A stretch of 64,000 bases of DNA, from IMG/VR virus record IMGVR_UViG_3300028591_000072, positions 64,001-128,000 of that record; one strand, given 5' to 3'. Shown here in pieces: positions 1 through 64,000 of the stretch. The position numbers were made by a program, and so were the translations under genes. The stretch is from a virus. Lineage: Duplodnaviria > Caudoviricetes. The notes below the pieces were generated by a model, which searched no databases, was not told where the DNA came from, and saw only the letters and a list, made by a program, of their open reading frames with translations. How positions within the stretch are numbered: position 1 is the stretch's first letter; each line of letters begins with the position of its first letter.

Positions 1-165
1 ATAATAACAGAAAATGAAATTGGAGAAGAAAATATAAAAAATTTTAATCCGGAAAATTTTATTAAATATACTAAAGAAATTCGAGAAAAAAGAAGAAAAG
101 AATTAAGGAAGATTAGAAAAAACAAAAAAAGTGAAAAAAATAATAATAACAGAAAATCAATTTAA
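1..165 (+). CDS. 3' end of a gene truncated by the window edge (hypothetical)
   Basis: Frame 1 is open from base 1 (IITENEIGEENIK...) to TAA at 163-165. Confidence 0.5.
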   Translation: MITENEIGEENIKNFNPENFIKYTKEIREKRRKELRKIRKNKKSEKNNNNRKSI

Positions 166-883
166 TATTTTAAAAGAAATATCTTTTAAAGAAATTTCGG
201 AAAGGTGTTCAGATATTAATACATCACCTTCAGATGCACAAATTAATGCTTCTAATTACAAGATGGGGCATTTTTACGTTAAAGGAATGCCAATATCAAT
301 AGAAAACCCAATCGGCTCAAGGAGAAAATATAAAGACGAAAACGGAAACGATGGGTTTGTTATAATGAAGAATCATTACGGATATTTTACAAATACGACC
401 GGAAACGGGAAAGACGGAGATGCTGTTGACGTTTTTATAGGGCCGTACCCTGATGATTTTGAAATGGTATATGTTATTGACCAGAACAACAAAGACGGAG
501 AATTTGATGAGAGTAAGGTAATGATTGGATTCAAGTCAAGACAAGAGGCAAAAGAAGCCTATTTATCAAATTACAGTAAAAATTGGAGAGGATTTAGGGC
601 AATAACGGGAGTGTCCTTAAAACTTTTCAAAAAATGGCTTTACAGAGGAAACAAACAAAGAAAACCATTTGCTGAATATGTTGAAATACAAAAGAAAAAA
701 TTGGAAGAAGGAAAGCAAAAAATTGATGATTTTGATGAAAGGCTGAAAAAGGCTTATTTTATGGTTATTGACAGAAATATAACGATACAATCTGCTGCAC
801 TAGCCAATTGTACAAGCGACCCAAACGATTGCCTTAGATTAATACAAGAATTAAAAAAAATGTTTAAAAGCCAATTTACATAA
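131..883 (+). CDS. Inorganic pyrophosphatase-like domain protein with shared N-terminal leader; putative internal head protein
   Basis: ISIENPIGS, HYGY, DGDAVDVFIG and FDESKVMIGF motifs of the phage/polyvalent-protein PPase domain; leader MKKIIITENQFNILKE. Confidence 0.75.
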   Translation: MKKIIITENQFNILKEISFKEISERCSDINTSPSDAQINASNYKMGHFYVKGMPISIENPIGSRRKYKDENGNDGFVIMKNHYGYFTNTTGNGKDGDAVDVFIGPYPDDFEMVYVIDQNNKDGEFDESKVMIGFKSRQEAKEAYLSNYSKNWRGFRAITGVSLKLFKKWLYRGNKQRKPFAEYVEIQKKKLEEGKQKIDDFDERLKKAYFMVIDRNITIQSAALANCTSDPNDCLRLIQELKKMFKSQFT

Positions 884-887
884 AACA

Positions 888-919
888 ATGGGGTAGCGAA
901 TAATCGTTACCCCATTTTT
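888..919. terminator. Intrinsic terminator between convergent genes
   Basis: atggggtagcga-ataa-tcgttaccccat hairpin followed by a T-run. Confidence 0.75.
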
Positions 920-922
920 ATA

Positions 923-1568
923 GGTAATTATATAATTGTTGGCACAAGATTATAAATCTTCTCCATTAGCTTTGTTTATTTCATTATCATAATATATTGT
1001 GAGATAATATTTACCATAATATTCCGCTATTCTAAACCAAACAGTGTTATCCTCTATCATACCATCAGATACTATCTGATAAAAATACGCATCATAAAGC
1101 TTATTATGACAAGTCATTTCATATGAAATATCTTCGTTTAGTGATATTTTTTCACCTCCAATAAGAACATACTTTTTATTATTATAAAATTGGCTAAACC
1201 ATGTGTTAAATTCTAGAATAATACTTGATTCATCATGTGTCTTTGTTTCGGCTAAATAAATTCTATACACTTTTTTATGATTTGTACATACGAATAAGTG
1301 AACAGAAGCACCATTAAATGTACCCTTTAAAATTGGTAATTGTTTACCTTCCATTTCAAATTTTTCAGTCATTTCTTGGAATCCCTTATTCTTTAATTTC
1401 TGTATCATTTCAGATGCAGTCCCGTCAACAGGAATACCCATAAAGTTCACTTGTGCATCAACTGTTAATGATGCTACAGCTAAAAACAGTATAAATAAAA
1501 TTTTCTTCATAATTTATTATAATTTAAATAGTTATTATTCATTTTGTACCATCATGTACATAGTTCCA
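923..1568. mobile_element. Non-autonomous IS1595-derived cassette carrying one passenger gene
   Basis: Left IR ggtaattatataattgttggcacaa (923-947); right IR tttgtaccatcatgtacatagttcc (1543-1567); 8-bp direct repeat TTTTTATA at 915-922 and 1569-1576; IRs match the ends of the transposase-bearing element at 35340-37499. Confidence 0.8.
950..1510 (-). CDS. Secreted protein with signal peptide, Bacteroidota/Prevotella-like (cassette passenger)
   Basis: Signal peptide MKKILFILFLAVASLTVDAQ followed by FMGIPVDGT..KLKNKGF, a pattern I associate with Prevotella hypothetical proteins. Confidence 0.7.
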   Translation of the reverse strand: MKKILFILFLAVASLTVDAQVNFMGIPVDGTASEMIQKLKNKGFQEMTEKFEMEGKQLPILKGTFNGASVHLFVCTNHKKVYRIYLAETKTHDESSIILEFNTWFSQFYNNKKYVLIGGEKISLNEDISYEMTCHNKLYDAYFYQIVSDGMIEDNTVWFRIAEYYGKYYLTIYYDNEINKANGEDL

Positions 1569-1586
1569 TTTTTATATATAAATCAA

Positions 1587-2447
1587 TCAATAATTAAGAA
1601 CCAAAACCTCATCGGTTGTAGTTTTGTCCCTATCAAGTGCATGATATGAACAATTTGAATAAGTTTTGTCAAGATGCAAAACATTATATTTTTGTGCCCA
1701 ATCAATAAGTATTTTATTTTCCTTTCCTTTGTTGTAAAAAACGTTTGAAAGCGCAAACTTTATTCCTTTTTCGTTTATTTTATCCAAAAGTTCATACAGT
1801 TTGTTTTCCATCGTTTCGTTCCAACCGTCTTGTTCGTTATACGTTGCGCAGGTGATTAAATATGGAGGGTCACAATAAACAAAATCGTTTTCATTTAGTT
1901 TTTCATCTTTAAGTTCAATAAAATTTTTATTTGTAAAAATAATATTTTTATCAATAATTGATTTATGGAAATTTATTAGGTTTTTTTCTAACGATTTGTT
2001 AAAGTAACTTCTATCTTTTCCAAATGGCATGTTGAATTTTCCGTAACGATTAAAGCGTATTTGGTGGTTGAAACTATAGCATATTAATACAAACAAATCC
2101 AATGGATTCTTGTTATCACATTCGTTATAATATTCCCTAAATTCATTATATCCGTCAGAATTGGTAATTGACAATGAGTATTTTTCTATAACTCCATTGA
2201 TATATGACAATATTTCTTCAATGGAATACTTTTTGAATTCATTATAAATGTCTATGACGTTTTTATTTATGTCATTAGCTATTATTCTGTTTCCAAACAC
2301 ATTTATTGCTATATCACACCCGCCACAAAACAAATCAATGAAATCACCTTCAACACTTTCAGGAAATACCGGTAGTAATTGTTTTATAAGTTTATACTTA
2401 CCACCGGTATAATTCATTGGTGATTTTATAATGTTATTATTTTCCAT
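1587..2447 (-). CDS. dam: D12-class N6-adenine DNA methyltransferase (Dam family)
   Basis: NYTGGK, DLFCGG, DFVYCDPPY and FALSN motifs. Confidence 0.9.
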   Translation of the reverse strand: MENNNIIKSPMNYTGGKYKLIKQLLPVFPESVEGDFIDLFCGGCDIAINVFGNRIIANDINKNVIDIYNEFKKYSIEEILSYINGVIEKYSLSITNSDGYNEFREYYNECDNKNPLDLFVLICYSFNHQIRFNRYGKFNMPFGKDRSYFNKSLEKNLINFHKSIIDKNIIFTNKNFIELKDEKLNENDFVYCDPPYLITCATYNEQDGWNETMENKLYELLDKINEKGIKFALSNVFYNKGKENKILIDWAQKYNVLHLDKTYSNCSYHALDRDKTTTDEVLVLNY

Positions 2448-2448
2448 A

Positions 2449-3567
2449 TTAAGCTACAGTCACACAATTTTCAGGGCAAGTTATTTTAAATACATATCCT
2501 TTTTCATAATCATTTTCAAGAAGCTTATCTGTGAGTTTATCTTCGATATTCTCTTGGATTGACCTTATAATAGGTCTGGCGCCGAAATCCTTTTCTTCTT
2601 GGATTTCGTTAAGAATATATTTGACAACATCGTCATCGTATTCCATTGAATAACCCATATTTTCAAGTCTGCTTTCAAGTTTGTTGATTTCAATCCTGAT
2701 AATAGAATTCAAATCGTCATCATTCAATGTGTTGAAATAAATCACATCATTGATACGGTTAAGAAATTCAGGTGGAAATCTATTTTTCAATTGCTTCAGC
2801 AATATTCTCTTTGTATTTTCTTCTTCATTATTAGAAAATCCAATACCGTGGCCAAACTCGCTTGCAGCCTTAGCTCCAACATTTGAAGTAAATACAACAA
2901 TTACATTCTTAAAATCAACACGTTGGCCAGAGTTGTCTGTTAAGAATCCCTCGTCAAGCACTTGCAAGAAAATATTATACACCTCAGGGTCAGCTTTTTC
3001 AATTTCATCAAGCAAAAGAACACAGTGTTTCTTATTTTTGATTGTTTCAGTCAATTGGCCACCCTCTTCATATCCAACATAACCAGGATTTGAGCCAATG
3101 AGCTTATTGACTGAAACCTTATCTGAATATTCAGACATATCAAATCTCACAAGGGCCTTTTCATCACCAAACAACTCCTTAGCAAGTTTCTTTGCTAATA
3201 AAGTATTATGGCTTAATATTCCGTTTGTATAATATCTATGGTTTGAATTTTCACAAAGTTCTAAATCAAACATGTTTTCATACTCATTTGTACAAACAAC
3301 ATCCACAATTTTTTCTTCTCCGTTTTCAGTAATAATTGAATCACCAATATTAAGTTCTTTAGCAAAGACCTCATCCATGCTTGCGCTAAATAAAATATGG
3401 TCATCGGCGCATTCAATTAAATGATTTGTTGTTTTAATTATATATTTCAAATATGGAATTGTTTCATTAACAGTTTTTATATCAACAAATCCATTGTCCG
3501 TTAAAACCTCAAAACCACTAACATTAATCGTGTTTGTAAACTTTCTTTCAATATTATCAGATTTCAT
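2449..3567 (-). CDS. clpB: C-intein (121 aa) fused to the C-terminal half of a ClpB/ClpC-like ATPase
   Basis: YYTNGILSHN|TLLAKKLA junction; then RFDMSEY, GSNPGYVGYEEGG, LLDEIEKA and FGARPI of AAA+ domain 2. Confidence 0.9.
   Translation of the reverse strand: MKSDNIERKFTNTINVSGFEVLTDNGFVDIKTVNETIPYLKYIIKTTNHLIECADDHILFSASMDEVFAKELNIGDSIITENGEEKIVDVVCTNEYENMFDLELCENSNHRYYTNGILSHNTLLAKKLAKELFGDEKALVRFDMSEYSDKVSVNKLIGSNPGYVGYEEGGQLTETIKNKKHCVLLLDEIEKADPEVYNIFLQVLDEGFLTDNSGQRVDFKNVIVVFTSNVGAKAASEFGHGIGFSNNEEENTKRILLKQLKNRFPPEFLNRINDVIYFNTLNDDDLNSIIRIEINKLESRLENMGYSMEYDDDVVKYILNEIQEEKDFGARPIIRSIQENIEDKLTDKLLENDYEKGYVFKITCPENCVTVA
3205..3567 (-). other. Split intein, C-fragment (IntC, 121 aa)
   Basis: Block B-like ECADDH, block F MFDLEL, terminal SHN followed by Thr+1. 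Confidence 0.9.
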
Positions 3568-4708
3568 TGTTAAATAAAAATTTAATTAAGTTTTTTATTG
3601 TATTTTCTTTATTATTCCTATAATCATTTTCCCATATTTGCAACACTTCAAACCCATTTTCTTCTGCGACTTTTTTCTTTTTCTCATCAAACTCCCATAA
3701 TTCTTTACAAGTTTTATCTTTTTTAAATGGGTTTGGCATTTCATTTTCATTGAAAATCATAGGATTACCATGATATATATCTCCTTGAAACTCTATTATT
3801 TTTCTACGATTTAAATCTGTAAAATCATATATATAATTCACATTATTGTATCGTATACTATATTCATGATTTTTTTTACCATAAAACACATAATCACTAT
3901 CTTCTTTTTTATAATATTTTAAAATTTCATCAAATAAAGATTGTGATACTTCCGAATAACCAACATGTAAATTTCCTGATTTATGTAAAGTTTCTTGCCA
4001 TTTAAGTTGTCTTTCTTCCCATTTTTTTAAACCATCTTCTATTCCATATTTTTTAATACACTTTTCTTTTGAAAAAAATATTTGTTTTTTTGAGACAATT
4101 TCTTTAGCTTCTTCAATTGTACAACCACTAACATCAATCCAATACTCAGGGCATCTCCAACTTCTTTTTCTTACTTTTTCTTTATTTTCATTTGAATATT
4201 TTGAATATTCAGATTGAATTTTTTTTATGTTATCAATTGCTTCTTCTTTGGTATATCCACGACTAGTCCAATATTCCTCACAAAACCTACTTTTTTTCCT
4301 AAAAAAAGCATCTGCAAATTCTTTACCAACTTTTTTTTCAATAATTTCTTTACTGCATACTCCCCTATTTTTAACAAGCAAACTATTTTTTTGCTGTATT
4401 TCTGATATTTTTAATAATGATTCTTCTTCAGTAAAACCTTTATTAACCCAATATTCAACACATAATTTAGAACTCTTTTTCTTATTTTTTTTGAAATTAT
4501 CAACAAATTCCTTTCCGAAAATTGATTCCATTCTTACTTTATATGACATATTTTCGTGTGCTAAACAATTTTCGTTTGTACAAGTGGTTAATCTATATCT
4601 ATTATTACATTTTAACATTTGTTTATACCCTATTTCACATCCACAAATAGTACATTTTGGAGGATTACCTTCAGAAACAACTTTATTATTAATTAAAAAC
4701 TTATTCAT
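3557..4708 (-). CDS. Free-standing Vsr/DUF559-like (PD-(D/E)xK) homing endonuclease between the split-intein halves
   Basis: Repeats of CxEYW..G.T.EE(A/S); C-terminal YDF..IIEFQGDIYHGNP..DEKK..GFEVLQIWE. Confidence 0.8.
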   Translation of the reverse strand: MNKFLINNKVVSEGNPPKCTICGCEIGYKQMLKCNNRYRLTTCTNENCLAHENMSYKVRMESIFGKEFVDNFKKNKKKSSKLCVEYWVNKGFTEEESLLKISEIQQKNSLLVKNRGVCSKEIIEKKVGKEFADAFFRKKSRFCEEYWTSRGYTKEEAIDNIKKIQSEYSKYSNENKEKVRKRSWRCPEYWIDVSGCTIEEAKEIVSKKQIFFSKEKCIKKYGIEDGLKKWEERQLKWQETLHKSGNLHVGYSEVSQSLFDEILKYYKKEDSDYVFYGKKNHEYSIRYNNVNYIYDFTDLNRRKIIEFQGDIYHGNPMIFNENEMPNPFKKDKTCKELWEFDEKKKKVAEENGFEVLQIWENDYRNNKENTIKNLIKFLFNNEI

Positions 4709-4724
4709 AAATCTACATTTTATA

Positions 4725-4733
4725 ATAAATAGT
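4725..4733 (-). promoter_or_regulatory. Late-promoter motif ACTATTTAT in the gap between the ClpB N-half and the endonuclease
   Basis: Exact copy of the motif found upstream of the structural genes. Confidence 0.7.
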
Positions 4734-4752
4734 TGCTTATTGGAAAAACGGG

Positions 4753-6681
4753 TTATTTTATCATTTTTATGAAATCATTTATAGTAACTTTCTGTATTTC
4801 ACCAGTTTTTTTATTTCTAATAGTTATAAAAGTATCACCCGTAACGCATTTCCCAGTACCTGTCTTACCAATAGCCATATAGCTGTACATACATCCGTTA
4901 TTACTAAGTCCAACACGATTACGCTTTAATGCCTTGCAAACAGTGTCAACTGCTTCGTCTTGCCCAATAACAGTTTCTTTAAGCCTATCATTAATTCCTG
5001 AAAGTTTTTTCTTATCATCTGAATTAAGATTACTTACCGGAATACCAGTTTTAACAGAAATAAGATTGAGAATGTCATCAATTGTTACAGGAATATGATT
5101 TTCTTCCCTATCTTTTTCATAAGCATCCTTTTCGTCATTGTATTCTTTTTTCATCGCAATGATTTCTTTTGAAATGCCATCGGCACTTTCATAATCCTTT
5201 TCATTCTTGGCCTCTTCTAATTTATCTTCAAATAAAGAAATCTTTGATTTTAGTTCTTTCAGTTTTACGGGCTCGTTTGAAGTCCCATTTAAAGAGCCAA
5301 TTTCGTCAAGAATATCAATTGCTGAGTCCGGAAGATTACGTTCAGAAATATACTTGTCAGCAAGTTTCACACAAGCATCAACTACACCATCTTCGTATTT
5401 AACTTTATGGAAATCCTCATAAGACGTTTTAATTCCATTCAAAATCATAATTGATTCATTAATACTTGGAGATTCAACGATGATTTTTTGAAAACGTCTT
5501 GCAAGGCTTGGGTCTTTATCGAATGTTTTTCTATATGAAGAAAAATCTGAAGTGCCAATTACTTGTATTTCGCCTGTTTCAAGACCACGAGCAAGCATTG
5601 ATGAAATTTCAAAATCATTCTTTCCCTTATCGGCTAAAATTGCACCAATATTATCCATGAAAAGAATATAATTCTTATATTTTTTTACCTCATCCATGAC
5701 ACCCTTTACACGTTCTTCAAACATACCTCTAAGAGTGGTACCAGCCATCATTGCAGTCATATCAAGCGAAACAACACGCTTATTTATTAAGAAATCAGGA
5801 ACATCACCGTTTACAATTTTATAGGCAATGTGTTCACAAATTGCAGTTTTTCCAACACCTTCTCCGCCAACAAGTATTGTGTTGTTTTTATTTTTTCTTC
5901 CAAGTATTCTTATGATTTGTGAAATTTCTTTTTCACGCCCAATAATTGGTTCCATTTTTCCGCTCTCAGCAAGAGTATTCAAATCAACGCAATATTCATC
6001 AATATAAGGTGTTTTTGAATTGCTGTTTTTCTTTTTTTGCTTTTGTATCATCATTTCAGGAAGTTCTTCAATACTTTCTTTTAACTTTTTCATTGCTTCT
6101 TCAGGTGTTTTTGCTTGAATTATTTTAATATTTCCTTGACCAATATCGGTAAGCCCATCAACCGACATAACACCGTCACCGTCAAAAGAAACCAAATTAT
6201 CTTCCAACTTATTTTTAAAAACACCGTATGTCAATCCTGCTTTGTTAAAAACTTTTCGTATTTTATTGTTTTCATCGTCATCGTTTAAAATTGCCAAAAA
6301 AACGTGTTCAGAAGTCACTTCATTATTTTCAAGTTCTTTTGAAATTTTTTCTGCACTTTTTATAATCTCAACGAACTTACTATCCAATGTTGCTTTTCTG
6401 TTAGTCTTAACAGCGCTCAATGCTTTGGATGACACAACCTGATAAAAAGAGTTATAGATGGCATTCATTGTCGAAGTCATCATACACATTTCAAGTCTTT
6501 TAAATAAGTTGTTATTCTTTTGTACCAATGAACCAAGCAAAAAATAATTCAAATCAACAGTCAACGTTGGCAATTCCTTTGACAAATCATTAACTATAAA
6601 ATTTAAAAGTTCATTAAGTTCATTTGACATTTCAATACCGTCAAATGAATTTTCAATGTAAGTATTTTCAATCTCTGACAT
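4753..6681 (-). CDS. clpB: N-terminal part of a ClpB/ClpC-like ATPase ending in a 31-aa N-intein
   Basis: Clp-N (VTSEHVFLAIL), GEGVGKT Walker A1, AGTTLRGMFEER, RNLPDSAIDILDE, then Walker A2 GKTGTGK|CVTGDT... Confidence 0.9.
   Translation of the reverse strand: MSEIENTYIENSFDGIEMSNELNELLNFIVNDLSKELPTLTVDLNYFLLGSLVQKNNNLFKRLEMCMMTSTMNAIYNSFYQVVSSKALSAVKTNRKATLDSKFVEIIKSAEKISKELENNEVTSEHVFLAILNDDDENNKIRKVFNKAGLTYGVFKNKLEDNLVSFDGDGVMSVDGLTDIGQGNIKIIQAKTPEEAMKKLKESIEELPEMMIQKQKKKNSNSKTPYIDEYCVDLNTLAESGKMEPIIGREKEISQIIRILGRKNKNNTILVGGEGVGKTAICEHIAYKIVNGDVPDFLINKRVVSLDMTAMMAGTTLRGMFEERVKGVMDEVKKYKNYILFMDNIGAILADKGKNDFEISSMLARGLETGEIQVIGTSDFSSYRKTFDKDPSLARRFQKIIVESPSINESIMILNGIKTSYEDFHKVKYEDGVVDACVKLADKYISERNLPDSAIDILDEIGSLNGTSNEPVKLKELKSKISLFEDKLEEAKNEKDYESADGISKEIIAMKKEYNDEKDAYEKDREENHIPVTIDDILNLISVKTGIPVSNLNSDDKKKLSGINDRLKETVIGQDEAVDTVCKALKRNRVGLSNNGCMYSYMAIGKTGTGKCVTGDTFITIRNKKTGEIQKVTINDFIKMIK
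4756..4848 (-). other. Split intein, short N-fragment (IntN, 31 aa)
   Basis: CVTGDTFITIRNKKTGEIQKVTINDFIKMIK* is intein block A, directly after the Walker A Lys. Confidence 0.85.
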
Positions 6682-6791
6682 AATTCAAAATTTCTTGTTG
6701 TTTGTGGATAAACATACAGAAATATTTTAAAAAAAACAAATATTTTGATTTTTGCGCTAAAATTGGTATATTATATAAAAATGTTTATTAT

Positions 6792-7517
6792 ATGATATTA
6801 AAGAAAATTTATGACGCAGAAGCAAAAACACAGAAGATTTGGTACGATTCATCCATGATATATTACACTGAAATGGTCGAGAATGAAACTGAAAATTGTG
6901 GTAATTTGTTTGTTGTTTTCAAGAACGGGCAAAAATATGTGTACAAGGATGTAAGATTTGAAGATTATGTTGTCTTTATAAATGGAGGAACTGATGTTTC
7001 TCAAGGAAAGACATTAAACAAGGTCATAAAAAACAAATATGACTATGAAAAAATCGGCGAAGCTGATATGGATGCTTTAAGGCTTGAATTTGAAAAAGAA
7101 AAAGAGGATGATTTTGATATCTTACACACATATTTTATATCTGGACATAGAAATATAACAGAGGAAGAGTTTGAAATAAACTACAAGCCATCAATAGAAT
7201 TTGCACTTTATGAAGACCAAAAAGCAAAATTTGTCGTTGGTGATTACTATGGTGTTGATATTATGGCACAAAATTATCTCGTTGATGTTCTTGGTGTTGA
7301 CCCAAATAGAATTACGGTTTATCATATGTTTGATTCACCAAGGAACAAAAACGAAAAGATAACGAAAACAAAAGGCGGTTTTACTTCAGATGAAGAAAGG
7401 GATGCCGCAATGACAAACGCTTCATCAAAGGATATTGCATTTGTTAGAGACAATACAAAAATATCAGGAACAGGCTCAAATATTTTAAGAAGATATTTAT
7501 TAAAAACTTTTAGTTAA
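6792..7517 (+). CDS. KTSC domain fused to a SLOG/YspA-like domain
   Basis: DSSMI..LFVVFKNGQKYVYKDV (KTSC); FISGHRN..GDYYGVDIMA..ERDAAM..IAFV (SLOG-like); start moved to ATG 6792. Confidence 0.6.
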   Translation: MILKKIYDAEAKTQKIWYDSSMIYYTEMVENETENCGNLFVVFKNGQKYVYKDVRFEDYVVFINGGTDVSQGKTLNKVIKNKYDYEKIGEADMDALRLEFEKEKEDDFDILHTYFISGHRNITEEEFEINYKPSIEFALYEDQKAKFVVGDYYGVDIMAQNYLVDVLGVDPNRITVYHMFDSPRNKNEKITKTKGGFTSDEERDAAMTNASSKDIAFVRDNTKISGTGSNILRRYLLKTFS

Positions 7518-7522
7518 TTTAT

Positions 7523-7531
7523 ACTATTTAT
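7523..7531 (+). promoter_or_regulatory. Late-promoter motif ACTATTTAT (representative of 18 exact intergenic copies)
   Basis: Also at 7923, 9650, 13714, 19136, 23053, 32349, 35800, 37870, 41641, 45956, 47819, 59342 (+) and 4725, 29327, 45283, 45906, 54130 (-). Confidence 0.8.
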
Positions 7532-7577
7532 GAATGAATAAAAGTAGAAAATAATAAACCAATAAAAAATATTTGAT

Positions 7578-7856
7578 ATGGAAACTTACAAAATAAATCA
7601 CGAATTAAACCAATATGATTACGCTGAAGGAATAGAATTCAATGGATTAATGCCTAAATTAATGGAAGCAGACGGAGTTGACACAACAGGAACAAGCGAC
7701 ACAAATGTTAAATTCTTCGGATTTAACGCAAAAGGAAGCGATTCATTAGAAGTTGTTGACATTGATGCATTGAATGAAAAGGAAAGCGGAAGTGAAAGCA
7801 ATGGCGGAAACGAAGACAATGGCGATGAAAATGGCGATGAAAATGGCGGTAAATAA
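7578..7856 (+). CDS. Short paralogue of the N-terminal domain of the next gene
   Basis: NHELNQY..EGIEF.GLMPK.M.A.G...GSDSLEVVDID shared with 7962..9575; 12-bp aatggcgatgaa repeats at the 3' end. Confidence 0.8.
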   Translation: METYKINHELNQYDYAEGIEFNGLMPKLMEADGVDTTGTSDTNVKFFGFNAKGSDSLEVVDIDALNEKESGSESNGGNEDNGDENGDENGGK

Positions 7857-7859
7857 TAT

Positions 7860-7885
7860 GGTAACTATATACATGATGGCACAAA
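7860..7885 (+). repeat. Solo IS1595-type terminal inverted repeat overlapping a terminator
   Basis: ggtaactatatacatgatggcacaaa, running into aaagcacac-ttgaaaag-gtgtgcttttttt. Confidence 0.75.
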
Positions 7886-7961
7886 GCACACTTGAAAAGG
7901 TGTGCTTTTTTTGCTTCCGTTAACTATTTATAAAAAAAATAAAATACTAAAAATCACGAAA

Positions 7962-9575
7962 ATGGATAACTATATTGTGAATCACGAACTAAACCAATAC
8001 GGCCAAATAGAAGGAATAGAATTCGATGGACTTATGCCAAAATTTATGGATGCCATTGGAGCAACAACAGGAAGTAGTGACAAATATAAGAAAATGTTTG
8101 AATTTTATCCAAACGGTTCAGATTCTTTAGAGGTCGTTGACATTGATAAAATAATGGAGAACGGCAATAGCAGTGATTCTGGTGATGATAGCGGTGAAGA
8201 AACCGTTATAGTAAAACCAGAACCAACTGAAAACACTGAAGAACAACAAGCAATAGAAAACGAGATTTCAAATGCGCTAACTAGTGAAGACGGAGGAACA
8301 AAAGCATATAGTGCTGTATATGATGAAGTTAATAACTTAACAATCCCATCAGATTCATTGCGTAGTGCAACTATAAGCGGAAATGTACAAAATGGGGCAA
8401 CAATTACAAACGAATCAACAGGAAAATACTTAACTTTAAATAACACAAGTGAAACTCCAACAGATGTAAATGTAATCACAAATGGCGGTGCTGTATATTT
8501 AAGAGGTGAATATGATGACATTTACTTGGAAGGAAATGGGCTTAAAGTTTCAAGTTCAATTTATCCAAATGTACACGGAACTGTTTCTGTTGCCGATACA
8601 GACCAACCAGTTGCATTAACACTTAATTTCGTTGGAGATGACTGTGGCGTAAATTATTTAGGTGAAAACGAACTTACAATAAGTGACGGTGTTGCTGATG
8701 TCCTTGGAAGCCCAACAATATATGCACCAAATTCAAGCGTAAAAATGGGAGGAAAATATGATGAAGTTACCGCAACTGTCAGTGAAAACACTCTCATATT
8801 AAACAATGGTTTCCACGCAAACAAACTTACTGTTTTGAAAGGAAATGTTCTTCTTAATGGTGTTGACATAAATGACTTTGTTGAAGAATTAATTATGCAC
8901 GATGGCAGTGAGGTTATATATGCAGAATATCATGTATCACAAAGTAGCAATTCAAAACTTATGGGTTCATCACCAGCAAATGGAAAAATAATTCTTGACA
9001 CAGACATTGAATTAACTAAAGGACGTGCATATTCAGTACTTGCCGGCGGAAAAGAAGTCGTTGACCTTAACGGTCACACTTGGAGATGCGGAGATACAAG
9101 AACAGCTGATTCAAACCTTGGCTCATATTATCTCAGGGGTGGCAACATAAACGTAACATTGATGGATTCTGTTGGAGGCGGAGTTTTTGAAAATAACCAT
9201 GCAGATTACCTTGTTTTCTCAAATGGTGCTAACGTTGTTGTAAACGTAATGTCAGGAGAATATCGTGGATATACGCACACACTTTATGCATTGCAAGGAA
9301 CTATTAATGTTTATGGTGGAACTTTCAAACTCCTTAACGCTGACACAGCAGAAAGAGATGCTAATGGAAATCTCAAGTTCTTACTAAACTGTTATGATGC
9401 AAATTATACAGCAGGTACTGCAAAGATAAATGTATATGGCGGTAAGTTCTATGAATTCAACCCTGCTGTTACTTATGGAGAGCCGGGTGGCCCTGTAAGT
9501 TATGTAGCACAAGGCTATAAAGTTATCGAAAGCACAGAAAACGGAGTTAAGGTATACGAAGTTGTACCTGAATAA
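7962..9575 (+). CDS. Late protein, probable virion surface protein with beta-helix-like C-terminal region
   Basis: Late motif at 7923; N/G/T/V-rich with GxINVYGGxF repeats; start moved to ATG 7962. Confidence 0.55.
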   Translation: MDNYIVNHELNQYGQIEGIEFDGLMPKFMDAIGATTGSSDKYKKMFEFYPNGSDSLEVVDIDKIMENGNSSDSGDDSGEETVIVKPEPTENTEEQQAIENEISNALTSEDGGTKAYSAVYDEVNNLTIPSDSLRSATISGNVQNGATITNESTGKYLTLNNTSETPTDVNVITNGGAVYLRGEYDDIYLEGNGLKVSSSIYPNVHGTVSVADTDQPVALTLNFVGDDCGVNYLGENELTISDGVADVLGSPTIYAPNSSVKMGGKYDEVTATVSENTLILNNGFHANKLTVLKGNVLLNGVDINDFVEELIMHDGSEVIYAEYHVSQSSNSKLMGSSPANGKIILDTDIELTKGRAYSVLAGGKEVVDLNGHTWRCGDTRTADSNLGSYYLRGGNINVTLMDSVGGGVFENNHADYLVFSNGANVVVNVMSGEYRGYTHTLYALQGTINVYGGTFKLLNADTAERDANGNLKFLLNCYDANYTAGTAKINVYGGKFYEFNPAVTYGEPGGPVSYVAQGYKVIESTENGVKVYEVVPE

Positions 9576-9607
9576 TGTTGTTTCATTTAAAAGATTTTTT
9601 ATTTTAG

Positions 9608-9636
9608 AAGTCAGTCAGAAATGGCTGACTTTTTTT
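9608..9636 (+). terminator. Terminator of the repeated AAGTCAG...CTGACTT family
   Basis: aagtcagtc-agaaat-ggctgactt plus T-run. Confidence 0.75.
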
Positions 9637-9678
9637 ATTAATTCATTAAACTATTTATAAATGATAATTTGTCTATAA

Positions 9679-9942
9679 ATGAAAACAATATATATAACAA
9701 AAGAACAAATAGATAAAATAAAAGACTTTGAATTATTGTCAGAAAACAAAGTTCCATCGGCACAAGACCAAGTTAAAAACAAGGTGAATGCAGGTGTTAT
9801 GGATGCTGTTACGGCATGTGGAACTATGGAAGAAGGAGCTGAGCCTGAATCAAAAACATACGAGTTAGGTAAAGAAAAAAACGGTGATTATTATCACATA
9901 AACGAGGAAGAAATTAATTTTTTACTTAAAACTCTGTTTTAA
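9679..9942 (+). CDS. Small late protein with shared leader
   Basis: MKTIYITKEQ...LLSE; late motif at 9650. Confidence 0.65.
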   Translation: MKTIYITKEQIDKIKDFELLSENKVPSAQDQVKNKVNAGVMDAVTACGTMEEGAEPESKTYELGKEKNGDYYHINEEEINFLLKTLF

Positions 9943-10025
9943 ACAAAAAATATTCACCAAAAAGACATTCTTAGTTTTTATTAAAAAAATTACACTTAAA
10001 GAAGAACTATTACAAGGAATTAAAA

Positions 10026-11357
10026 ATGAACAAAAAAGAATACAGCATATTTATAAAAGCATCAAAAAGCATTCTTGATTTTATGGAAAAAAACGGAGAA
10101 CAAGTATCACCGTTCCCAAAAATAACATTAAACAATTCAGAACAAGATGGTATTTTTATAAAAACAGGATATTATTCACCATCCGAAAATGAAGTTGTAA
10201 TTTTTGTTAATAATAGAAATATAAAAGACTGCCTTAGAAGTGTTTCACATGAATTTATACATCATATACAAAACATAAGAGGAACAAAATTAAATTTTTC
10301 ATCAGAAGATAATGTAAAAGACAATAAAGACCTAGAAAAAATAGAAGCTGAAGCATATCTAAAAGGAAACATATATTTTAGGAAATGGACTGAATATATG
10401 AAAAAAAAGTATGAACCATCACTTTTAAAAGAATCAAAAACAATATTGAATGATGAAGGCGAAGTTGTTCCAGATAATTGTACTTGTGGAGGAAAAATTG
10501 GAACTTACATTTGTGGCGAACCAATTTACAAATGCACTAAATGCGGTAAATATTATGGAACTGTGAAGTTTGGATTGGATGAATCAAAAGTGTTTGATGA
10601 AACAAACCCTGAAGATGTTGATTTATCATCATTCAACATTAAAAGAGAGCTTAACCCAAAATTTTGGAAGAACAATTTGCTTGATTCAAGAATTAGATTA
10701 AAACTTCTTGATATCGCTGAAGATTTCATTGATTTCTTAGGTGTTGATTGGGTTAAGCCTGACGATATTATTATGACGGGTTCATTAGCCAATTTTAATT
10801 GGAACAAAAAATACTCAGATATAGATTTACACGTTTTGATGGATTTTTCAAAAGTTGATAAAAGAACTGATTTTGTTAAAAAATATTTTGATTCATTAAA
10901 AAACCAATGGAATGAAGAACACGGTGATTTGAAGATTTTCGGGTTTCCCGTTGAGGTATATGTACAAGACACAAACGAAGAACACGCTTCAAGTGGCGTT
11001 TATTCATTGGATAAAAACGAGTGGCTAACGGAGCCAAAGAGAGAAAAGTTAGCAAATGCAAAAGTAAACAAATCGCTTATACGTTCAAAGGTTGCAAAAT
11101 ACATTGATTATATTGATGAATTATATAACGAATACAAAGAAAAGTCCAATGATGAATATAAAATAGAAAAAATATCAAAGGCAGCAAATAAATTATGGGA
11201 TGCAATAAAGAACGAAAGAAAGAGTGAACTTAACAACGGAAAATCAGAAATATCAAATGGAAATATAGTCTTCAAATGTTTACGAAGATTAAATTATCTT
11301 GATAAGTTATACAACTTAAAAACGCAAACATATGATAATTTGAATAGTTTGCCTTAA
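10026..11357 (+). CDS. Multidomain protein: HExxH metallopeptidase-like, Zn ribbon, Pol-beta-superfamily nucleotidyltransferase
   Basis: SHEFIHH..EAEAY; CTCGG..CTKCG; TGSLAN..SDIDLH..VEVYVQD. Confidence 0.75.
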   Translation: MNKKEYSIFIKASKSILDFMEKNGEQVSPFPKITLNNSEQDGIFIKTGYYSPSENEVVIFVNNRNIKDCLRSVSHEFIHHIQNIRGTKLNFSSEDNVKDNKDLEKIEAEAYLKGNIYFRKWTEYMKKKYEPSLLKESKTILNDEGEVVPDNCTCGGKIGTYICGEPIYKCTKCGKYYGTVKFGLDESKVFDETNPEDVDLSSFNIKRELNPKFWKNNLLDSRIRLKLLDIAEDFIDFLGVDWVKPDDIIMTGSLANFNWNKKYSDIDLHVLMDFSKVDKRTDFVKKYFDSLKNQWNEEHGDLKIFGFPVEVYVQDTNEEHASSGVYSLDKNEWLTEPKREKLANAKVNKSLIRSKVAKYIDYIDELYNEYKEKSNDEYKIEKISKAANKLWDAIKNERKSELNNGKSEISNGNIVFKCLRRLNYLDKLYNLKTQTYDNLNSLP

Positions 11358-11424
11358 TTTTTTTTATTTTAATTGCTATTTATATGAAAAAAAGGAAAAT
11401 AATTCGATAAAAACAAAATAAGAT

Positions 11425-13098
11425 ATGTCAAGTTTTGAAGAAACTCTTGCTAGGATGAAAGGTCTTTATACCTATGGAAAAGAATTAAATGAAGGTAATG
11501 ACCTTAAAACACATACGTTAGAATACCATGCAATTGCAGCAGATGGCAAAAGCTATGGAATCATAAAAGAATGTAACAAATACTATATTAAATCAGCTCC
11601 TAAAGAAAAAGAAATGGTCGCTGAATCTTATGAATATCTTGGTGGATTTTGCAATAAGAAAAATTATGAATATAGCAGTTACGCAAACGCATTAAAGAAC
11701 TTTGAATTAAAAATGGCTTCAATTAACGAAGCTTGTGAAGGCAATGTCAACATTTCTACTTTAGACCCATTCAAAAAAGAAGAATTCTTGGTTGAATGTA
11801 CTGATAGAATGAAAAACGAAATTGCACGTCAAAGGCAAATTATGTACAACGCATCAATGATTATGAATGAAGCAAATGAAATTGGTGCTTCAAATAATGA
11901 CAACGTTGTTAAATATAACGGTACAAATCCTGAAACACCAAAGAAAAATGGTAATTCAATCAATGATGGCACTGATGCAAAAGTAGTTGACCAAGATAAA
12001 GTTAAAGGATTTAGCGGAAATAATCCGCACGAAAAGAAGACAAGTGGCCCCTACACTGAAAACCCATCAAAGGTAAATGAAGGTGCTTGCTGTGGAAAAT
12101 GTGGTAAAAACCCATGTGAATGCCAAAACTGCAACGAAGAAGCAGGCGACATTAGCGATGAACCATTAATGCCTAACACAAGAAATTGGGCAGGCCCAAA
12201 AATGGGTGCAAGTGAGCCAGACAAAATAGGTTGGGACATGGATGGACAAGAAAAAGTAAATGAAGAAACCAAAGAATGGGATGAAGGTTTACCGGGTTCA
12301 GCAGGTATTGGTGAGCCAGATACAGACCACAACAATGACCCATTTAATAAATCAATAAACGAGGGTGAAGAAGATTTTGATAACGAAGATAGCGAAAATC
12401 CTGAAGCAGACGATGATTCATTTGATTTAGGTGGAGACGAATTTGGTGACGAAACTGAAGAGTTTGGAGATGACGAACTTGGTGACGAAACTGAAGAGTT
12501 TGGAGATAACGAACTTGGTGACGAAACAGGCGAATTTGACGATGAAGAATTAACTGACGAACCTTCAGAAGATGAAGACCTAAGAAGTGAAATCGAATCA
12601 TTAAAGGCTGAAATTGAATCACTAAAAGCACAAATTAACGGAGAAGACACAGATAGTTTTGATAACACTGAAGATGAAGAAGATTTTAACAATGATTATG
12701 AATTTAGTGGAGAAGACGGAGAAGATTTTTCAACAGAAGGTGAAGTTGATGAATGCGGAGATTTCCAACAAAGTATGATGGAAGGAAAAAGAGCAAAAAT
12801 GGATAGTATAGTTGAATCTGTCGTTAAATCAATATTGAAAGAAGACGAACTCCACGTGTTTGGAAAGCACCCTGGCTACAGAAAGAAACCTATGGAACTT
12901 CCAACAACAGGTGAAGACCAAAACCAATGGGGCAGAGATTGGAATGATGAAAGTGTACACAGTGAAGAACCATTTGGAAAACAAATCGGTAATGGTGACC
13001 CATTTACACAATTGGTAAATGCAGTTACAAAAGATGTTATGTACCAATTAAAGAAAGGTATTCCGATTGAAGGCGCAAATAAAAAAAAAGTGGACTGA
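11425..13098 (+). CDS. Acidic head-core/scaffold-like protein; probably extended by a -1 frameshift
   Basis: GCTATTTAT upstream; many (I/L/V)NE sites; acidic repeats; ends at an A9 slippery run. Confidence 0.65.
   Translation: MSSFEETLARMKGLYTYGKELNEGNDLKTHTLEYHAIAADGKSYGIIKECNKYYIKSAPKEKEMVAESYEYLGGFCNKKNYEYSSYANALKNFELKMASINEACEGNVNISTLDPFKKEEFLVECTDRMKNEIARQRQIMYNASMIMNEANEIGASNNDNVVKYNGTNPETPKKNGNSINDGTDAKVVDQDKVKGFSGNNPHEKKTSGPYTENPSKVNEGACCGKCGKNPCECQNCNEEAGDISDEPLMPNTRNWAGPKMGASEPDKIGWDMDGQEKVNEETKEWDEGLPGSAGIGEPDTDHNNDPFNKSINEGEEDFDNEDSENPEADDDSFDLGGDEFGDETEEFGDDELGDETEEFGDNELGDETGEFDDEELTDEPSEDEDLRSEIESLKAEIESLKAQINGEDTDSFDNTEDEEDFNNDYEFSGEDGEDFSTEGEVDECGDFQQSMMEGKRAKMDSIVESVVKSILKEDELHVFGKHPGYRKKPMELPTTGEDQNQWGRDWNDESVHSEEPFGKQIGNGDPFTQLVNAVTKDVMYQLKKGIPIEGANKKKVD
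12436..12549 (+). repeat. Tandem 36-bp coding repeat (GDETEEFGD(D/N)EL, about 3 copies)
   Basis: ggtgacgaaactgaagagtttggagat(g/a)acgaactt repeated. Confidence 0.85.
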
Positions 13099-13111
13099 AT
13101 GAAAATTCAGT
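13081..13111 (+). promoter_or_regulatory. Putative -1 frameshift signal (A9 run plus GAAA-capped hairpin)
   Basis: A13081-13089; stem actgaat/attcagt 13094-13111 with GAAA loop; -1 frame open to 13652. Confidence 0.6.
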
Positions 13112-13652
13112 AGACGAAAAAACATTCTTAAAATTAAATAACGCATCATCCGTTGGTGGCGATATGCAACAACCCATGGATGATGCTTCTTTTCAACAAG
13201 AACCAAGTATGATTGGTAGCGGACCTAACGCTATGGGTATGGACACAAGTATGGAAGATGGCAACCCTAACGCTATGGATATGGGCCAAAATATGGCAGG
13301 TAGTGACCAAAACGCAATGGGTTATGACCCAAACGCAATGGGTGGTGACCAAAGCGGTGAAGGTTCTGATGATACAACGTCAATAATAAGCCAATTAAGC
13401 GATACTGATAAAGAAGCTGTAAGGTCTTATGCGAAAAGTATGTTAAATAAGAGTGATTCACAACAAGAAAACGGGGATGCGGATAATCAACCAATGATGG
13501 AATCAGTTGTTTTCACAAAAAAGCAATTAAACAAAATACAAGAAAATTTTGGCCCATCTCAAGACGAATTGATGAAAAAAAACGACAGAAAAGTACTGCC
13601 AAAAAAAATATCAAAATCAGGAAGTTCTCCATTTAATTCCCCATTCGCATAA
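13089..13652 (+). CDS. Frameshift extension (or independent ORF from ATG 13164) with PNAMG repeats
   Basis: Open from the A-run: SGLNENSVDEKTFLKLN...MQQP; internal FTKKQLNKIQE leader-like motif. Confidence 0.65.
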   Translation, partial: SGLNENSVDEKTFLKLNNASSVGGDMQQPMDDASFQQEPSMIGSGPNAMGMDTSMEDGNPNAMDMGQNMAGSDQNAMGYDPNAMGGDQSGEGSDDTTSIISQLSDTDKEAVRSYAKSMLNKSDSQQENGDADNQPMMESVVFTKKQLNKIQENFGPSQDELMKKNDRKVLPKKISKSGSSPFNSPFA

Positions 13653-13676
13653 AAACAAACACACTAACAATTAAAT

Positions 13677-13702
13677 GAGCGTCTAAATGACGCTCTTTTT
13701 TT
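13677..13702 (+). terminator. Intrinsic terminator
   Basis: gagcgtc-taaat-gacgctc plus T7. Confidence 0.8.
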
Positions 13703-13739
13703 ATTTTAATAAAACTATTTATTATAAAATTGTTTTTAA

Positions 13740-14213
13740 ATGGCAAGTATTAAAAGAATTATATTGACAAGGAAGCAATTGAACGAAGTTTTAAAAGAGG
13801 AAAACACGACAACTGTTCAATTAAACACGACCGGAAACACAATAACGTCATTGACAAATGCAGTGACAAGCAATCAGCCCGAAATAAATAACGCAGGAAA
13901 ATACGGAGATGTTAATTTACACATATCAAACCAAAAGCTAGTTGGCTCGAATGATTCAGTCCCGACACAGCACGTTGAGGTCGAAAAAGGGCAAAATGTA
14001 AACCAAGCAATACAACAGCAAGTAAACCCAACCGTTTTAAGTGACGGAGGTGATGTTGAAGTTTCCGGTGATGGAATATCTGAATATAAATCATTCTCAA
14101 AAAAGCAAATTGAAGAGGCACGTCTAAAAAAAATCCATGAAGGATATAAAACCACAAAAAGAAAATTAAAAGAACATTGGGAAGAAAAATGTCATCCCCG
14201 GAAGACGTTATAA
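13740..14213 (+). CDS. Late protein with shared leader
   Basis: MASIKRIILTRKQLNEVLKEE; late motif at 13714. Confidence 0.7.
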   Translation: MASIKRIILTRKQLNEVLKEENTTTVQLNTTGNTITSLTNAVTSNQPEINNAGKYGDVNLHISNQKLVGSNDSVPTQHVEVEKGQNVNQAIQQQVNPTVLSDGGDVEVSGDGISEYKSFSKKQIEEARLKKIHEGYKTTKRKLKEHWEEKCHPRKTL

Positions 14214-14353
14214 ACGAATATAAAATGCAAGAAAAGAAAACTTCATTACCAAAATATGCAACAGCAAGTAGATGGAGCAATTTGGACTATAAAAACTAAG
14301 GAGTTAGGTATTTATGGTATCATTTAATTACAAGACAAGACGAAAACAAAAAA

Positions 14354-15502
14354 ATGCTAAACGAAGGAATATTATATGATAAATTGCCTGAAGATATAAA
14401 ATTATCAATAATAAACAATGAAACATCTTTAGGAAACAATCCGGCAATACCGGATATATATGACATACCATTTTTATTGAAAATAGCAAACAAAAGATTT
14501 GAAGAAATAAAAAACACGCTTGTTGAAATTGGCGAAATTAACGATTTTGAAGATACTGACATAAATTCTATGTTAGCAAAATTAATTAACAAATGTATTG
14601 AAATAGAAAGGCCTTTTAGGAATAAATTAGAAAAACTTTGTGTTAATTATGTAATAGACACTTTTAATGTTCCTGAAGATAGTGTGCAAATCAACTTATC
14701 TTTATCAGATTCTATTGATTTAAATGCCCCGTCAATTATTGTTGACCCTGTAGACGGAGATGAGGATTTAGAATTTGATAGTGTTGATTCGGCATCAATG
14801 ATACGTGCTGAGGTATATAAAAGAAGAATATTGGAATCTTTATGCATGGGTGGAGCTATTTCATTATCTTCAAATATTGATTCGTATAAAGACAGCATAC
14901 AAGAAATATCTCCAGAATTATGTGAATTATACTATAAAATAATCGCATTAAACAACTATGCCCTATATATGAAAGAGGATATAGGAATTGACGATGAAAA
15001 CAAAAAGCAGCTTGGCACTGTGAATGTTGAATTTGGCGGAAGAGAACAACAAGTTAGAATAACAGCACAAGGTAAAATATTTCCTGTATTATTAAGTGAA
15101 ACATTACGTGGATTTATTGAATTATTTATATCGCACGGATTGCCAAAAGAAAAAAAATTGGCTGAAATAATAATTGGAAAATCAGATTTTTTGAAAGCGG
15201 AGCCTTGGGATATGAGAATAGGGCCAAGTTTGTGGATTCTATTTTCAAATTCGCTTAATGACGTAACTTTGGATGAATTGCCATATTTATTAAAAAGAAT
15301 TGCAACTCTTGATATTGAACAATTTAATTTTTTAATGAAAGAAGTGTTTGCAAAAACAAAAAAAGGAAAACAAATAATGTCAAAAATATGCAATAAGGCA
15401 AAAAACGACATAGAATATAGTAAATTTACAGATAAAATGTCTAAAATGAAATTAGATAAATCAATAATAACTGACGAGTTTATTAAAGAAGAAGAATTAT
15501 AA
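14354..15502 (+). CDS. Hypothetical protein in the head module
   Basis: 382-aa ORF upstream of the prohead protease; EPWDMRIGP. Confidence 0.7.
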   Translation: MLNEGILYDKLPEDIKLSIINNETSLGNNPAIPDIYDIPFLLKIANKRFEEIKNTLVEIGEINDFEDTDINSMLAKLINKCIEIERPFRNKLEKLCVNYVIDTFNVPEDSVQINLSLSDSIDLNAPSIIVDPVDGDEDLEFDSVDSASMIRAEVYKRRILESLCMGGAISLSSNIDSYKDSIQEISPELCELYYKIIALNNYALYMKEDIGIDDENKKQLGTVNVEFGGREQQVRITAQGKIFPVLLSETLRGFIELFISHGLPKEKKLAEIIIGKSDFLKAEPWDMRIGPSLWILFSNSLNDVTLDELPYLLKRIATLDIEQFNFLMKEVFAKTKKGKQIMSKICNKAKNDIEYSKFTDKMSKMKLDKSIITDEFIKEEEL

Positions 15503-15515
15503 ACAAATATATGCC

Positions 15516-17339
15516 ATGGAAAAAGGTAATTTAGTTGAAATTAAAAGAGGACAAACAGGCACTGGCCTTTTAATAGAAAATGACGGATATATTTCACCTG
15601 AAATCGGTGGAAACAAAAAACTTTTCGAAGACATAAACAACGGAAACATTAGTGATGATTTTCATTGCCCATATCCGTTTATTGTTTCTGCTGTTTTCCA
15701 AAAGTTCGGCATTGAAAACGCAAATGGAAGAATATATCCTGAAGAAATATTGAAGCGTGAAGTGCAAAAATATATGGAAAAAATTGCGGAAAAAAGAGCA
15801 ATAGGAGAATGCTATAGGCCAGAGGCAATGATTCTAACTGAAAAAGGGTGGAAACATTTATATGAAGTTTCAGAAGGGGAAAATGTATTAACATTAAATA
15901 CATTAACAAATGAAATTGAAATAAAACCAATAAAATCAATAACAAAATACAAATACAATGGAAATTTGATAAACATAAAAGGAAGACAAATCAATGACAT
16001 TGTAACACCTGACCACGGTTTTCCATTATATGATAGAAATAATAAATTTAAGAAGTTTGTAACAGCAAAAGAAATATCAGACTTTGACAATTTATCACAT
16101 TATTATATCCCAAAAACAGGAAATTGGATTGGAAGAAATGATGAATATATGATAATACCAAAAATAAATGAAAGCGAATTAGGTAAAAATATTCGTCACG
16201 ACTTAAAAGATAAATATACAACTGATTTAATTATACCAATGAACATCTTTGCAAAATTCATGGGTATATATCTTTCAGAGGGCTCACATTCAAAAAAAGA
16301 AAGTAAATCAAATAAAATTAACATTCACCAAAAAAAAGAAGAAATTTGTGAAGAAATACAAAAAATGCTTGAAGAATGGGGGATTAACTTTACAATTAAC
16401 ACTTCAAAAAAATCAGGATGTAAAACATTTGTTATAAATGACATGAGACTGTGCAAATACGTACAGCAATTTGGATTGTGCTATGACAAATTTGTCCCAT
16501 TTGAATTAAAACAGCAAAACAAGGAAATACTTAAAACTTTTTATGAATGGTTTGTTATGGGAGATGGCAGAATAAGGGGTGATAAACGAAGAAAAGACAT
16601 AAATTTATCAGATGATGTTTTTTCTACATCAAAACAATTGGCTATGGATTTAAACGAAATACAACTAAAAATTGGTTATTCAGGAACATTTTCAATTGAA
16701 AAAAGAAACAATGACAGAATAATAGAAGAAAACAGGGTTATTAAAGGTGAAAATTCGCACGAAATGTATTTCAGTTATAGGTCTTTGGTTAAAGGAATAT
16801 ATATAGATAAAAGATTCCTATCAACAAGCGAAATAGATTATGACGGAGATGTTATGTGTGTTGAAGTTGATAATCATGTTTGGTATGTAATGGATAATAA
16901 TAGATGCCATTGGACAAAAAACTGTAATCACCCAAGCGAATCTGTTATTGACCTTTCAAGAGTTGCCATAAACATAGTTGAATTACATTGGGAAGGGCAT
17001 ACTTTGGTTGGAAAACTTGAAATTATAACAAGTCCTGGTTTCAGAAAACATGGCATAATTTCTTGTCAAGGTGACCAAGTTGCCAATTTGATATTACAAG
17101 GTATTAAAATAGGTGTTTCATCAAGAGGTCTTGGTACTGTAACAAATAAAATGGGCACTTTATACGTTTCTGACGACTATGAGTGCCTATGTTGGGATGT
17201 GGTTAGTGACCCTAGTACCCCAGATGCTTGGATTACGCCTGAAGGCCAAATTCCGCAGCAATATATTGAAAGTAAAAAAGCCGAAAAAAACACAATTTTT
17301 GAAGAATTAGGTAAATTTTCGGATTGGCTAAATGAATAA
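15516..17339 (+). CDS. Prohead protease (T4 gp21-like) containing an intein
   Basis: NANGRIYP, GE|..|CNHP, IGVSSRGLG, DVVSDPSTPDA. Confidence 0.9.
   Translation: MEKGNLVEIKRGQTGTGLLIENDGYISPEIGGNKKLFEDINNGNISDDFHCPYPFIVSAVFQKFGIENANGRIYPEEILKREVQKYMEKIAEKRAIGECYRPEAMILTEKGWKHLYEVSEGENVLTLNTLTNEIEIKPIKSITKYKYNGNLINIKGRQINDIVTPDHGFPLYDRNNKFKKFVTAKEISDFDNLSHYYIPKTGNWIGRNDEYMIIPKINESELGKNIRHDLKDKYTTDLIIPMNIFAKFMGIYLSEGSHSKKESKSNKINIHQKKEEICEEIQKMLEEWGINFTINTSKKSGCKTFVINDMRLCKYVQQFGLCYDKFVPFELKQQNKEILKTFYEWFVMGDGRIRGDKRRKDINLSDDVFSTSKQLAMDLNEIQLKIGYSGTFSIEKRNNDRIIEENRVIKGENSHEMYFSYRSLVKGIYIDKRFLSTSEIDYDGDVMCVEVDNHVWYVMDNNRCHWTKNCNHPSESVIDLSRVAINIVELHWEGHTLVGKLEIITSPGFRKHGIISCQGDQVANLILQGIKIGVSSRGLGTVTNKMGTLYVSDDYECLCWDVVSDPSTPDAWITPEGQIPQQYIESKKAEKNTIFEELGKFSDWLNE
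15810..16922 (+). mobile_element. 371-aa intein with LAGLIDADG endonuclease in the prohead protease
   Basis: CYRPEAMILTEKGW start, VTPDH block B, FMGIYLSEGS / FVMGDGR, ends WTKN|C. Confidence 0.9.
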
Positions 17340-17427
17340 TTAACTTAATTTATTATCAGTTAATATATTTTTTCATTTTAAATGATATTTATTATTAAAA
17401 AATAACAATTAAAATTGCTAATCAATA

Positions 17428-19134
17428 ATGAGCACTAAAAATAAAAACATAGCATCTCAAGCACTTTTGGAAATGGATGCCATCACTTCTGCAATAAAAG
17501 AAGAGAGCAAAAAATCAATGAAATCTCTTTTATCTGAAGCAGTTAAGACCGCTTTAAGGGAAAGTTGCGATGAAGAAGACGATAAAGATTACGAAGTGCA
17601 AGATGAGAACGAAAAAGAAGAAAACACTTCTGATAATAAAGAAAAGAACTCAAAAAAGGGCTCAACAAATGAAATTGGTAATCCTGAAATTGGTGGTGAA
17701 GAAGAACCTGGTAATGAATCAATGAATCAACCAGGGCAAGCAGACCCACAAATGGATGCAATGCAAGGAGCACCCGCAGAAAGTCCGGAAGCAGCACAAG
17801 GAAATCCCGAAGCAAGCACGGAAGGCGGACAAGAAGGTTGGGATGAATTCTCAGATTATCAAGTGGGAGACAGTAATACATATGACCTCACAGGTGAGAA
17901 TGACTACGACACAGTAGTGAAGGTTTATAAACTCTTGAATGACGAAGACCAAGTTGTCGTTAAAAAAGAAGGCGATACGGTTCAACTTCAAGACAATAAT
18001 GCCGGCACTGAATATATCATTGACTTGGGTGGTGATGAAGGACAGCCTGAAGCAAACGCACAAGAAATGGAAAGTGAGGAAATGCCTGACGAACTAAACG
18101 AATCTTTGTTAGATGGCGAAGACTTTGAAAATTTCGAAGATGACGAACCATTTGAAGACGAATTTATGGATGACCAATCTGTTATTGGGCACGAAAACGA
18201 TGACCCATTCATTTATGGGGATTATGAAGACCACAGAAATAAAGATTTGGGTGACTTTGACGAATTCGATGATATGGCAGGATTCGATGATGAATTATAC
18301 GAGGGCAAAATAAGAAATAATAAAAAAGCAAGAAAGCCAATGAAAGAAAGCAAAGAAGTACTATTCGAGGTTGACCTTGGATATACAGACAATTACCAAG
18401 ACAAGGACCCGATAGCAGGACTTTCTAATAATGAACCTTCTAAGGGTGGCAAATCTTGGCACAAGGGCGTTCCAACAGGAACAGCAAAACCATGGGCCGG
18501 TGAAACAAAATCAAAAGGTGACCCATTTAAAGACACACAAAAAGTACAAGGTAGTGTAAACGAAGAAGATGGTATTGATATGGGCGGTGACGTACCAATG
18601 GAAGAACAACAAAATGTTGGTGGTTTCGTACAACAAAATTCAGTAACAACATCAAGGATACCTAACTCAAACGGAAGAAAGGCAAGAAGCCAAAGAGGTA
18701 CTGATGTTAAAACAACTGGAAGTGCAGACCCACGTTATTCTTCAGCAACAAACGAAAGCAAAGAATTAAAAGCCATTAAGAACGAAAACAAAGAGCTTAA
18801 AAAGGCAATTATGGAACTTCGCAAGAGTTTGAACGAAGCTTACATCACAAACGTTAACCTTGGAAAAATAACAAAATTGTTCCTTGAAAACGCAACATCT
18901 CAACAAGAAAAGATTGATATTGTCAATCGTTTCACAAATGAGGCAAAAACATTAGAACAAGCAAATACTCTTTACGAGTCAATCAACAAACAATTAAAAA
19001 ACAAGCAACAAATAAGTCTTAATGAGTCTTCTTCAACCGCAAACGGAACCAAAGACTTAAATGAACAAAAAATCTACAAGACAAATGATTTAATGAAAAC
19101 AATTGACTTAATGGGTAGAGTTTTGAGTTGTTAA
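17428..19134 (+). CDS. Prohead core/scaffolding protein (gp22-like position)
   Basis: Lies between protease and MCP; acidic, C-terminal coiled coil; many LNE/xxE sites; GATATTTAT at 17384. Confidence 0.75.
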   Translation: MSTKNKNIASQALLEMDAITSAIKEESKKSMKSLLSEAVKTALRESCDEEDDKDYEVQDENEKEENTSDNKEKNSKKGSTNEIGNPEIGGEEEPGNESMNQPGQADPQMDAMQGAPAESPEAAQGNPEASTEGGQEGWDEFSDYQVGDSNTYDLTGENDYDTVVKVYKLLNDEDQVVVKKEGDTVQLQDNNAGTEYIIDLGGDEGQPEANAQEMESEEMPDELNESLLDGEDFENFEDDEPFEDEFMDDQSVIGHENDDPFIYGDYEDHRNKDLGDFDEFDDMAGFDDELYEGKIRNNKKARKPMKESKEVLFEVDLGYTDNYQDKDPIAGLSNNEPSKGGKSWHKGVPTGTAKPWAGETKSKGDPFKDTQKVQGSVNEEDGIDMGGDVPMEEQQNVGGFVQQNSVTTSRIPNSNGRKARSQRGTDVKTTGSADPRYSSATNESKELKAIKNENKELKKAIMELRKSLNEAYITNVNLGKITKLFLENATSQQEKIDIVNRFTNEAKTLEQANTLYESINKQLKNKQQISLNESSSTANGTKDLNEQKIYKTNDLMKTIDLMGRVLSC

Positions 19135-19184
19135 CACTATTTATTAAACAAATAAAGAATAAAGAAAGAAAAAAAATAAGTAAA

Positions 19185-21161
19185 ATGAGAGAATTTTTAG
19201 CATCTGGTCAAGTTGGTAATATTGAACTCAACGAACAGAAAAGAATCAGAAAAGAAATTAATGAACGTTGGTCTGCTTTAGGCATGGTTGACGGTCTTAA
19301 GGGTATAATAAAAGAAAACATTGCTACTTTGTACGAAAATGAAGCAAAGGCACTTCTTTCAGAGGCAACCGCTTCAGACAATAGTGGTTCATTTGAAACT
19401 GTTGTATTCCCTATAATCAGAAGGGTTTTCAGCAAACTTCTTGCAAACGACATCGTTTCTGTACAAGCAATGAACCTTCCTGTTGGTAAGTTGTTCTTCA
19501 TGCTTCCTGTAACAAGTGAAAGAGAATGGGATGAACAATTCTTAGATAAGGACGGTAGATTACAAAACGGTTCAGTTGGTAGACATCGTGGCCTTATGGG
19601 TTATGAAAGAACCGACAGACATAATGGTAACACATACAACCGTTTCTATTTACCAGACGAAGTTGTAAATGATATGACTTTCCAATATTCAGAAGATGGC
19701 GGCGTAAATTGGACTGACATTGAAAGTGCAACAACTTATGATGAAGCACTTTTCAAAACAAAAGACATGGTTGCTAGTGATGGCGTTAGCCCTGTTATTG
19801 TAAGGCAAGCAAAGCCAACAGTAACAAAGTACAACAAGAGAACTCTTTATGATTTGTTCTACAATGATTTCTTGTATGACAATTCAAAAGGTAAGATTCG
19901 TATTAGAATTTCTGACCAAGTAACTCCTGTTACTTTGATTGATTTTGAGCCTGTTGAAATTGGAACTGACTATCAAGGTGAAACCGTAAAGCCACAAGCA
20001 TATGCAGATGGTACAATCAGAAATATTATGCTTCAAGTAAAAGGCTTCTCAGGATATAACGCAGGTAAATTAACCGGTCCTGATGGAAACGAAATGGACA
20101 CCGAAGCATTTTTGGCTTCATTAAAAGTTTATGCTAACTCAGCTATTACTTCATCAAGCGGAAACTCCACATTCGAAAAATACGAAGGAATTCCATTCAG
20201 AATCGTATCACAAAAATATGGTAAGGGTATTGTTGAATATGGTAACCCTTGCCAAGCAGACGGTACTATTTTGATTGACCTTGACCTTGCAAAACCAGTA
20301 AAGAAACAAGGTGATTCTTTAGATGGTTATAAAGGTATTGACTACACTGAAGATATTGACCCAGGTTTGTTTGCAATTGCTTGGTCACAGTATGACTCAT
20401 TAGAACTTGAAACCGAAATCGGTGAAGTTTCATTCAAACTTGAAAGTGTAACTGTTTCAGTTGAAGAAAGAAAACTTAGAGCAACTTGGTCACCTGAGTT
20501 AGCACAAGATGTCAGCGCTTTCCATAACATTGACGCTGAAGCTGAATTAACAGCATTGTTATCAGAACAAATCGCTGCTGAAATTGACCGTGAAATCCTT
20601 AGAGATTTGAGAAAGTTCGGTCCATGGCAAGCAAGATGGGACGTTAACGGATGGAGAAGACAAGCTGGTTTCTCAACCAACTATACTCAAAAAGACTGGA
20701 ACCAAGAATTGATGACTAAGATTAACCAAGTTTCAGCACAAATCCATAAGACAACTCTTCGTGGTGGTGCTAACTTCATCGTTGTGTCATCAGAAATCTC
20801 AGCAGTGTTCGATAACTTGGAATACTTCCACGTTTCAGATGCTAACGCTGAATCAGACCAATACAATATGGGTATTGAAAGAATTGGTGCTCTTCAAAAC
20901 AGATACCAAGTGTATAGAGACCCATATTCACCTGCTTGGTCAATTATAATTGGTCACAAGGGTAAGTCATTATTGGATACTGGTTACATCTATGCACCTT
21001 ATATCCCAATGCAATTAACCCCAACTATTTACAACCCTGAAAACTTCGCACCTGTAAAGGGTATAATGACACGTTATGCGAAGAAATGTGTTAACAACAG
21101 ATTCTACGGTGGTGTTAAAGTTGACGGCCTTGTACAATGGGACCCACAAGAAATTAGATAA
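19185..21161 (+). CDS. Major capsid protein (T4 gp23-like) with large insertion
   Basis: FPIIRRVF..VSVQAMNLPVG, RKLRATWSPELAQD, EIDREIL, GYIYAPYIP, GIMTRYA; start moved to ATG 19185. Confidence 0.95.
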   Translation: MREFLASGQVGNIELNEQKRIRKEINERWSALGMVDGLKGIIKENIATLYENEAKALLSEATASDNSGSFETVVFPIIRRVFSKLLANDIVSVQAMNLPVGKLFFMLPVTSEREWDEQFLDKDGRLQNGSVGRHRGLMGYERTDRHNGNTYNRFYLPDEVVNDMTFQYSEDGGVNWTDIESATTYDEALFKTKDMVASDGVSPVIVRQAKPTVTKYNKRTLYDLFYNDFLYDNSKGKIRIRISDQVTPVTLIDFEPVEIGTDYQGETVKPQAYADGTIRNIMLQVKGFSGYNAGKLTGPDGNEMDTEAFLASLKVYANSAITSSSGNSTFEKYEGIPFRIVSQKYGKGIVEYGNPCQADGTILIDLDLAKPVKKQGDSLDGYKGIDYTEDIDPGLFAIAWSQYDSLELETEIGEVSFKLESVTVSVEERKLRATWSPELAQDVSAFHNIDAEAELTALLSEQIAAEIDREILRDLRKFGPWQARWDVNGWRRQAGFSTNYTQKDWNQELMTKINQVSAQIHKTTLRGGANFIVVSSEISAVFDNLEYFHVSDANAESDQYNMGIERIGALQNRYQVYRDPYSPAWSIIIGHKGKSLLDTGYIYAPYIPMQLTPTIYNPENFAPVKGIMTRYAKKCVNNRFYGGVKVDGLVQWDPQEIR

Positions 21162-21188
21162 ACTATTTACCTGATATACAGGATGTTT

Positions 21189-21217
21189 AAAGAGCGTATT
21201 TTTTACGCTCTTTTTTT
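21189..21217 (+). terminator. Terminator after the MCP gene
   Basis: aaagagcgta-ttttt-tacgctcttt plus T-run. Confidence 0.8.
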
Positions 21218-21303
21218 GTTGTTTTTTTTACAAACCCGATTTTTTTGTAGCAAAAAATGGTTTTATTAAATATTTATTTGTATAATATATAAAAACAAAA
21301 AAA

Positions 21304-23001
21304 ATGAAAACACATAACATAAATGAATTTTCAATAATTGAAGATTACAAAAATGGAAAAGGGTTTGATTATATTTGTAAAGCCTATAAAATTGGTAAGA
21401 TAAGACTTAAAGAAATATTAAACAAATTTGATGTCGAAATACGGAAGCCAAGTTCATTCTCAAAAAAAAGAAAATTTGTTGTGCCGGATTGGAAAACAAA
21501 AAAATACGTAGAAAGGGAAGGGTTTCATTATGTTGCAAGGTCAAAAGATTATGAGTTTGAAACATTCGATTATGAAAACAACGGTGGATATTTGACTTCT
21601 TTTATAAAAGAGAAATATAATATAGAAATCCCATCATTATATGAAAGGAGACTTTACTATCAAGAAACCGGAAATTATTGGTATGAGCAGTGGTTTGATA
21701 TCATTGAAGTTAAAGATAGCGAAAGAAAAAAATGTCCTTATTGTGAATGGTCAACGTGTGACATTGAGAACAAAAGTGGAAGTTTTCAGATGCATCTCAA
21801 AAAGGAGCACAATTTAACGATAGAAGAACACCTTAAAAAACACATTGAAGACTATGATTATTTTAAAGTTCATGCAAAAAAAGACAAGTTAAAAAGCATA
21901 CTTAAATACAAGAAAAACTACGTAACATGTCCAATTTGCGGAAATAAGTACCAAAAAATAACCCAATCACATCTATTGTCGCATAATTTATCAATGAAAG
22001 CCTTTAGAGAAAAATACCATAATTGTGATATATTGTCCAAAACAATGGAGAATCAAACACATGAAGCAATAAAACTTGGAAATACCGTAACTCTAAAATC
22101 AAGATTCGTATCAAAATATGAGAAAGAAATACAAGATTTTTTAATAAAAAACGGAATTTCGTTTGAAGCAAATAGGCAACTTTTAATAGGAAAAGAAATT
22201 GATATATTAATAAAGGACAAAAAAATAGGTATAGAGTTTGACGGTCTGAAATGGCACACTGAGTGGTTTGGTAAGAAAAGTCACAATTACCATCTTGAAA
22301 AAACAGAGATGTGTTTGGAAAAAGGTGTTGGATTAATACACATATTTGAGGATGAGTACGTTAACAATAAGGAAATTGTTCTTCATAAATTATCGCACAT
22401 TTTGGGTATTGACAAAGGATTAAAAAAGATAATGGGAAGAAAGTGTGATATAAAGGAAATTTACAAATATGATGCAGAACAATTCCTAAACAAATACCAC
22501 ATACAAGGGTTTGTTAGTGCAACGGTTTATTTGGGTGCTTTTTTTGAGAATAAATTAATTGCTGTAATGTCGTTTAAAAATGGAAACATAAAAAACAGTG
22601 ATTGGGAGTTGGTCAGGTTTGCGTCAAATTATGATTATGTCATGCAAGGTGTTGGCTCTAAAATGTTTAAGTATTTTATTAACAAATATAGCCCTTCAAG
22701 AATTGTTTCGTTTGCAGACCGTAGATGGACGTTGAATAAAGATAACAATTTCTATACAAAGGCAGGTTTTGTCTTTGAAAACTACACAAGGCCAGACTAT
22801 AAGTATTACAACGAAAACGAAAAAGGAATGAGATACAAAAGAGTTCATAAAATGAATTTAAACAAGAAAAAATTAAACAAAAAGTATGGATTTCCATTAA
22901 CAATGACAGAGACCGAAATGGCAAAGGCACTTGGATACGACAGGATTTGGGATTGTGGCCTAATAAAGTATGTATGGGAAAATCAGTCTGACAAGGACTG
23001 A
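21304..23001 (+). CDS. Free-standing Hef-like homing endonuclease (Zn fingers, PD-(D/E)xK nuclease, GNAT/Mom-like C-terminal domain)
   Basis: CPYC..H, CPIC..H; EIDILI..IGIEFDGLKWH; FLNKYHIQG..WELVRFA..SFADRRW..IWDCG. Confidence 0.75.
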   Translation: MKTHNINEFSIIEDYKNGKGFDYICKAYKIGKIRLKEILNKFDVEIRKPSSFSKKRKFVVPDWKTKKYVEREGFHYVARSKDYEFETFDYENNGGYLTSFIKEKYNIEIPSLYERRLYYQETGNYWYEQWFDIIEVKDSERKKCPYCEWSTCDIENKSGSFQMHLKKEHNLTIEEHLKKHIEDYDYFKVHAKKDKLKSILKYKKNYVTCPICGNKYQKITQSHLLSHNLSMKAFREKYHNCDILSKTMENQTHEAIKLGNTVTLKSRFVSKYEKEIQDFLIKNGISFEANRQLLIGKEIDILIKDKKIGIEFDGLKWHTEWFGKKSHNYHLEKTEMCLEKGVGLIHIFEDEYVNNKEIVLHKLSHILGIDKGLKKIMGRKCDIKEIYKYDAEQFLNKYHIQGFVSATVYLGAFFENKLIAVMSFKNGNIKNSDWELVRFASNYDYVMQGVGSKMFKYFINKYSPSRIVSFADRRWTLNKDNNFYTKAGFVFENYTRPDYKYYNENEKGMRYKRVHKMNLNKKKLNKKYGFPLTMTETEMAKALGYDRIWDCGLIKYVWENQSDKD

Positions 23002-23010
23002 TTTTTTTTT
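22981..23010 (+). terminator. Terminator, variant of the AAGTCAG hairpin family
   Basis: aatcagtc-tgacaag-gactgatt plus T-run. Confidence 0.75.
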
Positions 23011-23079
23011 GTTTCATTATTTTACAAATTTGGCTTGCTTTAAAATGGATGCACTATTTATTTATATAATTATATAATT

Positions 23080-24195
23080 ATGAGTCAAAAAGTCTTAAAT
23101 AAGAGAAGTTCAGCATTATCGAATGGCGAAGCAAAATTGCCAACGCCATCACAATTAGAATATGGAGAAATTGCAATAAACTTTGCAAATGGTCACGAAA
23201 CGTTATCAATAAAAAATAACAATAACGAAATAGCAACTTTTTCTTCAGATAATTATTTTCAGTCTATTATTGAAAAAAATGAATATATAACATCAAAAGC
23301 ATTAACTGATTTAAATAGCCGATTGGTATCATCGGCTTCTCAGCTGGTAAATGATGTTGGTTTTATCACAGGTTATACAGAAACTGACCCAACAGTGCCA
23401 TCATGGGCCAAGAAATCAACAAAGCCCTCGTATACCGCAAATGAAGTTGGCGCATTACCAACAGGAACAACATTAGACAATATTCAAGATGGGTCAACAA
23501 GAAAATTAAGTGATTATGCAACATCATCAAACACCCACAACGAAATAGTTAATGTTAGTGGTAACATTAAAACATATATAGACAATAAAGTATCTTCTGT
23601 TTATGCATATAAGGGTTCTGTAACAAATTATTCAGACCTATCATCAATAGAAAGCAAAGAAGCCGGAGATGTATATAACGTAATAAATGCAAATGGTTCA
23701 ACGCCAGGTGGCACAAACTACGCATGGACTGGTACTGAATGGGATGCACTTGGCGGAACAATAAATTTGTCTAATTATGTTGAAAATTCTACTTTTACAA
23801 CCCATACTGAAAATACAGAAATCCATGTAACAGCAGCACAAAAATCTTCTTGGGATTCGAAAGTAAGCAACGTCCAATCAGATTGGAACGCCACAACAGG
23901 TTTGGCTGCAATTTTAAACAAGCCAACCATTCCAACAGTTAATGACAATACAATCACATTGACGTTCAATGGTTCTACAGTTGGTACATTCACATTGAAT
24001 CAAAATAGCAACAAGACTATTGATATTGGTACAATTATTGGATTACCACAATTTTCATCAGCAAATAATGGACAGATTCTTGGCGTTGTAAACGGGCAAT
24101 TGGCATGGGTAACGCCTATTGCAATTTACACTGGTAGTGGCACACCAAGTGCTTCACAAGGTAATGACGGTGATATTTATTTACAAACATCTTAA
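23080..24195 (+). CDS. Tail fibre/virion structural protein
   Basis: LEYGEIAIN, ETDPTVPSWAK, YKGSV..GDVYNV..WDALGG, VQSDWN, GNDGDIYLQ motifs typical of phage fibre proteins. Confidence 0.7.
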   Translation: MSQKVLNKRSSALSNGEAKLPTPSQLEYGEIAINFANGHETLSIKNNNNEIATFSSDNYFQSIIEKNEYITSKALTDLNSRLVSSASQLVNDVGFITGYTETDPTVPSWAKKSTKPSYTANEVGALPTGTTLDNIQDGSTRKLSDYATSSNTHNEIVNVSGNIKTYIDNKVSSVYAYKGSVTNYSDLSSIESKEAGDVYNVINANGSTPGGTNYAWTGTEWDALGGTINLSNYVENSTFTTHTENTEIHVTAAQKSSWDSKVSNVQSDWNATTGLAAILNKPTIPTVNDNTITLTFNGSTVGTFTLNQNSNKTIDIGTIIGLPQFSSANNGQILGVVNGQLAWVTPIAIYTGSGTPSASQGNDGDIYLQTS

Positions 24196-24257
24196 AAAAA
24201 TAATAGCAGAATAAATTTCATCCATTCCAAAAAAAGGAAGGGATTTAATTTTAAAAA

Positions 24258-26720
24258 ATGAGTAGAGTAATATCATATACAAGCGCAATAACAATTAATC
24301 CAACTTCTTTTGATAGTGTTAATTCATCATATGCATCAAATTACAATGATGGAAGTACAGCAATTGATGGTATATACAATGGGAATGTCATAAGTAATGG
24401 CTTCGATAATAGTGGTTCAACAACGAGAGCTGCATTTTATACCAATACTGGGCAATCAGCATCAAGTTACATTTATTATAATTTTGATTGTTCAAGAATA
24501 CCGCAAACAGCAATAATAAACTCAGTAGAATGTACAGTTAAATGTGGTAATCAAGGAACTAATTACTATAATACAAGACAAGTACAATTATGTGCTGGTA
24601 TAACACCGAAAGGAAGTGCAACAACTATGACGGGTTCCAATACTTCACCGTCTTCACATGCATTGACAGTTGGTACTTGGACAAGAGAAGAATTGGATAA
24701 CTGTAAGATTAGAATGTACCTTACAAGACTTAATAGTACGGGTACAGGTGCTACTGAGCCTTCGACTGTATCATTCTATGGTGCAACATTAGTTGTTAAT
24801 TATTCTGTTAATGGTACTATGTATGAAATCACATCTTCAAGTGAAACAAATTTAGCAACTGTTGAACCTTCTTCACAAGAAATATTAGAAGGTGAAAATG
24901 GTATTGTTAAAATTGAAACTGATAATGTTGGTGATATTGTTGTTGAAGATAATAGAACAGATGTCACCAACCAATTAGTTGTTAAACAAAAAATAGCAAG
25001 TGGTTCTTCAGAAACAGTTTTAGGAACATATACATTAGTTAGTGGTGGGTTTAATGGACAAGGCGCAAGTTATTTTCAAGGTATTGTAGGTAAAGGTGTC
25101 ACAGGTTCAACAACATCAAGTAACTACTACAGTAATGGAAGTAGTACAATCACAGTTTTTACATATAATTTAACGTTTAGTGATATACCAAGTAATGCCA
25201 CAATTACAAGGCTGTATTGTCAAGTTAATGGTCATGCCGAATCTACATCAAACGCAAACGAATATATGTGTATACAACTAATACTCGGTGACACAGCAAC
25301 AACAATAAGTGATGAAATTAATTTTAAATCAATTGGTACTTCTAATTCAACACAGACATTAGAAGCAACAACGTTACCTACAGTAACACAATTATCAAAT
25401 TTAAAGTTAAAATGTAGATTAGGTTATTATGGTGGTGCAATTAACGGTGCAACATGTTATGTTGAATATACATTACCGGTAGAAGGAAACCAATTTTATT
25501 ATGAATATACTGTAACCAATATATCTGCGGACCACACAATACTTGTTTCAGAAAATATAATAGTTCCGCCTGAAGAAGATGAAACAAAAACATATTATCC
25601 AATAACTATATCATCAATCAATGCAACAACAAATCCATCAAAGGGTACAACAAGAGTTGAAAGCGGTACAAGTGAAACAATAACGATTACACCTTCTGAC
25701 CCGCAATTGACGTTGGCCTTGGATAATGGTGTAGATATCACAAGTCAATTGGTTTCTCATGGTACTGATAGTCCTACTTCTGCCATTACAAATATAACAA
25801 CAACATATGGTTTTGTATATAATCAATCAACAGGTTATTATGTTTCAAATAATAATGGTGTTGGGAGTAGTGCTGCTGTAGCAAGAATTACACTTGATTT
25901 ACCTGTAAGAAGTTTAGTTACTTTCCAATATATTAATTATGCAGAAGCAACCTATGATTTTGGTGTATTTGGTAAAGTTGATACTGCTCTCAGTACTTCC
26001 GCATGGAATTCTTCACAATCTGGTGGTGATACCTCAACAGATGCAGGTCTTGAACAAATTAGATTAAACACTAATAGTTACAACAGTGCAAATGCACAGA
26101 ATTTAACATATGAAATACCTGCCGGTGAACATTTTGTAGATGTTAAATTTGCAAAAGATGAAGCAACAGATAGCAATAATGATAGTTTACAATTTAAAAT
26201 CACAAATATTGAATTACTCGAACCAACGGTTGGGTATTACACATATGATTTAAGCAATATTAACCAATCTCACTCGTTAATATTTATATTTGGTGATGTG
26301 ACTTATTATTTTATTAATTCAACAACAAATACCGAATGTAAATTATATCCAAATGGACAAATGGTTGCATTACCAGGTGATGATTACAGGCTTACAATTG
26401 TACCAAAAAACCCAACAGATACTATTTCCGTAACAGATAATGGAACTGATATAAACGATAATCTTGAAAGGAAAGAAATAACTATAGAAAAAGATGGTGA
26501 ACAAATAACAACTGTTAACTATATTTATAGATTAACAAATGTTCAAACAGCACACACAATAAATGTTATGTCATCATCCGGACAGGTCATTTATAGAAAA
26601 GAAAATGGTATTTGGAATATTAAACGTGTATGGCGAAAAAATAGTAGGAGTGATTGGGAAGAAATTTCTGATTATAGCAACTTATTTGATGAAAATACTG
26701 TATACATAAACAAAGAATAA
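24258..26720 (+). CDS. Large S/T/N-rich virion protein with repeated Ig-like/beta-sandwich domains
   Basis: Repeated DNGxD(I/V)TxQL...YxLxN(I/V)...H(T/S) modules and two IPxxAxI domains. Confidence 0.6.
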   Translation: MSRVISYTSAITINPTSFDSVNSSYASNYNDGSTAIDGIYNGNVISNGFDNSGSTTRAAFYTNTGQSASSYIYYNFDCSRIPQTAIINSVECTVKCGNQGTNYYNTRQVQLCAGITPKGSATTMTGSNTSPSSHALTVGTWTREELDNCKIRMYLTRLNSTGTGATEPSTVSFYGATLVVNYSVNGTMYEITSSSETNLATVEPSSQEILEGENGIVKIETDNVGDIVVEDNRTDVTNQLVVKQKIASGSSETVLGTYTLVSGGFNGQGASYFQGIVGKGVTGSTTSSNYYSNGSSTITVFTYNLTFSDIPSNATITRLYCQVNGHAESTSNANEYMCIQLILGDTATTISDEINFKSIGTSNSTQTLEATTLPTVTQLSNLKLKCRLGYYGGAINGATCYVEYTLPVEGNQFYYEYTVTNISADHTILVSENIIVPPEEDETKTYYPITISSINATTNPSKGTTRVESGTSETITITPSDPQLTLALDNGVDITSQLVSHGTDSPTSAITNITTTYGFVYNQSTGYYVSNNNGVGSSAAVARITLDLPVRSLVTFQYINYAEATYDFGVFGKVDTALSTSAWNSSQSGGDTSTDAGLEQIRLNTNSYNSANAQNLTYEIPAGEHFVDVKFAKDEATDSNNDSLQFKITNIELLEPTVGYYTYDLSNINQSHSLIFIFGDVTYYFINSTTNTECKLYPNGQMVALPGDDYRLTIVPKNPTDTISVTDNGTDINDNLERKEITIEKDGEQITTVNYIYRLTNVQTAHTINVMSSSGQVIYRKENGIWNIKRVWRKNSRSDWEEISDYSNLFDENTVYINKE

Positions 26721-26730
26721 AATTATTTAA

Positions 26731-26881
26731 CTATATACTTTATGTCAACTGGTATATAGTTCCATAATAAAAAGGCCCCGATTACTCAGGGCCTTTTTTT
26801 AATTTTATGCACCATATGAAGCATATTTTCATTTATGCATTATATGGTGCATAATTTGTTTTCGATAAGCATATAGTTACC
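26731..26881. mobile_element. Degenerate IS1595-type MITE-like element with nested IR, terminator and palindrome
   Basis: IR copy 26738-26763, degenerate IR ending 26881, flanking TTATTTAA at 26723-26730 and 26882-26889. Confidence 0.5.
26769..26800. terminator. Bidirectional terminator
   Basis: aaaaaggccc-cgattactca-gggccttttttt. Confidence 0.8.
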
Positions 26882-26885
26882 TTAT

Positions 26886-27614
26886 TTAATAATCAGCATC
26901 AGACTTTAAGAATTCATCCATTTGATATTTAATGTCTTCTTCATCCGGCCAATCCTTGATATATCCGTTTTCATCTATTGTCAAACAGATGTAATCTCCA
27001 TATCCTGAATCGTCAATAGCAAGCATGTCAGGTACGTAATCTTCTAATTCACAAATAACATTCATATTATTGTCATATGCCGTATATACACCGTCATCAC
27101 ATACTTTATAAAACACTTTCGCTGTTACGCCTTGTGTCCAATTAAGAATTTTTCCATCCTTAATATCAATAAGAATGTTCCATCTACCATTTTCATCAAT
27201 ACATGGAATTCTTGGGTTATCATCATCATCACTTTCTCCATTTACATCTGTATCTTCCCAATGTCTAACGCCGGCATCACAACGAAAATACCTAACATTT
27301 CTATAATTCCACATATCCGATTTCATATCTGAAATTGAATCATAAACCGCCCAATCTTCAGACATCATATCAGTTTGGCTTGCCAACCAGCCCGTCAAAA
27401 CTTTGTTGTCAGCCGTTTTCATACGTATTGAGCCAAGACACTCCACTTCACCGCCGTTAGCGTCTGCAATGGCCTTTAAATGCGGTTCTTTGCACCATTC
27501 TGCCTTAACTGTTGCCGGTGGCATATACCAAAGATACATATTTTTGCCATTCCACCCTTTTCTAGTTACGAATTTACCATCTTTCATGGCTTCAATTGCT
27601 TCTCCAAATTTCAT
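26886..27614 (-). CDS. Tad2/DUF2829-like anti-defence sponge domain fused to an uncharacterised C-terminal domain
   Basis: MKFGEAIEAMKDG..RKGWNGKNMYL...GWLASQTDMMSEDW; C-terminal YKVCDDG..YVP..GYGDYI. Confidence 0.75.
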   Translation of the reverse strand: MKFGEAIEAMKDGKFVTRKGWNGKNMYLWYMPPATVKAEWCKEPHLKAIADANGGEVECLGSIRMKTADNKVLTGWLASQTDMMSEDWAVYDSISDMKSDMWNYRNVRYFRCDAGVRHWEDTDVNGESDDDDNPRIPCIDENGRWNILIDIKDGKILNWTQGVTAKVFYKVCDDGVYTAYDNNMNVICELEDYVPDMLAIDDSGYGDYICLTIDENGYIKDWPDEEDIKYQMDEFLKSDADY

Positions 27615-27636
27615 AATACACTTATTTTACAAATTA

Positions 27637-27828
27637 TTAGTTGCATGAAGTTCTAAATAAAATTCCACTTAAAACATTAAGGCCCAATGCTTGAACCCAA
27701 GTTATTTTAACAAGCCCAAACAAAGTAGGCATTAACCAATTCCACAGCCACATTGTTGGGAATGAAAATACAATAGCAAGAATTACAATTAAGGCAATAC
27801 CGCCTAAAATTTCAAGTAATGTTTCCAT
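27637..27828 (-). CDS. Small membrane protein
   Basis: Hydrophobic; PTMWLWNWLMPTLFGL..ITWVQALGL. Confidence 0.7.
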   Translation of the reverse strand: METLLEILGGIALIVILAIVFSFPTMWLWNWLMPTLFGLVKITWVQALGLNVLSGILFRTSCN

Positions 27829-27851
27829 ATCAATATATTATTAAATTATTT

Positions 27852-28268
27852 TTATTTATTGAACCAAAGAACATGTGTAAAATCAGTCCTAACCATATCA
27901 TATACAAAATCAGATGGCTTAACTATGATATTACTTTTTGCTGTTTCGGTTGCATAATAGCCAATACCATCTTCATCAGTAAATACTTTGTGAGTTTCAT
28001 CACACATTTCCTTGAACTTATTTATTTCATATAAAGTTCCAGACCACTCTTTTCCATATGTTAAAATTGGGTCTTCTTTAATCCTCAAGAATTTATCAAC
28101 AAAAAATAACCTATCCTTAGCATCATGTGCTTTGTTACAAAATTCAGCAAATGACAAATTATCCTTTAGGCATTCTGTTTCTATTTGATTATATTTTTCC
28201 TCAAGTCTATTTCTCTCAGAAATCAATTCATTATAACTTTTTTCTTTATAAACAGTATAATCAAACAT
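27852..28268 (-). CDS. Hypothetical protein
   Basis: 138-aa ORF in a co-oriented block. Confidence 0.65.
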   Translation of the reverse strand: MFDYTVYKEKSYNELISERNRLEEKYNQIETECLKDNLSFAEFCNKAHDAKDRLFFVDKFLRIKEDPILTYGKEWSGTLYEINKFKEMCDETHKVFTDEDGIGYYATETAKSNIIVKPSDFVYDMVRTDFTHVLWFNK

Positions 28269-28320
28269 ATTTTAAGACTTTTTCTTTAATATACAAAATT
28301 TTTATTTTTTTTCAAAATTA

Positions 28321-29298
28321 TCATATTAGCGTTTTAATATACCCATCAATCGCATTAATCAAACTTTCAATACTATTGTATATATAGGAAAAATAATTGT
28401 TTGGGATTTCTTTTTCAAATGACACATAAAACATTTTAATTCCATTTTTCATACAATTTATATATTTTGCCAAATCACGTTTTGATTGTAACAAATATCC
28501 ATTTTCACCGCCAAATCGTTCTAAAGGAATAAAATGTTGTCTACCTTGATACTCAATTCCTATTTTATAATCAGGAAGATAAAAATCAATAGAAGAAAAT
28601 GATGTTTTACTTTGTAACCACGGTTCTTTATGCTGATACTCAACTTTTCCGTATTTCTCAATTAGTGCGTTTAAAACGATTTTTTCACTTCTATTTAGTT
28701 TTCGTCCACATTCAGGACAGCCGCATCCGTGTAAATGGTCTAATGGCTTTTGATAAAATTCTCCATGCTCAGGGCATATTATACAAACCTTAATTCTATT
28801 ATTAATATATTCAACTTTAGAATAATCGTATTTTGTTCCGTGTGTTTCTATTGATTTTCTAATAAAAGAATCTGTTGTTCCTTTTTGATATAAGCCTTTT
28901 TTTGCATTTCCACATATTGGACATCCTTGCCCGCATAAATGTCTTTGTGGAGTCTGAATAAATTCACCATGTTCCGGACAAATAATTCTTATTTTTGAAG
29001 AAATTCCTTTATAGTCATTTTTAATGTAAGCATATTTGTAATTGTGTTTTTTATTTGCTTTTTCTTCAAACTCTTCAAAACTAATTCTTGGAGTATTTTT
29101 TCTTTCATAATAACATTTTGGGCATCCGCATCCACTAAGATGGTCATGCGGCGTTTGCGAAAAAATACCATGCTTTTTGCAAATAATTAGCACAGGTTTA
29201 TCTCTACCATCATATTCAACTTTTGAATAGTCATATAAATCACCATGCTTTATTTTTGATTTCTTTATAAATTCTTCTGTATTAGATTTTACCGGCAT
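28321..29298 (-). CDS. Free-standing endonuclease with three Zn-binding (DUF723-like) repeats and a C-terminal PD-(D/E)xK domain
   Basis: YDYSKVEY..IICPEHGEF.Q.P..HL.G.GCP.C repeats; DFYLPDYKIGIEYQGRQHF; late motif at 29327. Confidence 0.8.
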   Translation of the reverse strand: MPVKSNTEEFIKKSKIKHGDLYDYSKVEYDGRDKPVLIICKKHGIFSQTPHDHLSGCGCPKCYYERKNTPRISFEEFEEKANKKHNYKYAYIKNDYKGISSKIRIICPEHGEFIQTPQRHLCGQGCPICGNAKKGLYQKGTTDSFIRKSIETHGTKYDYSKVEYINNRIKVCIICPEHGEFYQKPLDHLHGCGCPECGRKLNRSEKIVLNALIEKYGKVEYQHKEPWLQSKTSFSSIDFYLPDYKIGIEYQGRQHFIPLERFGGENGYLLQSKRDLAKYINCMKNGIKMFYVSFEKEIPNNYFSYIYNSIESLINAIDGYIKTLI

Positions 29299-29361
29299 TT
29301 GTTTTTATAAAAATAAACTAATTATAATAAATAGTAAATAACTTATTAAATACTGTTTTAT

Positions 29362-31512
29362 ATGATTATAGATTATGACTATTTAGCATTGGAATACACA
29401 AAATGTTATAAAGACAAAAGCCGTGTCTATATGATACAGCATTTTCTTAAAACGTATGATAACACAAAGAAAAAGGATGTTCCGTTTAACCTTTTTCCAA
29501 GGCAGCAAGATTTGTGCCGTGTATTAGGCGATGCAAATAACGTTGTTACCACAAAGCCAAGACAAGCAGGTATAACAACAACGGCAGGCGCTTTTATATC
29601 TTGTGAAATGGTACTTGCTGACAAAGATTCTCCACAAACAGTTTTGGCAATTGGTAACACATTGGACCTTGCTCAACAGATGTTGTTTAAAATAAGGGAC
29701 TTTTTATTGCAATTTCCTTTATGGATGTGGGGTGATGAATTCATGGATTTAGGATATGACCCGATGTCGCCCCCACCAAACAAAAATGTTATATTTGAAA
29801 TATGCAACTCGAAAGAATTGAAATTGAAAAATGGATGTAAGGTGGTTGCTCGTTCATCAGGTCCTGATGCATCAAGAGGTGTCGGTAAACAACACTGCCG
29901 ACTTGCAGCGTAAGTTGCAATGATGAAATCCCGTAAAATCGGTGAAACCTAAGTCAAAAACGATACGGCAATACCGAGGTAAGTTAGTGGATTGCGAAAG
30001 GCCACTAAACACCGTAGAGCGTAGAAAGTGAATAAATATAATCTTTCCAAGAGTGCGGGACCCCAAAATGGGTGAAAATGTACGCCAAACTTATGAGAAA
30101 TCATAAGAGTGCGATGATAAAAAACTTCGTAATTAATTAAATAATAGGGTGTTAACTGGCTTATCTTCGATGAGGCCGCATTTATTGAAAACGGTAATGA
30201 TGTTTACGCATCTGCATTACCTACAGTTTCAACGGGCGGACATATAATAATGATTTCAACCCCAAACGGTAAGGATATGCTTTACTACGAAACATGTAGA
30301 AAAGCAAAATTAAAAGGAACTGATGATTGGAACGCATTTGAATTGGTGGAATTAAAATGGTATCAAGACCCACGTTATAACAAATTCTTGGAATGGACAA
30401 AAAAAGACCAAGAAACAGGTGAGGTATTAATTGAAAAAGAGCCATTGCTTGATAAAGAAGGGAATATAGCATATGACCAAGAGCATTGGGACCAAATGAT
30501 TAATGACGGGTGGTCACCACGTTCACCTTGGTACATTAAAATGTGTCAACAATTCAACAACGATTCACAAAAGATTGCACAAGAGTTGGATGTTTCATTC
30601 TTGGGGTCAGCATCAAACGTTGTTGAGCCTGAATTCATTGAAATGCAAGAAAAACTAAATGTTAGGGACCCATTATATGTTGACCCTATGGTAGATGAAA
30701 CTTGGATATGGAAAGAGCCAATTCAGGGTCATAGATATATTATGGGAATAGACAACTCAAGAGGCGATGCAGCAGATAGAACAGCAATAGAAATACTTGA
30801 TATTGACGGAATTGATGATGACGGAACACCTTGTCTTGAACAAGTTCTAGAATACCACGGCAAAATGACGGGTGATGATGTCGGTGAACTTGCATATAGA
30901 TATGGAAAGATGTATGGAGATGCTTTTTGTGTTGTTGAATGTATTGGTGGAGTAGGTGACGCAACTGTGTTAATGCTTCTTAGGCTAAATTACCCTAATT
31001 TATACTATGATGACGCAGATTTGAACAAATACACAATGCAACGTGACGCTTCTTCGTTAAAAGCCACAGAAGATGGCAAATTGCCAGGTTTCCATAGTAA
31101 TGCAGTTAGATTCCAAATGTTAACAGCATTTGCAAATATGGTTAAAACAAACCAAATTAAAATTAGGTCAAAACGTGTAATTGCAGAATTGGATACGTGG
31201 ATTTACAAGGGCCCAACGGCAAAGATAGACCACCAAGACGGATGTCACGATGACACACTTACTTGTTTGTCAATGACAACTTTTGTATTGAATTTCTCTA
31301 TGAAAAAATTTATAGCAGCAAAAGAAAAAGACAAAGCCATATTAAAAGCATGGACAGCAAGTGCAACACTTACAGCGTCAACTCCAACACATAACATTAA
31401 GGTTACAAGTGAAATAACAGTAGAGCCCAAAAAGAATTATCAAATGCCGTTCTATACAAATAAAGACCTTAAAAACGATAAATTTAGCCCATATAGATGG
31501 CTTATTGTTTAA
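29362..31512 (+). CDS. terL: Large terminase subunit (gp17-like), exons 29362-29886 and 30148-31512, 629 aa after splicing
   Basis: KPRQAGITT, spliced SRGVG|GVNWLIFDEAAF (Walker B), ISTPNG, GIDNSRG, HDD. Confidence 0.9.
29887..30147 (+). ncRNA. Group I intron (261 nt, IA-like, no ORF) in terL
   Basis: Exon ends in U, intron ends in G; P1 gtcggt/gccgac with U.G pair; P10 aacact/ggtgtt; P3 tcccgta/tgcggga; P7 gcgta/tacgc; P9 cttatga-gaaa-tcataag; removal restores the frame. Confidence 0.9.
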
Positions 31513-31527
31513 AAAAAATTAATTTTT

Positions 31528-32334
31528 ATGAATGATGATGAAATAAAGAAAATAATAAAAGAAGAACTTGGTGTTTCAAATGAAGTTATAAACATATCGA
31601 AAGACATTTTGAAGATGTGTATTGAACGAATAAAAGGCGCAAAAGTTGTTGAAAAAAACGATATTCTGATAAAAAAATCGTTTAATTTTAATTATAAGAT
31701 AAATGACAGTAACATATCAATAACCGTATATCATAGAAATTTTTTGAATAATGATTTGTTCATGCTGGATGGTAATGAATACATAACAAACGGTGCGTCC
31801 ATTTTAGTGGCAAAAAATCATTCAATGTGCATATTAAACATTTTTTCAGTTTGTGGAACATTGCAAACCGAAAAGGCAATGGAGACAATACAGCATGAAG
31901 TGGAGCATATTTACCAAACGATTATGATGGGTAAAAATTTTGGAGGCGAAATAATGTATGCGAAGATTAAGACGGATTTGGAAAGCGATGATAATGACGA
32001 AAACAAAATAGGGAACATGATGTATCTTTCATTAAAGTCAGAGCAAGAAGGGTTTGCAAATGGCCTATATGCCTACATGATGGATAAGCCATTACCATAT
32101 TCAGATGATTTGCTTATTGAAAGTGAAACATGGAAAAAATTCCAATTATTAAAGCAACTTGTTTCTGAACTTGAAACTAATGAAAGCCTTAAAAAAAAGT
32201 TTAGTGTTTATTTTGAAAATTTTGGAGTCACAATAAACGATTTGAAGCAATCAATAAAGAATTTTTCTTCAAGAATAGGAAAAGTGATAATTAAAGTGAA
32301 AAACGATAAAATAAAACAAGGATGGAGATTTTAA
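31528..32334 (+). CDS. HExxH metallopeptidase-like protein with leader
   Basis: IKKIIKEELGVS; TIQHEVEH..EQEGFANG; paralogue of 43323..44219. Confidence 0.6.
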   Translation: MNDDEIKKIIKEELGVSNEVINISKDILKMCIERIKGAKVVEKNDILIKKSFNFNYKINDSNISITVYHRNFLNNDLFMLDGNEYITNGASILVAKNHSMCILNIFSVCGTLQTEKAMETIQHEVEHIYQTIMMGKNFGGEIMYAKIKTDLESDDNDENKIGNMMYLSLKSEQEGFANGLYAYMMDKPLPYSDDLLIESETWKKFQLLKQLVSELETNESLKKKFSVYFENFGVTINDLKQSIKNFSSRIGKVIIKVKNDKIKQGWRF

Positions 32335-32362
32335 TTCGCATTTGATAAACTATTTATAATAT

Positions 32363-33298
32363 ATGGGAAAAAGAAAAACAACGGAAGAATTTATAGAAGA
32401 AGCCAGAAAAATTCATGGTGAAAAATTTGATTATTCAAAAGTTAATTATGTTAATAACAAAACAAAAGTTTGTATAATTTACAATAACATTGAATATTTT
32501 ATTACACCAAAAGACCATTTAAAAGGTGAAGGATGTCCTTATTTGTCAAATAAACTAAGAAATAGCAAAAACACAAAAACGACTTCTGAATTTATAGAAA
32601 AATCAATAAAAATACACGGAAATAAATATGATTATTCCGAATCTATATATGTTAATCATTTAACGCCATTAAAAATTATTTGCAAAAAGCACGGAAAATT
32701 CACACAAAAACCATCTGACCATTTAAGTGGGTGTGGATGCCCAATTTGTTGTGGAAGTTCCAAACTAACGACAAGTGAGTTTATTGAAAGAGCAAAGATA
32801 GTACATGAAAATAAAAATTTTGATTATTCTAAAGTTGAATATGTGAACAGTAACACAAAGGTTTGTATAATATGCCCTGAGCATGGCGAATTTTGGCAAA
32901 CTCCACATGATTTTATTAGGGGTGTTATTGGATGTAAAAAATGCAACGAAAAAAAGTTAGAAAAAGATATAGAATTTGAATTGCAAAATAATGATATTAA
33001 ATATGAAAGAGAAAAACATTTTAAATGGCTTGGAAAGAAAAGTTTAGATTTTTATTTGCCAGATTATAATATTGCTATCGAATGCCAAGGAGTACAGCAT
33101 TTTGAGCCTGTTGAATTTTTTGGTGGAGAAGAATCCTTTAAAAAACAGATTAAAAATGATTTTGAAAAATACAAGATTTGTGAAACACATAATATTAAAA
33201 TAATATATTACTCATCCATTATAAAAGAGCAAAAAGAATATTTTCGGCCATTAATAAATAATAAAAACGAAATTATTGAACTAATAAAAAAAATATGA
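32363..33298 (+). CDS. Free-standing endonuclease, same family as 28321..29298
   Basis: FDYSKVEY..ICPEHGEF repeats; DFYLPDYNIAIECQGVQHF. Confidence 0.8.
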   Translation: MGKRKTTEEFIEEARKIHGEKFDYSKVNYVNNKTKVCIIYNNIEYFITPKDHLKGEGCPYLSNKLRNSKNTKTTSEFIEKSIKIHGNKYDYSESIYVNHLTPLKIICKKHGKFTQKPSDHLSGCGCPICCGSSKLTTSEFIERAKIVHENKNFDYSKVEYVNSNTKVCIICPEHGEFWQTPHDFIRGVIGCKKCNEKKLEKDIEFELQNNDIKYEREKHFKWLGKKSLDFYLPDYNIAIECQGVQHFEPVEFFGGEESFKKQIKNDFEKYKICETHNIKIIYYSSIIKEQKEYFRPLINNKNEIIELIKKI

Positions 33299-34443
33299 TT
33301 AAAGTAACAAAAGATATTGATGCTTTGTTTAAATTGGTTCGTTCAGCGATGGGAGCCCCTGTTCGTTCTGTTGAACTTACTGATGAACAATTATGTGATT
33401 TATTGGAAATAGCCATGCAAGATTATTCTTCTGCCGTACAAAACGAAATAATCGCCAACCAGTGGCTTGGTTTTTATGGTAAAAACGTTACCAACGCAAA
33501 AGAACTTATGTATGGTTTTATGGTAAGAAGTCTTGATTTAACAAAAGACTATGGCGCTTGGTTTTCGAAACAAGTTGGTCTTCAGACAATAAAAAGTGGT
33601 GATTATTGGGAACTTAAAAAGGATTTCGTTACAATTGAATCAGGAAAACAGGTTTATGTAATACCATCAGGAAGAACAATTAACAAAGTCATGTATGTAA
33701 ATCCTCCTATGACAGATACTGCATTATTTGCAAACTATATGGGTGGAGGAGTTGGTTTTATGCCAGGACTTGGACAAGTTGGTGCAGGATATGGATATGG
33801 CGGAGGACTTGGTGGATTCTATACAACACAAGCAATGGATGTTGCTTATATGGCCGCAGATTTGAATTTTAAGAGCAGATTATTTAGGGGTGACCTTACA
33901 TATAAGGTAACAGCAGGTCCTGACGGTACACATTTATTGCATTTAATGTCAACCCCTGGAAGTAAATTGTCATTTGGATTCGCAGGTGCAGGTGTAAATG
34001 GCGGAATTGGGCTTATCGGGTGTGAGGTTTGGTACACATATTACGACACTTCAAATGGAGATGAAGATGAATGTATGTTATATCACGCAGATGACGTTAT
34101 TTTAAGTCCTGACCAAGTTCCTATGGAAAATATGCAATATGAATTCCTTAACGAACCAGCAAAAGTCATAGTTCGTCAATTATTAATTGCAAAGGCAAAG
34201 CAAACTTTGGGACTCATAAGAGGTAAATTCTCAGGAAAAGTTAACATTCCTCAGGCAGAGATGACAATGGATTACCAAATGTTAATTCAACAAGGTAAAG
34301 AGGAATATGATGCCGCAATGGAAGCATTAATGAAACGTCTTGAAAGAATGAGGCCTGTTAATATGATGAAAGAACAAGCCGAATTAATGGAAAATAATGT
34401 AAAATTACAGCAATATACCCCATTGGGAATATATGTAATATAA
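33295..34443 (+). CDS. Neck protein (T4 gp13-like)
   Basis: MGAPVRSVELTDEQL..; AKAKQTLGLIRGKF..IP..G.EE. Confidence 0.75.
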   Translation: MIKVTKDIDALFKLVRSAMGAPVRSVELTDEQLCDLLEIAMQDYSSAVQNEIIANQWLGFYGKNVTNAKELMYGFMVRSLDLTKDYGAWFSKQVGLQTIKSGDYWELKKDFVTIESGKQVYVIPSGRTINKVMYVNPPMTDTALFANYMGGGVGFMPGLGQVGAGYGYGGGLGGFYTTQAMDVAYMAADLNFKSRLFRGDLTYKVTAGPDGTHLLHLMSTPGSKLSFGFAGAGVNGGIGLIGCEVWYTYYDTSNGDEDECMLYHADDVILSPDQVPMENMQYEFLNEPAKVIVRQLLIAKAKQTLGLIRGKFSGKVNIPQAEMTMDYQMLIQQGKEEYDAAMEALMKRLERMRPVNMMKEQAELMENNVKLQQYTPLGIYVI

Positions 34444-34458
34444 CAATCAGAAACAGAA

Positions 34459-35385
34459 ATGAAATTAGATTTTAATGACATAAAATATTTGGTTAACGAA
34501 TGTGTTAAGAAAATCATATCTGAAAGAATTAGCGATAAAACATATCATTTTACGTCTTTTTCTTCTTGCATAAATATTCTTAAAAACAATGAGTTTAAAT
34601 TGACATTATCTTCAAATTCATCAGATGCGTATGACAATAAACGCTTATTCTATTTATCAACACAACGAGGTAGAAGCAAAGACATTGGATATGCAGGACA
34701 TTTGGGAAGTTGTATACGAATTGAAATAAATGGCAACGAAATATCACAAAAATATAATGGTAAGCCTATAGATTATTGGGGAACGATGGGAAAACAAGCA
34801 TATTACAAGCCAGAAAACGATTCAACATTTGGAAAAGGATTTACAAAGTCAAAAAAAACGCACCATAATTTCGAAATGGAAGACAGGATTTTCTCATATA
34901 CTCCAACAATTGAAAACGCATCTAAATATATTTCAAGAATTGATGTTTATTTGAGCGGACAAAGAAAAGATTTAGCCGAGAAAGAAAAAGATGATGCAAT
35001 TACAATTTTAGTACTATCAAAAAGAAATTCAATACCAGTTTTTGTATACACTGACATCAAAGATTTTAATTTTATGACAGATAATACCATAAATTCAGAA
35101 CTTGAGCAACTTTATAAAAATGATTTTCAAAGCAAGACAGAAGTTGGATTCGAAGATTATGATAGAATTAAAATATGGAGAGAAATGAAAAAAAAAGGAA
35201 CATTTGTTAATATCTTAGAACAATTGATGAATGTTTATACATTAGGTAAAATATACACCAAAAATAATGAAATATATAAAACGGTTTCATCACTATTTAA
35301 ACAATTTGGATTAGAAAAATATAAAAATGATTTAATTAAGGGAACTATATACCTGATGGCACAAAGTCAGTCTGATAAAGGCTGA
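34459..35385 (+). CDS. Leader-bearing protein with ADP-ribosyltransferase-like motifs; C-terminus replaced by IS end sequence
   Basis: LVNECVKKIISE leader; YHFT..YLSTQR..EMEDRI; last 14 codons read through the IS IR and terminator. Confidence 0.45.
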   Translation: MKLDFNDIKYLVNECVKKIISERISDKTYHFTSFSSCINILKNNEFKLTLSSNSSDAYDNKRLFYLSTQRGRSKDIGYAGHLGSCIRIEINGNEISQKYNGKPIDYWGTMGKQAYYKPENDSTFGKGFTKSKKTHHNFEMEDRIFSYTPTIENASKYISRIDVYLSGQRKDLAEKEKDDAITILVLSKRNSIPVFVYTDIKDFNFMTDNTINSELEQLYKNDFQSKTEVGFEDYDRIKIWREMKKKGTFVNILEQLMNVYTLGKIYTKNNEIYKTVSSLFKQFGLEKYKNDLIKGTIYLMAQSQSDKG

Positions 35386-35392
35386 CTTTTTT
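35364..35392. terminator. Terminator of the AAGTCAG family just inside the IS left end
   Basis: aagtcagtc-tgataaa-ggctgactt plus T-run. Confidence 0.75.
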
Positions 35393-35393
35393 G

Positions 35394-35777
35394 CTACGAA
35401 GCAAACTTTATCCCATTACCTTGTGAGAAATTGTAAAATGCTTCAATAAAGTAATCATAATCTTCTTCGGAAATGTTATTGGTTTCTTTAAGCATATTCA
35501 GCACCTCTACATCACCTATTTTTGTTACATCACCTATTGTTATAAATCCTCCAATTGCTGCAAAAGACAAAACCACAGACATCTTTTTTCTGTATGAAAT
35601 CGTATTATCTGTAATAAAGTCTGTAATATTCCACCATTTAGATGGCTTGCTGTTATTATCTTTTGCAATGATTATAGCATTTTTTGCAAAATGTTCCATC
35701 ACTTCAATTAAAAGGTTGCTTTCGCAATAAGTCGTTAGTTCATGTGCTGAACTTGGTGTAATGTATAGTATATCCAT
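35394..35777 (-). CDS. Hypothetical passenger protein
   Basis: ATG start at 35777 downstream of TATCTTTGCA; the only TAG stop I noticed among real genes. Confidence 0.65.
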   Translation of the reverse strand: MDILYITPSSAHELTTYCESNLLIEVMEHFAKNAIIIAKDNNSKPSKWWNITDFITDNTISYRKKMSVVLSFAAIGGFITIGDVTKIGDVEVLNMLKETNNISEEDYDYFIEAFYNFSQGNGIKFAS

Positions 35778-35790
35778 ATCAACTTTTTCT

Positions 35791-35800
35791 TGCAAAGATA
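35791..35800 (-). promoter_or_regulatory. Bacteroidota sigma70 -7 element (TAnnTTTG)
   Basis: TATCTTTGCA, back to back with a late motif on the + strand. Confidence 0.6.
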
Positions 35801-35825
35801 CTATTTATTTGAAAAATAGATATAA

Positions 35826-36110
35826 ATGAAGAAAGAATTTGAAGATATTATCAAGGAAAGTGTTAGAAGCGTTCTTTACGAAATGGATATTGTTCCTACA
35901 AACAAACATGGAGAAACAAATCTTGTAAAAAAGCAATCAATTAATGCATGGATAATGATATATCGCTTAATGGATAATATAAAAGTTGTAATGGATAATC
36001 AATATAAGTCAAAGAACGGTAACATTACAAACAAAGATGTAGATGGAATTATAGACTATTTATACAACAGTCTTCAAAATGTAACAAAGAACACGATTGG
36101 AGAAAAATAA
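35826..36110 (+). CDS. Passenger protein with shared leader
   Basis: MKKEFEDIIKESVRSVLYE; late motif at 35800. Confidence 0.7.
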   Translation: MKKEFEDIIKESVRSVLYEMDIVPTNKHGETNLVKKQSINAWIMIYRLMDNIKVVMDNQYKSKNGNITNKDVDGIIDYLYNSLQNVTKNTIGEK

Positions 36111-36135
36111 CCAAGAAATAAAAGAGAATAGAAAT

Positions 36136-36441
36136 ATGAACAAGAAACAAAGAATTAGAATAAACGAGAACCAATTAAGGCAAATCGTTAGCGAATCCGT
36201 GAAAAGAATTTTAAGAGAAAACGATGATTTCACACCACATGGATATATGACGAAATCAAATCTTGGAGGAACCGAAGTACAAATTAGCAATGATGGTTCT
36301 GCGGCAAGATTTAGAAACAATTACGGAACGCCAGACAAACCGACTGATTGGCTCGAAATTGAATTTGACGAAGAAGGCGTTGCTTATGTTACTTTACCAA
36401 ATGGTAGCCAAGAAAGGTTAGACAATTATATGAGATATTAA
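36136..36441 (+). CDS. Passenger protein with shared leader
   Basis: MNKKQRIRINENQLRQIVSESVKRILRE; start moved to ATG 36136. Confidence 0.75.
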   Translation: MNKKQRIRINENQLRQIVSESVKRILRENDDFTPHGYMTKSNLGGTEVQISNDGSAARFRNNYGTPDKPTDWLEIEFDEEGVAYVTLPNGSQERLDNYMRY

Positions 36442-37373
36442 GCAGTACACTTAACAACTTTCACATCCTCGAATGTAACGACATTCAAGGCGTGTTCCAT
36501 AAGGGCAGCGAACCTTTCGCCGCCCTTCTTTTTTCTATTGTTGTAGCGAAAAACCGCCTCGTCAATGTAACGCTGGATATAGTAGCGTGAAACAAAGTGG
36601 TATGTGCCATAAACCATACGCTTGAATTGTCCCCAAAAGCCCTCAATCGTGTTGGTGTACTTGCGTCCCACGGCAAACTCCTTTTGGCTGTGGTTGACAA
36701 TCTCCCTGACATACCCGTTGTCATTCAGGTTGCAGTAAATGTTGGTTTCGTCAGTATAAACCACCGAACCAACCTTAATATGGCTCTTGATAATAGGCAT
36801 AAGCGTTGCGCTCCTTGTATCCTCAACCTTGATGGCAAACACATTGCCTTCCCTTTGTGCCATACCGAATACGGGTGTCTTTGTCTTGGTGCTTCTGCCT
36901 TGCGTACCCTCAACCTTCTTGCTTTCGTGCTTGTTGGTTTCCCTACCACCAACATAGGTTTCGTCAATCTCAACCTCGTCCTCAAGGATTGGTGCTGATT
37001 GGGTAAAGGTGGTGCGAATCTTGTGGAGCATAAACCAAGCGGTTTTTTGTGTCACACCCAAGTCAATGGCTGCTTGCTTGGATGAAACGCCCTTGGAGTG
37101 GGTTGACATAAGGAAAATGGCTCCAAACCACTTGTATAGGGGTAATTTGGTGTCTTGGAAGATGGTTTCCTGAAGGATTGAGAATGATGAGCCACACTCA
37201 CGGCACTTGAAGCGTCCGTCACCACGGCGATATGGGTGCATGCCACCGCAATACGGGCAAGCAACAAGTCCGTCAGGGTAGATTTGTTCCTCAATGAACT
37301 TTAGGCAGGTGGCTTTGTCCCGGAAATGGCGGAAGATTTGAGGAAGGGAGTTGAAATGGGCAAGGTTAATCAT
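36438..37373 (-). CDS. IS1595-family (ISXO2-like) DDE transposase
   Basis: CPYC..CREC Zn ribbon, HTH (KTAWFMLHKIR), EIDETYVGG, YTDE, TNTIEGFW, FRYN; GC clearly higher than the flanks. Confidence 0.95.
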   Translation of the reverse strand: MINLAHFNSLPQIFRHFRDKATCLKFIEEQIYPDGLVACPYCGGMHPYRRGDGRFKCRECGSSFSILQETIFQDTKLPLYKWFGAIFLMSTHSKGVSSKQAAIDLGVTQKTAWFMLHKIRTTFTQSAPILEDEVEIDETYVGGRETNKHESKKVEGTQGRSTKTKTPVFGMAQREGNVFAIKVEDTRSATLMPIIKSHIKVGSVVYTDETNIYCNLNDNGYVREIVNHSQKEFAVGRKYTNTIEGFWGQFKRMVYGTYHFVSRYYIQRYIDEAVFRYNNRKKKGGERFAALMEHALNVVTFEDVKVVKCTA

Positions 37374-37603
37374 AGCAATTCAGGTTGGTTACACTTATTT
37401 ATAGTGTAGAATATACAATTTTTCAACCTGAAAAACCAGTTTTTTAACTGAAAATCAGAAATTTCTTCCTAATTTTGTGCCATCATGTACATAGTTCCCA
37501 AAAATTTAAGACGTGACAAAGCTTCGCAACGATAAGCGTTTAGAATGCTGAAATTAAGTGGCTTGTTTTTCTTTTTTATTCTAAATAATTTCATAATTCA
37601 ATT

Positions 37604-37822
37604 TTAATTTGTTGAGCAAGTTACAACCCAATCACCATAATTTGGCGGCATTGGATAAGTTCTTGTTGGCTTAAAAATGTTTGGCTCTAACTGGTCATAA
37701 TAAGGAAATGTTTGTTGTTTCTTATCGTTTAAATCACTAAAATCTTTCATTGCAAGCATTTCTGCAAGTGTTCTTTTGTCACATTGCATGTATCTTTCTA
37801 CTTTTTCTTCAAATGTTTCCAT
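37604..37822 (-). CDS. Hypothetical protein
   Basis: 72-aa ORF with upstream TTGACT / TGTATATT motif. Confidence 0.6.
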   Translation of the reverse strand: METFEEKVERYMQCDKRTLAEMLAMKDFSDLNDKKQQTFPYYDQLEPNIFKPTRTYPMPPNYGDWVVTCSTN

Positions 37823-37947
37823 AATTAATATGTTTTATATAATATACAAAAAAATATTTAAAGTCAAAAACTATTTATACATAGTGTATTATGTTCACTT
37901 TAAACATAATAATATTATATTATTAAATAACAATTAAATTAATTAGC

Positions 37948-40900
37948 ATGGCAAATAACAATCAAACTATATTTCAAAGATTAACTGATGTATTTAGGGG
38001 TTCAAATAGCAATTCAGTTCCTAAAGCAGTACAAACGTCAAAAAGTTTTGATGAAAGGAACGAAGTGCTTTTTTCGACAAATGACAGGGCTGAATATGAA
38101 AGAAAATTAGAAACATTTAAACAGCAAAAATATTTAGCATATCAATGGAAAAGGGCAGGCGCTGACAATTCCATGGAAAGTTTGGCCGGATATAATGCCG
38201 TTAAATTAATGTATCGTGACGTTGACCTTATGGATGGGACTTGTGAAATTGGAAGTGCTCTTGATATTATATCAGAAGAGGCTTGTTTGGATGGTGATAC
38301 ACAAATAAAATTATTAAACGGAAAAGTTTTTACAATCAAAGAATTGTATAATATGCGTTGTAAAGATTTTTGGGTTTATTCTGTTGACGAAAATGGAATT
38401 TGTATGCCATCGCACGTTGATAGTGTTATTTATAAGGGTAAAAAAAACATTATAGAAATAACGCTTGACGATGATACTGTGATAAAAATTACGCCAGACC
38501 ATAAATTAATGTTGTCAAATTGTGAATGGAAAGAGGCATCTGATTTGGTTGAAGGTGATTCTTTAATGTCAATATATGACTCAAAGGATAATTTAGGATA
38601 TGAACAAATCATATCTTCTACCGAGTATAAAAAAAGGCCAACACATCGTGTTGTTGCTGAAAACGTTTTAATTGATGAAAAAACGATTTTATTGGAAAAA
38701 AACACAAATAACCAAAAAATAGTTATTCATCATAACACATTTAATAAATCGAACAATGACCCATCTGCATTGACATATATGTATTGGGATGAACATCAAA
38801 AATTACACACAGATTTAAATAAAAAAAGATGGGAAAATAAAGAATGGGCTGATAAGATGAAAAAAATATTTTCAAAAACAGCCAAAAAAACATGGAAAGA
38901 ACAAAGAAATAATTTCATAGAAAAATTTAAAATCGCTCAAAAAAAACGTATTGAAAAAATGAGCGAAGAAGAACGTATTAAATATTTCGGGAGAAAAGGG
39001 AAAAATAATGGTATGTTTGGTATACATAGATATGGCAAAAGCAATCCAAACTATAATAAAACAGTAAGCAGAATAAATAATATAAATGAAAAAGAATACA
39101 TTGATACAATTTTAAATAACGGTGGAAGGAAAGAATTAAAAAATAAGTTTAATTTGACAAAAAATGACGTTATTGAATATAATAGGTATTTATGTAAAAA
39201 ATACAAAATAAATAATATTTTTAATTTAAAATTTAACGATGAAATCTTTACGAAAATTAAAGAAATGATTATAAATAACCCATCTTTAACTCTATCTGAA
39301 ATTTCAAAAAATATTAACATATCAAAAAACACAATTAGCACAATATTAAAAAAACACGATACATCATTTAAAGATATACAAATAAAAAGTGACGTTTGGA
39401 AATATTATAAAGTTGACGAAAAAGAATATATTAATACGATTGCTTATTTAGACACTTATAATTTTAATGAAAAGTTATCAAATAAATTTAATTTAACAAA
39501 AAAACAGATTTCAAGGTTAAATAAAGAAATATTAAAAAAATACGATTTAAAAAGAATTGACCATTTAAAATATGTATTTAACGAAAATTATAAAATTTCA
39601 AAAATTAAGAAACTTATTTCCTATGGAAAAAATAAAAGTGAAATCTTAAAAGAATTATCATTATCAAATTTTCATCTTTTACAAATATGTAAAGAGAACG
39701 GATATAAAGATTATCAAGATTTAAAAAAATCATTATATAACCACAGAATTAAATCAATAAGAAAAATAGAAGAAGAAAGCGATGTATTTGATTTATTGAA
39801 TTCATCAACAAACAATTGTTTTGCAATAAAATGTAACAATGGACATATAATATCGCATAATTGCCCAATTAATTCTGAAGGATTAATGATTAACATATAT
39901 TCAAAGTCAAAAAGAACAAAGTCAATACTAGAAGATTTATTTGTAAACAGGTTACACATTTATACTGAGTTACCAATGATTGCCCGTCACGTAACAAAAT
40001 ACGGAAATACATTTATGCTTTTGAATATAGACAAGTCAAATGGCGTAATGGGGTGGATGATGATGCCTGTTTATGAGGTTGATAGGGAAGAAAACGGATA
40101 TGGGTCAACATACACACAAACAGTTCCACGTCAAACAACTGACATAAAACCTGACGAAATAAGGTTTGTATGGAAAGGGCACAACGGAGATAATGCTTAT
40201 TTCAATTGGCAAGTGGCACATTTTAGATTGCTAAACGATTCGTTTTTCCTACCTTATGGCGTATCAATGCTTCATAAAGCACGTAGAGCGTGGAGAATGT
40301 GGTCAATGATGGAAGATGCAATGCTTATTTGGAGATTAGATAAGGCAATTGAAAGACGTGTTTATAAAGTATATGTTGGCGCAATTGACGATGCTGACGT
40401 TCCTGCATACATAAACGAAATTGCAAATAATTTTAAAAGAACACAAATAATAGACCCAGTTACGGGTCAGGTTGATTTAAGAAAAAACTTTTTAGACGTT
40501 TCAAGCGACTATTTCATTCCTGTAAGAAGAGAGGATGCCCCAAATCCAATTGAAACATTACAGGCGGCAAACAGCCAAGTTCAAATGGAGGACATTGAAT
40601 ACATGCAAAATAAAATTTTTGCAGCAATGAGAGTTCCAAAAACTTTTTTAAATTTCCAAGAAGCGCAAGGTAAAGGCCAGAATCTTTCATTTATGGATGT
40701 CAGGTTTGCAAGAATGATTGTAAGAATACAACAATTTTTGTTAATGGAACTTAACAAAATAGCAATGATACATCTATACTTAATGGGGCTTTCAGATGAA
40801 ATAGGAAACTTTTCATTAACTCTAAACAGCCCATCAACAGTAATAGAAGGACAAGAACTTGAAGATTTACAAAAACGTCTAACAGCAATGCAAACAGCGC

Positions 40901-41637
40901 TTGCTGACCCAGGAACCGGTATTCCAATGATGTCAATGCATAGAGCACTTAAAAAGATAATGAAAATGAGTGACGAAGAAATAAGGGACATGTTCAATGA
41001 AATCCGTTTGGAAAAAGCAATGGCTGCTGAATTAGCTGCAACGCCTAACATAATAAAACATTCAGGAATGTTTGACGTAACAGATAGAATATATGGGGAC
41101 TATGCGGCAATGCATGGAGGTGGAACGCAGCAACAACAAGATAGCGAAAATGACGGAATGGGCGGCGGAGGAGGTGGCCCAATTGGCGGTGGTTTAGGCG
41201 GCGGAGATTTTGACATTGGAGAACCAGGTTCTGATACAGAAGGTGAACTTGGAGGCGAAGAAGGAGAAACCGACATGGAAAGTGCGCCAAATGCCGACAA
41301 CGGAACGCCATTAAATGAGCAAAAATTAAATACGACAAAATCATTTACAAAAAAATATTTTGAAAACATTAACGAAAACAAGTCACAATTAAAAAAAGCG
41401 CCAACTTCTTATTTTGACTTATATATGAATCTAATATCAGAAAGTCAAAAAGAAGAAGATGAAGTTGATGATGTTATTGATTACGACATTAAAAATAAAA
41501 CTTTACAAGAAAACATTAAAAGCATTTGCGATAAAATAGATTCTCTTATTGATGAGGATGAAATAGCACGTGAAAATTTAATAAATGAGGCCATATCCGA
41601 TTTAAATACGATTTCAGGTGAAACACTTAATGAATAA
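37948..41637 (+). CDS. Portal protein (T4 gp20-like) containing an intein
   Basis: EIGSALDIISEEA|..|CP, PYGVSML, MMEDAMLIWR, ERRVYKV, DYFIPVR, EDIEY..AMRVPK. Confidence 0.9.
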   Translation: MANNNQTIFQRLTDVFRGSNSNSVPKAVQTSKSFDERNEVLFSTNDRAEYERKLETFKQQKYLAYQWKRAGADNSMESLAGYNAVKLMYRDVDLMDGTCEIGSALDIISEEACLDGDTQIKLLNGKVFTIKELYNMRCKDFWVYSVDENGICMPSHVDSVIYKGKKNIIEITLDDDTVIKITPDHKLMLSNCEWKEASDLVEGDSLMSIYDSKDNLGYEQIISSTEYKKRPTHRVVAENVLIDEKTILLEKNTNNQKIVIHHNTFNKSNNDPSALTYMYWDEHQKLHTDLNKKRWENKEWADKMKKIFSKTAKKTWKEQRNNFIEKFKIAQKKRIEKMSEEERIKYFGRKGKNNGMFGIHRYGKSNPNYNKTVSRINNINEKEYIDTILNNGGRKELKNKFNLTKNDVIEYNRYLCKKYKINNIFNLKFNDEIFTKIKEMIINNPSLTLSEISKNINISKNTISTILKKHDTSFKDIQIKSDVWKYYKVDEKEYINTIAYLDTYNFNEKLSNKFNLTKKQISRLNKEILKKYDLKRIDHLKYVFNENYKISKIKKLISYGKNKSEILKELSLSNFHLLQICKENGYKDYQDLKKSLYNHRIKSIRKIEEESDVFDLLNSSTNNCFAIKCNNGHIISHNCPINSEGLMINIYSKSKRTKSILEDLFVNRLHIYTELPMIARHVTKYGNTFMLLNIDKSNGVMGWMMMPVYEVDREENGYGSTYTQTVPRQTTDIKPDEIRFVWKGHNGDNAYFNWQVAHFRLLNDSFFLPYGVSMLHKARRAWRMWSMMEDAMLIWRLDKAIERRVYKVYVGAIDDADVPAYINEIANNFKRTQIIDPVTGQVDLRKNFLDVSSDYFIPVRREDAPNPIETLQAANSQVQMEDIEYMQNKIFAAMRVPKTFLNFQEAQGKGQNLSFMDVRFARMIVRIQQFLLMELNKIAMIHLYLMGLSDEIGNFSLTLNSPSTVIEGQELEDLQKRLTAMQTALADPGTGIPMMSMHRALKKIMKMSDEEIRDMFNEIRLEKAMAAELAATPNIIKHSGMFDVTDRIYGDYAAMHGGGTQQQQDSENDGMGGGGGGPIGGGLGGGDFDIGEPGSDTEGELGGEEGETDMESAPNADNGTPLNEQKLNTTKSFTKKYFENINENKSQLKKAPTSYFDLYMNLISESQKEEDEVDDVIDYDIKNKTLQENIKSICDKIDSLIDEDEIARENLINEAISDLNTISGETLNE
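38284..39861 (+). mobile_element. 526-aa intein with HNH endonuclease, NUMOD3-like and HTH repeats in the portal
   Basis: CLDGDTQIKLL, ITPDH, THRVVAE..IHH..NKSNND, GKNNGMFG, VFDL..IISHN|C. Confidence 0.9.
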
Positions 41638-41666
41638 TAAACTATTTATAAAGAAAAAAGTTTAAA

Positions 41667-42578
41667 ATGGAAAATGCAATAAATTCTTTCAAGACAATAA
41701 AAGAAGTAGAAAATTATAAAAACGAAATAATTAAAGAGTGTAATGAAAGAATCAATTTTATAAAAATGATTCAAAAGGCAGATTATCTGTCAAATAGCCA
41801 ATTTGGGTACATAAAAGAATGTTTTGAGTCAATTTCTCCTGAATTATTTACGTCAAAAGGCGGAAAAAAAATATTAAACAAATATACATCTGTAATAAAA
41901 GAAAGCAATAATCTTTCAACAATGCATAGTATATGCGAAGCAATAAGAAAATCAGGAAAAGGAACGGATTCTTCGTTTGTTATTAATAAAATATTAGAAA
42001 GCAACAGTTCAAATATAGACAGGTCAACCTTGAAAAATGAAATAAAGTCATTAGGAATGATTTTGGCTGAAGGCTATTTGTATCTTGGAGAAAAAGCAAA
42101 TAATTTATTACCAAAAGAAAACAAGAAACTATATTCTGCAATTGGATATATTACAGAGAATAAGAGCAATTTGAAAAATATATCAGAATATACAAATGCA
42201 ATTGAAGTAATCAAGGAAAACATAGAAAACAAAGAAAAGGAAACAAACGTTTTTGAATCAAGAAATTTGGATGACTTAGCAAATGAATTGTTGGAAGAAT
42301 TCAACAAAAAATATTCAGAAACATTAAACGAAGAAGAAGCAAAGGTACTAAAGGAAATAGCTTCAAGCGAAAATCGTGAAGAAATATTTGAGAAATACAA
42401 GTCATTGTGTGCCGAATCAATTTTAGTCGCAAAGAAGTCATTTGAAGAAAAAGGTGATGAAAATTCAAGCAAAAGATTATCTTCAGTTCTCGAACAAGTG
42501 AATGGAAAAAAATATTCATTGGATACCGTTGGAGAAGATATTTGCAATTTAATAGAACTTTCAAATATTTTTGAATGA
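41667..42578 (+). CDS. Late hypothetical protein (head module)
   Basis: Late motif at 41641; FNKKYSETLNEEE; many IxE sites. Confidence 0.65.
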   Translation: MENAINSFKTIKEVENYKNEIIKECNERINFIKMIQKADYLSNSQFGYIKECFESISPELFTSKGGKKILNKYTSVIKESNNLSTMHSICEAIRKSGKGTDSSFVINKILESNSSNIDRSTLKNEIKSLGMILAEGYLYLGEKANNLLPKENKKLYSAIGYITENKSNLKNISEYTNAIEVIKENIENKEKETNVFESRNLDDLANELLEEFNKKYSETLNEEEAKVLKEIASSENREEIFEKYKSLCAESILVAKKSFEEKGDENSSKRLSSVLEQVNGKKYSLDTVGEDICNLIELSNIFE

Positions 42579-43303
42579 TGAAAAAGGTTGTTATTACAGA
42601 AGAGCAATTAAGTCATCTTGTCATGCAAGAACAATATGAAATTTTTCTTGCGCAACAGCTCAACGAATCATTGGATTTTAATTCCATAAAGAAAAAGATA
42701 AAAAGGGCGTTATTGGCCGGCGCAACGGCAGCAGCAATACTTGGTGCAGTTGCAAGGATGAACATTAACGACAATCAAAAATTAGAATTGGAACAAATGG
42801 TTGAATTGTTTTCAGACAGCATACAGCATACAGACACAATACATGAACAAAAAGTCCAAGCATGTAAAGAATATATGGAATGGGCAATGAAAAACCAAGG
42901 ATATTCTTTGGAAACAACGCAATTAACGCCAGAAGCGTTGGTTACTGCATGTGAAGAAAATAATTTTAGTTTACCATTTACCATGGCAATAGCAAACTTG
43001 GAATCTTGTTTCGGACAAACTCCAAGGTCAAAAAGGACAAACAGCGTGTTTTCTGTTGGCTCTTATGACAACGGAAAAAACGTATGCACATATTCAACCC
43101 CAGATGAAAGTATTGCTCCTTTTATTAACCTGATAAAGACAGATTATCTTCAAGATGGAGAAAAAACTATTGGGGATTTGCTGAAAACAAACGGGTTTGT
43201 AAACATGAATGGACATAGATATGCTTCGAACAAAAAATATGAGGGTCAGGTACAAAGCATAATGAACAGAATCGTTAAAATGTATCCTATACTTAATTCA
43301 TAA
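42575..43303 (+). CDS. Glucosaminidase/lysozyme-fold peptidoglycan hydrolase with leader
   Basis: KKVVITEEQL leader, LNES; AIANLESCFG..NSVFSVG..YSTPDESI..YASNKKY. Confidence 0.7.
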   Translation: MMKKVVITEEQLSHLVMQEQYEIFLAQQLNESLDFNSIKKKIKRALLAGATAAAILGAVARMNINDNQKLELEQMVELFSDSIQHTDTIHEQKVQACKEYMEWAMKNQGYSLETTQLTPEALVTACEENNFSLPFTMAIANLESCFGQTPRSKRTNSVFSVGSYDNGKNVCTYSTPDESIAPFINLIKTDYLQDGEKTIGDLLKTNGFVNMNGHRYASNKKYEGQVQSIMNRIVKMYPILNS

Positions 43304-43322
43304 GAGCAAAAAATGGCGGTGC

Positions 43323-44219
43323 TTAAACATCGCCATTTTCTTTTTCAATATCACCATTCAAATATCGTCTAAGAATCATTTTTATTTTTGCATCTTTAAT
43401 TTTTTCTTCTTTTTCTTTAATTTTTGCTGTATATAACGCATATGCTTTTCCAATTTTATCAATTAAATATTGATATGACCTTTTTGTTATCATTTTTAAT
43501 GTTGGAAGAACACGCTCTATGTCACAATGTAAGATGTCATGACCAACTAACCAATACGCTGCAATAAAAAAATATGAATTGTTCATATCATATTTTGATA
43601 ATGTTTTTTGTGAATTTTTCAATAATGTGTATAAGTCATTTATTTCGTTATCTTGTATAAATTCAATATAATTTTCATATTTTTTATTTTTTTTCATTGC
43701 AGAAGAAAATGTCCCGTTAACAAATGCACTTATTTCATTTCTGTTACTATAATATAAAAGTTCACAAATTGTGCTAATAACAGGGTTTCTATTTCGTATT
43801 CCTTGATATATGGCATCATAAACGTCCGTATGTATTGTTCTGCCGGCGTTTTTGCATTCCCAATAATGACTGCATTCATGCATTATAGTGTCACTAACAT
43901 CGAATGTATTCATAACTCCACCAATGAAATAAAGTCCTAAATATATTGTGTTTGTCTCATATGAATATCCATCATAACGCCCAGTTTCATTTATCCAAGT
44001 TAATGCATCTTCGGGTTTATTAAATTCTTTATAGACAAAATCAACATTAACATCAGATAGTTCTGTTTTTACATTGAAAATTTTTTCTGTTATGCCATTA
44101 TTCAAATAGTCATACACTTTTTTTTCAATTAAATCAGATAGTTTAACTACTTCATCGGCGATTCCTAACTCTTCATTAATCGCATTTTCTATTTGTTCTT
44201 CAAGTATTTTGTTTCTCAT
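43323..44219 (-). CDS. HExxH metallopeptidase-like protein with leader
   Basis: AINEELGIA; TIMHECSH..EISAFVNG. Confidence 0.6.
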   Translation of the reverse strand: MRNKILEEQIENAINEELGIADEVVKLSDLIEKKVYDYLNNGITEKIFNVKTELSDVNVDFVYKEFNKPEDALTWINETGRYDGYSYETNTIYLGLYFIGGVMNTFDVSDTIMHECSHYWECKNAGRTIHTDVYDAIYQGIRNRNPVISTICELLYYSNRNEISAFVNGTFSSAMKKNKKYENYIEFIQDNEINDLYTLLKNSQKTLSKYDMNNSYFFIAAYWLVGHDILHCDIERVLPTLKMITKRSYQYLIDKIGKAYALYTAKIKEKEEKIKDAKIKMILRRYLNGDIEKENGDV

Positions 44220-44875
44220 CTTAAATTGTTTATATATTTATCCAAACCATTAAAATTGAATTGAACCAATATGTCGGTGAATTCACAACTATTCAACTCA
44301 TTTTCAAATGATTTACCGGTTCTATTATCAAAGTACCACAATTCTTTAAAATAAACACTTAACGGCATTATTGAAGGTATCATTTGACTATCACCATCTA
44401 TAAGTATTTTTCTTTGTGATTGTGTGTTTTTATTTATTAATCTTGAACAAGCATGCCCATGCTTATAAAGCTTATGGTATTCCGTTGGTGTTGCGCTTCC
44501 GTTTTTATTCACCAAATCAGAATACAAACAATCTTCAACATGTTCGTTTTTGGTGTATTCAAACACCTCGTAATGTATTTCTTCATTCGGAAACGGCATT
44601 GTTATATCATAGCCCATATAATTGTTTTCTACAAGATGGAAGTCACGTTCAATATTAAGCCCAAACTTAAAAATTTCATTAAGTTTTGGAAGCAATATTT
44701 CTCTGTGATATTCTGTCGTATAATGATGTCCATTTTCATTCCATTTACGATAAAAGTATTTTTCATCGACTATCGGGAAATCAATGATTCCATCAACTTT
44801 GTAATCCAAATACCTATTGACATTTGGAAGACGAATGAAAACAGCCTTATCCTTTATTTTATCAAAATAACTCAT
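44216..44875 (-). CDS. Hypothetical protein with possible SGNH/DHHW-like C-terminal motif
   Basis: KILIDGDSQ..PLSVYFKELWYFDNR. Confidence 0.45.
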   Translation of the reverse strand: MSYFDKIKDKAVFIRLPNVNRYLDYKVDGIIDFPIVDEKYFYRKWNENGHHYTTEYHREILLPKLNEIFKFGLNIERDFHLVENNYMGYDITMPFPNEEIHYEVFEYTKNEHVEDCLYSDLVNKNGSATPTEYHKLYKHGHACSRLINKNTQSQRKILIDGDSQMIPSIMPLSVYFKELWYFDNRTGKSFENELNSCEFTDILVQFNFNGLDKYINNLR

Positions 44876-45267
44876 TATTTCACAAATATTCTTAATTCTT
44901 CTTCAACAGGAACAATTAAATTGCCCTCCGGATACTCAATTCCATCGCCACAAGTTAAATCTCCGTTAAATTTTATTTCAAACCACCCATTGAAAACGCC
45001 TTTTTTAGCAACGTCCTTTTCAGTCCATTTATATTGAAGTATGTATTTTTCATCACAACCCCCGTCATTTGCAAGAACAATGTTTGCCTTTGCCTTGGCA
45101 ACTTTTAATAAACCGGTTTCTTCATCTTTCATACTAAAAGTCACAACGCTGTCTTGTAACGCATCATTAATCAATGATTTTTGGAAATCATATCTTCCAT
45201 CATTTATCAATTCCATCTCTAAAAAAGGCAAAATTGAGTATTGCCTAACATAGAATTCCTGAGCCAT
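44875..45267 (-). CDS. BppU-N-like baseplate-associated protein
   Basis: FYVRQ..LP.LEMEL..VTFSM..LQYKWT..D..G.F.GWFEI; late motif at 45283. Confidence 0.55.
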   Translation of the reverse strand: MAQEFYVRQYSILPFLEMELINDGRYDFQKSLINDALQDSVVTFSMKDEETGLLKVAKAKANIVLANDGGCDEKYILQYKWTEKDVAKKGVFNGWFEIKFNGDLTCGDGIEYPEGNLIVPVEEELRIFVK

Positions 45268-45291
45268 AATTTAATTTTTTCTATAAATAGT

Positions 45292-45738
45292 TCATTTTCT
45301 TGATTTATAGTATTCAAAACCATTCTCAGTAATATACTTCTTTATGCCAGGTATTATTTTCGATACACATTCTTCATTGATTTTTTTTGTCAAATCAACA
45401 AATTTTCCACAGGTCTTTATTTCGTCTGTCAGTTTCACAAATACCTGCATTTCAAAGTATGATTTTTTATTTATCGCAACCCTACCATCTGCAATGTCGG
45501 AAACAAATATAAAGCCATTCTTACACATTCCGCTTTCTTGTATAACATCCTCAATAAGAGATTTTGTTTTTTTCTCAATCCTTGATATATACGGCTTGTA
45601 AGTTTCCTTTTCTTCCTTTGGAGAAATATAAGAACCCAATTCAATATAAACAACATCAGGATTCTTTTTATCCATTGTTCCAATCTTTATCTTAAAGTCA
45701 TTGTCCTGAAATTTCGATTCACTTTTTATCTTCTTCAT
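45292..45738 (-). CDS. Hypothetical protein
   Basis: 148-aa ORF with upstream TTGACT..TATTAT. Confidence 0.7.
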   Translation of the reverse strand: MKKIKSESKFQDNDFKIKIGTMDKKNPDVVYIELGSYISPKEEKETYKPYISRIEKKTKSLIEDVIQESGMCKNGFIFVSDIADGRVAINKKSYFEMQVFVKLTDEIKTCGKFVDLTKKINEECVSKIIPGIKKYITENGFEYYKSRK

Positions 45739-45786
45739 TTTAGTCTTTTAAAAAATATAATATTTTTTAAAAAAAAGTCAAATCGC

Positions 45787-45900
45787 AAAAAAATAGGAGT
45801 CCTTGCGCACGGGCTCCTTTTATGGCTAACCTTGTGACCTCCATTGGAGATTTGGGCAGTGCCAGTATTTCAATCAATTAACATATTTCCCAATCTTTGT
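45787..45900 (-). ncRNA. Candidate late non-coding RNA (about 110 nt)
   Basis: Late motif 45906-45914, GC-enriched ORF-free body, terminator ggagccc-gtgcgcaa-ggactcc plus T-run. Confidence 0.5.
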
Positions 45901-46002
45901 TTATCATAAATAGTTTGAATAATGTTATTTTTTGTAATTTTACTCCAAAAATAGAACTATTTATAACAAATAAATGATTATCAAAAACAAAAAAAATATA
46001 TT

Positions 46003-47805
46003 ATGGCACTAAAAGTATGGTTACCTTTAAATAAAGATTTGAGAAGTGTTGGATTAAGCAAGGTTACTGTTATTAATAACGGTGCTACGTTAGATAATAA
46101 TGGTATTATTGGTAAATGCTATAACTTTTCTTTTGGAAATTATATTGGATTAGATGCAAAAAATGTAAATAATCATAAATATTCACCAATTTCTATTGCA
46201 TTATGGGTTTATCAAACAAAAAACTATTCAACAAGAAGAAGTGTTTTTGGGTGTTGGGAAGATGGAGGAGGAGGATTCTATGTTGAAAGCCAAAAAATGG
46301 GATTTAACCTTTATATTGGTGGAGAATATCAATCTTGTGAAATGCCATCAACATTGTCTATAAACACATGGCATCATATTTGTGGAACTTACGATGAAAA
46401 AGTTATGAGATTGTATATAGATGGTGTAGAAGTTAAAAAAATATCTGTTTCAGGAAAAATAACATATCATTCCACTTGTCCTTGGGAAATTTGTGGAAAT
46501 CCAAGAGCCACTGATTTTGCAATCGGAGATTTTGAAGGTAAATTCAACGACATTCGCATATACGACCATTGTATATCTGAAAGTGATGTTAAAAGATTAT
46601 ATCAGCAAAAACTATTTGAACTAATTCCATATAGTGGAGCCAAAGATGTGTTGTTTGACAGAAGTGGATTAATTAATATGCCATTAGTAAATAATGGCGC
46701 TGAGTTCAATGTTAATTACTTACATTTTGACGGAACAAATGACCAATTAAGACCAAAAGTCACAAATGACGGATTTAACATTTCAGGTGGAACTTTATCA
46801 ATATGGTTTTCACCAACAGAAAAACCAAATAAAAACAGATTAATATACACAGATGAAAAATCGCACATGTCTATTGGGTTTAGTTCAACAGGAAATTCAT
46901 TAATTGTAAGATGTGGTACTAGTAACGGAAACACAAACACTTTTTCAACTACAGGAATTTCTTGGGGTGAATTAAACAATGTAGTTGTCACATACAATAA
47001 TACAATGCCGCAAATTTGTTTAATAAATGGAATTGTTCCTTCTGTTTATAATACATCAACAGGATTTACAGAAACGACAGGAAAAGGTCTTACAATAGGA
47101 GGAAGACAATATAACACAACTTCAAGATTTGATGGTAAAATATATAAAGTTGCTGTTTATAATAGGCAATTTACACAAGATGAAGCTGTAGAATTGTATA
47201 ATTCTGAACGAGGAATGTTTTTGCCTGATGATTATATACAATTGGAATATATTGAGGGAACAGGTTCCCAGTGGATTGATAGTGGAGTAAAAGCAAATCA
47301 AGACACAGTAGTTGAAATTGAATTTGAAATAACTGGAAATGCTACTGGATATGGCGCAGTATTTGGTGCAAGAACAAATAGTTCAAGTAATAGTTTTCTT
47401 GCATGGACAAAATGTGGAAACGGAAAAATTGGAGTGCAAATTGGAAATTCAGGAAGTAAAAACTGTAACACATCACAAGCTTTAAATGTTGTATACAAAC
47501 TAAAAGTATCAAATGGTAACATAACAGTTAATGGAGATTCTGCTAATTTTACTCCTGTTTCAGATTTCGAAACGCCATTAAATGTAAGAATATTTAATAT
47601 AGCAAATGGAAACACAAGTTCATCAGGAACAGGTAATAGAATTTTAATAGGAAAAGTATATTCATTTAAATTATATGAATCTGATATTATAATTAGAAAT
47701 ATGATTCCATCAAAACGCAAATCTGATAACGTAATAGGAATGTATGATATGGTATCAAGACAATTCTTCACAAATTCAGGTAGTGGTTCGTTTACAGGAG
47801 CATAA
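46003..47805 (+). CDS. LamG/ConA-like domain tail or baseplate protein
   Basis: TWHHICGTYD..LYIDG..DIRIYD; second LamG; YIQLEYIEGTGSQWIDSG..GMYDMVS..FFTN. Confidence 0.8.
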   Translation: MALKVWLPLNKDLRSVGLSKVTVINNGATLDNNGIIGKCYNFSFGNYIGLDAKNVNNHKYSPISIALWVYQTKNYSTRRSVFGCWEDGGGGFYVESQKMGFNLYIGGEYQSCEMPSTLSINTWHHICGTYDEKVMRLYIDGVEVKKISVSGKITYHSTCPWEICGNPRATDFAIGDFEGKFNDIRIYDHCISESDVKRLYQQKLFELIPYSGAKDVLFDRSGLINMPLVNNGAEFNVNYLHFDGTNDQLRPKVTNDGFNISGGTLSIWFSPTEKPNKNRLIYTDEKSHMSIGFSSTGNSLIVRCGTSNGNTNTFSTTGISWGELNNVVVTYNNTMPQICLINGIVPSVYNTSTGFTETTGKGLTIGGRQYNTTSRFDGKIYKVAVYNRQFTQDEAVELYNSERGMFLPDDYIQLEYIEGTGSQWIDSGVKANQDTVVEIEFEITGNATGYGAVFGARTNSSSNSFLAWTKCGNGKIGVQIGNSGSKNCNTSQALNVVYKLKVSNGNITVNGDSANFTPVSDFETPLNVRIFNIANGNTSSSGTGNRILIGKVYSFKLYESDIIIRNMIPSKRKSDNVIGMYDMVSRQFFTNSGSGSFTGA

Positions 47806-47846
47806 TAAAGCATAAAATACTATTTATAACAAAGAAGTTAAACAAA

Positions 47847-49514
47847 ATGATTAGACATTTTTTCTTAGATAAAACAAATACAATACTTGAAAATTCTCTT
47901 CAAAATTTGGGCCTTAATCCAATTATGAGTGTTGGATACGGACAATTTTTAATGAGAGGATTGTTACATTTTGATATTAATGAAATCAAGGAACTTATTA
48001 ATAATAAAACGTTTGCCGACCCAAGTAAATTAAAATTTACGTTAAAAATGACAAATTGTTTTTCAGTTGATACAGTACCTTATGACAAGCCGATACACAT
48101 ATCCCCTGATTTCTTGTTTGAAAGGGCAAGTTCATTTGATTTAATGCTTTTCAAGCTACCCATGAACTTTGATGCAGGACGTGGGTTTGATTATACTGAA
48201 GATTTCTACATTCAGCAAAAATTGGTATATGCTGAAGATGGGTCGAATTGGTATTTTGCAAACAAGTTTATTCCATGGAAATATGAAAGGGAAAAATTTT
48301 ATCTTGATTCCACAAAACCATTAAATATCAATAAAAAAAGATACTACGACAGGCAAAGGTCTGATGAGATATCAAGAGAGATATTTAAGATAGCAAGTGG
48401 ATTTTCGAATAGCGATGAAAGCATAGATGATTGGAAAACAGTAAAAAACGACTTACAGGAATTAGTTAAGTCATATTCATTGAACAACGAGGCGTTGCAT
48501 GGAGGCGTTTATTCAAATGAAACGTTGCAGCAAGAATATGAAAAATACATTAATGGCGAAGATTCAATAATAATAGGGACCCAGCATTTTGATTTTGGAA
48601 GTGAAAACCTATCAATTGATATAACAAAATACGTTCTTGACGAATTATCTGATGAATTTGACCAAACTTTGGAAGAGGACGAAAGAAAGCATATAGAAAA
48701 TTTCGGACTATGCTTGGCTTTTATTCCTTGCGATGAAAAAATAGGCTCATATTTGAAAGAATATTATGTCGGATTCTTTACAGACAACACAAACACTTTT
48801 TTCCATCCATATGTTGAATGCATTTATGACGAATATATAATGGATGATAGAGAATCTTTTACACTTGGCAAAGAAAATAATCTATATCTTTATGTTTTTG
48901 ATGATGGAATACCAACAAATCTTGATAGAATCCCGTCTTGTTCGATAAACGATGAGGACATACCAGTAAAACAAGCCACAAAAGGGGTGTATAAAGCCAC
49001 TGTGAGCAATTTAAACCAAAAATTGGAGAGAGGTGCCATTTACTACGATAAATGGTCTAAAATATATTTAAATGGCATTAAAAACGATGATGTTGAATTG
49101 GAGTTTTCAACAAGGCCATTGTCAAATAAGTTAATAATAAGTGAAAAGTCTTATTCAAAAAACGCTTTAGTACCATCTTTGTCAGGGATAAACGACAATG
49201 AAAGGCTAAAACGTGGTCAAGAGCGTGAAGTGTTGGTAGATTTTAGGGAAAAGTTCTCAACAGATAAAAGGCAACTAATTTCAAATGGAGAATATAGAAT
49301 TTATGTTTATGACGGAAATAGGCAATTGGAAGTAATACCATATACAAAGATAGAAAAAGGATTTTTAGATAACTATTTTAAGATTTATACAAACGACTTT
49401 ATACCAAACAAGTACCATGTAGATATAAAAGTATCTGATGGAAGGGAGATAAGATTTTTTGAAAATGTATTGTCCTTTGAAATAATAAGTGACATTACTG
49501 AACGTTATGAGTGA
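47847..49514 (+). CDS. Late structural protein (baseplate/tail associated)
   Basis: Late motif at 47819; RGLLHFD, FFTDNTNTFFHPYVE. Confidence 0.55.
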   Translation: MIRHFFLDKTNTILENSLQNLGLNPIMSVGYGQFLMRGLLHFDINEIKELINNKTFADPSKLKFTLKMTNCFSVDTVPYDKPIHISPDFLFERASSFDLMLFKLPMNFDAGRGFDYTEDFYIQQKLVYAEDGSNWYFANKFIPWKYEREKFYLDSTKPLNINKKRYYDRQRSDEISREIFKIASGFSNSDESIDDWKTVKNDLQELVKSYSLNNEALHGGVYSNETLQQEYEKYINGEDSIIIGTQHFDFGSENLSIDITKYVLDELSDEFDQTLEEDERKHIENFGLCLAFIPCDEKIGSYLKEYYVGFFTDNTNTFFHPYVECIYDEYIMDDRESFTLGKENNLYLYVFDDGIPTNLDRIPSCSINDEDIPVKQATKGVYKATVSNLNQKLERGAIYYDKWSKIYLNGIKNDDVELEFSTRPLSNKLIISEKSYSKNALVPSLSGINDNERLKRGQEREVLVDFREKFSTDKRQLISNGEYRIYVYDGNRQLEVIPYTKIEKGFLDNYFKIYTNDFIPNKYHVDIKVSDGREIRFFENVLSFEIISDITERYE

Positions 49515-49537
49515 ACTACCCACAAACTAAAGTTATC

Positions 49538-50461
49538 TTAATTAATTCTAACACTATCTGAAAGCAATTCCCCACCGTCAAGTAAAATTGCTTTTTTTTC
49601 AGTTAAATCTTTAACCATTTCAGTTGTCACCGGCTCCTTCATTGGGAATGGGTGTTTATGGCTTAAAAACGCATTAATGAATATTTGTAATATTTCAACT
49701 AGTTTTTCTCCGTATGGAAGTTTATATGCTTCATCAATGGCATATTTTAATGTCTTGTCAGATATCAAATCTTCTTGGTCAATTGAAGGCAATTTAAACT
49801 TATTTTCTTTTGACTGTGTAGATAATATATTTATTTTATCAGCAACTAATGTTACTGTACTATTTACTTGCTTAATTTGTGCTGATTTTCCGTTTTTAAC
49901 ATTTTTATCAACATCTGATTGTTTTATTAATCCACCAGGGTGATATTTTACTTTAACAAACGCAGGGTCGTTTGTGTTAAATTTAATATTATAAGGATTT
50001 TCTTCATCTGATATTTTTACTCCTGATTTAATTCTAACATCATCATCAGTTACTTGAATATCTGAATTTTTTCTTCCACGAACACAAATATCAGAATTAT
50101 TTGGAAGAACGCCATTACATTTTTTTTCACCGCTTGGCGATTTTGTCGCTTCAAATTCACGTCCACGCATAAAAGTTGGAGCATATGTTGATTCATCGTA
50201 CCAAATTTTATCATCTTGTGAAATCACGGGGCCAATGTAATATCTTTGACTATAACCTTTATCATCAACAGCAAGAAATACCAAAACGCCTTCGCCCGGC
50301 TTTGGCTTAACATGGAACATTTTAGGTAATAATGGAAATGCTGTTTGTTCAATAGAGCCATTTCCATTATCTTCAGGCTCAAGTCTTACTGTAATCAAAT
50401 CACTATCAGTTGAATCTTCTACATCAATAACCCTACAATATCTAACGCCTTGGACACTCAT
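49538..50461 (-). CDS. Baseplate hub/spike protein (gp5 N-terminal OB-fold-like)
   Basis: VIDVED..ITVRL..AFPLLP..PKPGEGVLV; C-terminal HKHP. Confidence 0.6.
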   Translation of the reverse strand: MSVQGVRYCRVIDVEDSTDSDLITVRLEPEDNGNGSIEQTAFPLLPKMFHVKPKPGEGVLVFLAVDDKGYSQRYYIGPVISQDDKIWYDESTYAPTFMRGREFEATKSPSGEKKCNGVLPNNSDICVRGRKNSDIQVTDDDVRIKSGVKISDEENPYNIKFNTNDPAFVKVKYHPGGLIKQSDVDKNVKNGKSAQIKQVNSTVTLVADKINILSTQSKENKFKLPSIDQEDLISDKTLKYAIDEAYKLPYGEKLVEILQIFINAFLSHKHPFPMKEPVTTEMVKDLTEKKAILLDGGELLSDSVRIN

Positions 50462-50463
50462 AA

Positions 50464-50646
50464 TTAAAATATATTTTTCCTACTGTTTATTTCTCTATTT
50501 GCATCATTAAATTTTCTTTGTATGTTTTCGATTTCTTCACAAAGTCGTATAAGTTCATTTTTTTTTGAATCAAATTCATTTTGTAATGTTTCAATACACA
50601 ATTTAAGTTCTGAATTTGACATATTGTTATAATCTGTTCTATCCAT
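50464..50646 (-). CDS. Small coiled-coil protein
   Basis: 60-aa ORF tightly packed in the operon. Confidence 0.6.
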   Translation of the reverse strand: MDRTDYNNMSNSELKLCIETLQNEFDSKKNELIRLCEEIENIQRKFNDANREINSRKNIF

Positions 50647-50657
50647 TGAAAAAAAAA

Positions 50658-51050
50658 TTATTGCATTATTCCATTTGCGACAGAATCCTTTAAATTAGTT
50701 CCAACAACGACTATAGGACCCCCAGCATTTCCACCGTTTGCTTGAATTAATAAACTATTTGCAGGAACAGCAACTTGAACAGTTGCATCATGCTTAATTG
50801 CCTCAACAATACTCTTTACAATATTGTGCGTATATGCATTTATCAAGTTTTCAGTACCATCTTCATTTTCTCCTGTTGGTATTCCAAGCGCTTTATTATT
50901 TTGTATTATTTGAGAAGTTATTTTGTACGCAGAAAGTCCCGTTCTGACCAAAGAAGTGCATTTAAGCAACATCGGAGGAAGTATATTTGCAGGAACTTTT
51001 ACGCCATCCATTGTTTTTGATATTGATTCAACTATATTAGATATGTTCAT
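50658..51050 (-). CDS. Hypothetical structural protein
   Basis: Lies in a late operon; GGNAGGPIVVVG. Confidence 0.6.
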   Translation of the reverse strand: MNISNIVESISKTMDGVKVPANILPPMLLKCTSLVRTGLSAYKITSQIIQNNKALGIPTGENEDGTENLINAYTHNIVKSIVEAIKHDATVQVAVPANSLLIQANGGNAGGPIVVVGTNLKDSVANGIMQ

Positions 51051-51073
51051 TTCGTATTTTTTTTAACATGTTA

Positions 51074-53701
51074 TTAACATTCTGAACTATTTTCAGGTAT
51101 AATTTGTTCATTTACAATATCAGCATATTCAACATCTTCTATATATCCAATTGGCTTCGTTTGTACAATCCCAACTATATTTTGCATGCATTTTAGTGCA
51201 TCTAATAATATAATTGTCCAATCGGTTATTCGTTCAAGATATGTCATTATTTCATATTTTTTAATCAATGGTAAAACAACTTCTGTAAAAAAGTCAAGAA
51301 GAATTTCAATTATCTTATCTTTCACAAAAAGAACTATTGATTTAACCAATCCGAGAACCTTATTAATCAATAAATTTATTATTTTTCCAAAATCCTGCCC
51401 AAACGCATCATCAATATTAACTAATCCAAATAATTGGAAATTAATCATCATTAAAAGCATAACTTGCGGCGTAAAAATAGATTCAACTATTGGCATCACA
51501 ATTGCCCATATGAACCTTTCAAGCATATTTGAATCGAAACCATATTCAAAGCCCCATCCTTTATTTTCAGGTTCAGTTCCCGGAATCATCATTATGTCAT
51601 TTACAAGTCTTGTTACATTTTTAACTGTACCTTGCGTTTCTGAATCTGAATTTATATTGTCCAATTTGTCAAAATAATCTTGTAAATTATGTTGTCTCCC
51701 TTTATATACTTCGCCATTATATTCACTAGCGGTGTATCTGCTTAATACCATTTCATTAAGAAGGTCGTTGAAATCTTCATTTGAAAACGATTTCCAACAA
51801 TCCTCAACCTCCATGTCATTTGCGGTTATGATTGAATAAATTGCCTTCCCTAAGGCTGCTTCTATTTTTTTCTTAGTTATGCTAAACTTGAAACTTGATG
51901 CTGATTCAATAGTAAACCCTAAAAGGTGTTCAACAAACCTAACCAATAGCAATCTTGGATTTAAAATTTGTATATTTTTAAGATATTCCCAATCATATTT
52001 ATATACACTTGCGTTAAAGTATTTAAAATTGTTTGATTCATCTTGATTATATTCTCCATTTATAATATCATCTCTTTTTTTAGGCAAAAAATATCTTTGT
52101 GATGGTATTCTGACCAAAATTGTTGAATTGTTATATTTTTCAATTTGAATAATTGGATATATTGCATTTGAATTTTCATCTAATTGGAATTTAAATGAAT
52201 TGCCTTCTTGTGATTTTGACGAATACCATCTATTCCAATCTTCTCCGTTAATACGTTCTATTCCGTTTTTTCTTGCAGATATTCTACTATCCCACATCAA
52301 GTGGTTTTCTTCTATTTGATTTGTTTTATTTCCTCTGTTTATGCAATACCATATGAAAGCATTCATGTCATATGCCCTATAAAGTAATGTTGGTGAAATT
52401 CCTTCATAGCAAACAATTAAATCAGGACTATTTTCATCAATAACAGACCTATCAGGAACATAAGTGTATCTTACGGCTTCTGTTGTTTTTTCTTTTTTTG
52501 AATCAACAGTAACATATGACAAAAATCTTTCTTCATGTTCAACAAGTGCAGTTACTTCTGTTGGTTCTGTTGCTATTTTTTCAATTTCATAAAGTTCATC
52601 ACTTCTATCCGTTCCAAATATCATGTTTGGAATCGGTGAGCCTCCATCTGATTTCCACGAAGTTGGGCCATTTCCAGTATTTGATAAATAAATCCAAATT
52701 TTTTCTCCATTTTTTGTTCCGTATTCAAATCCTTTGTTGAATCCATTTATTTTTATTGAATAAATAACAGAGGAAGAATTATTTGGCCCAGTTGAATTAA
52801 CATATATAAAATCATTAACAAATTCATTTTCATTGTTTATTTTTTCTGTATATGTTCTCCCTTTATATATTATTAGTTTTTTTGTACATATTGAATCAGA
52901 ACCACCAGGTAGATATATAGTCGTTATTTCAATATCAAAAGGCGCTGTAGTGTGAAAATTTGAAGCATCAAGTATTGCATAACTAACCATGCTTCTTAAA
53001 TTCGATTTTTCGTAAATGAATTTTATTTGATAAACATCACAATATTTCAGACCGCTATCAATGTATTTGTCGCCAGGATTAACCTCTATTCGCTCAGGCG
53101 TTTTATATGTGTTTGTTATTAGTGTTTTTTTGTAGTAAACATCATGTCCATCAACAGAATAATATAGTCTCCCATCTCTTGTTGCAGGAGAAATTGAAAG
53201 CATTCCTATCATGTCAATCGTTGACATAGGTATTTTCAATTTATAATTATAGTCATTAGAATTATTTTCAATTGTAATGTTTTTAACGGTAGAAGACATA
53301 AGTCCTTGTATTGATGTGTTAAGGTCAAATACCTTATTTGGGAGTATTGGAATTGCGGAGCATGTATAAACACTCGAAAACAAAGCCATTAAAATGGACT
53401 TTATTGAAAATTCAAGCGTACTCATGAATTCATTTTGTTCAAATGTAAAGTCTTGCCTGTTTATATAATCATAAAGCCCGTTTATTGTCATTCCCGGTTT
53501 TCCTTCAACGCCAAATATCTTACTTATAATATATTGTATTATCTGGCTATCGCTTATACCACAACATCTTATTATATCCATAACAAAATCAAATGCAGAC
53601 TCATAAGTTTTTCCATCTTTATCGAAAATACCCATGGGAAAGTTTTCGACCATTGTTTTTATCATTCCAATGTTACTTATAACTCTGTCAGTCTGATTCA
53701 T
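51074..53701 (-). CDS. Large hypothetical structural protein
   Basis: 875-aa ORF in the operon downstream of late motif 54130. Confidence 0.65.
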   Translation of the reverse strand: MNQTDRVISNIGMIKTMVENFPMGIFDKDGKTYESAFDFVMDIIRCCGISDSQIIQYIISKIFGVEGKPGMTINGLYDYINRQDFTFEQNEFMSTLEFSIKSILMALFSSVYTCSAIPILPNKVFDLNTSIQGLMSSTVKNITIENNSNDYNYKLKIPMSTIDMIGMLSISPATRDGRLYYSVDGHDVYYKKTLITNTYKTPERIEVNPGDKYIDSGLKYCDVYQIKFIYEKSNLRSMVSYAILDASNFHTTAPFDIEITTIYLPGGSDSICTKKLIIYKGRTYTEKINNENEFVNDFIYVNSTGPNNSSSVIYSIKINGFNKGFEYGTKNGEKIWIYLSNTGNGPTSWKSDGGSPIPNMIFGTDRSDELYEIEKIATEPTEVTALVEHEERFLSYVTVDSKKEKTTEAVRYTYVPDRSVIDENSPDLIVCYEGISPTLLYRAYDMNAFIWYCINRGNKTNQIEENHLMWDSRISARKNGIERINGEDWNRWYSSKSQEGNSFKFQLDENSNAIYPIIQIEKYNNSTILVRIPSQRYFLPKKRDDIINGEYNQDESNNFKYFNASVYKYDWEYLKNIQILNPRLLLVRFVEHLLGFTIESASSFKFSITKKKIEAALGKAIYSIITANDMEVEDCWKSFSNEDFNDLLNEMVLSRYTASEYNGEVYKGRQHNLQDYFDKLDNINSDSETQGTVKNVTRLVNDIMMIPGTEPENKGWGFEYGFDSNMLERFIWAIVMPIVESIFTPQVMLLMMINFQLFGLVNIDDAFGQDFGKIINLLINKVLGLVKSIVLFVKDKIIEILLDFFTEVVLPLIKKYEIMTYLERITDWTIILLDALKCMQNIVGIVQTKPIGYIEDVEYADIVNEQIIPENSSEC

Positions 53702-53707
53702 GTTTAT

Positions 53708-54112
53708 TTAGTTTTTTTTAAGGTCATATGTTATTGTACCACAGTCATTTTCGGCTATCATGCTTTTTATTTCATCTAAATTAAGAGACGTTCTTTTTTT
53801 AAAGTTTTTATCATTAACTGTTGCGTTTGCATCACCGTTATGTTTCATTATTTCTCCCATGAATTTTGCAACTTCAAACTTTGCTGAGATTGCCTTTGCC
53901 TTATCACCCATGAAATCATGAATTGCCTTTGCATATGTTGCTTTTGCATCAATACTAAATCCATCAGCGCCAAGATTTGTTGAATTGACCAATTTGTTTA
54001 TTTCGTTTTGTATTTCAGCAATTTGTTTACATGCTTGGTCATATATTTCTTGTAATAATTCTTCTATTTTTTCAGCAGAATTAAGTCTTACTTTATATCT
54101 TTTTGTTTCCAT
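53708..54112 (-). CDS. Hypothetical protein, first gene of a late operon
   Basis: Late motif at 54130-54138. Confidence 0.65.
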   Translation of the reverse strand: METKRYKVRLNSAEKIEELLQEIYDQACKQIAEIQNEINKLVNSTNLGADGFSIDAKATYAKAIHDFMGDKAKAISAKFEVAKFMGEIMKHNGDANATVNDKNFKKRTSLNLDEIKSMIAENDCGTITYDLKKN

Positions 54113-54159
54113 AACTTTTAATATATAAAATAAATAGTTTTATATAATTTTCGTATCGT

Positions 54160-55056
54160 TTATTTGATTTCTTTTTCTTTCAAAAAATAATACACATTCT
54201 TAAAGTTACGCATATTATCTCTCAATTCCTTAGTTGTCATCATTGTATCTTCTCTCAAATAATAAAGTATTGATGATTTTTGTAGTTTCTTGCTACCTTC
54301 ATTCGGTAACACACTTTCCCAATTCTTAAACAATGTCACCAAAGACTTCCCAACCTTTACTTCGTTGTCTGTTAATCCATTAGTTTCACGCTCATTAATC
54401 ATTTTTTCTATCTCTTTTGTTATATTTATAACCAAGTTCTCAGCGTGAGTTGAAAAGCTTTCTTCATTTGTAGAAAATCTTTCATCGTTGTTAATATCTT
54501 CATATATATCTTCATAAGAAGAATTTCTTAATTTTTTCTTTGTATATTGAGAGCATTTATACATTAAATAATTTCTGCAAACAGTACCGCAGTATGAATA
54601 TGCTTTATATTTATGCAATACTTTTTTAAAATTATTTTTTACAAAATTTGAATCTTCATCTTCAAAATCAACATGAATAAATTCAGGGTCGATTTCTTCT
54701 GCACCTTTTACTTTTTCTCTGAATTCACTTTCTGTCATTTCAATAAAATCAATTCCTTCAGTATTTCCCGTGTATTCATCATAGCAATAAATTTCAGGCT
54801 TGAAATGATTTATTTTTGTAAGCAAATACGAGATTGTGTCGCTGAAATTCTGTTCAAATTCTTCATCAGGAACAAACAATTTGTATCTTCTTATGATTGA
54901 TTCTATCATTTTCGTCAATGCTGGATACAAAATACTATTAAATATTTTATTTTTTTCAAAGGTGTTTGTCTCGTTAATATATTTTACTATAGCTTCTTCT
55001 TCATTTTCATAAAAATAGCCTTTTCTTTCTTTTGGTTTTCTTCCTCGTTTCGCCAT
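54160..55056 (-). CDS. Late-transcription sigma factor-like protein (T4 gp55-like)
   Basis: YF..EEEAI..Y; K..ESII.RY; KAYSYCGTVCRNYL resembling the gp55 region-2 motif. Confidence 0.6.
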   Translation of the reverse strand: MAKRGRKPKERKGYFYENEEEAIVKYINETNTFEKNKIFNSILYPALTKMIESIIRRYKLFVPDEEFEQNFSDTISYLLTKINHFKPEIYCYDEYTGNTEGIDFIEMTESEFREKVKGAEEIDPEFIHVDFEDEDSNFVKNNFKKVLHKYKAYSYCGTVCRNYLMYKCSQYTKKKLRNSSYEDIYEDINNDERFSTNEESFSTHAENLVINITKEIEKMINERETNGLTDNEVKVGKSLVTLFKNWESVLPNEGSKKLQKSSILYYLREDTMMTTKELRDNMRNFKNVYYFLKEKEIK

Positions 55057-55160
55057 TTCTGCTAAAGTTCTTTAAAAAAACTAAGCAAAACATCAATTCT
55101 ACATTTAAAATGCACTTTCTTAATCATACCCATAAAAATGGTCTTACCGATGATGTTTTA

Positions 55161-55185
55161 AAATGGGGCATGTAACGCCCCATTT
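55161..55185 (-). terminator. Hairpin downstream of the glycosyltransferase operon
   Basis: aaatggggc-atgtaac-gccccattt. Confidence 0.6.
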
Positions 55186-55203
55186 AATTTGCATCGTTAA
55201 ATA

Positions 55204-55962
55204 TTATTCTTCATATACTTTATTTCTATCTTTTTTGAAAAAATATTCTTTTTTTGCCAAATCTATCCACCAATCAGCCTCTTTTTCTGACATCGTTTCA
55301 ATATATTCACCCGTTAAACTGTCTTTTCTTCCAGTAAAATGATAATATCCAACCTTTGGAATCACAAATATTTTTTTGTTCTCATGTAATGACCTTAATA
55401 GGTATTCGAACCAAAACACAAGTTTCATTGATTCTTTAAGTTTACCAATAGAAACAAAATCATTTGTCTTAAACACAGCGCCAGAGGCGTTAAAACTTAA
55501 ATAATTTTGTAAAGATTCAATATCAACAAACCCAATTTCATCTGAAAATGAAGAAGCCCAAAAAGCCTCATTTGAATAACCGATTATTTCATTTGAATCA
55601 AAATCAATAACTTCTGTTAGTGGCAAAAATACAGAAATGTTTTTATCATCGCATTCAATATATTTTTCAACATTATTGAACCAAATTTTATTATAAAAAT
55701 CATCATATTCAAGAACAGAAAAATATTTAGTAGTAACTTTATCAATTGCAACATTTACATTATGCTGATATGACGATTCATTATTCATTTTTATCACATC
55801 AACATTATCAAATTTGTTTTCGTCTTTCTCTAAAAATTTAGAAATATCTTTTCCTATTAATATTATTTTATTTTCACCACAACTTTTAATTGCACGATTT
55901 AATTGCTCATCAATTTTTTCGCTATATTCTTTAATTGGTATAATAATAGTTAATTCTTTCAT
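55204..55962 (-). CDS. Glycosyltransferase, GT-A/GT2-like
   Basis: LTIIIPI..VN.AI..VTTKYFSVLEYDD. Confidence 0.75.
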   Translation of the reverse strand: MKELTIIIPIKEYSEKIDEQLNRAIKSCGENKIILIGKDISKFLEKDENKFDNVDVIKMNNESSYQHNVNVAIDKVTTKYFSVLEYDDFYNKIWFNNVEKYIECDDKNISVFLPLTEVIDFDSNEIIGYSNEAFWASSFSDEIGFVDIESLQNYLSFNASGAVFKTNDFVSIGKLKESMKLVFWFEYLLRSLHENKKIFVIPKVGYYHFTGRKDSLTGEYIETMSEKEADWWIDLAKKEYFFKKDRNKVYEE

Positions 55963-57068
55963 TATTCATCCTTTGTTTTAAATACATTATTTTCAATATC
56001 AACTAACACTTCATTGAAATCTTGCAATCTTTTATCAAATATTTTATGCACATAAGAATCTATTATTTCATTTTCTTGGTTTTCCTCTGAAAACATTTCG
56101 TCAAATTTTGATTGATTTTCATATACATCCAAAGGAACCGAATCAAGTGTCCAGCTTCTAATAACTGATGAAAGAATTTTTGGCAAATCTTCAATATCAT
56201 CAAACCAAAGAACAGAATCTGTTAGATTTCCGTTTTCATCTATCATCCAATCAGAAGGATGTGTTGGAGATTTTGCTAAAACAAGATTTCCGCATCTTAA
56301 GGATTCCAATAAATCATAACCGAATTTAGTATCATCATCAATCCAAATTGTAATTGCAGATTCCCTTAATGCTTCACAAAATGTTTCTTGTGGCAAACCA
56401 CGTAAATCCCTAAATGAAATCCATTGATAAATTGGATTTTCCCAATAAAACGGTTTAACAATGTTATTGAATTTAGACTGGTCTTTAGACAGAATATTTA
56501 CAACAAGTTTTCTTGGGCAAGTGTTGTTTCTGAACATTTTTTTAATTGACGGTGAAACAATATGACATCTTAATGATGGAAAATATTCTTTTAATTTCTT
56601 CATTTGATTATTTGTAGTTACAATTGCATCGCTAATTCCAAGCGTTTCCATTGTCTGTGTTGGTGGTATAAATTCGCAAATATTATCATAATTTTGAACA
56701 ATTACAACTCTTTTACATGGCAACTTTTTCGTTTGTATCATTACATTTGCAAAAATTTCAGGAATAAACAAGAAATCACTTGGAGATATCTCAACATTTT
56801 CCTTTTCTATGTTATAATGTGGTAATTGCCCATACTCTTCCCCAAGCCATCCGCTAACGCCTGTGAATTCTTTCTCTTGATGCAACATTGCAACATTATA
56901 TCCATGCTTTTTTAACACAAGAGCTGTTTGGTATATGTATTCCAATGCGCCTGACGGATTTCCCTTTGTGTCAAGAACGAAAAAGAATACATTGAACTTT
57001 TTGTTTTCTATTTTTGAAATGCTATCAGTAACTATTTTTAGCATTTCATTTTTTGTCATTTCTGCCAT
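55962..57068 (-). CDS. Glycosyltransferase-like protein, GT-B fold
   Basis: PSGALEYIYQ..L...GY, DFLFIPE, IWIDD..FG..LESLRCG. Confidence 0.65.
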   Translation of the reverse strand: MAEMTKNEMLKIVTDSISKIENKKFNVFFFVLDTKGNPSGALEYIYQTALVLKKHGYNVAMLHQEKEFTGVSGWLGEEYGQLPHYNIEKENVEISPSDFLFIPEIFANVMIQTKKLPCKRVVIVQNYDNICEFIPPTQTMETLGISDAIVTTNNQMKKLKEYFPSLRCHIVSPSIKKMFRNNTCPRKLVVNILSKDQSKFNNIVKPFYWENPIYQWISFRDLRGLPQETFCEALRESAITIWIDDDTKFGYDLLESLRCGNLVLAKSPTHPSDWMIDENGNLTDSVLWFDDIEDLPKILSSVIRSWTLDSVPLDVYENQSKFDEMFSEENQENEIIDSYVHKIFDKRLQDFNEVLVDIENNVFKTKDE

Positions 57069-57088
57069 TATTATTTTATTTTAATTTA

Positions 57089-57451
57089 TTATTCTACTTC
57101 TATTAAAATTCCCCAATTAATCAAAGTATTAATAGTTAAGCAAGTACCAAAATCCATTGTGAAAGATTCTTCATCTTGATTGTTTTCAAGAAGTGCAATA
57201 ACCAAAACTTTAACAACATCATAAATAATCATGTCATTCTGTTGATTTCCATATATTTTTGTTTCATGCTCAACTTTATTTGATATTACTAATTCGCCAT
57301 TATCATCAGGCTCATATGCTTGTGAAATTTCAACTTCTTTATTTAATCCATCTTTTGATGAAGTTAGACAAACATCTTTTAACTTTTCAAGATTTAATGC
57401 ATATTTTTTTCCACAAAAACCATAATATTTATCATTTATACTCATTTTCAT
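57089..57451 (-). CDS. Hypothetical protein
   Basis: ORF in a co-oriented operon. Confidence 0.65.
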   Translation of the reverse strand: MKMSINDKYYGFCGKKYALNLEKLKDVCLTSSKDGLNKEVEISQAYEPDDNGELVISNKVEHETKIYGNQQNDMIIYDVVKVLVIALLENNQDEESFTMDFGTCLTINTLINWGILIEVE

Positions 57452-58055
57452 ATTTTTCTATAATTTTTTTAATGTTATCTTGGCTTGTCAAAAAAGAACT
57501 TAAACTTGGATATTCAAAATCCGATTTATTATTTTTGTTATAATCCGTTTTTATTTTTATTGAAATTTTTGGACTCTCACAATCCGGTTTACAATCTAAT
57601 AAATCGGGATTTGCCGTGATAAGAACATCGCACCTATCCCAAATTGTAATTGAATCTTTTGGAAAATACACTTCTCTTATTTTAGTTCCCAATTTAGACA
57701 AGAAAAAATATGTATTTCCAATTGACAGCCCATACTCCATCGGAGAAACAAACATCACATCTATTTCATCGTTTTCATCAATATCTTTTATTGTTTTTTC
57801 GGTCCATTCATTTAATTCTGTTTCCAATCTTCTTGAGCAAACACCGCATTTTCCAAACAATTCGAATGCATAATCATTATACATAAAATTGTAATATGCG
57901 TTTTCGCTGTTAAAAGGAAAAACAGCATCTAATTTGTTTGTCCAAAATTCAAAATCATCCAAATCAAATTCATGATTGTACCTTTCAACATAATATTTCA
58001 AAAAATTATTTGAAAAATCCCGTACAACATCGTTTATATCTATTGCAATTTTCAT
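57432..58055 (-). CDS. HAD-superfamily 5'(3')-deoxyribonucleotidase-like protein (degenerate motif)
   Basis: MKIAIDINDVVRD..DVLITANP..YNK. Confidence 0.55.
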   Translation of the reverse strand: MKIAIDINDVVRDFSNNFLKYYVERYNHEFDLDDFEFWTNKLDAVFPFNSENAYYNFMYNDYAFELFGKCGVCSRRLETELNEWTEKTIKDIDENDEIDVMFVSPMEYGLSIGNTYFFLSKLGTKIREVYFPKDSITIWDRCDVLITANPDLLDCKPDCESPKISIKIKTDYNKNNKSDFEYPSLSSFLTSQDNIKKIIEKYENEYK

Positions 58056-59059
58056 ATTTTAATTATTGTGTTTTCTAAATTTATTTCTTTTCCATTTATT
58101 TTTTCTTCACGTCTTTCCAAAATGCTACGGCCATACATTAAATCAATAGTGCTTTTTTTTGCTTCTAACTTATTGTATTTTTCTTCCATTTCTTCTGTCA
58201 TATACTTATCAACAACTGATTTGCCATCTGAAACAATGTTACAGTCGAATGTAAATACAAAACTACCATCAAATACGTTTATTTCAACAAGTTTAATGTC
58301 ATCGTACTTAAACAAGCACATATCATCTGAATTCCACGCTTTGTCAGAATACCATTCAATTGTTTCAAACTCAAACAAGTCTGAACGATAATTTTTAGTT
58401 TCAAACATATCATAAAGATTTGAAATAAGTATTGCGTCAATTTTTCCAAACTGGCTTGCTGTTGTTGGTAAATAAAAATCAACAAACGCTCTGCCAATAT
58501 CATTTTTTTGCCTGACAACAATTTTTGTGACAAATTTGTCTATTTCAATCCTTGGAACAAACCCTCCACGATTTACGGTTAATGTCGTATCATAATCATA
58601 TATTCCATTTGGGACATAAACATTTCCTATTGATGTTTCTTTTCCAAAAACCTTATTATCTTGGATTGTTCGTATATGAGTGTCTTCTGTTTCATAAACG
58701 GGTGGATGCTTCATGAAATCAACATATGTTTTTTTCATAATATGTTCTGTATTTGAAAAGATTGGGTTTCCGTCTTCGTCAAATGTCATTGTTATTGTTG
58801 ACGGGTCATATTTATCAGCTTCTTTTATTATTCTATAATGCTTTTCACGAAGTTCCTCAACTTCTTTTGTAACCTTTTCCTCAAGCAAATCATTCATAAC
58901 GCCAGATTTTGGCATATTTTGATGTACACCATTGTCCGTGTTTCCACCATTTTGCCCAAACATCATCTTATTGGCAGATTCCATGCCATAAAACAATGAA
59001 ATCCAAAACAATTTAATTGTAATTAAGATTTTTTCTAATATTTTTTTAAAATTACCCAT
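58052..59059 (-). CDS. Hypothetical protein
   Basis: 335-aa ORF with overlapping start/stop coupling. Confidence 0.65.
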   Translation of the reverse strand: MGNFKKILEKILITIKLFWISLFYGMESANKMMFGQNGGNTDNGVHQNMPKSGVMNDLLEEKVTKEVEELREKHYRIIKEADKYDPSTITMTFDEDGNPIFSNTEHIMKKTYVDFMKHPPVYETEDTHIRTIQDNKVFGKETSIGNVYVPNGIYDYDTTLTVNRGGFVPRIEIDKFVTKIVVRQKNDIGRAFVDFYLPTTASQFGKIDAILISNLYDMFETKNYRSDLFEFETIEWYSDKAWNSDDMCLFKYDDIKLVEINVFDGSFVFTFDCNIVSDGKSVVDKYMTEEMEEKYNKLEAKKSTIDLMYGRSILERREEKINGKEINLENTIIKI

Positions 59060-59279
59060 TTACAGAATCAATTAAACCATTTAGTATTTTTTCCATTTCA
59101 TCAACAACCTTACCCCTAAAATCATTGTATTTTTTAAATAAAGCATATTGGTCGTTGTTAATGATTGAACCATCATAATTTTTTGATACACTTTCATATT
59201 TCACGCAAATAATTCTTAATGCCTTTTCCAATTCTAATAGAGATGACAATGTATAATCACGTAAATTTTCTTTTTCCAT
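59052..59279 (-). CDS. Hypothetical protein
   Basis: First gene of the operon, downstream of TTTGACTT. Confidence 0.6.
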   Translation of the reverse strand: MEKENLRDYTLSSLLELEKALRIICVKYESVSKNYDGSIINNDQYALFKKYNDFRGKVVDEMEKILNGLIDSVNG

Positions 59280-59366
59280 GCCTTTTTATCTTAAAAATAA
59301 TAAATTTCAAATCCAAAGTCAAATATTTTCACGAACATAAAACTATTTATCAAAAAAAAAAGAAAT

Positions 59367-59801
59367 ATGCGTTATATAACGGAAAAACAATTGAACAAAA
59401 TCATAACAGAAAGCACAATTAAGGTGTTAAAGGAATATTCAGAAAATGAAGGTGTTGCCGGAGCAATTGGTGCAGGACTTGGATGGCTTGCAAATAAAGC
59501 AAGGAATGGTGTTAATAACTTTAGCCAAAACTTCCAACAGCAATATAATGGAAACACTCAACAACAACAAGGAACAGTACAAACAGGGACTCCAACAATT
59601 GAACAATTGGCACAATATTTACAAAATTTAAATATGCGTATTTCAAATTTGGAATCTAATATGACAAATGCATCAAATAATGCACAACAATCCGCAACAG
59701 CTACTGCGAATCCAGCACGAAAAAGGACAAAAAAAAGTACAACTACCAACCAACAGCCGCCTACAGCACCAACCACTCAGGCAAAAACAACACAGCAATA
59801 A
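59367..59801 (+). CDS. Gln/Thr-rich protein with shared leader
   Basis: MRYITEKQLNKIITESTIKVLKE; late motif at 59342. Confidence 0.75.
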   Translation: MRYITEKQLNKIITESTIKVLKEYSENEGVAGAIGAGLGWLANKARNGVNNFSQNFQQQYNGNTQQQQGTVQTGTPTIEQLAQYLQNLNMRISNLESNMTNASNNAQQSATATANPARKRTKKSTTTNQQPPTAPTTQAKTTQQ

Positions 59802-59837
59802 ACGCTTAAAATAATTTATAATAACACAACATAAAAA

Positions 59838-60359
59838 ATGAACAAGAAACAAGTTATAAGAATAAGTGAACAACAACTAAGGCAAATAGTTTCCGAATGC
59901 ACAAAAAAAATATTATCGGAAAATGAATCCAATGAAGAAGACATGGAAGAAGGCTTCTTTGGAAATATGAAGGATAAACTTGGTGCAGTAAAGGACACAT
60001 TCAAAAAGGGTGGAAATTACGATGCCCATTTTAATAATCGCCAATTACAAAGAGCAAGGGGAGACATTGAAAGTCTTAAAGGAAAATACGGTGTACAAAA
60101 CGGTCAAAACGGAGCACAATACGTAAAGCAAAATTCACAAGCGGCAATAGACCAAATTAATGCAAAATATGACCAAAAAATCCAAGCATTAGAACAGCAA
60201 AGGCAATCAGAAATTGCTAAAACAACAGGCAAAACACAAAAACAATGGGATAAATACCAATCAAAGAAAGGTGCTCTTGACCAAACAAGAAATCAAGCAT
60301 ATCAAGGAAGACGTACAGCAATGAACGCAAATCCATATGCTGATTTTGCTGAAGAATAA
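59838..60359 (+). CDS. Gln-rich helical protein with shared leader
   Basis: MNKKQVIRISEQQLRQIVSECTKKILSE..MEEGFFG. Confidence 0.75.
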   Translation: MNKKQVIRISEQQLRQIVSECTKKILSENESNEEDMEEGFFGNMKDKLGAVKDTFKKGGNYDAHFNNRQLQRARGDIESLKGKYGVQNGQNGAQYVKQNSQAAIDQINAKYDQKIQALEQQRQSEIAKTTGKTQKQWDKYQSKKGALDQTRNQAYQGRRTAMNANPYADFAEE

Positions 60360-60379
60360 AAAACTAAAAACATTAAAAT

Positions 60380-60413
60380 AAAAAAGTCAGCCTTATTTAG
60401 ACTGACTTTTTTT
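60380..60413. terminator. Bidirectional terminator of the AAGTCAG family
   Basis: aaaaaagtcag-ccttatttaga-ctgactttttt. Confidence 0.8.
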
Positions 60414-60653
60414 CTTTATGTTCAAATCATATCCTTTTGATGGCCAACCCATATAGCAGTCAAGAGCGACACTAACAATTAGCCATAGAACCATAGCCCA
60501 AGAAAGGAAACTTAGTAGAACATCTTCAATAATTTCTTGTTTTGAAATATATTCAATTTCTTTATCATAAAGATAAAAATACTCATATGCAAATATTCCA
60601 ATTTCAGATATAAGTACACCAATTATATACCATAAGATGATTGAAAAAAACAT
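60393..60653 (-). CDS. Small membrane protein (two hydrophobic segments)
   Basis: Hydropathy judged by eye. Confidence 0.55.
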   Translation of the reverse strand: MFFSIILWYIIGVLISEIGIFAYEYFYLYDKEIEYISKQEIIEDVLLSFLSWAMVLWLIVSVALDCYMGWPSKGYDLNIKKKSQSK

Positions 60654-60683
60654 TGTTATTTTATTTTAAATTAAACATACGAA

Positions 60684-61130
60684 TTAATTAATTCCTGTGT
60701 GCCCGAATCCGCCATCACCACGTTCTGTTTCATCTAATTCTTTAACTTCCGCAAAAATAGCACATTCAACTTTTTTGAATAGCATTTGAGCGATTCTGTC
60801 ACCATTTTTAACAACAAAATCCTCATTTGAAAGATTAACCAAAAGAACACAAATTTCTCCAGTATAATCACTGTCGCATACGCCAGGGGTGTTAATTACA
60901 GTTATTCCCTTTTTAATTGCCAAGCCACTTCTTGGTCTTACAGAGCCCTCATATCCTTCAGGAATTTGCATATATAAACCAGTATGAATCGTTTTTCTTT
61001 CCATTGGCTTTATAAGAATATCTTCTTCAGTAAATGCCCTTAAATCAACGCCAGCAGAACCTGTTGTTTCGTATGACGGATTTGGATTATTTGATTTGTT
61101 GATAAGTTTTACTTTAATCATATTTACCAT
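60684..61130 (-). CDS. dut: dUTP diphosphatase (trimeric)
   Basis: SAGVDLRA, RPRSGLA, PGVCDSDYTGE, GDRIAQ, RGDGGFGHTG. Confidence 0.95.
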   Translation of the reverse strand: MVNMIKVKLINKSNNPNPSYETTGSAGVDLRAFTEEDILIKPMERKTIHTGLYMQIPEGYEGSVRPRSGLAIKKGITVINTPGVCDSDYTGEICVLLVNLSNEDFVVKNGDRIAQMLFKKVECAIFAEVKELDETERGDGGFGHTGIN

Positions 61131-61294
61131 GTTTTTAAATTATTATATCTTCCACCACTCCAATCTTTTCCTTCTTCATTATTCCAAGGAGCAAGAGGGT
61201 CATCTTTTGTCTCTGTTGCATTCCATGGTGCAAATGGGTTATATGCCTCAGTTCCATTATTCCACGGAGCAAATGGGTCACTATTCCTTCTCAT
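61124..61294 (-). CDS. 56-aa protein with three (D/N)PxAPWN repeats (absent from the ORF track)
   Basis: MRRNSDPFAPWNNGTEAYNPFAPWNATETKDDPLAPWNNEEGKDWSGGRYNNLKTW; ATG overlaps the upstream TAA (TAATG). Confidence 0.7.
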   Translation of the reverse strand: MRRNSDPFAPWNNGTEAYNPFAPWNATETKDDPLAPWNNEEGKDWSGGRYNNLKTW

Positions 61295-61884
61295 TATTTA
61301 GCGTTTTTAATCTTATTATATCTTTCCTTTTCAATAGCGTAAGCAAGTTCGTTTGCTTGTCTAATAACAGTTGTATAAATTGAAAGGAATGGTTTCTTTG
61401 ATGCCTCAACATCCTCGTCAAGACAAGTTATTGCCTCAAATTCAATTGGTGTAAGTTTAACTCCATTGTTAAGAGCCTCAAGAGCGCTTCTTTCCCCACC
61501 TTTAAGGCATCCTTCAACACCTTTTGCAAACTTAAACATAAGTCCACGATTTTTGATTTCCCAATCGTTGTCATTTTCAACGTATACAAGTCTTTTTGAC
61601 AGATGCATAATTGAAATCGCTTTCAATAATGTATCTTCGTCAATTTCAAACGTTCCTGAAATCATTTTGGCGACTCTTTGGGCCAATGCCATAACCATAT
61701 TAATATGAATAATAAGAGCGCCTTTATAAGCAGTACCCATTTCTTCACTAACAGCACACGGAGAAGACAATAATTCAGTCTTCAGTTTTTCCATGTCATA
61801 GTTTTTAGTTAATCCAAGTTTTTCAAATACTCCGTAAAATTTTACCCACTCAGTGTAGGCTTGTTCCTGTGTCAATGTTTTCAT
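61294..61884 (-). CDS. HD-fold-like protein lacking the HD dyad
   Basis: SPCA..AYKGALIIH..V..LLKAISIMHLSK..GERS..LTPIEFEAI. Confidence 0.5.
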   Translation of the reverse strand: MKTLTQEQAYTEWVKFYGVFEKLGLTKNYDMEKLKTELLSSPCAVSEEMGTAYKGALIIHINMVMALAQRVAKMISGTFEIDEDTLLKAISIMHLSKRLVYVENDNDWEIKNRGLMFKFAKGVEGCLKGGERSALEALNNGVKLTPIEFEAITCLDEDVEASKKPFLSIYTTVIRQANELAYAIEKERYNKIKNAK

Positions 61885-61892
61885 AATTAAAA

Positions 61893-62066
61893 TTATTTTT
61901 TATTAAATTTTTCCATTAAGTCAAAAATGATAATAAAAGTTGATAAAACAACTGATATTATACCAAGAATCACAAAAATTGCAGAAAGCCCAATGTTAAC
62001 TGCTAGAATAAGCATACAAACTGCAATAATTAAATCTAAGATTGCTGAAATTAAATTAGTTTTCAT
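61893..62066 (-). CDS. Small membrane protein
   Basis: MKTNLISAILDLIIAVCMLILAV...; start placed at the downstream ATG. Confidence 0.5.
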   Translation of the reverse strand: MKTNLISAILDLIIAVCMLILAVNIGLSAIFVILGIISVVLSTFIIIFDLMEKFNKK

Positions 62067-62173
62067 TTTATATGTTTTCTTTGCTTTAAACATACAAAAA
62101 CTTCCAGAAAAAAACAAAAAAAAACCTCGAAGATTTCTCAATCAACGAGGCAAAAACTAAAAACACTATGACA

Positions 62174-63406
62174 TTATTTTCTAATAATAGATTTGTACCA
62201 TTCGGCACGTACCTTAGTTACATTTTTTATATCATATTTATCCTTTACGGTTTCGTACATATTATCTGTCATTAACTTTATATATTCAGGGTGCTCAACT
62301 ATTTTTTTGATTGCTTGTCCCCAAGCTTTGTGCTTCTTTTCTGGTTCAATCAAAATACAATTCCCTTCGTAGTCAATCTCGCCACCTTTTTTGAATATTG
62401 ACTTGCTTCCAATTGTATATGGACCAAAATTAGTTGCTATTACAGCAGTTCTTGTAAATCCGCCTTCAATGAATTTCAATTCAGATTTTACTTCATTGAA
62501 TGAATTACAATCCAACGGTGCAAAAATGACATCAAGATTTCTGTAATGCTCGGCAAAATTCTTTACATCTTTTGTCCATTCACGTCTATAATGCTCTTGG
62601 TTAACAGTTGGCCACTGAACATTTTTTAGGAATTTAAGCAAAAAATCCTTATATGCATTACTACAAATATTATAATTGTCTGTTACAATTTTTTCATAGG
62701 TATACCAAACAGATTCAGTTGGCTTTATCGGCCTTTGGCCTTGAATACTTCCATCTGGGTTAATCATTGTCATTGTGCCCCTAAGGTCATATCCACAAAG
62801 AACAATTTGTATTTTTTCCAAAATTTCTTTAGGAATTGCATTAACAACGCCCTTAAATTGTTCCATATCCTTTTCATGTGATGAACCCATCACGAACCCA
62901 AATCTTATTTTATCAGATTCATTTTTTATTGGTTGGTATTGGTCTTCTTCAGGGTCAATCGCATTTGGAAAAACAAATACGTTTTTATTGTATTTTTTAA
63001 TCTTATTTGCAAATATTTCAGTAGTTGTTGTTATATAATCAGCACGTTTTAAACTCTCAATTATCTTTTCAGCAACATGCATTGATTTATTTTGTGCATA
63101 AAGAGGGTGATTAGGACCAACTTCCCAATTATCGTCAATATCAATAATACTAACAATATTATGTATCTTAAAATAATCAAGAGCAGCCCAAAAAGGTTCC
63201 ATCCTACTAAATAATCCCTTATGAACATGAACAATATCAAAATCATCAAAATAAGATAAATTAATCCAATCTGGCTGATAATTTATTTCTACATCAAACT
63301 CATCTCCATATAATTTGTCCAAATTTGTATGAGGGCTTACTGAACGGTATAATCCAACGCCAAAAGTATCACTTGGAATAACAAGTACTTTTATTTTTTT
63401 ATCCAT
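62174..63406 (-). CDS. Glycosyltransferase, GT-B/GT4-like
   Basis: GVGLYRS..P, IDIDDNW, ADYITTTT, FPNAID, SSHEKD, APL..FNEVKSELKFIE. Confidence 0.8.
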   Translation of the reverse strand: MDKKIKVLVIPSDTFGVGLYRSVSPHTNLDKLYGDEFDVEINYQPDWINLSYFDDFDIVHVHKGLFSRMEPFWAALDYFKIHNIVSIIDIDDNWEVGPNHPLYAQNKSMHVAEKIIESLKRADYITTTTEIFANKIKKYNKNVFVFPNAIDPEEDQYQPIKNESDKIRFGFVMGSSHEKDMEQFKGVVNAIPKEILEKIQIVLCGYDLRGTMTMINPDGSIQGQRPIKPTESVWYTYEKIVTDNYNICSNAYKDFLLKFLKNVQWPTVNQEHYRREWTKDVKNFAEHYRNLDVIFAPLDCNSFNEVKSELKFIEGGFTRTAVIATNFGPYTIGSKSIFKKGGEIDYEGNCILIEPEKKHKAWGQAIKKIVEHPEYIKLMTDNMYETVKDKYDIKNVTKVRAEWYKSIIRK

Positions 63407-63431
63407 TTTTTTCTGTTTGTTTTGTTATTAA

Positions 63432-64000
63432 TTAAGACAATAAATCATTAACATTTAAATTATTTTCATTCGCATATTCTTTTGTTATGTTTTTGCAATT
63501 TTCGCTTAATGTTGAAGTAAAAGCCAAATCTTTTGCCTCTCCAGTTAATGTTGAACATCTATAACTTGTAACAGATGCATTTATTAGGTCATAATTTGAC
63601 ATATAACTTGCTTTTGAAGAATACATTTTGTTTGCAAATCCAAGTGAATTTGCATCTTTTGCGTCTCTTACATCGCTTCCCATGTAAACAAAAGTCCAAT
63701 TATATTCATCTTCCATTTCTTTAATCATTTCCTTTACTTTTGAAGCGCTGTATTCTCTTGATGAATTTTCCTCACCGTCAGTCATTACAACAACGACATT
63801 TTTTTCAGGCCTTTCATCTTCATCTATATCGTTAATCCAATTCTTGATATTGTTTATTGCTGTTCCAACAGCATCAAATAACGCCGTACAACCGCCAGGT
63901 CTATAGTCATCATCAATATAATCAACTTCTCTAACATCAATTCCACGATACACTTCTGTTACATTGCTATTGAATTTATAATATGAAATAGAACAACTTC
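63432..64000 (-). CDS. vWA domain protein (5' end outside the window)
   Basis: GGCTALFDAVG, VVMTDGEENSS, WTFVYMG. Confidence 0.85.
   Translation of the reverse strand, partial: SCSISYYKFNSNVTEVYRGIDVREVDYIDDDYRPGGCTALFDAVGTAINNIKNWINDIDEDERPEKNVVVVMTDGEENSSREYSASKVKEMIKEMEDEYNWTFVYMGSDVRDAKDANSLGFANKMYSSKASYMSNYDLINASVTSYRCSTLTGEAKDLAFTSTLSENCKNITKEYANENNLNVNDLLS

What the first reader, a model, noticed from the sequence alone, without database searches (positions are those of the whole stretch)
131..60359. Shared N-terminal leader on about 11 mostly unrelated proteins: candidate modular capsid-loading system
Seen: similar leaders start otherwise mostly unrelated proteins. 131 MKKIIITENQFNILKE (PPase); 9679 MKTIYITKEQ..LLSE; 13740 KRIILTRKQLNEVLKE; 31528 IKKIIKEELG and 44219 IENAINEELG (HExxH peptidases); 34459 IKYLVNECVKKIISE (ART-like); 35826 EDIIKESVRSVLYE; 36136 RINENQLRQIVSESVKRILRE; 42575 KKVVITEEQL..LNES (glucosaminidase); 59367 YITEKQLNKIITESTIKVLKE; 59838 RISEQQLRQIVSECTKKILSE. 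The same helix occurs inside the core/scaffold-like proteins (SIVESVVKSILKE in 11425, SLLSEAVKTALRE in 17428). Four of these genes follow the ACTATTTAT motif directly and several more lie in motif-headed operons. Established: T4 internal proteins carry an N-terminal capsid-targeting peptide, and gp21 cleaves after (I/L)-x-E. Inference: the leader co-assembles with the scaffold, is clipped by the gp21-like protease, and lets the phage load an exchangeable set of enzymes into the head for delivery with the DNA.
Basis: partly seen in the sequence, partly recalled or inferred. Interest (0 to 1): 0.88.

Follow-up and report, generated by a model that had tools for sequence, protein, structure and literature searches.

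The report
Shared capsid-loading leader on phage proteins
A giant uncultured rumen phage, and thousands of proteins from its relatives, start otherwise unrelated late proteins with the same 27-residue helix ending in the cut site of the phage's T4-type head protease. It is most likely a longer, unrelated-in-sequence version of the tag T4 uses to load proteins into its head, which would make the injected proteins of these phages readable from sequence.

Summary
A profile of the helix (x-K-K-x-I-R-L-T-E-S-x-L-x-x-I-V-x-E-S-V-K-x-x-L-x-E) finds 13 copies in the 302.6-kb genome. Shuffled proteomes give about 0.15. Eleven of the 13 start within 25 residues of the N-terminus.

- 3 are strong (36136, 59367, 59838).
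- 2 carry the second half and are backed by orthologues (34459, 35826).
- 3 carry only a weak first half (131, 13740, 42575).
- The two HExxH peptidases have their own variant.
- 9679 is unsupported.

The cargoes are mutually unrelated and shuffled. All 12 profile-supported genes lie in operons headed by the late motif that also precedes the capsid and portal genes. The phage has a gp21-type protease, a gp23-type capsid protein and a gp20-type portal. The two nearly invariant glutamates of the leader sit in L-x-E, and conservation collapses after the last one. The capsid protein keeps L-(L/I)-x-E|A/S where T4 gp23 is cut.

The leader occurs in 9,175 protein clusters, often in tandem leader-cargo arrays. 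I found it in no Pfam family, GenBank phage or paper. Packaging and cleavage are inferred, not shown. Some copies ride IS1595 transposons into Prevotella chromosomes.

The parts
36136..36219 (+). Canonical leader (28 aa) of a 101-aa protein, 36136-36441
   Evidence: 56.8 bits. The leader plus 32 nt upstream is 89% identical in DNA to the internal leader of the gene at genome 38895. The cargo is 58% identical to the C-terminal 77 aa of the gene at genome 274135.
59367..59435 (+). Leader of a 144-aa protein, 59367-59801
   Evidence: 37.3 bits. ACTATTTAT lies 16 nt upstream.
59838..59921 (+). Canonical leader of a 173-aa protein, 59838-60359
   Evidence: 48.5 bits. Second gene of the late-motif operon that starts at 59342.
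34459..34524 (+). Degenerate leader (second half) of an ART-fold protein, 34459-35385
   Evidence: 14.2 bits with the profile and 20.6 bits with the second-half matrix. Orthologues keep the helix and an invariant final Glu, and distant ones have the full leader. The model gives helix 5-20 with a low-confidence junction. The fold matches DarT and Tpt1.
35826..35882 (+). Second-half leader of a 94-aa protein, 35826-36110
   Evidence: 23.7 bits with the second-half matrix. The late motif lies 17 nt upstream. The gene lies inside the IS1595 element.
13740..13799 (+). First-half leader variant of a 157-aa protein in the head module
   Evidence: 12.4 bits with the first-half matrix. The late motif lies 17 nt upstream. 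Orthologues in L001 and L017 keep it.
42575..42622 (+). Weak first-half leader of the glucosaminidase, 42575-43303
   Evidence: 10.7 bits. PF01832. Third gene of the portal operon. It also matches part of a virion RNA polymerase PHROG. A hydrophobic segment follows the leader.
131..178 (+). Weak first-half leader of the InPase-type pyrophosphatase, 131-883
   Evidence: 10.5 bits. PF18823, E 2e-46. The domain recurs in DarB-like, minor head and virion structural PHROGs.
31528..31572 (+). Truncated variant leader of an HExxH protein, 31528-32334
   Evidence: Not found by the models. An orthologue in L002 starts with an I-I-I-T-E-E-Q-F first half.
44163..44219 (-). Variant N-terminus of the paralogous HExxH protein, 43323-44219
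   Evidence: Paralogue of 31528 (E 1e-5). Not found by the leader models.
9679..9744 (+).
   Evidence: No model scores it above background. The late motif lies 20 nt upstream.
15516..17339 (+). gp21-type prohead protease split by a LAGLIDADG intein
   Evidence: PF03420, E 3.5e-22; PF14528; PF14890. PDB 5JBL, E 1.4e-12.
17428..19134 (+). Acidic scaffold-like protein directly upstream of the capsid gene; leader-like helix at 17524-17565
   Evidence: It holds the same position as T4 gene 22. It is 22% Asp+Glu. Its N-terminal helix is conserved in 26 relatives. Resemblance to the leader is weak.
19185..21161 (+). gp23-type major capsid protein; conserved L-L-S-E|A-T at 19347-19370
   Evidence: PF07068, E 7.5e-73. 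L-(L/I)-x-E followed by A or S is conserved in about 45 relatives, 11 residues before the block that aligns with mature T4 gp23 residues 28-65.
37948..41637 (+). gp20-type portal with an intein, heading the operon that ends in the glucosaminidase
   Evidence: PF07230, E 1e-64; PF14890. The late motif lies upstream.
12808..12846 (+). Internal leader-like helix in the acidic 557-aa head-module protein, 11425-13098
   Evidence: 17.4 bits with the second-half matrix.
41667..42578 (+). 303-aa protein after the portal with 18 (L/I)-x-E sites: candidate prohead core protein
   Evidence: 5.9 sites per 100 aa against 1.3 in the proteome, the second highest density in the genome.

Best explanation
The leader is a portable N-terminal propeptide that brings late-made proteins into the assembling T4-type prohead. 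It is then removed by the gp21-type prohead protease.

It is an amphipathic helix of about three heptads. It is built of three blocks, each ending in hydrophobic-x-Glu: ..I-R-L-T-E | S-x-L-x-x-I-V-x-E | S-V-x-x-I-L-x-E |.

Inferred sequence of events:
1. The phage's late transcription makes the leader proteins together with scaffold, capsid protein and portal.
2. The helix packs against the helical scaffold or core as the shell closes around it.
3. The protease cuts after the Glu residues, frees the cargo and degrades the tag.
4. The cargo stays with the DNA and enters the next cell with it.

The cargoes are small proteins of unknown function, an ART-fold enzyme, and probably a pyrophosphatase, a glucosaminidase and zincin-type peptidases.

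Leader-cargo is the evolutionary unit. It is found alone, in tandem arrays that would be cut into pieces, or embedded in polyvalent proteins.

Shown: the motif, its position, its modularity, its co-regulation, the T4-type head genes and the match to the protease consensus. Inferred: binding to the core, cleavage, packaging and delivery.
For: 1. N-terminal enrichment: 13 copies against 0.15 expected, 11 of them N-terminal. It holds with matrices built only from relatives.

2. Portability.
- The cargoes are unrelated.
- The gene at 36136 is a mosaic. Its leader is 89% identical in DNA to another gene's leader. Its cargo is 58% identical to the C-terminal domain of a 375-aa late protein, where that domain is preceded by ..L-I-N-E|N, the same kind of junction.
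- The second unit of the gene at genome 132391 is a free-standing leader protein in L007.
- The ART-fold cargo sits inside a 1,258-aa multidomain protein in L005, right after K-T-I-I-I-S-E-R-Q-A-E-L-L-K-E-H-I-L-N-E|G.

3. Cut-site logic.
- Only two leader positions are at least 90% conserved in A1, and both are Glu in L-x-E.
- In 215 copies from the wide search, Leu is 82-86% at -2 of the first Glu. The last block is L/I 91-92% and Glu 90-91%. No residue after that exceeds 21%.
- gp21 of T4 cuts after L/I-x-E, and the 10-residue T4 tag M-K-T-Y-Q-E-F-I-A-E ends the same way (PMC9026906).
- The capsid protein of this clade keeps L-(L/I)-x-E|A/S at the place corresponding to the gp23 cut.

4. Machinery: Peptidase_S77, Gp23 and Portal_T4 are present. 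Four of 5 further near-complete leader-bearing records have Peptidase_S77. All 5 complete relatives carry 8-16 leaders.

5. Timing.
- 12 of 12 profile-supported leader genes lie in runs headed by ACTATTTAT, against 134 of 345 genes overall (p 9e-6). Seven of the 12 follow it directly, against 46 of 345 (p 2e-4).
- The same motif precedes the capsid, portal and endolysin-containing operons.
- In relative G002 a variant, ATATTTATA, precedes the capsid, scaffold and leader genes alike.

6. Cargo types. The InPase domain matches DarB-like, minor head and virion structural PHROGs. The glucosaminidase matches a virion RNA polymerase PHROG. InPase, ART, peptidase and lysozyme domains are the stock of phage polyvalent proteins predicted to be packaged (PMC5512222). 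T4 Alt is an ART with a gp21-cut propeptide (PMC9026906).
Against: - There is no protein-level evidence. No relative is cultured, and the leader is absent from 50,697 GenBank phage records.
- The leader has no detectable sequence similarity to the T4 tag and is nearly three times as long. A helix this well conserved could have a job of its own and stay on the mature protein.
- (L/I)-x-E is common: 1.3 per 100 residues in this proteome.
- The resemblance to the scaffold helix is marginal (hhalign probability 22%).
- The enzymes have only half or variant leaders.
- Two cargoes carry hydrophobic, membrane-like segments.
- Leader genes also sit in Prevotella chromosomes on IS1595 elements, which a pure head-protein reading does not predict.
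- Relatives share ancestry, so co-occurrence with the T4-type head is not independent evidence.
Confidence: 0.52

Rival explanations
1. The helix is a permanent assembly or oligomerisation element. It builds these proteins into a virion-internal structure (an inner body or bolus) or another late assembly, and it is not removed. The Glu residues belong to the helix surface and are not cut sites.
For: - The heptad-like amphipathic pattern is conserved over 27 residues, far more than a protease site needs.
- Internal copies occur in multi-unit proteins and in the acidic head-module protein at 11425.
- Late co-regulation fits equally well.
Against: - Conservation stops exactly at the last Glu, and only the two L-x-E glutamates approach invariance.
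- The same cargo domain is preceded by an L-x-E junction in two different proteins.
- In the one folded member, the leader is a separate helix with a low-confidence junction.
Confidence: 0.17
2. The helix is a docking tag for a partner that has nothing to do with the capsid. Candidates are a phage or host chaperone or unfoldase (the phage encodes a ClpB-like ATPase at 2449-6681), the membrane or lysis apparatus, or a late regulatory hub.
For: - One leader operon contains an endolysin.
- The glucosaminidase and the 59367 protein have hydrophobic segments after the leader.
- Many cargoes are acidic, unlike the basic T4 internal proteins.
Against: - No partner is identified.
- Most cargoes lack membrane segments.
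- The fit to the gp21 consensus, the conserved capsid-protein site and the polyvalent-protein cargo types would all be coincidences.
Confidence: 0.18
3. The leader belongs to the biology of the IS1595 elements that carry it, for example as an accessory protein of transposition. Phage copies would then be fallout from IS invasion.
For: - An IS1595 transposase abuts the leader gene, convergent, in 10-11 of 27 bacterial-genome loci and 6 of 87 viral loci.
- Inverted repeats enclose both genes in L201, L204 and L114.
- The window's own element, 35340-37499, has the same layout.
Against: - Only 2 of 16 leader genes in this genome lie inside an IS. One more has a lone IS end nearby.
- Most viral loci have no transposase.
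- The cargoes differ between IS copies.
- The IS-borne genes keep the phage-late-type motif even in bacterial chromosomes.
Confidence: 0.05
4. This is ordinary paralogy: one family of small proteins whose N-terminal domain is conserved by descent, with no targeting role.
For: Several members are small proteins of similar size, and two (36136 and genome 38895) are recent DNA-level duplicates in the leader region.
Against: - The regions after the leader share no similarity.
- The leader is joined to domains that exist elsewhere without it or behind other sequences.
- It heads enzymes of unrelated folds.
Confidence: 0.05

Closest known systems
[quoted passage not shown]
   Same: - An N-terminal tag shared by proteins with no other similarity.
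- It ends in (L/I)-x-E, the site of the gp21 protease.
- The phage has gp20-, gp21- and gp23-type head genes.
- The cargo genes are variable and shuffled.
- One cargo is an ART-fold enzyme, like Alt.
- The first block, M-N-K-K-L-I-R-L-T-E, is 9-11 residues long, like the 10-residue T4 tag.
(PMC9026906, PMC12373910.)
   Different: - No detectable sequence similarity to M-K-T-Y-Q-E-F-I-A-E.
- 27 residues in three E-terminated blocks instead of 10.
- It occurs in tandem leader-cargo arrays and inside multidomain proteins.
- It is found in 9,175 protein clusters of uncultured gut and rumen phages of Bacteroidota.
- Some copies are IS1595 passengers in host chromosomes.
- Function is untested.
Polyvalent proteins of phages (Iyer et al. 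2017, PMC5512222)
   Same: - The same domain stock: InPase, ART, zincin-type peptidase, lysozyme-like, pol-beta NTase.
- The predicted role is delivery with the DNA.
- A relative (L005) has a 1,258-aa protein of this kind containing the window's ART-fold domain.
   Different: - In this phage the domains are mostly unbundled, each behind its own leader.
- Processing would be by the prohead protease at L-x-E, not by an embedded peptidase domain.
Propeptides of the head and inner-body proteins of phiKZ, 201phi2-1 and SPN3US, cut by gp21-like proteases
   Same: - Jumbo phages with a diverged gp21-type protease that cuts after Glu.
- Many packaged and ejected proteins lose N-terminal propeptides.
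   Different: - Those sites are (S/A/G)-x-E, and I know of no shared targeting sequence reported for them; my literature search turned up none.
- Here the -2 residue is Leu, Ile or Val, and the whole propeptide is one conserved module.
Cargo-loading peptides of encapsulins
   Same: A short portable peptide directs unrelated enzymes into an HK97-fold shell.
   Different: Encapsulin peptides are usually C-terminal, are not cleaved and bind the shell protein directly. There is no sequence relation. This comparison rests on my own knowledge and was not tested here.

Membership tests
T4-type capsid targeting sequence / internal proteins | The same N-terminal tag on proteins that are otherwise unrelated | tested here: met
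   11 of 13 copies are N-terminal. The cargoes are unrelated.
T4-type capsid targeting sequence / internal proteins | The tag ends in the gp21 site (L/I)-x-E | tested here: met
   The last block is L/I 91-92% and Glu 90-91%. The first block is Leu 82-86%, x, Glu. Conservation collapses afterwards.
T4-type capsid targeting sequence / internal proteins | The phage encodes a gp21-family protease with a gp23-type shell and a gp20-type portal | tested here: met
   PF03420, PF07068, PF07230 and PDB 5JBL.
T4-type capsid targeting sequence / internal proteins | Sequence homology to the T4 tag M-K-T-Y-Q-E-F-I-A-E | tested here: not met
   I read the T4 tags from NC_000866. Only the format is shared: Met-Lys start, hydrophobic residues, (L/I)-x-E end. 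tblastn with leader proteins gave only chance matches in T4-like phage genomes, in topoisomerase genes at E 0.5-1.
T4-type capsid targeting sequence / internal proteins | The tag is sufficient for packaging into the head and is cleaved there | not testable with these tools
   There is no cultured relative, no proteome and no multimer modelling.
Phage polyvalent proteins (PMC5512222) | Two to 15 effector domains in one polypeptide | tested here: not met
   The window's leader proteins carry one cargo each. The feature is met only in relatives: the L005 1,258-aa ORF with WG repeats, the ART-fold domain and an NTase.
Phage polyvalent proteins (PMC5512222) | The characteristic domain stock (InPase, ART, MPTase, lysozyme) | tested here: met
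   PF18823, PF01832, HExxH proteins and an ART fold.
phiKZ-type propeptides | Cleavage motif (S/A/G)-x-E | tested here: not met
   The -2 residue is Leu, Ile or Val in over 90% of copies.
Any curated protein family covering the leader | A Pfam or PHROG model matching residues 1-30 | tested here: not met
   No family matches the N-termini of the ten window leader proteins scanned against Pfam, or of the five scanned against PHROGs. NCBIfam was not scanned.

The most novel reading that the evidence does not exclude
The leader is a general capsid-loading tag that anything can borrow. IS1595 elements carry a module made of a phage-late-type motif, the leader and a cargo, and they move it between these jumbo phages and Prevotella chromosomes. 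Copies are present in Segatella bryantii DSM 11371 and Prevotella sp. MA2016.

A chromosomal copy would be silent until a phage of this clade infects. It would then be transcribed by the phage's late machinery, and its product would be loaded into progeny heads. That product would be either a hitch-hiker that spreads with the phage or a host-side saboteur of the progeny.
Probability: 0.1. Interest if true: 0.9.

Novelty: new variant of a known kind. Interest (0 to 1): 0.7.

Why it matters
If the tag works as in T4, one 27-residue profile would list the proteins that uncultured T4-type jumbo phages of gut and rumen Bacteroidota carry in their heads and inject. In T4, those proteins turned out to be anti-restriction factors and host-modifying enzymes (PMC12373910). 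The profile already finds 9,175 protein clusters, almost all unannotated. That makes a large pool of candidate anti-defence and host-takeover proteins directly testable.

The tag would also be a handle for loading foreign proteins into such capsids. The tandem leader-cargo arrays would be a simple way to pack several effectors from one gene. The IS1595-borne copies raise a new question about traffic of late-expressed phage cargo genes between phage and host.

Tried and rejected
- A word-index search with residues 1-40 of the 59838 protein found nothing.
- tblastn of two leader proteins against GenBank phages gave only chance hits in T4-like topoisomerase genes. So no cultured phage or virion proteome could be brought in.
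I replaced it with a degenerate DNA pattern.
- The listing of cluster members and the protein atlas gave no names.
- Full-text searches for leader strings and for capsid-targeting leaders outside T4 found no description of this motif. The Jug phage paper on T4-like gut jumbo phages does not mention it.
- I rejected conservation at the DNA level (a regulatory or recombination site). Apart from one recent duplicate pair, the leaders differ freely at synonymous positions.
- I rejected a secretion signal: the helix is charged and amphipathic.
- PHROG scans left most neighbouring late genes unnamed.
- I did not use the second structure job or the last homology search.

Full report
WHAT THE WINDOW IS

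The window is bases 64001-128000 of a 302,581-bp virus record. It has about 31% G+C and is 92% coding under the standard code in my own gene set of 345 genes. Its only DNA matches among GenBank phages are short stretches of Prevotella Lak phages. Earlier notes of this scan call it an uncultured rumen or sheep-gut jumbo phage.

The window holds a T4-type head module:
- A prohead protease at 15516-17339: Peptidase_S77, E 3.5e-22, and PDB 5JBL (T4 gp21), E 1.4e-12. It is interrupted by a LAGLIDADG intein.
- An acidic scaffold-like protein at 17428-19134.
- A gp23-type major capsid protein ending at 21161: PF07068, E 7.5e-73.
- A gp20-type portal with an intein at 37948-41637: PF07230, E 1e-64.

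The quoted N-termini are there. I aligned 8 leaders of this genome with 21 from relatives (A1). The consensus is x-K-x-x-I-R-L-T-E-S-x-L-x-x-I-V-x-E-S-V-K-x-x-L-K-E.

A profile of A1 finds 8 copies of 37-57 bits and 5 of 9-16 bits in this genome. Twenty shuffled proteomes gave 0.15 hits of 8 bits or more per proteome, and none of 12 or more. The six-frame search of the record agrees. Eleven of the 13 copies begin within 25 residues of the start codon, where 15% of residues lie. The two exceptions are themselves unit starts. One follows an in-frame Met inside the gene at genome 38895. The other is the second unit of the gene at genome 132391, and that unit is a free-standing leader protein in locus L007.

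To avoid circularity I rebuilt half-motif matrices from relatives only.
- The first half picks out 13740, 42575 and 131, plus three genes outside the window. All but one of these sit at residues 2-5. There were 9 N-terminal hits of 10 bits or more, where 2.9 are expected anywhere in a shuffled proteome.
- The second half picks out 35826, 34459 and the internal helix of 11425.

The member at 9679 fails every test. The two HExxH proteins (31528 and 44219) are paralogues with their own start, though an orthologue of 31528 has a clear first half.

All 17 aligned orthologues of 34459 keep the helix and an invariant final Glu. The most distant ones carry the canonical leader. So the degenerate copy in the window is a true member.

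My verdict is that the pattern is real and highly non-random, and membership is graded: three strong, two solid, three to five weak, one false.

THE LEADER IS A PORTABLE MODULE

- After removal of the leader, no two cargoes are similar, except the two peptidases.
- The gene at 36136 is a mosaic. Its leader and 32 upstream bases are 89% identical in DNA to the internal leader at genome 39487-39597. Its cargo is 58% identical in protein to the last 77 residues of a 375-aa late protein at genome 274135-275262.
- In that larger protein the shared domain is preceded by ..F-N-E-L-I-N-E|N-E-E-F. In 36136 it is preceded by ..K-R-I-L-R-E|N-D-D-F. The same domain therefore begins right after a hydrophobic-x-Glu junction in two different settings.
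- In relative L005 the ART-fold domain of 34459 lies inside a 1,258-aa protein with WG repeats and a nucleotidyltransferase. It sits directly after K-T-I-I-I-S-E-R-Q-A-E-L-L-K-E-H-I-L-N-E|G.

SCALE

- All five complete relatives tested carry 8-16 copies.
- The profile finds 9,175 cluster representatives at E 1e-3 or better, and 730 at 1e-10 or better, among 1.84 billion proteins.
- The best 150 are mostly proteins with two or three leader-cargo units. The first unit is N-terminal in 141 of 156 proteins. The median spacing between leaders is 115 residues.
- One cluster holds both a fused 246-aa form and split 111-135-aa forms.
- None of these proteins has a name. No Pfam or PHROG family covers the leader.
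- No GenBank phage has it, and I found no paper that describes it.

ANATOMY OF THE LEADER

I anchored 215 copies from the wide search on the first Glu. The profile is:

K(-7) . . I(-4) R/K L(-2) T/N E(0) S D/Q L(+3) . . I/L I/V(+7) K E(+9) S V . K/R I/V L(+15) . E(+17)

After +17 no residue exceeds 21%. There are thus three blocks of 9-11, 9 and 8 residues, each ending in hydrophobic-x-Glu. In A1 the first and last Glu are the only positions conserved at 90% or more. The hydrophobic residues follow a heptad-like spacing, as read from the sequence. In the AlphaFold model of 34459 the leader is a separate helix (residues 5-20) with a low-confidence junction before the fold.

LINK TO THE HEAD

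T4 gp21 cuts after L/I-x-E. The T4 internal proteins share a 10-residue N-terminal capsid targeting sequence that ends that way and is sufficient to load foreign proteins. Alt, an ADP-ribosyltransferase, also loses a propeptide (PMC9026906, PMC12373910). I read the T4 tags from NC_000866: M-K-T-Y-Q-E-F-I-A-E|A.

- The capsid protein here keeps L-(L/I)-x-E followed by A or S in about 45 relatives. The site lies 11 residues before the block that aligns with residues 28-65 of mature gp23. This is the expected place for the maturation cut.
- The protease has (L/I)-x-E near both ends.
- The 303-aa protein after the portal has 18 such sites, 4.5 times the proteome density.
- The scaffold's conserved N-terminal helix..L-L-S-E-A-V-K-T-A-L-R-E followed by an acidic run (..L-V-K-E-S-L-N-E in distant relatives), resembles the leader's second half. 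The statistics are weak: 10.1 bits, and hhalign probability 22% with P 1e-3.

TIMING

ACTATTTAT occurs 57 times against 17 expected. About 45 copies lie 5-45 nt before a start codon. These include the capsid gene, the portal and several large probable tail genes.

- All 12 profile-supported leader genes lie in same-strand runs headed by the motif. The background is 134 of 345 genes (p 9e-6). Seven follow it directly (p 2e-4).
- Outside the window, leader genes form plus-strand, motif-headed islands among minus-strand genes. One island contains an endolysin.
- In relative G002 the most enriched upstream 9-mer is ATATTTATA. It precedes the capsid, scaffold and leader genes alike.

CARGO

- 131 is an InPase-type pyrophosphatase. 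Its domain recurs inside PHROGs named DarB-like antirestriction, minor head protein and virion structural protein.
- 42575 is a glucosaminidase that also matches part of a virion RNA polymerase PHROG.
- 34459 has an ART fold: DarT, Tpt1 and pierisin are the best matches, with E 1.4e-3, probability 1.0 and target TM 0.48.

These are the domains of phage polyvalent proteins, which are predicted to be packaged and injected (PMC5512222). The clear leaders, however, head small proteins (71-223 residues after the leader) of unknown function. These are acidic or basic, and two have hydrophobic segments.

AN UNEXPECTED TWIST

The exact string L-T-E-S-D-L-H-R-I-V also occurs in 27 contigs filed as bacterial. 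Most are rumen Prevotella or Bacteroidales MAG contigs, but two are isolate chromosomes: Segatella bryantii DSM 11371 and Prevotella sp. MA2016. There the leader genes lie among ordinary host genes (GH2, Pol IV, a LytTR regulator) and next to an IS1595 transposase or its remnant.

- The transposase abuts the leader gene, convergent, in 10-11 of the 27 bacterial loci and 6 of 87 viral loci.
- Inverted repeats enclose both genes in three loci.
- The window's own IS1595 element (35340-37499, with 35826 and 36136 as passengers) has the same layout.
- The IS-borne genes keep a G-A-T-A-T-T-T-A-T motif 25-40 nt before the start, even in the bacterial chromosome.
- In this genome only two of 16 leader genes lie inside an IS. 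One more has a lone IS end nearby.

So the IS is a vehicle and not the home of the family. Still, a pure head-protein reading does not predict these copies.

CONCLUSION

The best reading (about 0.5) is a T4-style capsid-targeting and cleavage propeptide. It is non-homologous in sequence to the T4 tag, three times longer, and used on a very large, exchangeable set of proteins, including tandem arrays.

The main rivals are a retained assembly helix and a docking tag for a partner unrelated to the capsid. Nothing computed here excludes them, because packaging and cleavage were not observed.

The kind of system is known from T4. The tag, its scale, the arrays and the transposon traffic are new as far as I could search.

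Noticed in passing
window 35340-37499; L201, L203, L204, L207, L114: A family of IS1595 elements carries a leader-tagged gene convergent with the transposase. It also carries a conserved divergent promoter module: a host-type TATCTTTGCA box on one strand and a phage-late-type GATATTTAT on the other. Copies lie in jumbo phages and in isolate chromosomes of Segatella bryantii DSM 11371 and Prevotella sp. MA2016.
   Followed up: partly
window 7860 and 26739 (genome 71860 and 90739): IS1595-type end repeats in inverted orientation (2 and 5 mismatches to the 26-bp end) bracket the 18.9-kb head module. This could be chance or the trace of an old composite element. A lone end also lies 187 nt before the leader gene at genome 38895.
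   Followed up: no
window 15516-17339 and 37948-41637: Both the prohead protease and the portal gene are interrupted by inteins, and the protease intein carries a LAGLIDADG endonuclease. An HNH/homing endonuclease gene, 21304-23001, follows the capsid gene.
   Followed up: no
genome 274135-275262 (L185:135-1262): A 375-aa late-motif-headed protein of unknown function. Its last 77 residues equal the cargo of 36136 and are preceded by L-I-N-E|N. It is a candidate internally processed virion protein.
   Followed up: partly
window 41667-42578: The 303-aa protein after the portal has 18 (L/I)-x-E sites, mostly I-K-E. This is the second highest density in the genome. It may be the counterpart of T4 core proteins gp67 and gp68.
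   Followed up: no
window 34459-35385: The ART-fold protein is about 55 residues shorter at the C-terminus than nearly all its orthologues (308 aa against about 360).
   Followed up: no
G002 (L083-L097), gene at 120214-121956: A 580-aa protein in a relative joins homologues of two separate genes of this phage (genome 129423 and 54183). It then continues with two internal leader copies, giving a natural multi-unit array.
   Followed up: partly
G002 whole record: Only 88% of this complete relative is coding under the standard code in my crude gene call, against 92% here. I did not check whether it uses another genetic code.
   Followed up: no

Follow-up and report, generated by a model that had tools for sequence, protein, structure and literature searches.

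How can a Clp-type ATPase be produced from a gene that is broken inside the Walker A motif of its second AAA+ module (D2), with a nuclease gene placed between the two halves? This question is raised by a locus in the window (the whole 64,000-nt stretch of phage DNA that was analysed), which is part of a virus record of 302,581 bp. The locus is built from three intact open reading frames, whose parts are as follows (positions are those of the window).

4753-6681, minus strand: N-half ORF, 642 aa; ends in ...AIGKTGTGK, followed by CVTGDTFITIRNKKTGEIQKVTINDFIKMIK and a stop codon
4849-6681, minus strand: N-extein, 611 aa, through the D2 Walker A Lys (…AIGKTGTGK); Clp_N, AAA+ module D1, AAA lid, a short coiled-coil middle region and the start of D2
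4756-4848, minus strand: IntN, 31 aa (CVTGDTFITIRNKKTGEIQKVTINDFIKMIK), block A only; stop codon at 4753-4755
4709-4752, minus strand: spacer from the IntN stop to the nuclease start, 44 nt; holds AACTATTTAT (4725-4734)
3557-4708, minus strand: free-standing homing-endonuclease-like gene, 383 aa; its frame differs from that of both Clp halves
2449-3567, minus strand: C-half ORF, 372 aa; the first 121 aa end in ...YYTNGILSHN, followed by TLLAKKLAKE
3205-3567, minus strand: IntC, 121 aa; blocks B (ECADDH), F (NMFDLEL…NHRYYTNG) and G (ILSHN)
2449-3204, minus strand: C-extein, 251 aa plus stop; remainder of D2 from the Walker A Thr (TLLAKK…), with Walker B LLLDEIEKA, TSNVG, the GIGF loop and the D2-small domain

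The nuclease stop codon overlaps the start codon of the C-half, that is, of IntC (ATGAAATCTGA). With two half genes, a nuclease gene between them and uninterrupted homologues elsewhere, the locus belongs to the fractured genes defined by Dassa et al. (2009). An earlier note on this DNA had already read it as a gene fractured by a split intein. The ORFs bear out, with exact counts, the ends described in that note (an N-half ending in GKTGTGK plus a 31-aa IntN, and an IntC ending in SHN before TLLAK), and the sum of the exteins (611 + 251) agrees with its joined product of 862 aa, which is a predicted protein. Its atypical intein split (31-aa IntN and 121-aa IntC) in the second Walker A motif is upheld by the ORFs, the contiguous relatives and the fold of IntC, and its Vsr-like endonuclease gene between the halves by the position of the ORF and a match of the C-terminal domain to the Vsr fold.

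Eight related phage contigs (L001-L008) carry contiguous homologues in which N-extein residue 611 is joined directly to C-extein residue 1. In L001 and L003, all 30 residues around the junction are identical, and compared with the contiguous gene of L001 the N-extein is 82% and the C-extein 94% identical. The domain matches divide at the same place: Pfam finds Clp_N, AAA, and AAA_lid_9 on the N-half and AAA_2 (profile positions 16-165) and ClpB_D2-small on the C-half. Residue 121 of the C-half is where the AAA_2 match starts, at profile position 16, so that the N-half holds the opening part of this domain with its Walker A. Likewise, the PHROG 4871 profile is covered by the N-half at positions 55-510 and by the C-half at positions 510-749. 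The order N-half, IntN, nuclease, IntC, C-half is also found in two further contigs (L009 and L010), and IntC-Clp and nuclease proteins that are 98-99% identical occur in other assemblies (P0001, P0244). The intein (63%) and the nuclease (62%) of L009 have diverged about as much as the exteins (49-71%) and are thus not decaying faster. The split-Clp arrangement is far beyond chance. Moreover, intein-less, cis-intein, and nuclease-less split alleles all exist, so that one host gene displays every stage of the gene-breaking model: the empty site, the cis mini-intein, the split form with the nuclease, and the split form without it.

The earlier note had called the host protein ClpB-like. It is better called a ClpC/ClpA-type, putative ClpP-partner unfoldase because of its GIGF loop, its short middle domain, and a ClpP in the same genome. 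The loop follows directly after TSNVG in the sensor-1 region of D2 and is conserved in L001-L008; we take its position to match that of the ClpC VGF and ClpA IGL loops. The coiled coil between the D1 lid and D2 comprises only about 50 aa, and the phage genome encodes ClpP at G000:C1:258038-258571 (E 1e-68). The NCBIfam ClpB model TIGR03346 scored 361 + 267 bits with a cut-off of 1232, and ClpA, with nearly the same scores, also remained far below its own cut-off. In this clade the D1 Walker B reads DN instead of DE, which would make the unfoldase somewhat atypical.

The 31 residues of IntN begin with a Cys directly after the N-extein GKTGTGK, and every IntN piece and cis form in the alignment has this Cys1. 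IntN can be aligned with its counterparts in the split alleles of ClpD2, gp41, SbcC, and TerL, as well as with the N-terminal portion of the cis mini-inteins. With a phmmer search against the PDB, IntC matched CatC (6dsl_B, 1.1e-5, residues 13-120) and VidaL (6vgv, 2.2e-5). On its AF2 model, calculated for IntC alone (pLDDT 90.2), IntC has a HINT fold: the best Foldseek matches are VidaL (TM 0.78, rmsd 1.2), Cat, and gp41-1, and of the 39 matches at E<=1e-3 those listed are all inteins or intein-like HINT domains. H57, D101, S119, H120, and N121 of IntC are at least 97% conserved in 120 homologues (58-98% identical), and the block-B His57 is invariant in the family alignment. In block B (ECADDH) Ala stands in for the usual Thr of TxxH, as it does in the aligned VidaL sequence. 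The net charges of the two pieces are +3 for IntN and -13 for IntC.

The features of a class 1 intein are present, namely Cys1, the block-B His, the block-F Asp, the penultimate His with Asn, and Thr+1. Judging from its residues and its modelled fold, the element is a class 1 intein and a relative of the TerL atypical split inteins (GOS-TerL, AceL-TerL, and Cat). With a Clp D2 host and Thr+1 as opposed to a TerL host and Cys+1, it is a relative in another insertion site and not a TerL allele. Thr+1 had been suggested as a possible novelty, which does not hold: among the 143 cluster representatives with a locatable intein end, the +1 residue is Thr in 95 and Ser in 46 (141 together), making Thr the rule in this family. 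At the identical position in Clp D2, two cis mini-inteins (P0134 with 173 aa and P0132 with 165 aa) have a variable linker exactly at the split point, in the loop after block A.

The gene between the halves encodes an N-terminal Cys-rich ribbon, three helical repeats of about 45 aa (EYWxxKGY/FxEEEA), and a C-terminal Vsr-type domain (residues ~250-383). Pfam DUF559 scored 20.0 bits, just under its cut-off of 20.6, MTES_1575 also matched, and phrog_22677 was matched with 7e-22. The AF2 model (pLDDT 89.7) was compared by VIA-align, which returned Vsr 1cw0 (Z 11.3), I-Bth0305I 3r3p (Z 10.2), 1vsr (Z 10.0), and 3hrl (Z 9.9); the superposition on 3r3p has an rmsd of 2.7 Å over 97/97 residues. In 39 homologues E306 and H313 are invariant and D295, D310, and D341 near-invariant. 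By their order, D295, E306, D310, H313, and D341 may correspond to the composite catalytic residues E, D, H, D, which in I-Bth0305I include D196, H213, and D222. The modelled C-terminal domain thus has the Vsr/I-Bth0305I fold, and the protein is a putative homing endonuclease.

The IntC region is matched by 682 protein clusters, and among the 120 matches listed all carry IntC on a Clp-type C-half (ClpC-like D2 or ClpX). By these matches, the split Clp arrangement is common in metagenomes. They include proteins of Lak megaphages whose NCBI entries are labelled 'hypothetical'. In every host, namely TerL, the gp41 helicase, SbcC, ClpX (in Lak megaphages), and ClpC-like D1 or D2, the family occupies the position between the Lys and the Thr/Ser of Walker A. 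It is a single intein lineage that has specialised on the invariant GK-T/S junction of this motif, in at least six kinds of P-loop NTPase. In the ClpX of Lak megaphages the split is at Walker A with 73 nt between the halves and no nuclease, and the protein is found on 94 contigs, so the split state persists in the absence of the selfish gene. A literature search found no paper that names a Clp ATPase as intein host. The suggestion that a Clp host may be new therefore stands as far as publication is concerned, but with 682 clusters matching the IntC region the arrangement is not rare. The type of element is already known; it is the Clp host protein that appears to be unpublished.

Taken together, sequence and models make it very likely that a ClpC/ClpA-type gene was fractured by a P-loop-specific mini-intein, itself broken by a Vsr-like nuclease gene, and that trans-splicing restores the protein. 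The mini-intein would have entered the gene where the Lys codon of the D2 Walker A motif meets the Thr codon, and the free-standing nuclease gene would have broken this intein in the loop after block A. The N-half (611-aa extein and basic 31-aa IntN) and the C-half (acidic 121-aa IntC and 251-aa extein) would be translated separately, the latter translationally coupled to the nuclease gene and probably from a transcript starting at the AACTATTTAT motif before that gene. This motif has 12 matches in the 64-kb window compared with 0.73 expected (none of 100 shuffles reaches 12), and CTATTTA occurs in 15 of 61 ORF-upstream regions compared with 0.9 expected. By its enrichment and position, the gene-upstream motif AACTATTTAT is a candidate promoter. 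IntN would then dock on a partly folded IntC to complete the HINT fold, and the Cys1 thioester, the attack by Thr+1, the cyclisation of Asn121, and an O-to-N shift would deliver an 862-aa protein with an intact GKTGTGKT P-loop. The spliced Clp would work with the phage's own ClpP, while the nuclease would cut intein-less alleles of co-infecting relatives and thereby spread the whole cassette.

Two further readings concern what the arrangement is for. Whether intein and Vsr-like nuclease form a composite element that hops between the Walker A sites of unrelated P-loop NTPases is evenly poised, and we rank this above the idea that trans-splicing has been co-opted as a control step over the D2 P-loop and hence over the phage ClpC-ClpP protease, which we consider unlikely. 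A motif of the AACTATTTAT type is present before the nuclease/C-half unit and absent before the N-half, so the halves could be made at different times. If the control step were real, the ClpC-ClpP protease would be active only with both halves present, and the nuclease-less split of Lak ClpX would reflect selection for a checkpoint and not mere tolerance.

The insertion could instead be dead, with an intein that no longer splices and a Clp gene that is a two-piece pseudogene or heading for loss. The close relatives L001-L004 manage well with the gene in one piece and the D1 Walker B is non-canonical, as this reading would have it, but none of the three ORFs is disrupted, and neither this intein nor its 120 homologues, with identities as low as 58%, have lost the catalytic residues. 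Furthermore, the exteins are 82-94% identical to those of intact relatives, all D2 motifs are present in the split protein, and the layout recurs in the diverged L009 and L010 as well as, without the nuclease, in Lak phages. We thus judge a dead insertion to be quite improbable.

More doubtful still is a two-chain ATPase held together by non-covalent pairing of IntN and IntC without protein splicing. The pieces of split inteins bind one another tightly, and the opposite charges (+3 and -13) would favour association. However, about 150 intein residues would then separate the Lys from the Thr of the P-loop, and D2 could not bind nucleotide in that state; a conserved Cys1, penultimate His, terminal Asn, and Thr/Ser+1 are expected for chemistry and not for mere binding. 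That the intervening DNA is a group I or group II intron with an endonuclease gene in it, spliced out of the RNA, has hardly any probability at all: Vsr-like endonucleases of this kind are known from group I introns too (I-Bth0305I, PMC3239194), and such introns are frequent in gut jumbo phages (PMC12880540), yet no intron family was detected when positions 2300-6900 were run through cmscan (Rfam) with permissive filters, the sole match being a chance snoRNA with E 0.91. The boundaries are moreover exactly those of an intein (Cys1, and HN before T), and the pieces on either side show homology to a HINT domain.

The locus extends inteins to Clp/Hsp100 unfoldases (ClpX and ClpC-like D1 and D2) and bears on annotation, as split Clp halves have been deposited as 'hypothetical protein' or 'ClpX'. 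[quoted passage not shown] The length of the 31-aa IntN, which the earlier note had singled out, is real but lies inside the 25-37 aa already known for GOS-TerL and AceL-TerL. Few atypically split inteins of this kind have been characterised, and AceL-TerL, from a cold lake, works best at 8 °C (PMC11766414); the family described here adds natural variants by the hundred, with Cys1/Thr(Ser)+1 and an origin in warm gut habitats.

Among known systems, the same fractured layout was described by Dassa, London, Stoddard, Schueler-Furman and Pietrokovski in 2009, notably for a terminase locus, and half of their fractured loci carry a Vsr-like endonuclease (PMC2677866). Their hosts are eight DNA-metabolism enzymes and 'Clp' is absent from the text of that paper, whereas here the host is a Clp/Hsp100 unfoldase, interrupted in the Walker A of its second AAA+ module by an intein whose 121-aa IntC holds blocks B, F, and G.

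Like the Clp intein, GOS-TerL, AceL-TerL, their consensus Cat (6DSL), and VidaL (6VGV) are natural atypically split class 1 inteins. The GOS-TerL/AceL-TerL/Cat type has an IntN of 25-37 aa (Cat 30) and an IntC of 104-115 aa compared with 31 and 121 aa here. Characterised TerL inteins have Cys+1, and GOS-TerL has Ser1 (PMC11766414), while the Clp intein combines Cys1 with Thr+1. This group, including VidaL, comes from an Antarctic lake or the ocean, and although Cat and VidaL are the best sequence and fold matches of the Clp IntC, their identity to it is only 24-30%. A higher identity (40-45%) is reached by the cis mini-intein in the TerL Walker A of Ackermannviridae (for example Shigella phage MK-13, NC_049455), which has the same insertion point between the Lys and Thr of Walker A (QSGK, then C…SHN, then TTVV) and the same Cys1/Thr+1. 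The MK-13 copy is contiguous, 159 aa long, without an endonuclease, and hosted by TerL and not Clp; the TerL of Salicola phage SCTP-2 carries an atypically split form. PolB16 OarG from a sheep gut metagenome is also a natural atypically split intein but belongs to a different family (15/168 aa, Ser1/Ser+1, a PolB host, and a dispensable block-B His; PMC10189870).

The nuclease shares its C-terminal Vsr-type domain with I-Bth0305I (PMC3239194, 3R3P), the prototype Vsr-like 'EDxHD' homing endonuclease, although no significant sequence similarity between the two was detected. Both are bipartite with an N-terminal DNA-binding region (predicted here) and are tied to intervening sequences in phage genes. 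In the Clp-locus nuclease this region consists of a Cys-rich ribbon and three helical repeats and not of NUMOD motifs, and the gene is free-standing inside a split intein, whereas I-Bth0305I lies inside a group I intron.

Three neighbouring open reading frames (ORFs), all on the minus strand, occupy positions 2449-6681 of the window and encode the N-terminal half of a Clp unfoldase, a nuclease, and the C-terminal half of the unfoldase. The locus and its neighbours are laid out as follows.

4753-6681, minus strand: N-half, 642 aa, with Clp_N, an AAA module, and AAA_lid_9 (Pfam)
Between the N-half stop and the nuclease start: spacer of 44 nt
3557-4708, minus strand: nuclease, 383 aa, in a reading frame different from that of the N-half
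2449-3567, minus strand: C-half, 372 aa, the first 121 residues of which end in …NHRYYTNGILSHN and are followed by TLLAKKLAKELFGDE
1587-2447, minus strand: D12-class N6-adenine DNA methyltransferase, starting 1 nt past the stop of the Clp C-half
131-883, plus strand: InPase-family (PF18823) protein, near the Clp locus

The N-half closes with …CMYSYMAIGKTGTGK, after which come the 31-residue IntN CVTGDTFITIRNKKTGEIQKVTINDFIKMIK and a stop codon, and the nuclease stop overlaps the C-half ATG in ATGAAATCTGA. In the C-half, the Pfam AAA_2 match lacks the first 15 profile positions, starting at position 16, and ClpB_D2-small comes after it; PHROG 4871 ("ATP-dependent protease") is covered from position 55 to 510 by the N-half and from 510 to 749 by the C-half. 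Joined in silico, the exteins give 862 aa. All coordinates, lengths, and motifs in the earlier note, which had read the locus as an ATPase fractured by an atypically split intein, were correct on ORF check, and its overall interpretation is upheld apart from three points: the host is of the ClpC/ClpA type, Thr+1 is nothing unusual in this family, and metagenomes commonly carry the allele.

The 121-residue C-terminal part (IntC) resembles known inteins in sequence and in predicted structure. In a PDB sequence search, the consensus atypically split intein Cat (6dsl_B, 1.1e-5, residues 13-120) and VidaL (6vgv, 2.2e-5) ranked top among all chains. The AF2 model built from a nine-sequence alignment (pLDDT 90.2) gave 39 significant Foldseek matches, the best being VidaL (TM 0.78, rmsd 1.2 Å), Cat, and gp41-1; all matches listed were inteins or intein-like HINT domains. 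The Pfam Intein_splicing profile stayed below its cut-off (21.4 vs 35.8 bits), and IntC by itself matched nothing in PHROGs. All class 1 catalytic residues are present, namely Cys1, the block-B His (ECADDH), the block-F Asp, the terminal Ser-His-Asn, and Thr+1; these positions are invariant over alleles of four host genes and at least 97% conserved in 120 homologues (58-98% identical). IntN carries a net charge of +3 and IntC of -13, a complementarity typical of split inteins. When contiguous mini-inteins of the family (that of the Shigella phage MK-13 TerL, and two in database proteins, P0134 and P0132, that share the Clp site of the window) are aligned with the split one, the split point falls within a variable loop past the block-A hairpin.

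The break point was located through related loci, 70 of which came from a scan of viral contigs; such loci, rather than the 682 database homologues of IntC, provided the genomic context. In the eight closest loci (L001-L008) the Clp gene is uninterrupted (48-82% identity in the N-part, 71-94% in the C-part), and the codon that follows the match to N-extein residue 611 matches C-extein residue 1. Across the predicted splice junction, 30 of 30 residues are the same in L001 and L003, with 74-76 of 90 nucleotides identical. The more diverged L009 (a 393-kb contig) and L010 share the five-part order of the window, namely N-extein, IntN, nuclease, IntC, and C-extein. As L009 is 63% identical to the window in IntC, 62% in the nuclease, and 49-71% in the exteins, the intervening parts decay no faster than the host gene. 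Furthermore, the split arrangement is not an assembly artefact, because other assemblies hold 98-99% identical proteins for both the IntC-Clp half and the nuclease (P0001, P0244). Rfam cmscan of 2300-6900 returned no intron family. Functional trans-splicing of the predicted split intein is considered very probable. The main rival, a relic that does not splice, is considered quite improbable.

The middle gene was not readily classified by profile, since Pfam gave only borderline matches (DUF559, MTES_1575) and PHROGs an unnamed family; of 102 homologues nearly all lack a precomputed Pfam domain, and two bear the JGI name Vsr. Its AF2 model (39 sequences, pLDDT 89.7) gave weak Foldseek E-values as a whole (0.04-0.15). 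When the C-terminal domain (residues ~250-383) was compared by VIA-align, it matched the Vsr-DNA complex 1cw0 (Z 11.3), 1vsr (Z 10.0), the catalytic domain of I-Bth0305I (3r3p; Z 10.2, rmsd 2.7 Å, 97/97 residues), and the DUF559 protein 3hrl (Z 9.9), all of which lie well above the rows of unrelated PD-(D/E)xK proteins. These scores bear out the earlier description of the gene as Vsr-like, and its product is a predicted nuclease of the Vsr type. The 39-sequence alignment shows no variation at E306 or H313 and almost none at D295, D310, and D341; taken as a set, these residues appear to fit the Vsr/EDxHD active site of PMC3239194. Residues 1-250, for which no Pfam family was found, contain a Cys-rich ribbon (CxxC…CxNxxC) and then three helical repeats of ~45 aa (EYWxxKGY/FxEEEAxxxIxxxQ), and presumably form a modular DNA-binding part.

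Expression of the locus was approached through the 10-mer AACTATTTAT. The window has 12 copies where 0.73 would be expected (~16-fold), a count reached by 0 of 100 shuffles, and the core of the 10-mer lies upstream of 15 of the 61 ORFs (0.9 expected). Its copies are found at the following positions.

4725-4734: copy 17 nt ahead of the nuclease ATG
7922, 9649, 13713, 32348, 37869, 41640, 45283, 45906, 45955, 54130, 59341: the other 11 sites, upstream of ORF starts

The 10-mer is a candidate for a phage promoter or some other signal at gene starts. As a copy stands ahead of the nuclease and none ahead of the N-half, a separate promoter may serve the nuclease together with the C-half, which is translationally coupled to it. 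Extended to 17 nt, the spacer motif showed no enrichment (3 vs 2.2), and a sigma-70 promoter/terminator scan of the locus did not rise above shuffles (31 vs 26.5).

The host protein had been labelled ClpB-like, a label that gives way here to ClpC/ClpA-like. NCBIfam scores for ClpB and ClpA are almost equal, both far under cut-off. The C-half reads TSNVG and then GHGIGFSNN, with the GIGF loop conserved in L001-L008; its position is that of the ClpP-docking loop in ClpC (VGF) and ClpA (IGL), a loop that ClpB is not known to have. The coiled coil between the lid of the first AAA+ module (D1) and the second (D2) spans only ~50 residues, and the 302,581-bp phage record encodes a ClpP outside the window (G000:C1:258038-258571; Pfam CLP_protease, E 1e-68). 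Because of the loop, the short coiled coil, and the ClpP in the genome, the host protein is read as a predicted ClpC/ClpA-type partner of phage ClpP rather than a ClpB. The phage ClpP gene lies ~190 kb from the unfoldase gene. In D1 the Walker B motif ILFMDNIGAILAD (in the 5550-5600 region of the N-half) has Asp-Asn in place of Asp-Glu, which is kept in L001-L008, while more distant phage Clp homologues read ILFIDE…. D1 may thus bind ATP without hydrolysis, and the principal hydrolytic motor is probably D2, whose completion would require splicing.

The intein belongs to a large family. When IntC was searched by phmmer against 1.84 billion representatives, 961 matches were obtained, 498 of them at E ≤ 1e-10. 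Among the best 150 of the 961, 116 proteins begin with IntC, as expected of the split form, and 18 are seemingly contiguous; the +1 residue is Thr in 95 and Ser in 46, so that Thr+1, suspected earlier to be new, is ordinary for the family. Pfam, run on 101 of the best 150, gave TerL (43), DnaB-type helicase (16), Clp AAA_2 (7), ABC_tran (2), and gp44 (1) as hosts, and the insertion point lies between the Walker A Lys and Thr/Ser in all cases examined. Clp genes are entered at three sites: D2 of ClpC-like proteins (the window), D1 of ClpC-like proteins (SHN/TAIVEGLA; P0135, P0143, P0202, and others), and ClpX. The last is found in Lak megaphages, on the following contig.

L075:4388-6242 (Lak megaphage contig, 553,716 bp): ClpX-like gene split in Walker A

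Here, IGDTGVGK/C… runs to a stop and a 73-nt gap without a nuclease precedes IntC…SHN/TLLVKSIAKMLDVP; the N-half ORF is open only if TAG codes for an amino acid (2 recoded steps). The split ClpX protein was found on 94 contigs, and its deposited entry, WQJ51120.1, bears the name "hypothetical protein". Another viral contig has three fractured genes in a 12-kb stretch (L063:900-12000), each gap containing a nuclease of the window-nuclease family; one is conventionally split (long IntN, short IntC), and a gp41-type helicase and an SbcC-type ATPase are atypically split at Walker A. In Salicola phage SCTP-2 (MF360958; L074:2992-3885), a piece annotated "terminase large subunit" opens with an IntC of the family, 45% identical to that of the window, and at the Walker B region ends in an apparent second IntN (…SLLY/CLDGETTVKLRDKESGE…). 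TerL of this cultured jumbo phage thus seems to be broken at least twice. Five IntC-Clp C-halves (P0133, P0140, P0148, P0186, P0187) carry an extra N-terminal extension of 270-370 aa, which may reflect a fusion of IntC with a different domain, or gene calls that were merged; a nuclease-IntC fusion was rejected for P0133-like proteins (extensions of ~280 aa), BLASTP finding no similarity to the window nuclease (E 0.32).

A poorly resolved intein tree (120 columns, 237 rows) served solely to set a lower bound on host switches. The host label needs 45 changes against a shuffled mean of 88, and well-supported branches alone force several switches for TerL, SbcC, ClpX, ClpD1, and ClpD2; nearest to the window IntC is a ClpD2 allele, followed by ClpX, another ClpD2, and gp41. 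On this tree, alleles thus descend for the most part within one site and have moved repeatedly from one P-loop site to another. The family supplies many short-IntN inteins of gut origin, and its nuclease-less Lak allele offers a natural test of why splits persist.

Searches of the open-access literature turned up no intein in ClpA/B/C/X (only one in ClpP) and nothing on inteins in megaphage Clp genes. Among GenBank phages (50,697 records), tblastn with IntC plus 60 extein residues found no IntC joined to a Clp extein, the relatives there being TerL-hosted only. The Clp host class for inteins therefore appears to be unpublished, on limited, open-access evidence of absence; the novelty proposed earlier stands to that extent, but the allele itself is common in metagenomes. 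Fractured genes and their Vsr-like endonucleases were defined by Dassa et al. 2009 (PMC2677866), where one terminase split intein was broken "at an unusual point", its C-part having 122 residues and only motif N1 missing. From the terminase lineage came GOS-TerL (37/115, Ser1/Cys+1), AceL-TerL (25/104, Cys1/Cys+1), and Cat (30/104) (PMC11766414). The window element breaks no known rule. It is of the same kind as these three and detectably related to them, but differs in host and insertion site and in its Cys1/Thr+1 pair.

Follow-up and report, generated by a model that had tools for sequence, protein, structure and literature searches.

The window, i.e. the whole stretch of 64,000 nucleotides that was analysed, belongs to the 302-kb genome of a T4-like jumbo phage. 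The source of the phage is rumen or gut. The features of the locus are listed in Table 1 together with the related elements which are flanked by target duplications. The longest inverted repeat across 34.5–38.5 kb of the window has arms of 31 nt (87% complementary) and encloses a transposase gene and three further ORFs (P1, P2 and P3). The order is left repeat, hairpin, P1, P2, P3, convergent transposase and right repeat, and the stop codons of the transposase and P3 overlap (TTAA at 36438–36441); this agrees with the arrangement given in the preliminary description. The GC content within the element is mosaic: 0.47 in the transposase and 0.28–0.36 in the passengers.

Table 1. Features of the locus (window coordinates) and sister elements with 8-bp target duplications
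Feature	Position	Strand	Length	Evidence or remark
p308, native part (leader-tagged upstream gene)	34459..35339	+	293 codons	homologue comparison
Left terminal inverted repeat	35340..35370	+		26-nt core 35340-35365; inverted-repeat search, end comparison
Hairpin GTCAG..CTGAC, then T-run	35366..35392	+		immediately inside left repeat; read from sequence
P1	35394..35777	-	127 aa from ATG	no leader; ORF, homologue search, predicted fold
Candidate host-type -7 box of P1, TATCTTTG	35793-35800	-		sequence
Phage motif ACTATTTATT	35800..35809	+		26 nt before P2 ATG
P2	35826..36110	+	94 aa	leader-like N-terminus ending VLYE; ORF, homologue alignment
Phage motif ACTATTTATA	36055..36064	+		inside P2 3' end, 81 nt before P3 ATG
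P3 upstream-plus-leader module	36104..36206	+		91% DNA identity to genome 39487-39589
P3	36136..36441	+	101 aa	full leader ending RILRE; ORF, leader HMM
IS1595-group transposase, intact	36438..37373	-	311 aa	Pfam, NCBIfam, residue alignment
Right terminal inverted repeat	37469..37499	+		transposase-proximal side
Cassette without transposase, same-type ends	923..1568		646 bp	perfect 8-bp duplication TTTTTATA
L101/L121 element			1485 bp	perfect 8-bp duplication AAAAATTT
L136 element			1707 bp	perfect 8-bp duplication TTTTTTTA
L117 element			1430 bp	perfect 8-bp duplication
L123 element			2867 bp	perfect 8-bp duplication
L109 element, without transposase			1011 bp	perfect 8-bp duplication
L092-type element, without transposase			2045 bp	in four contigs; perfect 8-bp duplication
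L006 element, bacterial			2801 bp	perfect 8-bp duplication
L147 element, bacterial			2447 bp	perfect 8-bp duplication; contains P2-P1 pair

Transposase and terminal repeats

The transposase matches PF12762 (3e-44, 152 of 153 positions), PF12760 (8e-9) and the NCBIfam model NF033547 (9e-60; 202 bits, with a cut-off of 75), which upholds the earlier assignment to IS1595. D137, D208, N241, K251, E272 and R276 are invariant among nine transposases of 41–97% identity; we take these residues to be the catalytic DDNK and ER signature of the ISfinder description. Of the features which define membership of the IS1595 group, the zinc ribbon (N-terminal) and ISXO2-like DDE domain, the conserved residues and the terminal inverted repeats are present; both the transposase and the repeats are genuinely of the IS1595 type. 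Among 50,697 GenBank phage records no similar DNA is found, and at the protein level the transposase has distant matches at best.

The 26-nt core of the repeats, GGGAACTATATACCTGATGGCACAAA, matches the ends of IS1595 elements elsewhere which are flanked by target duplications at 26/26 and 24/26 positions; the pair is therefore not a chance repeat. The left core is identical over 26/26 positions to the ends of the L006, L090, L101 and L142 elements, and the core is common to many members of the IS1595 family, from Bacteroidota to Streptococcus. The hairpin next to it is terminator-like and belongs to the element end: the 55-nt left end (repeat and hairpin) recurs in L136/L102, L093, L142 and higher-GC bacterial contigs. 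The same repeat is found at four or five further places of the phage genome, and solo ends are located at genome positions 38708 and 71860 (window 7860). With up to 10 mismatches allowed in 26, neither a degenerate partner for these solo ends nor an alternative right end for the left repeat of the focal copy was found. A minimal IS with its second repeat beside the transposase stop was also looked for and is absent.

Passenger genes

P1, P2 and P3 have no matches in Pfam, PHROGs, PADLOC and NCBIfam. P1 has 37 homologue clusters, many of them on bacterial contigs where they adjoin IS1595 transposases; a pattern search of IMG/VR missed its relatives, which a protein search recovered. The predicted structure of P1 is confident (pLDDT 92.7), and the fold has no convincing match in the PDB by Foldseek or in a wide VIA-align search (best Z 4.6), and a TM below 0.4 in the ESM Atlas. 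The −7 box of P1 conforms to TAnnTTTG, which we take to be the Bacteroidota promoter form, and the block TGCAAAGATA at this promoter is unchanged in six homologous loci; the host-type promoter proposed earlier for P1 is thus plausible. P2 and P1 form a conserved divergent pair, and the P2 homologues of bacterial elements are 55–60% identical. The body of P3 has a paralogue in a 375-aa phage protein (genome 274135–275262), where it forms the C-terminal domain.

Insertion locus

The element is located among the head genes of the phage. Homologues of p308 have 377 aa. The left repeat cuts into the 3' end of the gene and provides its last 15 codons and stop, and the missing C-terminal residues (~70) are found nowhere in the phage genome. 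Positions 37500–37583 were considered as a decayed remainder of p308, and support for this was not obtained. Three relatives, including a complete genome of 363 kb, have the portal gene immediately after the p308 homologue (52 nt further on in L087). Both flanks of the focal element are syntenic with these relatives. The passengers, the transposase and the repeat are all absent from their p308–portal locus, and the 363-kb genome has neither the element nor the passengers, so the passengers are not genes that stay in place in relatives lacking the IS. The focal copy is not flanked by an 8-bp target duplication (TTAATTAA on the left vs AAAAATTT on the right); it may therefore not have arrived as one unit and, given also the truncation of p308, must have been rearranged. 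Since the 8-bp duplication is present in nine sister elements, its failure here reflects the history of this copy and not the family assignment.

Sister elements in phages and Bacteroidales

On related phage contigs the transposase copies are 94–98% identical in DNA, each element has a different leader-tagged gene, and the elements are bounded by perfect 8-bp target duplications, which lie mostly in A/T runs of terminators. L101, L136 and L117 share the same transposase with a convergent leader-tagged gene. The cargo of the cassette at 923–1568 is a single gene for a 186-aa protein with a signal peptide. Leader-tagged genes make up 6 of the 10 cargo genes in phage-borne elements vs ~11 of 328 genes genome-wide (Fisher p ~1e-6); the phage-borne cargo is strongly enriched for leader-tagged genes with unrelated bodies, an enrichment for which the preliminary description had proposed a test. 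Between phages with ~83% identical tail genes, the transposase DNA is 94% identical, which we count in favour of horizontal spread of the element between phages. Probing IMG/VR for exact empty sites of L136 and of the L092-type cassette retrieved nothing, and no empty site of a sister was recovered; in the focal genome the homologous regions have diverged too far for an alignment at the sister insertion points.

The window segment 35331–36044, which comprises the repeat, hairpin, P1 and P2, shares 86% DNA identity with blocks on Bacteroidales contigs (L142/L143 and L150); these blocks lie at two distinct sites and adjoin a perfect repeat (26/26) there. P1 and P2 thus accompany the repeat at two unrelated bacterial sites, and also lie within the L147 element, as passengers of a tIS do. 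The cargo of the bacterial copies has a phage-like GC content (~0.32 vs 0.43–0.49), whereas the GC content of the transposase is bacterial, and L142 retains the phage motif upstream of P2. The bacterial IS1595 transposases beside the P2–P1 pair or leader genes are 47–51% identical to the focal one. The sister copies transpose as whole units including their cargo, making 8-bp duplications. Some members of the transposon family are autonomous and others lack a transposase, and the family is distributed over several phage genomes and Bacteroidales chromosomes.

Phage motif and shared leader

The motif ACTATTTATW has 16 copies in the window vs 0.99 expected, and its previously reported position upstream of both P2 and P3 was confirmed. 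The leader said to be shared by these two genes is evident in P3 (HMM 1.5e-24); in P2 it is weak by HMM (0.14) and clear by alignment (..DIIKESVRSVLYE). It is found at the N-terminus of ~11 otherwise unrelated genes of the phage, and the leader-tagged cargo bodies are unrelated past residue ~30. The conservation at the DNA level reaches upstream of the ATG: the promoter–leader module comprises ~100 nt and is ~90% identical between unrelated genes. The copy at genome 39487–39589 of the P3 module, for example, heads an unrelated gene.

The leaders end in ILRE, VLYE and IISE, i.e. (I/L)xE. The phage encodes a T4-type portal (PF07230, 1e-64) and a gp21-type protease (PF03420, 79 bits, window 15516–17339), the latter presumably cleaving after (L/I)xE as in T4. 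From the leader end, the portal and the protease alone we infer that the leader is probably a capsid-loading or capsid-targeting peptide. Leader-tagged genes are present in bacterial chromosomes as well, which is less easily reconciled with a signal that serves phage capsids only. Literature searches returned no description of IS1595 elements in phages, nor of the leader.

Interpretation

The stretch 35340–37499 is probably a copy of a cargo-carrying IS1595-group transposon (tIS) in a T4-like jumbo phage of Bacteroidales. The cargo slot beside the transposase would turn over, probably by recombination through the promoter–leader module, and the focal copy may have lost its duplication and the 3' end of p308 via an IS-mediated adjacent deletion or a recombination between two copies. 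The leader would be a T4-style capsid-targeting peptide cut by the gp21-type protease after (I/L)xE; if it is such a removable peptide, the transposon would spread ready-to-load head proteins. The preliminary description had proposed a transposon that moves cargo between phage genomes. The sister copies bear this out, but the element is not confined to phages, as it is also found in Bacteroidales chromosomes, and the focal copy itself has no duplication.

Several observations could also be read as if the left repeat were the solo end of an independent insertion and P1–P3 were resident phage genes: the focal pair has no target duplication, other solo ends are found in the phage (genome 38708 and window 7860), and the GC content of the passengers is phage-like. 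Such an origin does not agree, however, with the repeat–hairpin–P1–P2 block, which is present with a perfect repeat and 86% DNA identity at two bacterial sites, or with the P2–P1 pair inside the duplication-flanked L147. Duplication-flanked sister phage elements share the layout of transposase and convergent leader gene, and the relatives have neither the passengers nor the IS at the locus. This reading is already largely refuted, and we consider it very improbable. It is unlikely, to a lesser degree, that the focal copy is a rearranged relic which can no longer move, or that its interior is an assembly chimera of co-occurring variants. The lack of a duplication and the truncated p308, with its remainder absent, speak for this. 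The element is multi-copy in a metagenome assembly, four contigs (L089, L096, L102 and L091) end inside the IS, which indicates repeat-induced assembly problems, and the variants share ~1 kb of transposase and the 55-nt end; the interior could therefore be mis-joined. On the other hand, the transposase is full-length with all conserved residues, both repeats match the consensus at 24–26 of 26 positions, the flanks are syntenic with relatives on both sides, and the perfect duplication around the cassette elsewhere in this genome points to recent activity.

For the leader, a role other than capsid targeting is somewhat unlikely, yet it has the largest share of probability among these alternatives: it may be a 5' module of translation or regulation, or an N-terminal helix with another role (e.g. 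binding of the transposon or a host factor), and the cargo would then be accessory or addiction genes of the transposon instead of head proteins. The presence of the P2–P1 pair and leader genes in bacterial chromosomes beside the 47–51% identical transposases would suit such a role, as would the DNA-level conservation upstream of the ATG, whereas the capsid reading is favoured by the occurrence of the leader on ~11 otherwise unrelated phage genes, by its (I/L)xE end in a phage with a T4 gp20 portal and a gp21-type protease, and by the bacterial copies, in which the cargo GC is 0.32 vs 0.43–0.49 and L142 keeps the phage motif before P2.

A wider proposal is that the family is a two-way shuttle of capsid-loaded effector genes between jumbo phages and their Bacteroidales hosts, which we judge clearly unlikely, more so than a relic or chimera. 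The chromosomal copies would be silent until infection by a phage of this group, when the phage late-type motif would drive their expression. Progeny heads would take up the leader-tagged products, and the copies would form a reservoir of injected counter-defence proteins, re-acquired by transposition; equally, they might be host-encoded ‘Trojan’ cargo which sabotages virions. If the shuttle were real, such cassettes would have seeded much of the leader-tagged repertoire of the phage.

Comparison with known systems

Insertion sequences are generally regarded as uncommon and transient in the genomes of lytic phages. The present IS family, autonomous and non-autonomous, is found with clean target duplications across several jumbo phages and hosts, and it preferentially carries small genes with a common promoter–leader module. 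Metagenomes can be mined for cargo of this kind by means of the 26-nt repeat, and the leader is a candidate packaging tag for Bacteroidales phages. The proteins which T4 packages and injects include anti-restriction proteins. Should the leader be a capsid-loading tag, the transposon would offer a way to exchange proteins which are packaged and then injected along with the DNA, and it would account for the presence of one leader on unrelated proteins.

Some insertion sequences of the IS1595 family carry passenger genes and are called ‘tIS’ in ISfinder/TnPedia. The present family resembles these in the zinc ribbon and DDE domain with conserved D, D, N, K and E..R, in the inverted repeats starting with GG(G/T)AAC, in the 8-bp duplications of the sister copies, in the length of 1.4–2.9 kb and in the presence of additional genes on the stretch from the transposase to the distal end. 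It differs in that it resides, and apparently spreads, in lytic T4-like jumbo phage genomes, that its cargo is phage-like in GC content and has both the phage late-type motif and the common N-terminal leader, and that the cargo slot varies among copies with 94–98% identical transposases; the focal copy also differs in having no duplication. Mobile insertion cassettes (MICs), such as MIC231 of the Bacillus cereus group, are mobilised in trans by IS231. The elements at window 923–1568, of the L092 type, L109 and L103 are likewise transposase-less, bounded by inverted repeats, flanked by duplications and provided with one or a few passengers. Unlike the MICs, which have IS4-family ends, they have IS1595-type ends, are found in phage genomes and carry mostly leader-tagged late genes.

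The internal proteins and Alt of T4 bear a capsid-targeting sequence which is cleaved by gp21. For T4-type phages, Repoila et al. (1994) and Arbiol et al. (2010) have reportedly described hypervariable loci of internal proteins and mobile regulatory cassettes. For reviews see also PMC9026906 and PMC9958956. The likeness to the internal proteins lies in a short N-terminal leader ending in (L/I)xE on otherwise unrelated proteins and in a phage which encodes a gp20-type portal and a gp21-type protease; the conserved promoter–leader module heading unrelated bodies suggests modular shuffling. Whereas the T4 signal has 10 aa, the present leader has ~25–30 aa and is unrelated in sequence, and its packaging and cleavage are putative. 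In contrast to the T4 cassettes, the modules described here are also moved by a DDE transposon and are also found in host chromosomes.

Structure of the focal element

The best inverted repeat of the region encloses, as the preliminary description held, the IS1595 transposase and three small passenger genes (P1, P2 and P3), all on the left-repeat side of the transposase; the stops of P3 and the transposase overlap (TTAA). The positions of these features, and the related units discussed later, are presented in the Table. The GC content is mosaic (passengers 0.28–0.36, transposase 0.47), and D137, D208, N241, K251, E272 and R276 of the transposase are invariant among relatives at 41–97% identity. 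The outer end of the repeat (GGGAACTATATAC, 35340–35352) resembles the phage late-type motif (AACTATTTATA). A 41-aa ORF reading into the right repeat (37469–37594, −) is probably spurious; a 72-aa ORF located after the right repeat and before the portal gene (37604–37822, −) has no counterpart where relatives are syntenic, and it matched no family.

Features of the window and repeat-bounded units compared with the focal element
Feature	Window position	Strand	Length	Target duplication	Content or match
Terminal repeat arms	35340–35370 and 37469–37499		31 nt		87% complementary
P1	35394–35777	−			
P2	35826–36110	+			
P3	36136–36441	+			
IS1595 transposase	36438–37373	−			PF12762 3e-44, PF12760 8e-9, NF033547 9e-60
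gp21-type prohead protease, ~19 kb upstream of focal element	15516–17339				PF03420, 79 bits
HNH-type homing endonuclease, inserted before p382 gene	32363–33298		311 aa		phrog_559, 1e-63
gp20-type portal gene, downstream of focal element	37948–41637				PF07230, 1e-64
Cassette in window	923–1568		646 bp	perfect 8-bp, TTTTTATA	no transposase, IS1595-type ends; one signal-peptide gene
L101/L121			1485 bp	perfect 8-bp	transposase, 110-aa leader gene
L136			1707 bp	perfect 8-bp	transposase, 119-aa leader gene
L117			1430 bp	perfect 8-bp	transposase, 97-aa leader gene
L123			2867 bp	perfect 8-bp	transposase, 567-aa gene without leader
L109			1011 bp	perfect 8-bp	no transposase; one 296-aa leader gene
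L103			566 bp	7/8	no transposase; one 117-aa leader gene
Cassette in four contigs			2045 bp	perfect 8-bp	no transposase; three genes, one of the three with leader

The late motif ACTATTTATW (16 copies in the window vs about one expected) occurs upstream of both P2 and P3, and both genes carry the leader, an N-terminal segment common to unrelated phage genes: P3 in full (HMM 1.5e-24) and P2 in a shorter form. Both points bear out the preliminary description, and its promoter for P1 stands as a candidate: TATCTTTG lies upstream on the P1 strand, within a stretch that does not vary among six homologous loci. The P1 homologues fall into 37 clusters; its fold is confidently predicted (pLDDT 92.7), and structure and family searches gave no match to a known fold or family. 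P3 has a paralogue as a domain within a 375-aa phage protein, and a phage of 393 kb encodes a P3 homologue (59%), with a solo IS1595-type end lying about 650 bp away. A stretch of 103 nt that covers the sequence upstream of P3 and its leader shares 91% identity with genome positions 39487–39589, which head an unrelated body about 800 bp from a solo repeat at 38708. At this locus (L003, genome 38700–39600, outside the window) the solo left-type end is 95% identical to the focal one over 44 nt; after it comes a gene homologous to the first one in the 2045-bp cassette, joined in frame to a leader-bearing part, and it is the upstream region and leader of this part that match those of P3.

The insertion locus

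The source IMG/VR record (302,581 bp, GC 0.32, estimated completeness 82%), of which the window is positions 64001–128000, carries the focal element within a T4-like head module. The left repeat lies within p308, the leader-tagged upstream gene, leaving 293 native codons vs 377 in homologues. In three related loci (L086, L087 and L088; 50–68% protein identity) the order is p382, p308 (377 aa), portal, with only 52 nt between p308 and the portal gene in L087, and no transposase, repeat or P1–P2 is found anywhere in the complete 363-kb genome G001. The passengers are therefore not resident at this locus: P1–P3 as resident genes are very unlikely, and the synteny in IS-less relatives that the preliminary description named as contrary evidence is not seen.

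The focal element lacks an 8-bp target duplication (TTAATTAA on the left vs AAAAATTT on the right), and the lost part of p308 has no match anywhere in the phage genome. The missing duplication and the truncation of p308 would best fit an adjacent deletion caused by the IS, or recombination of two copies lying close together. Further copies of the repeat are found at genome 38708, at window 7860, near window 26764 (weak) and as the pair at window 923/1568. Alternatively, an assembler mis-join inside the repeat may account for the focal structure. Several contigs of the related elements start or stop within the element, as expected of a multi-copy repeat.

Other insertions are also present in the module. 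The portal gene contains an intein (PF14890, residues 122–638, about 520 aa; the portal of relatives has 691 aa and no intein), and the intein that splits the prohead protease gene includes a LAGLIDADG endonuclease domain. The HNH endonuclease has many paralogous copies in the phage and its relatives, and its repeats cross-hit genome-wide. In relatives, p382 and p308 are separated by a 63-aa remnant. Outside the window, a 394-aa ORF (genome 55534–56718) with an N-terminus resembling TnpB/IS605 OrfB-type proteins adjoins leader-bearing genes at 52508 and 54654.

Bacterial relatives

The nearest bacterial relative, L006 (a Bacteroidales MAG; transposase protein 91% identical), shares the 26-nt ends, is flanked by a perfect 8-bp duplication (CATATTTA) and carries two different passenger genes in 2801 bp; its homology to the window is limited to 36463–37503, that is the transposase and right end. 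The terminal GGGAACTATATAC is common to remoter family members from Saprospiraceae to Streptococcus, often several kb long. By this comparison the focal repeats are IS ends.

The remaining parts are found in other bacterial loci. In L140/L141 (adjoining ThrRS and DNA ligase genes) and L147–L149 (in a defence-island-like setting) an IS1595 transposase, only 47–51% identical to the focal one, precedes homologues of P2 (94 aa, convergent) and P1, in that order; L147 totals 2447 bp, with identical 26-nt repeats at both ends, and its duplication (TAATTTTA) is perfect. L142/L143 and L150 represent two distinct bacterial sites; in each, next to P1 (86–89% identical) come the hairpin of the focal element and then a perfect match to its repeat, and L142/L143 share 86% DNA identity with window 35331–36044. 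In L144, L145 and L146 the slot of P3, after the P2 homologue, is filled by a variable gene whose leader is strong (MNKKLIRLTEQDLHRIVKESV..) and is the only leader HMM match in these contigs. The GC content of the cargo block is about 0.32 even where the flanks are at 0.43–0.49.

Both the distal half (repeat, hairpin, P1, P2) and the proximal half (transposase, repeat) are closely matched in other mobile units. Sequence comparison identifies the focal element as a genuine tIS of the IS1595 group (an IS-type transposon with passenger genes), and P3 is, by its position, the variable leader-gene slot in its middle.

Related elements in phages

A search for the 26-nt repeat in IMG/VR and JGI metagenomes yielded 48 loci. 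Low-GC, phage-like contigs carry complete units whose 8-bp duplications are perfect, and insertion sites are mostly A or T runs flanking terminator hairpins. In L136 the leader-gene stop overlaps the transposase stop, as in the focal element, and the two also share the 55-nt left end with its hairpin. The cargo proteins are alike in their first ~30 residues only. The leader is found in 6 of 10 cargo genes vs about 11 of 328 genes of the focal phage (Fisher p ~1e-6), the enrichment for which the preliminary description had proposed a test. The gene of the 923–1568 cassette (186 aa, 950–1510, −) has a signal-peptide-like N-terminus and no leader, and gave no match in Pfam, PADLOC or NCBIfam.

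The transposase DNA is 94% identical between the focal phage and contig G003, vs just ~83% for the tail sheath and tube genes, which points to horizontal spread of the transposase between phages.

The solo IS1595-type end at window 7860–7885, with no partner within 8 kb, directly precedes a terminator hairpin of another sequence (GCACAC..GTGTGC), and the late motif comes next, at 7923; a 92-aa ORF that stops just ahead of this solo end (7578–7856) and a 537-aa ORF beyond it (7962–9575) have their first ~35 residues in common. Hairpins like the one in the left end of the element (GTCAG..CTGAC) recur at window 60375–60413, genome ~132330 and L090 9212–9241, where they are ordinary terminators adjoining leader-bearing genes, with no repeat present; in L090 a cassette is inserted in the T-run of such a hairpin. 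Such hairpins may be phage terminators of which the element acquired a copy, or else what is left of degraded elements.

Role of the leader and comparison with known elements

From three features, read in the light of what is known of T4, we infer that the leader may be a capsid-loading signal: it stands at the N-terminus of unrelated proteins, it ends in (I/L)xE, and the phage has a portal and a protease of T4 type. The presence of leader genes in bacterial chromosomes would also be compatible with another role.

IS1595 elements with passenger genes and transposase-less IS-derived cassettes are both known kinds. In the published literature we found no account of an IS1595 cargo-element family resident in lytic jumbo phages, nor of such cargo carrying a shared phage leader; we therefore count these two features as new, in elements that otherwise belong to the known kinds.
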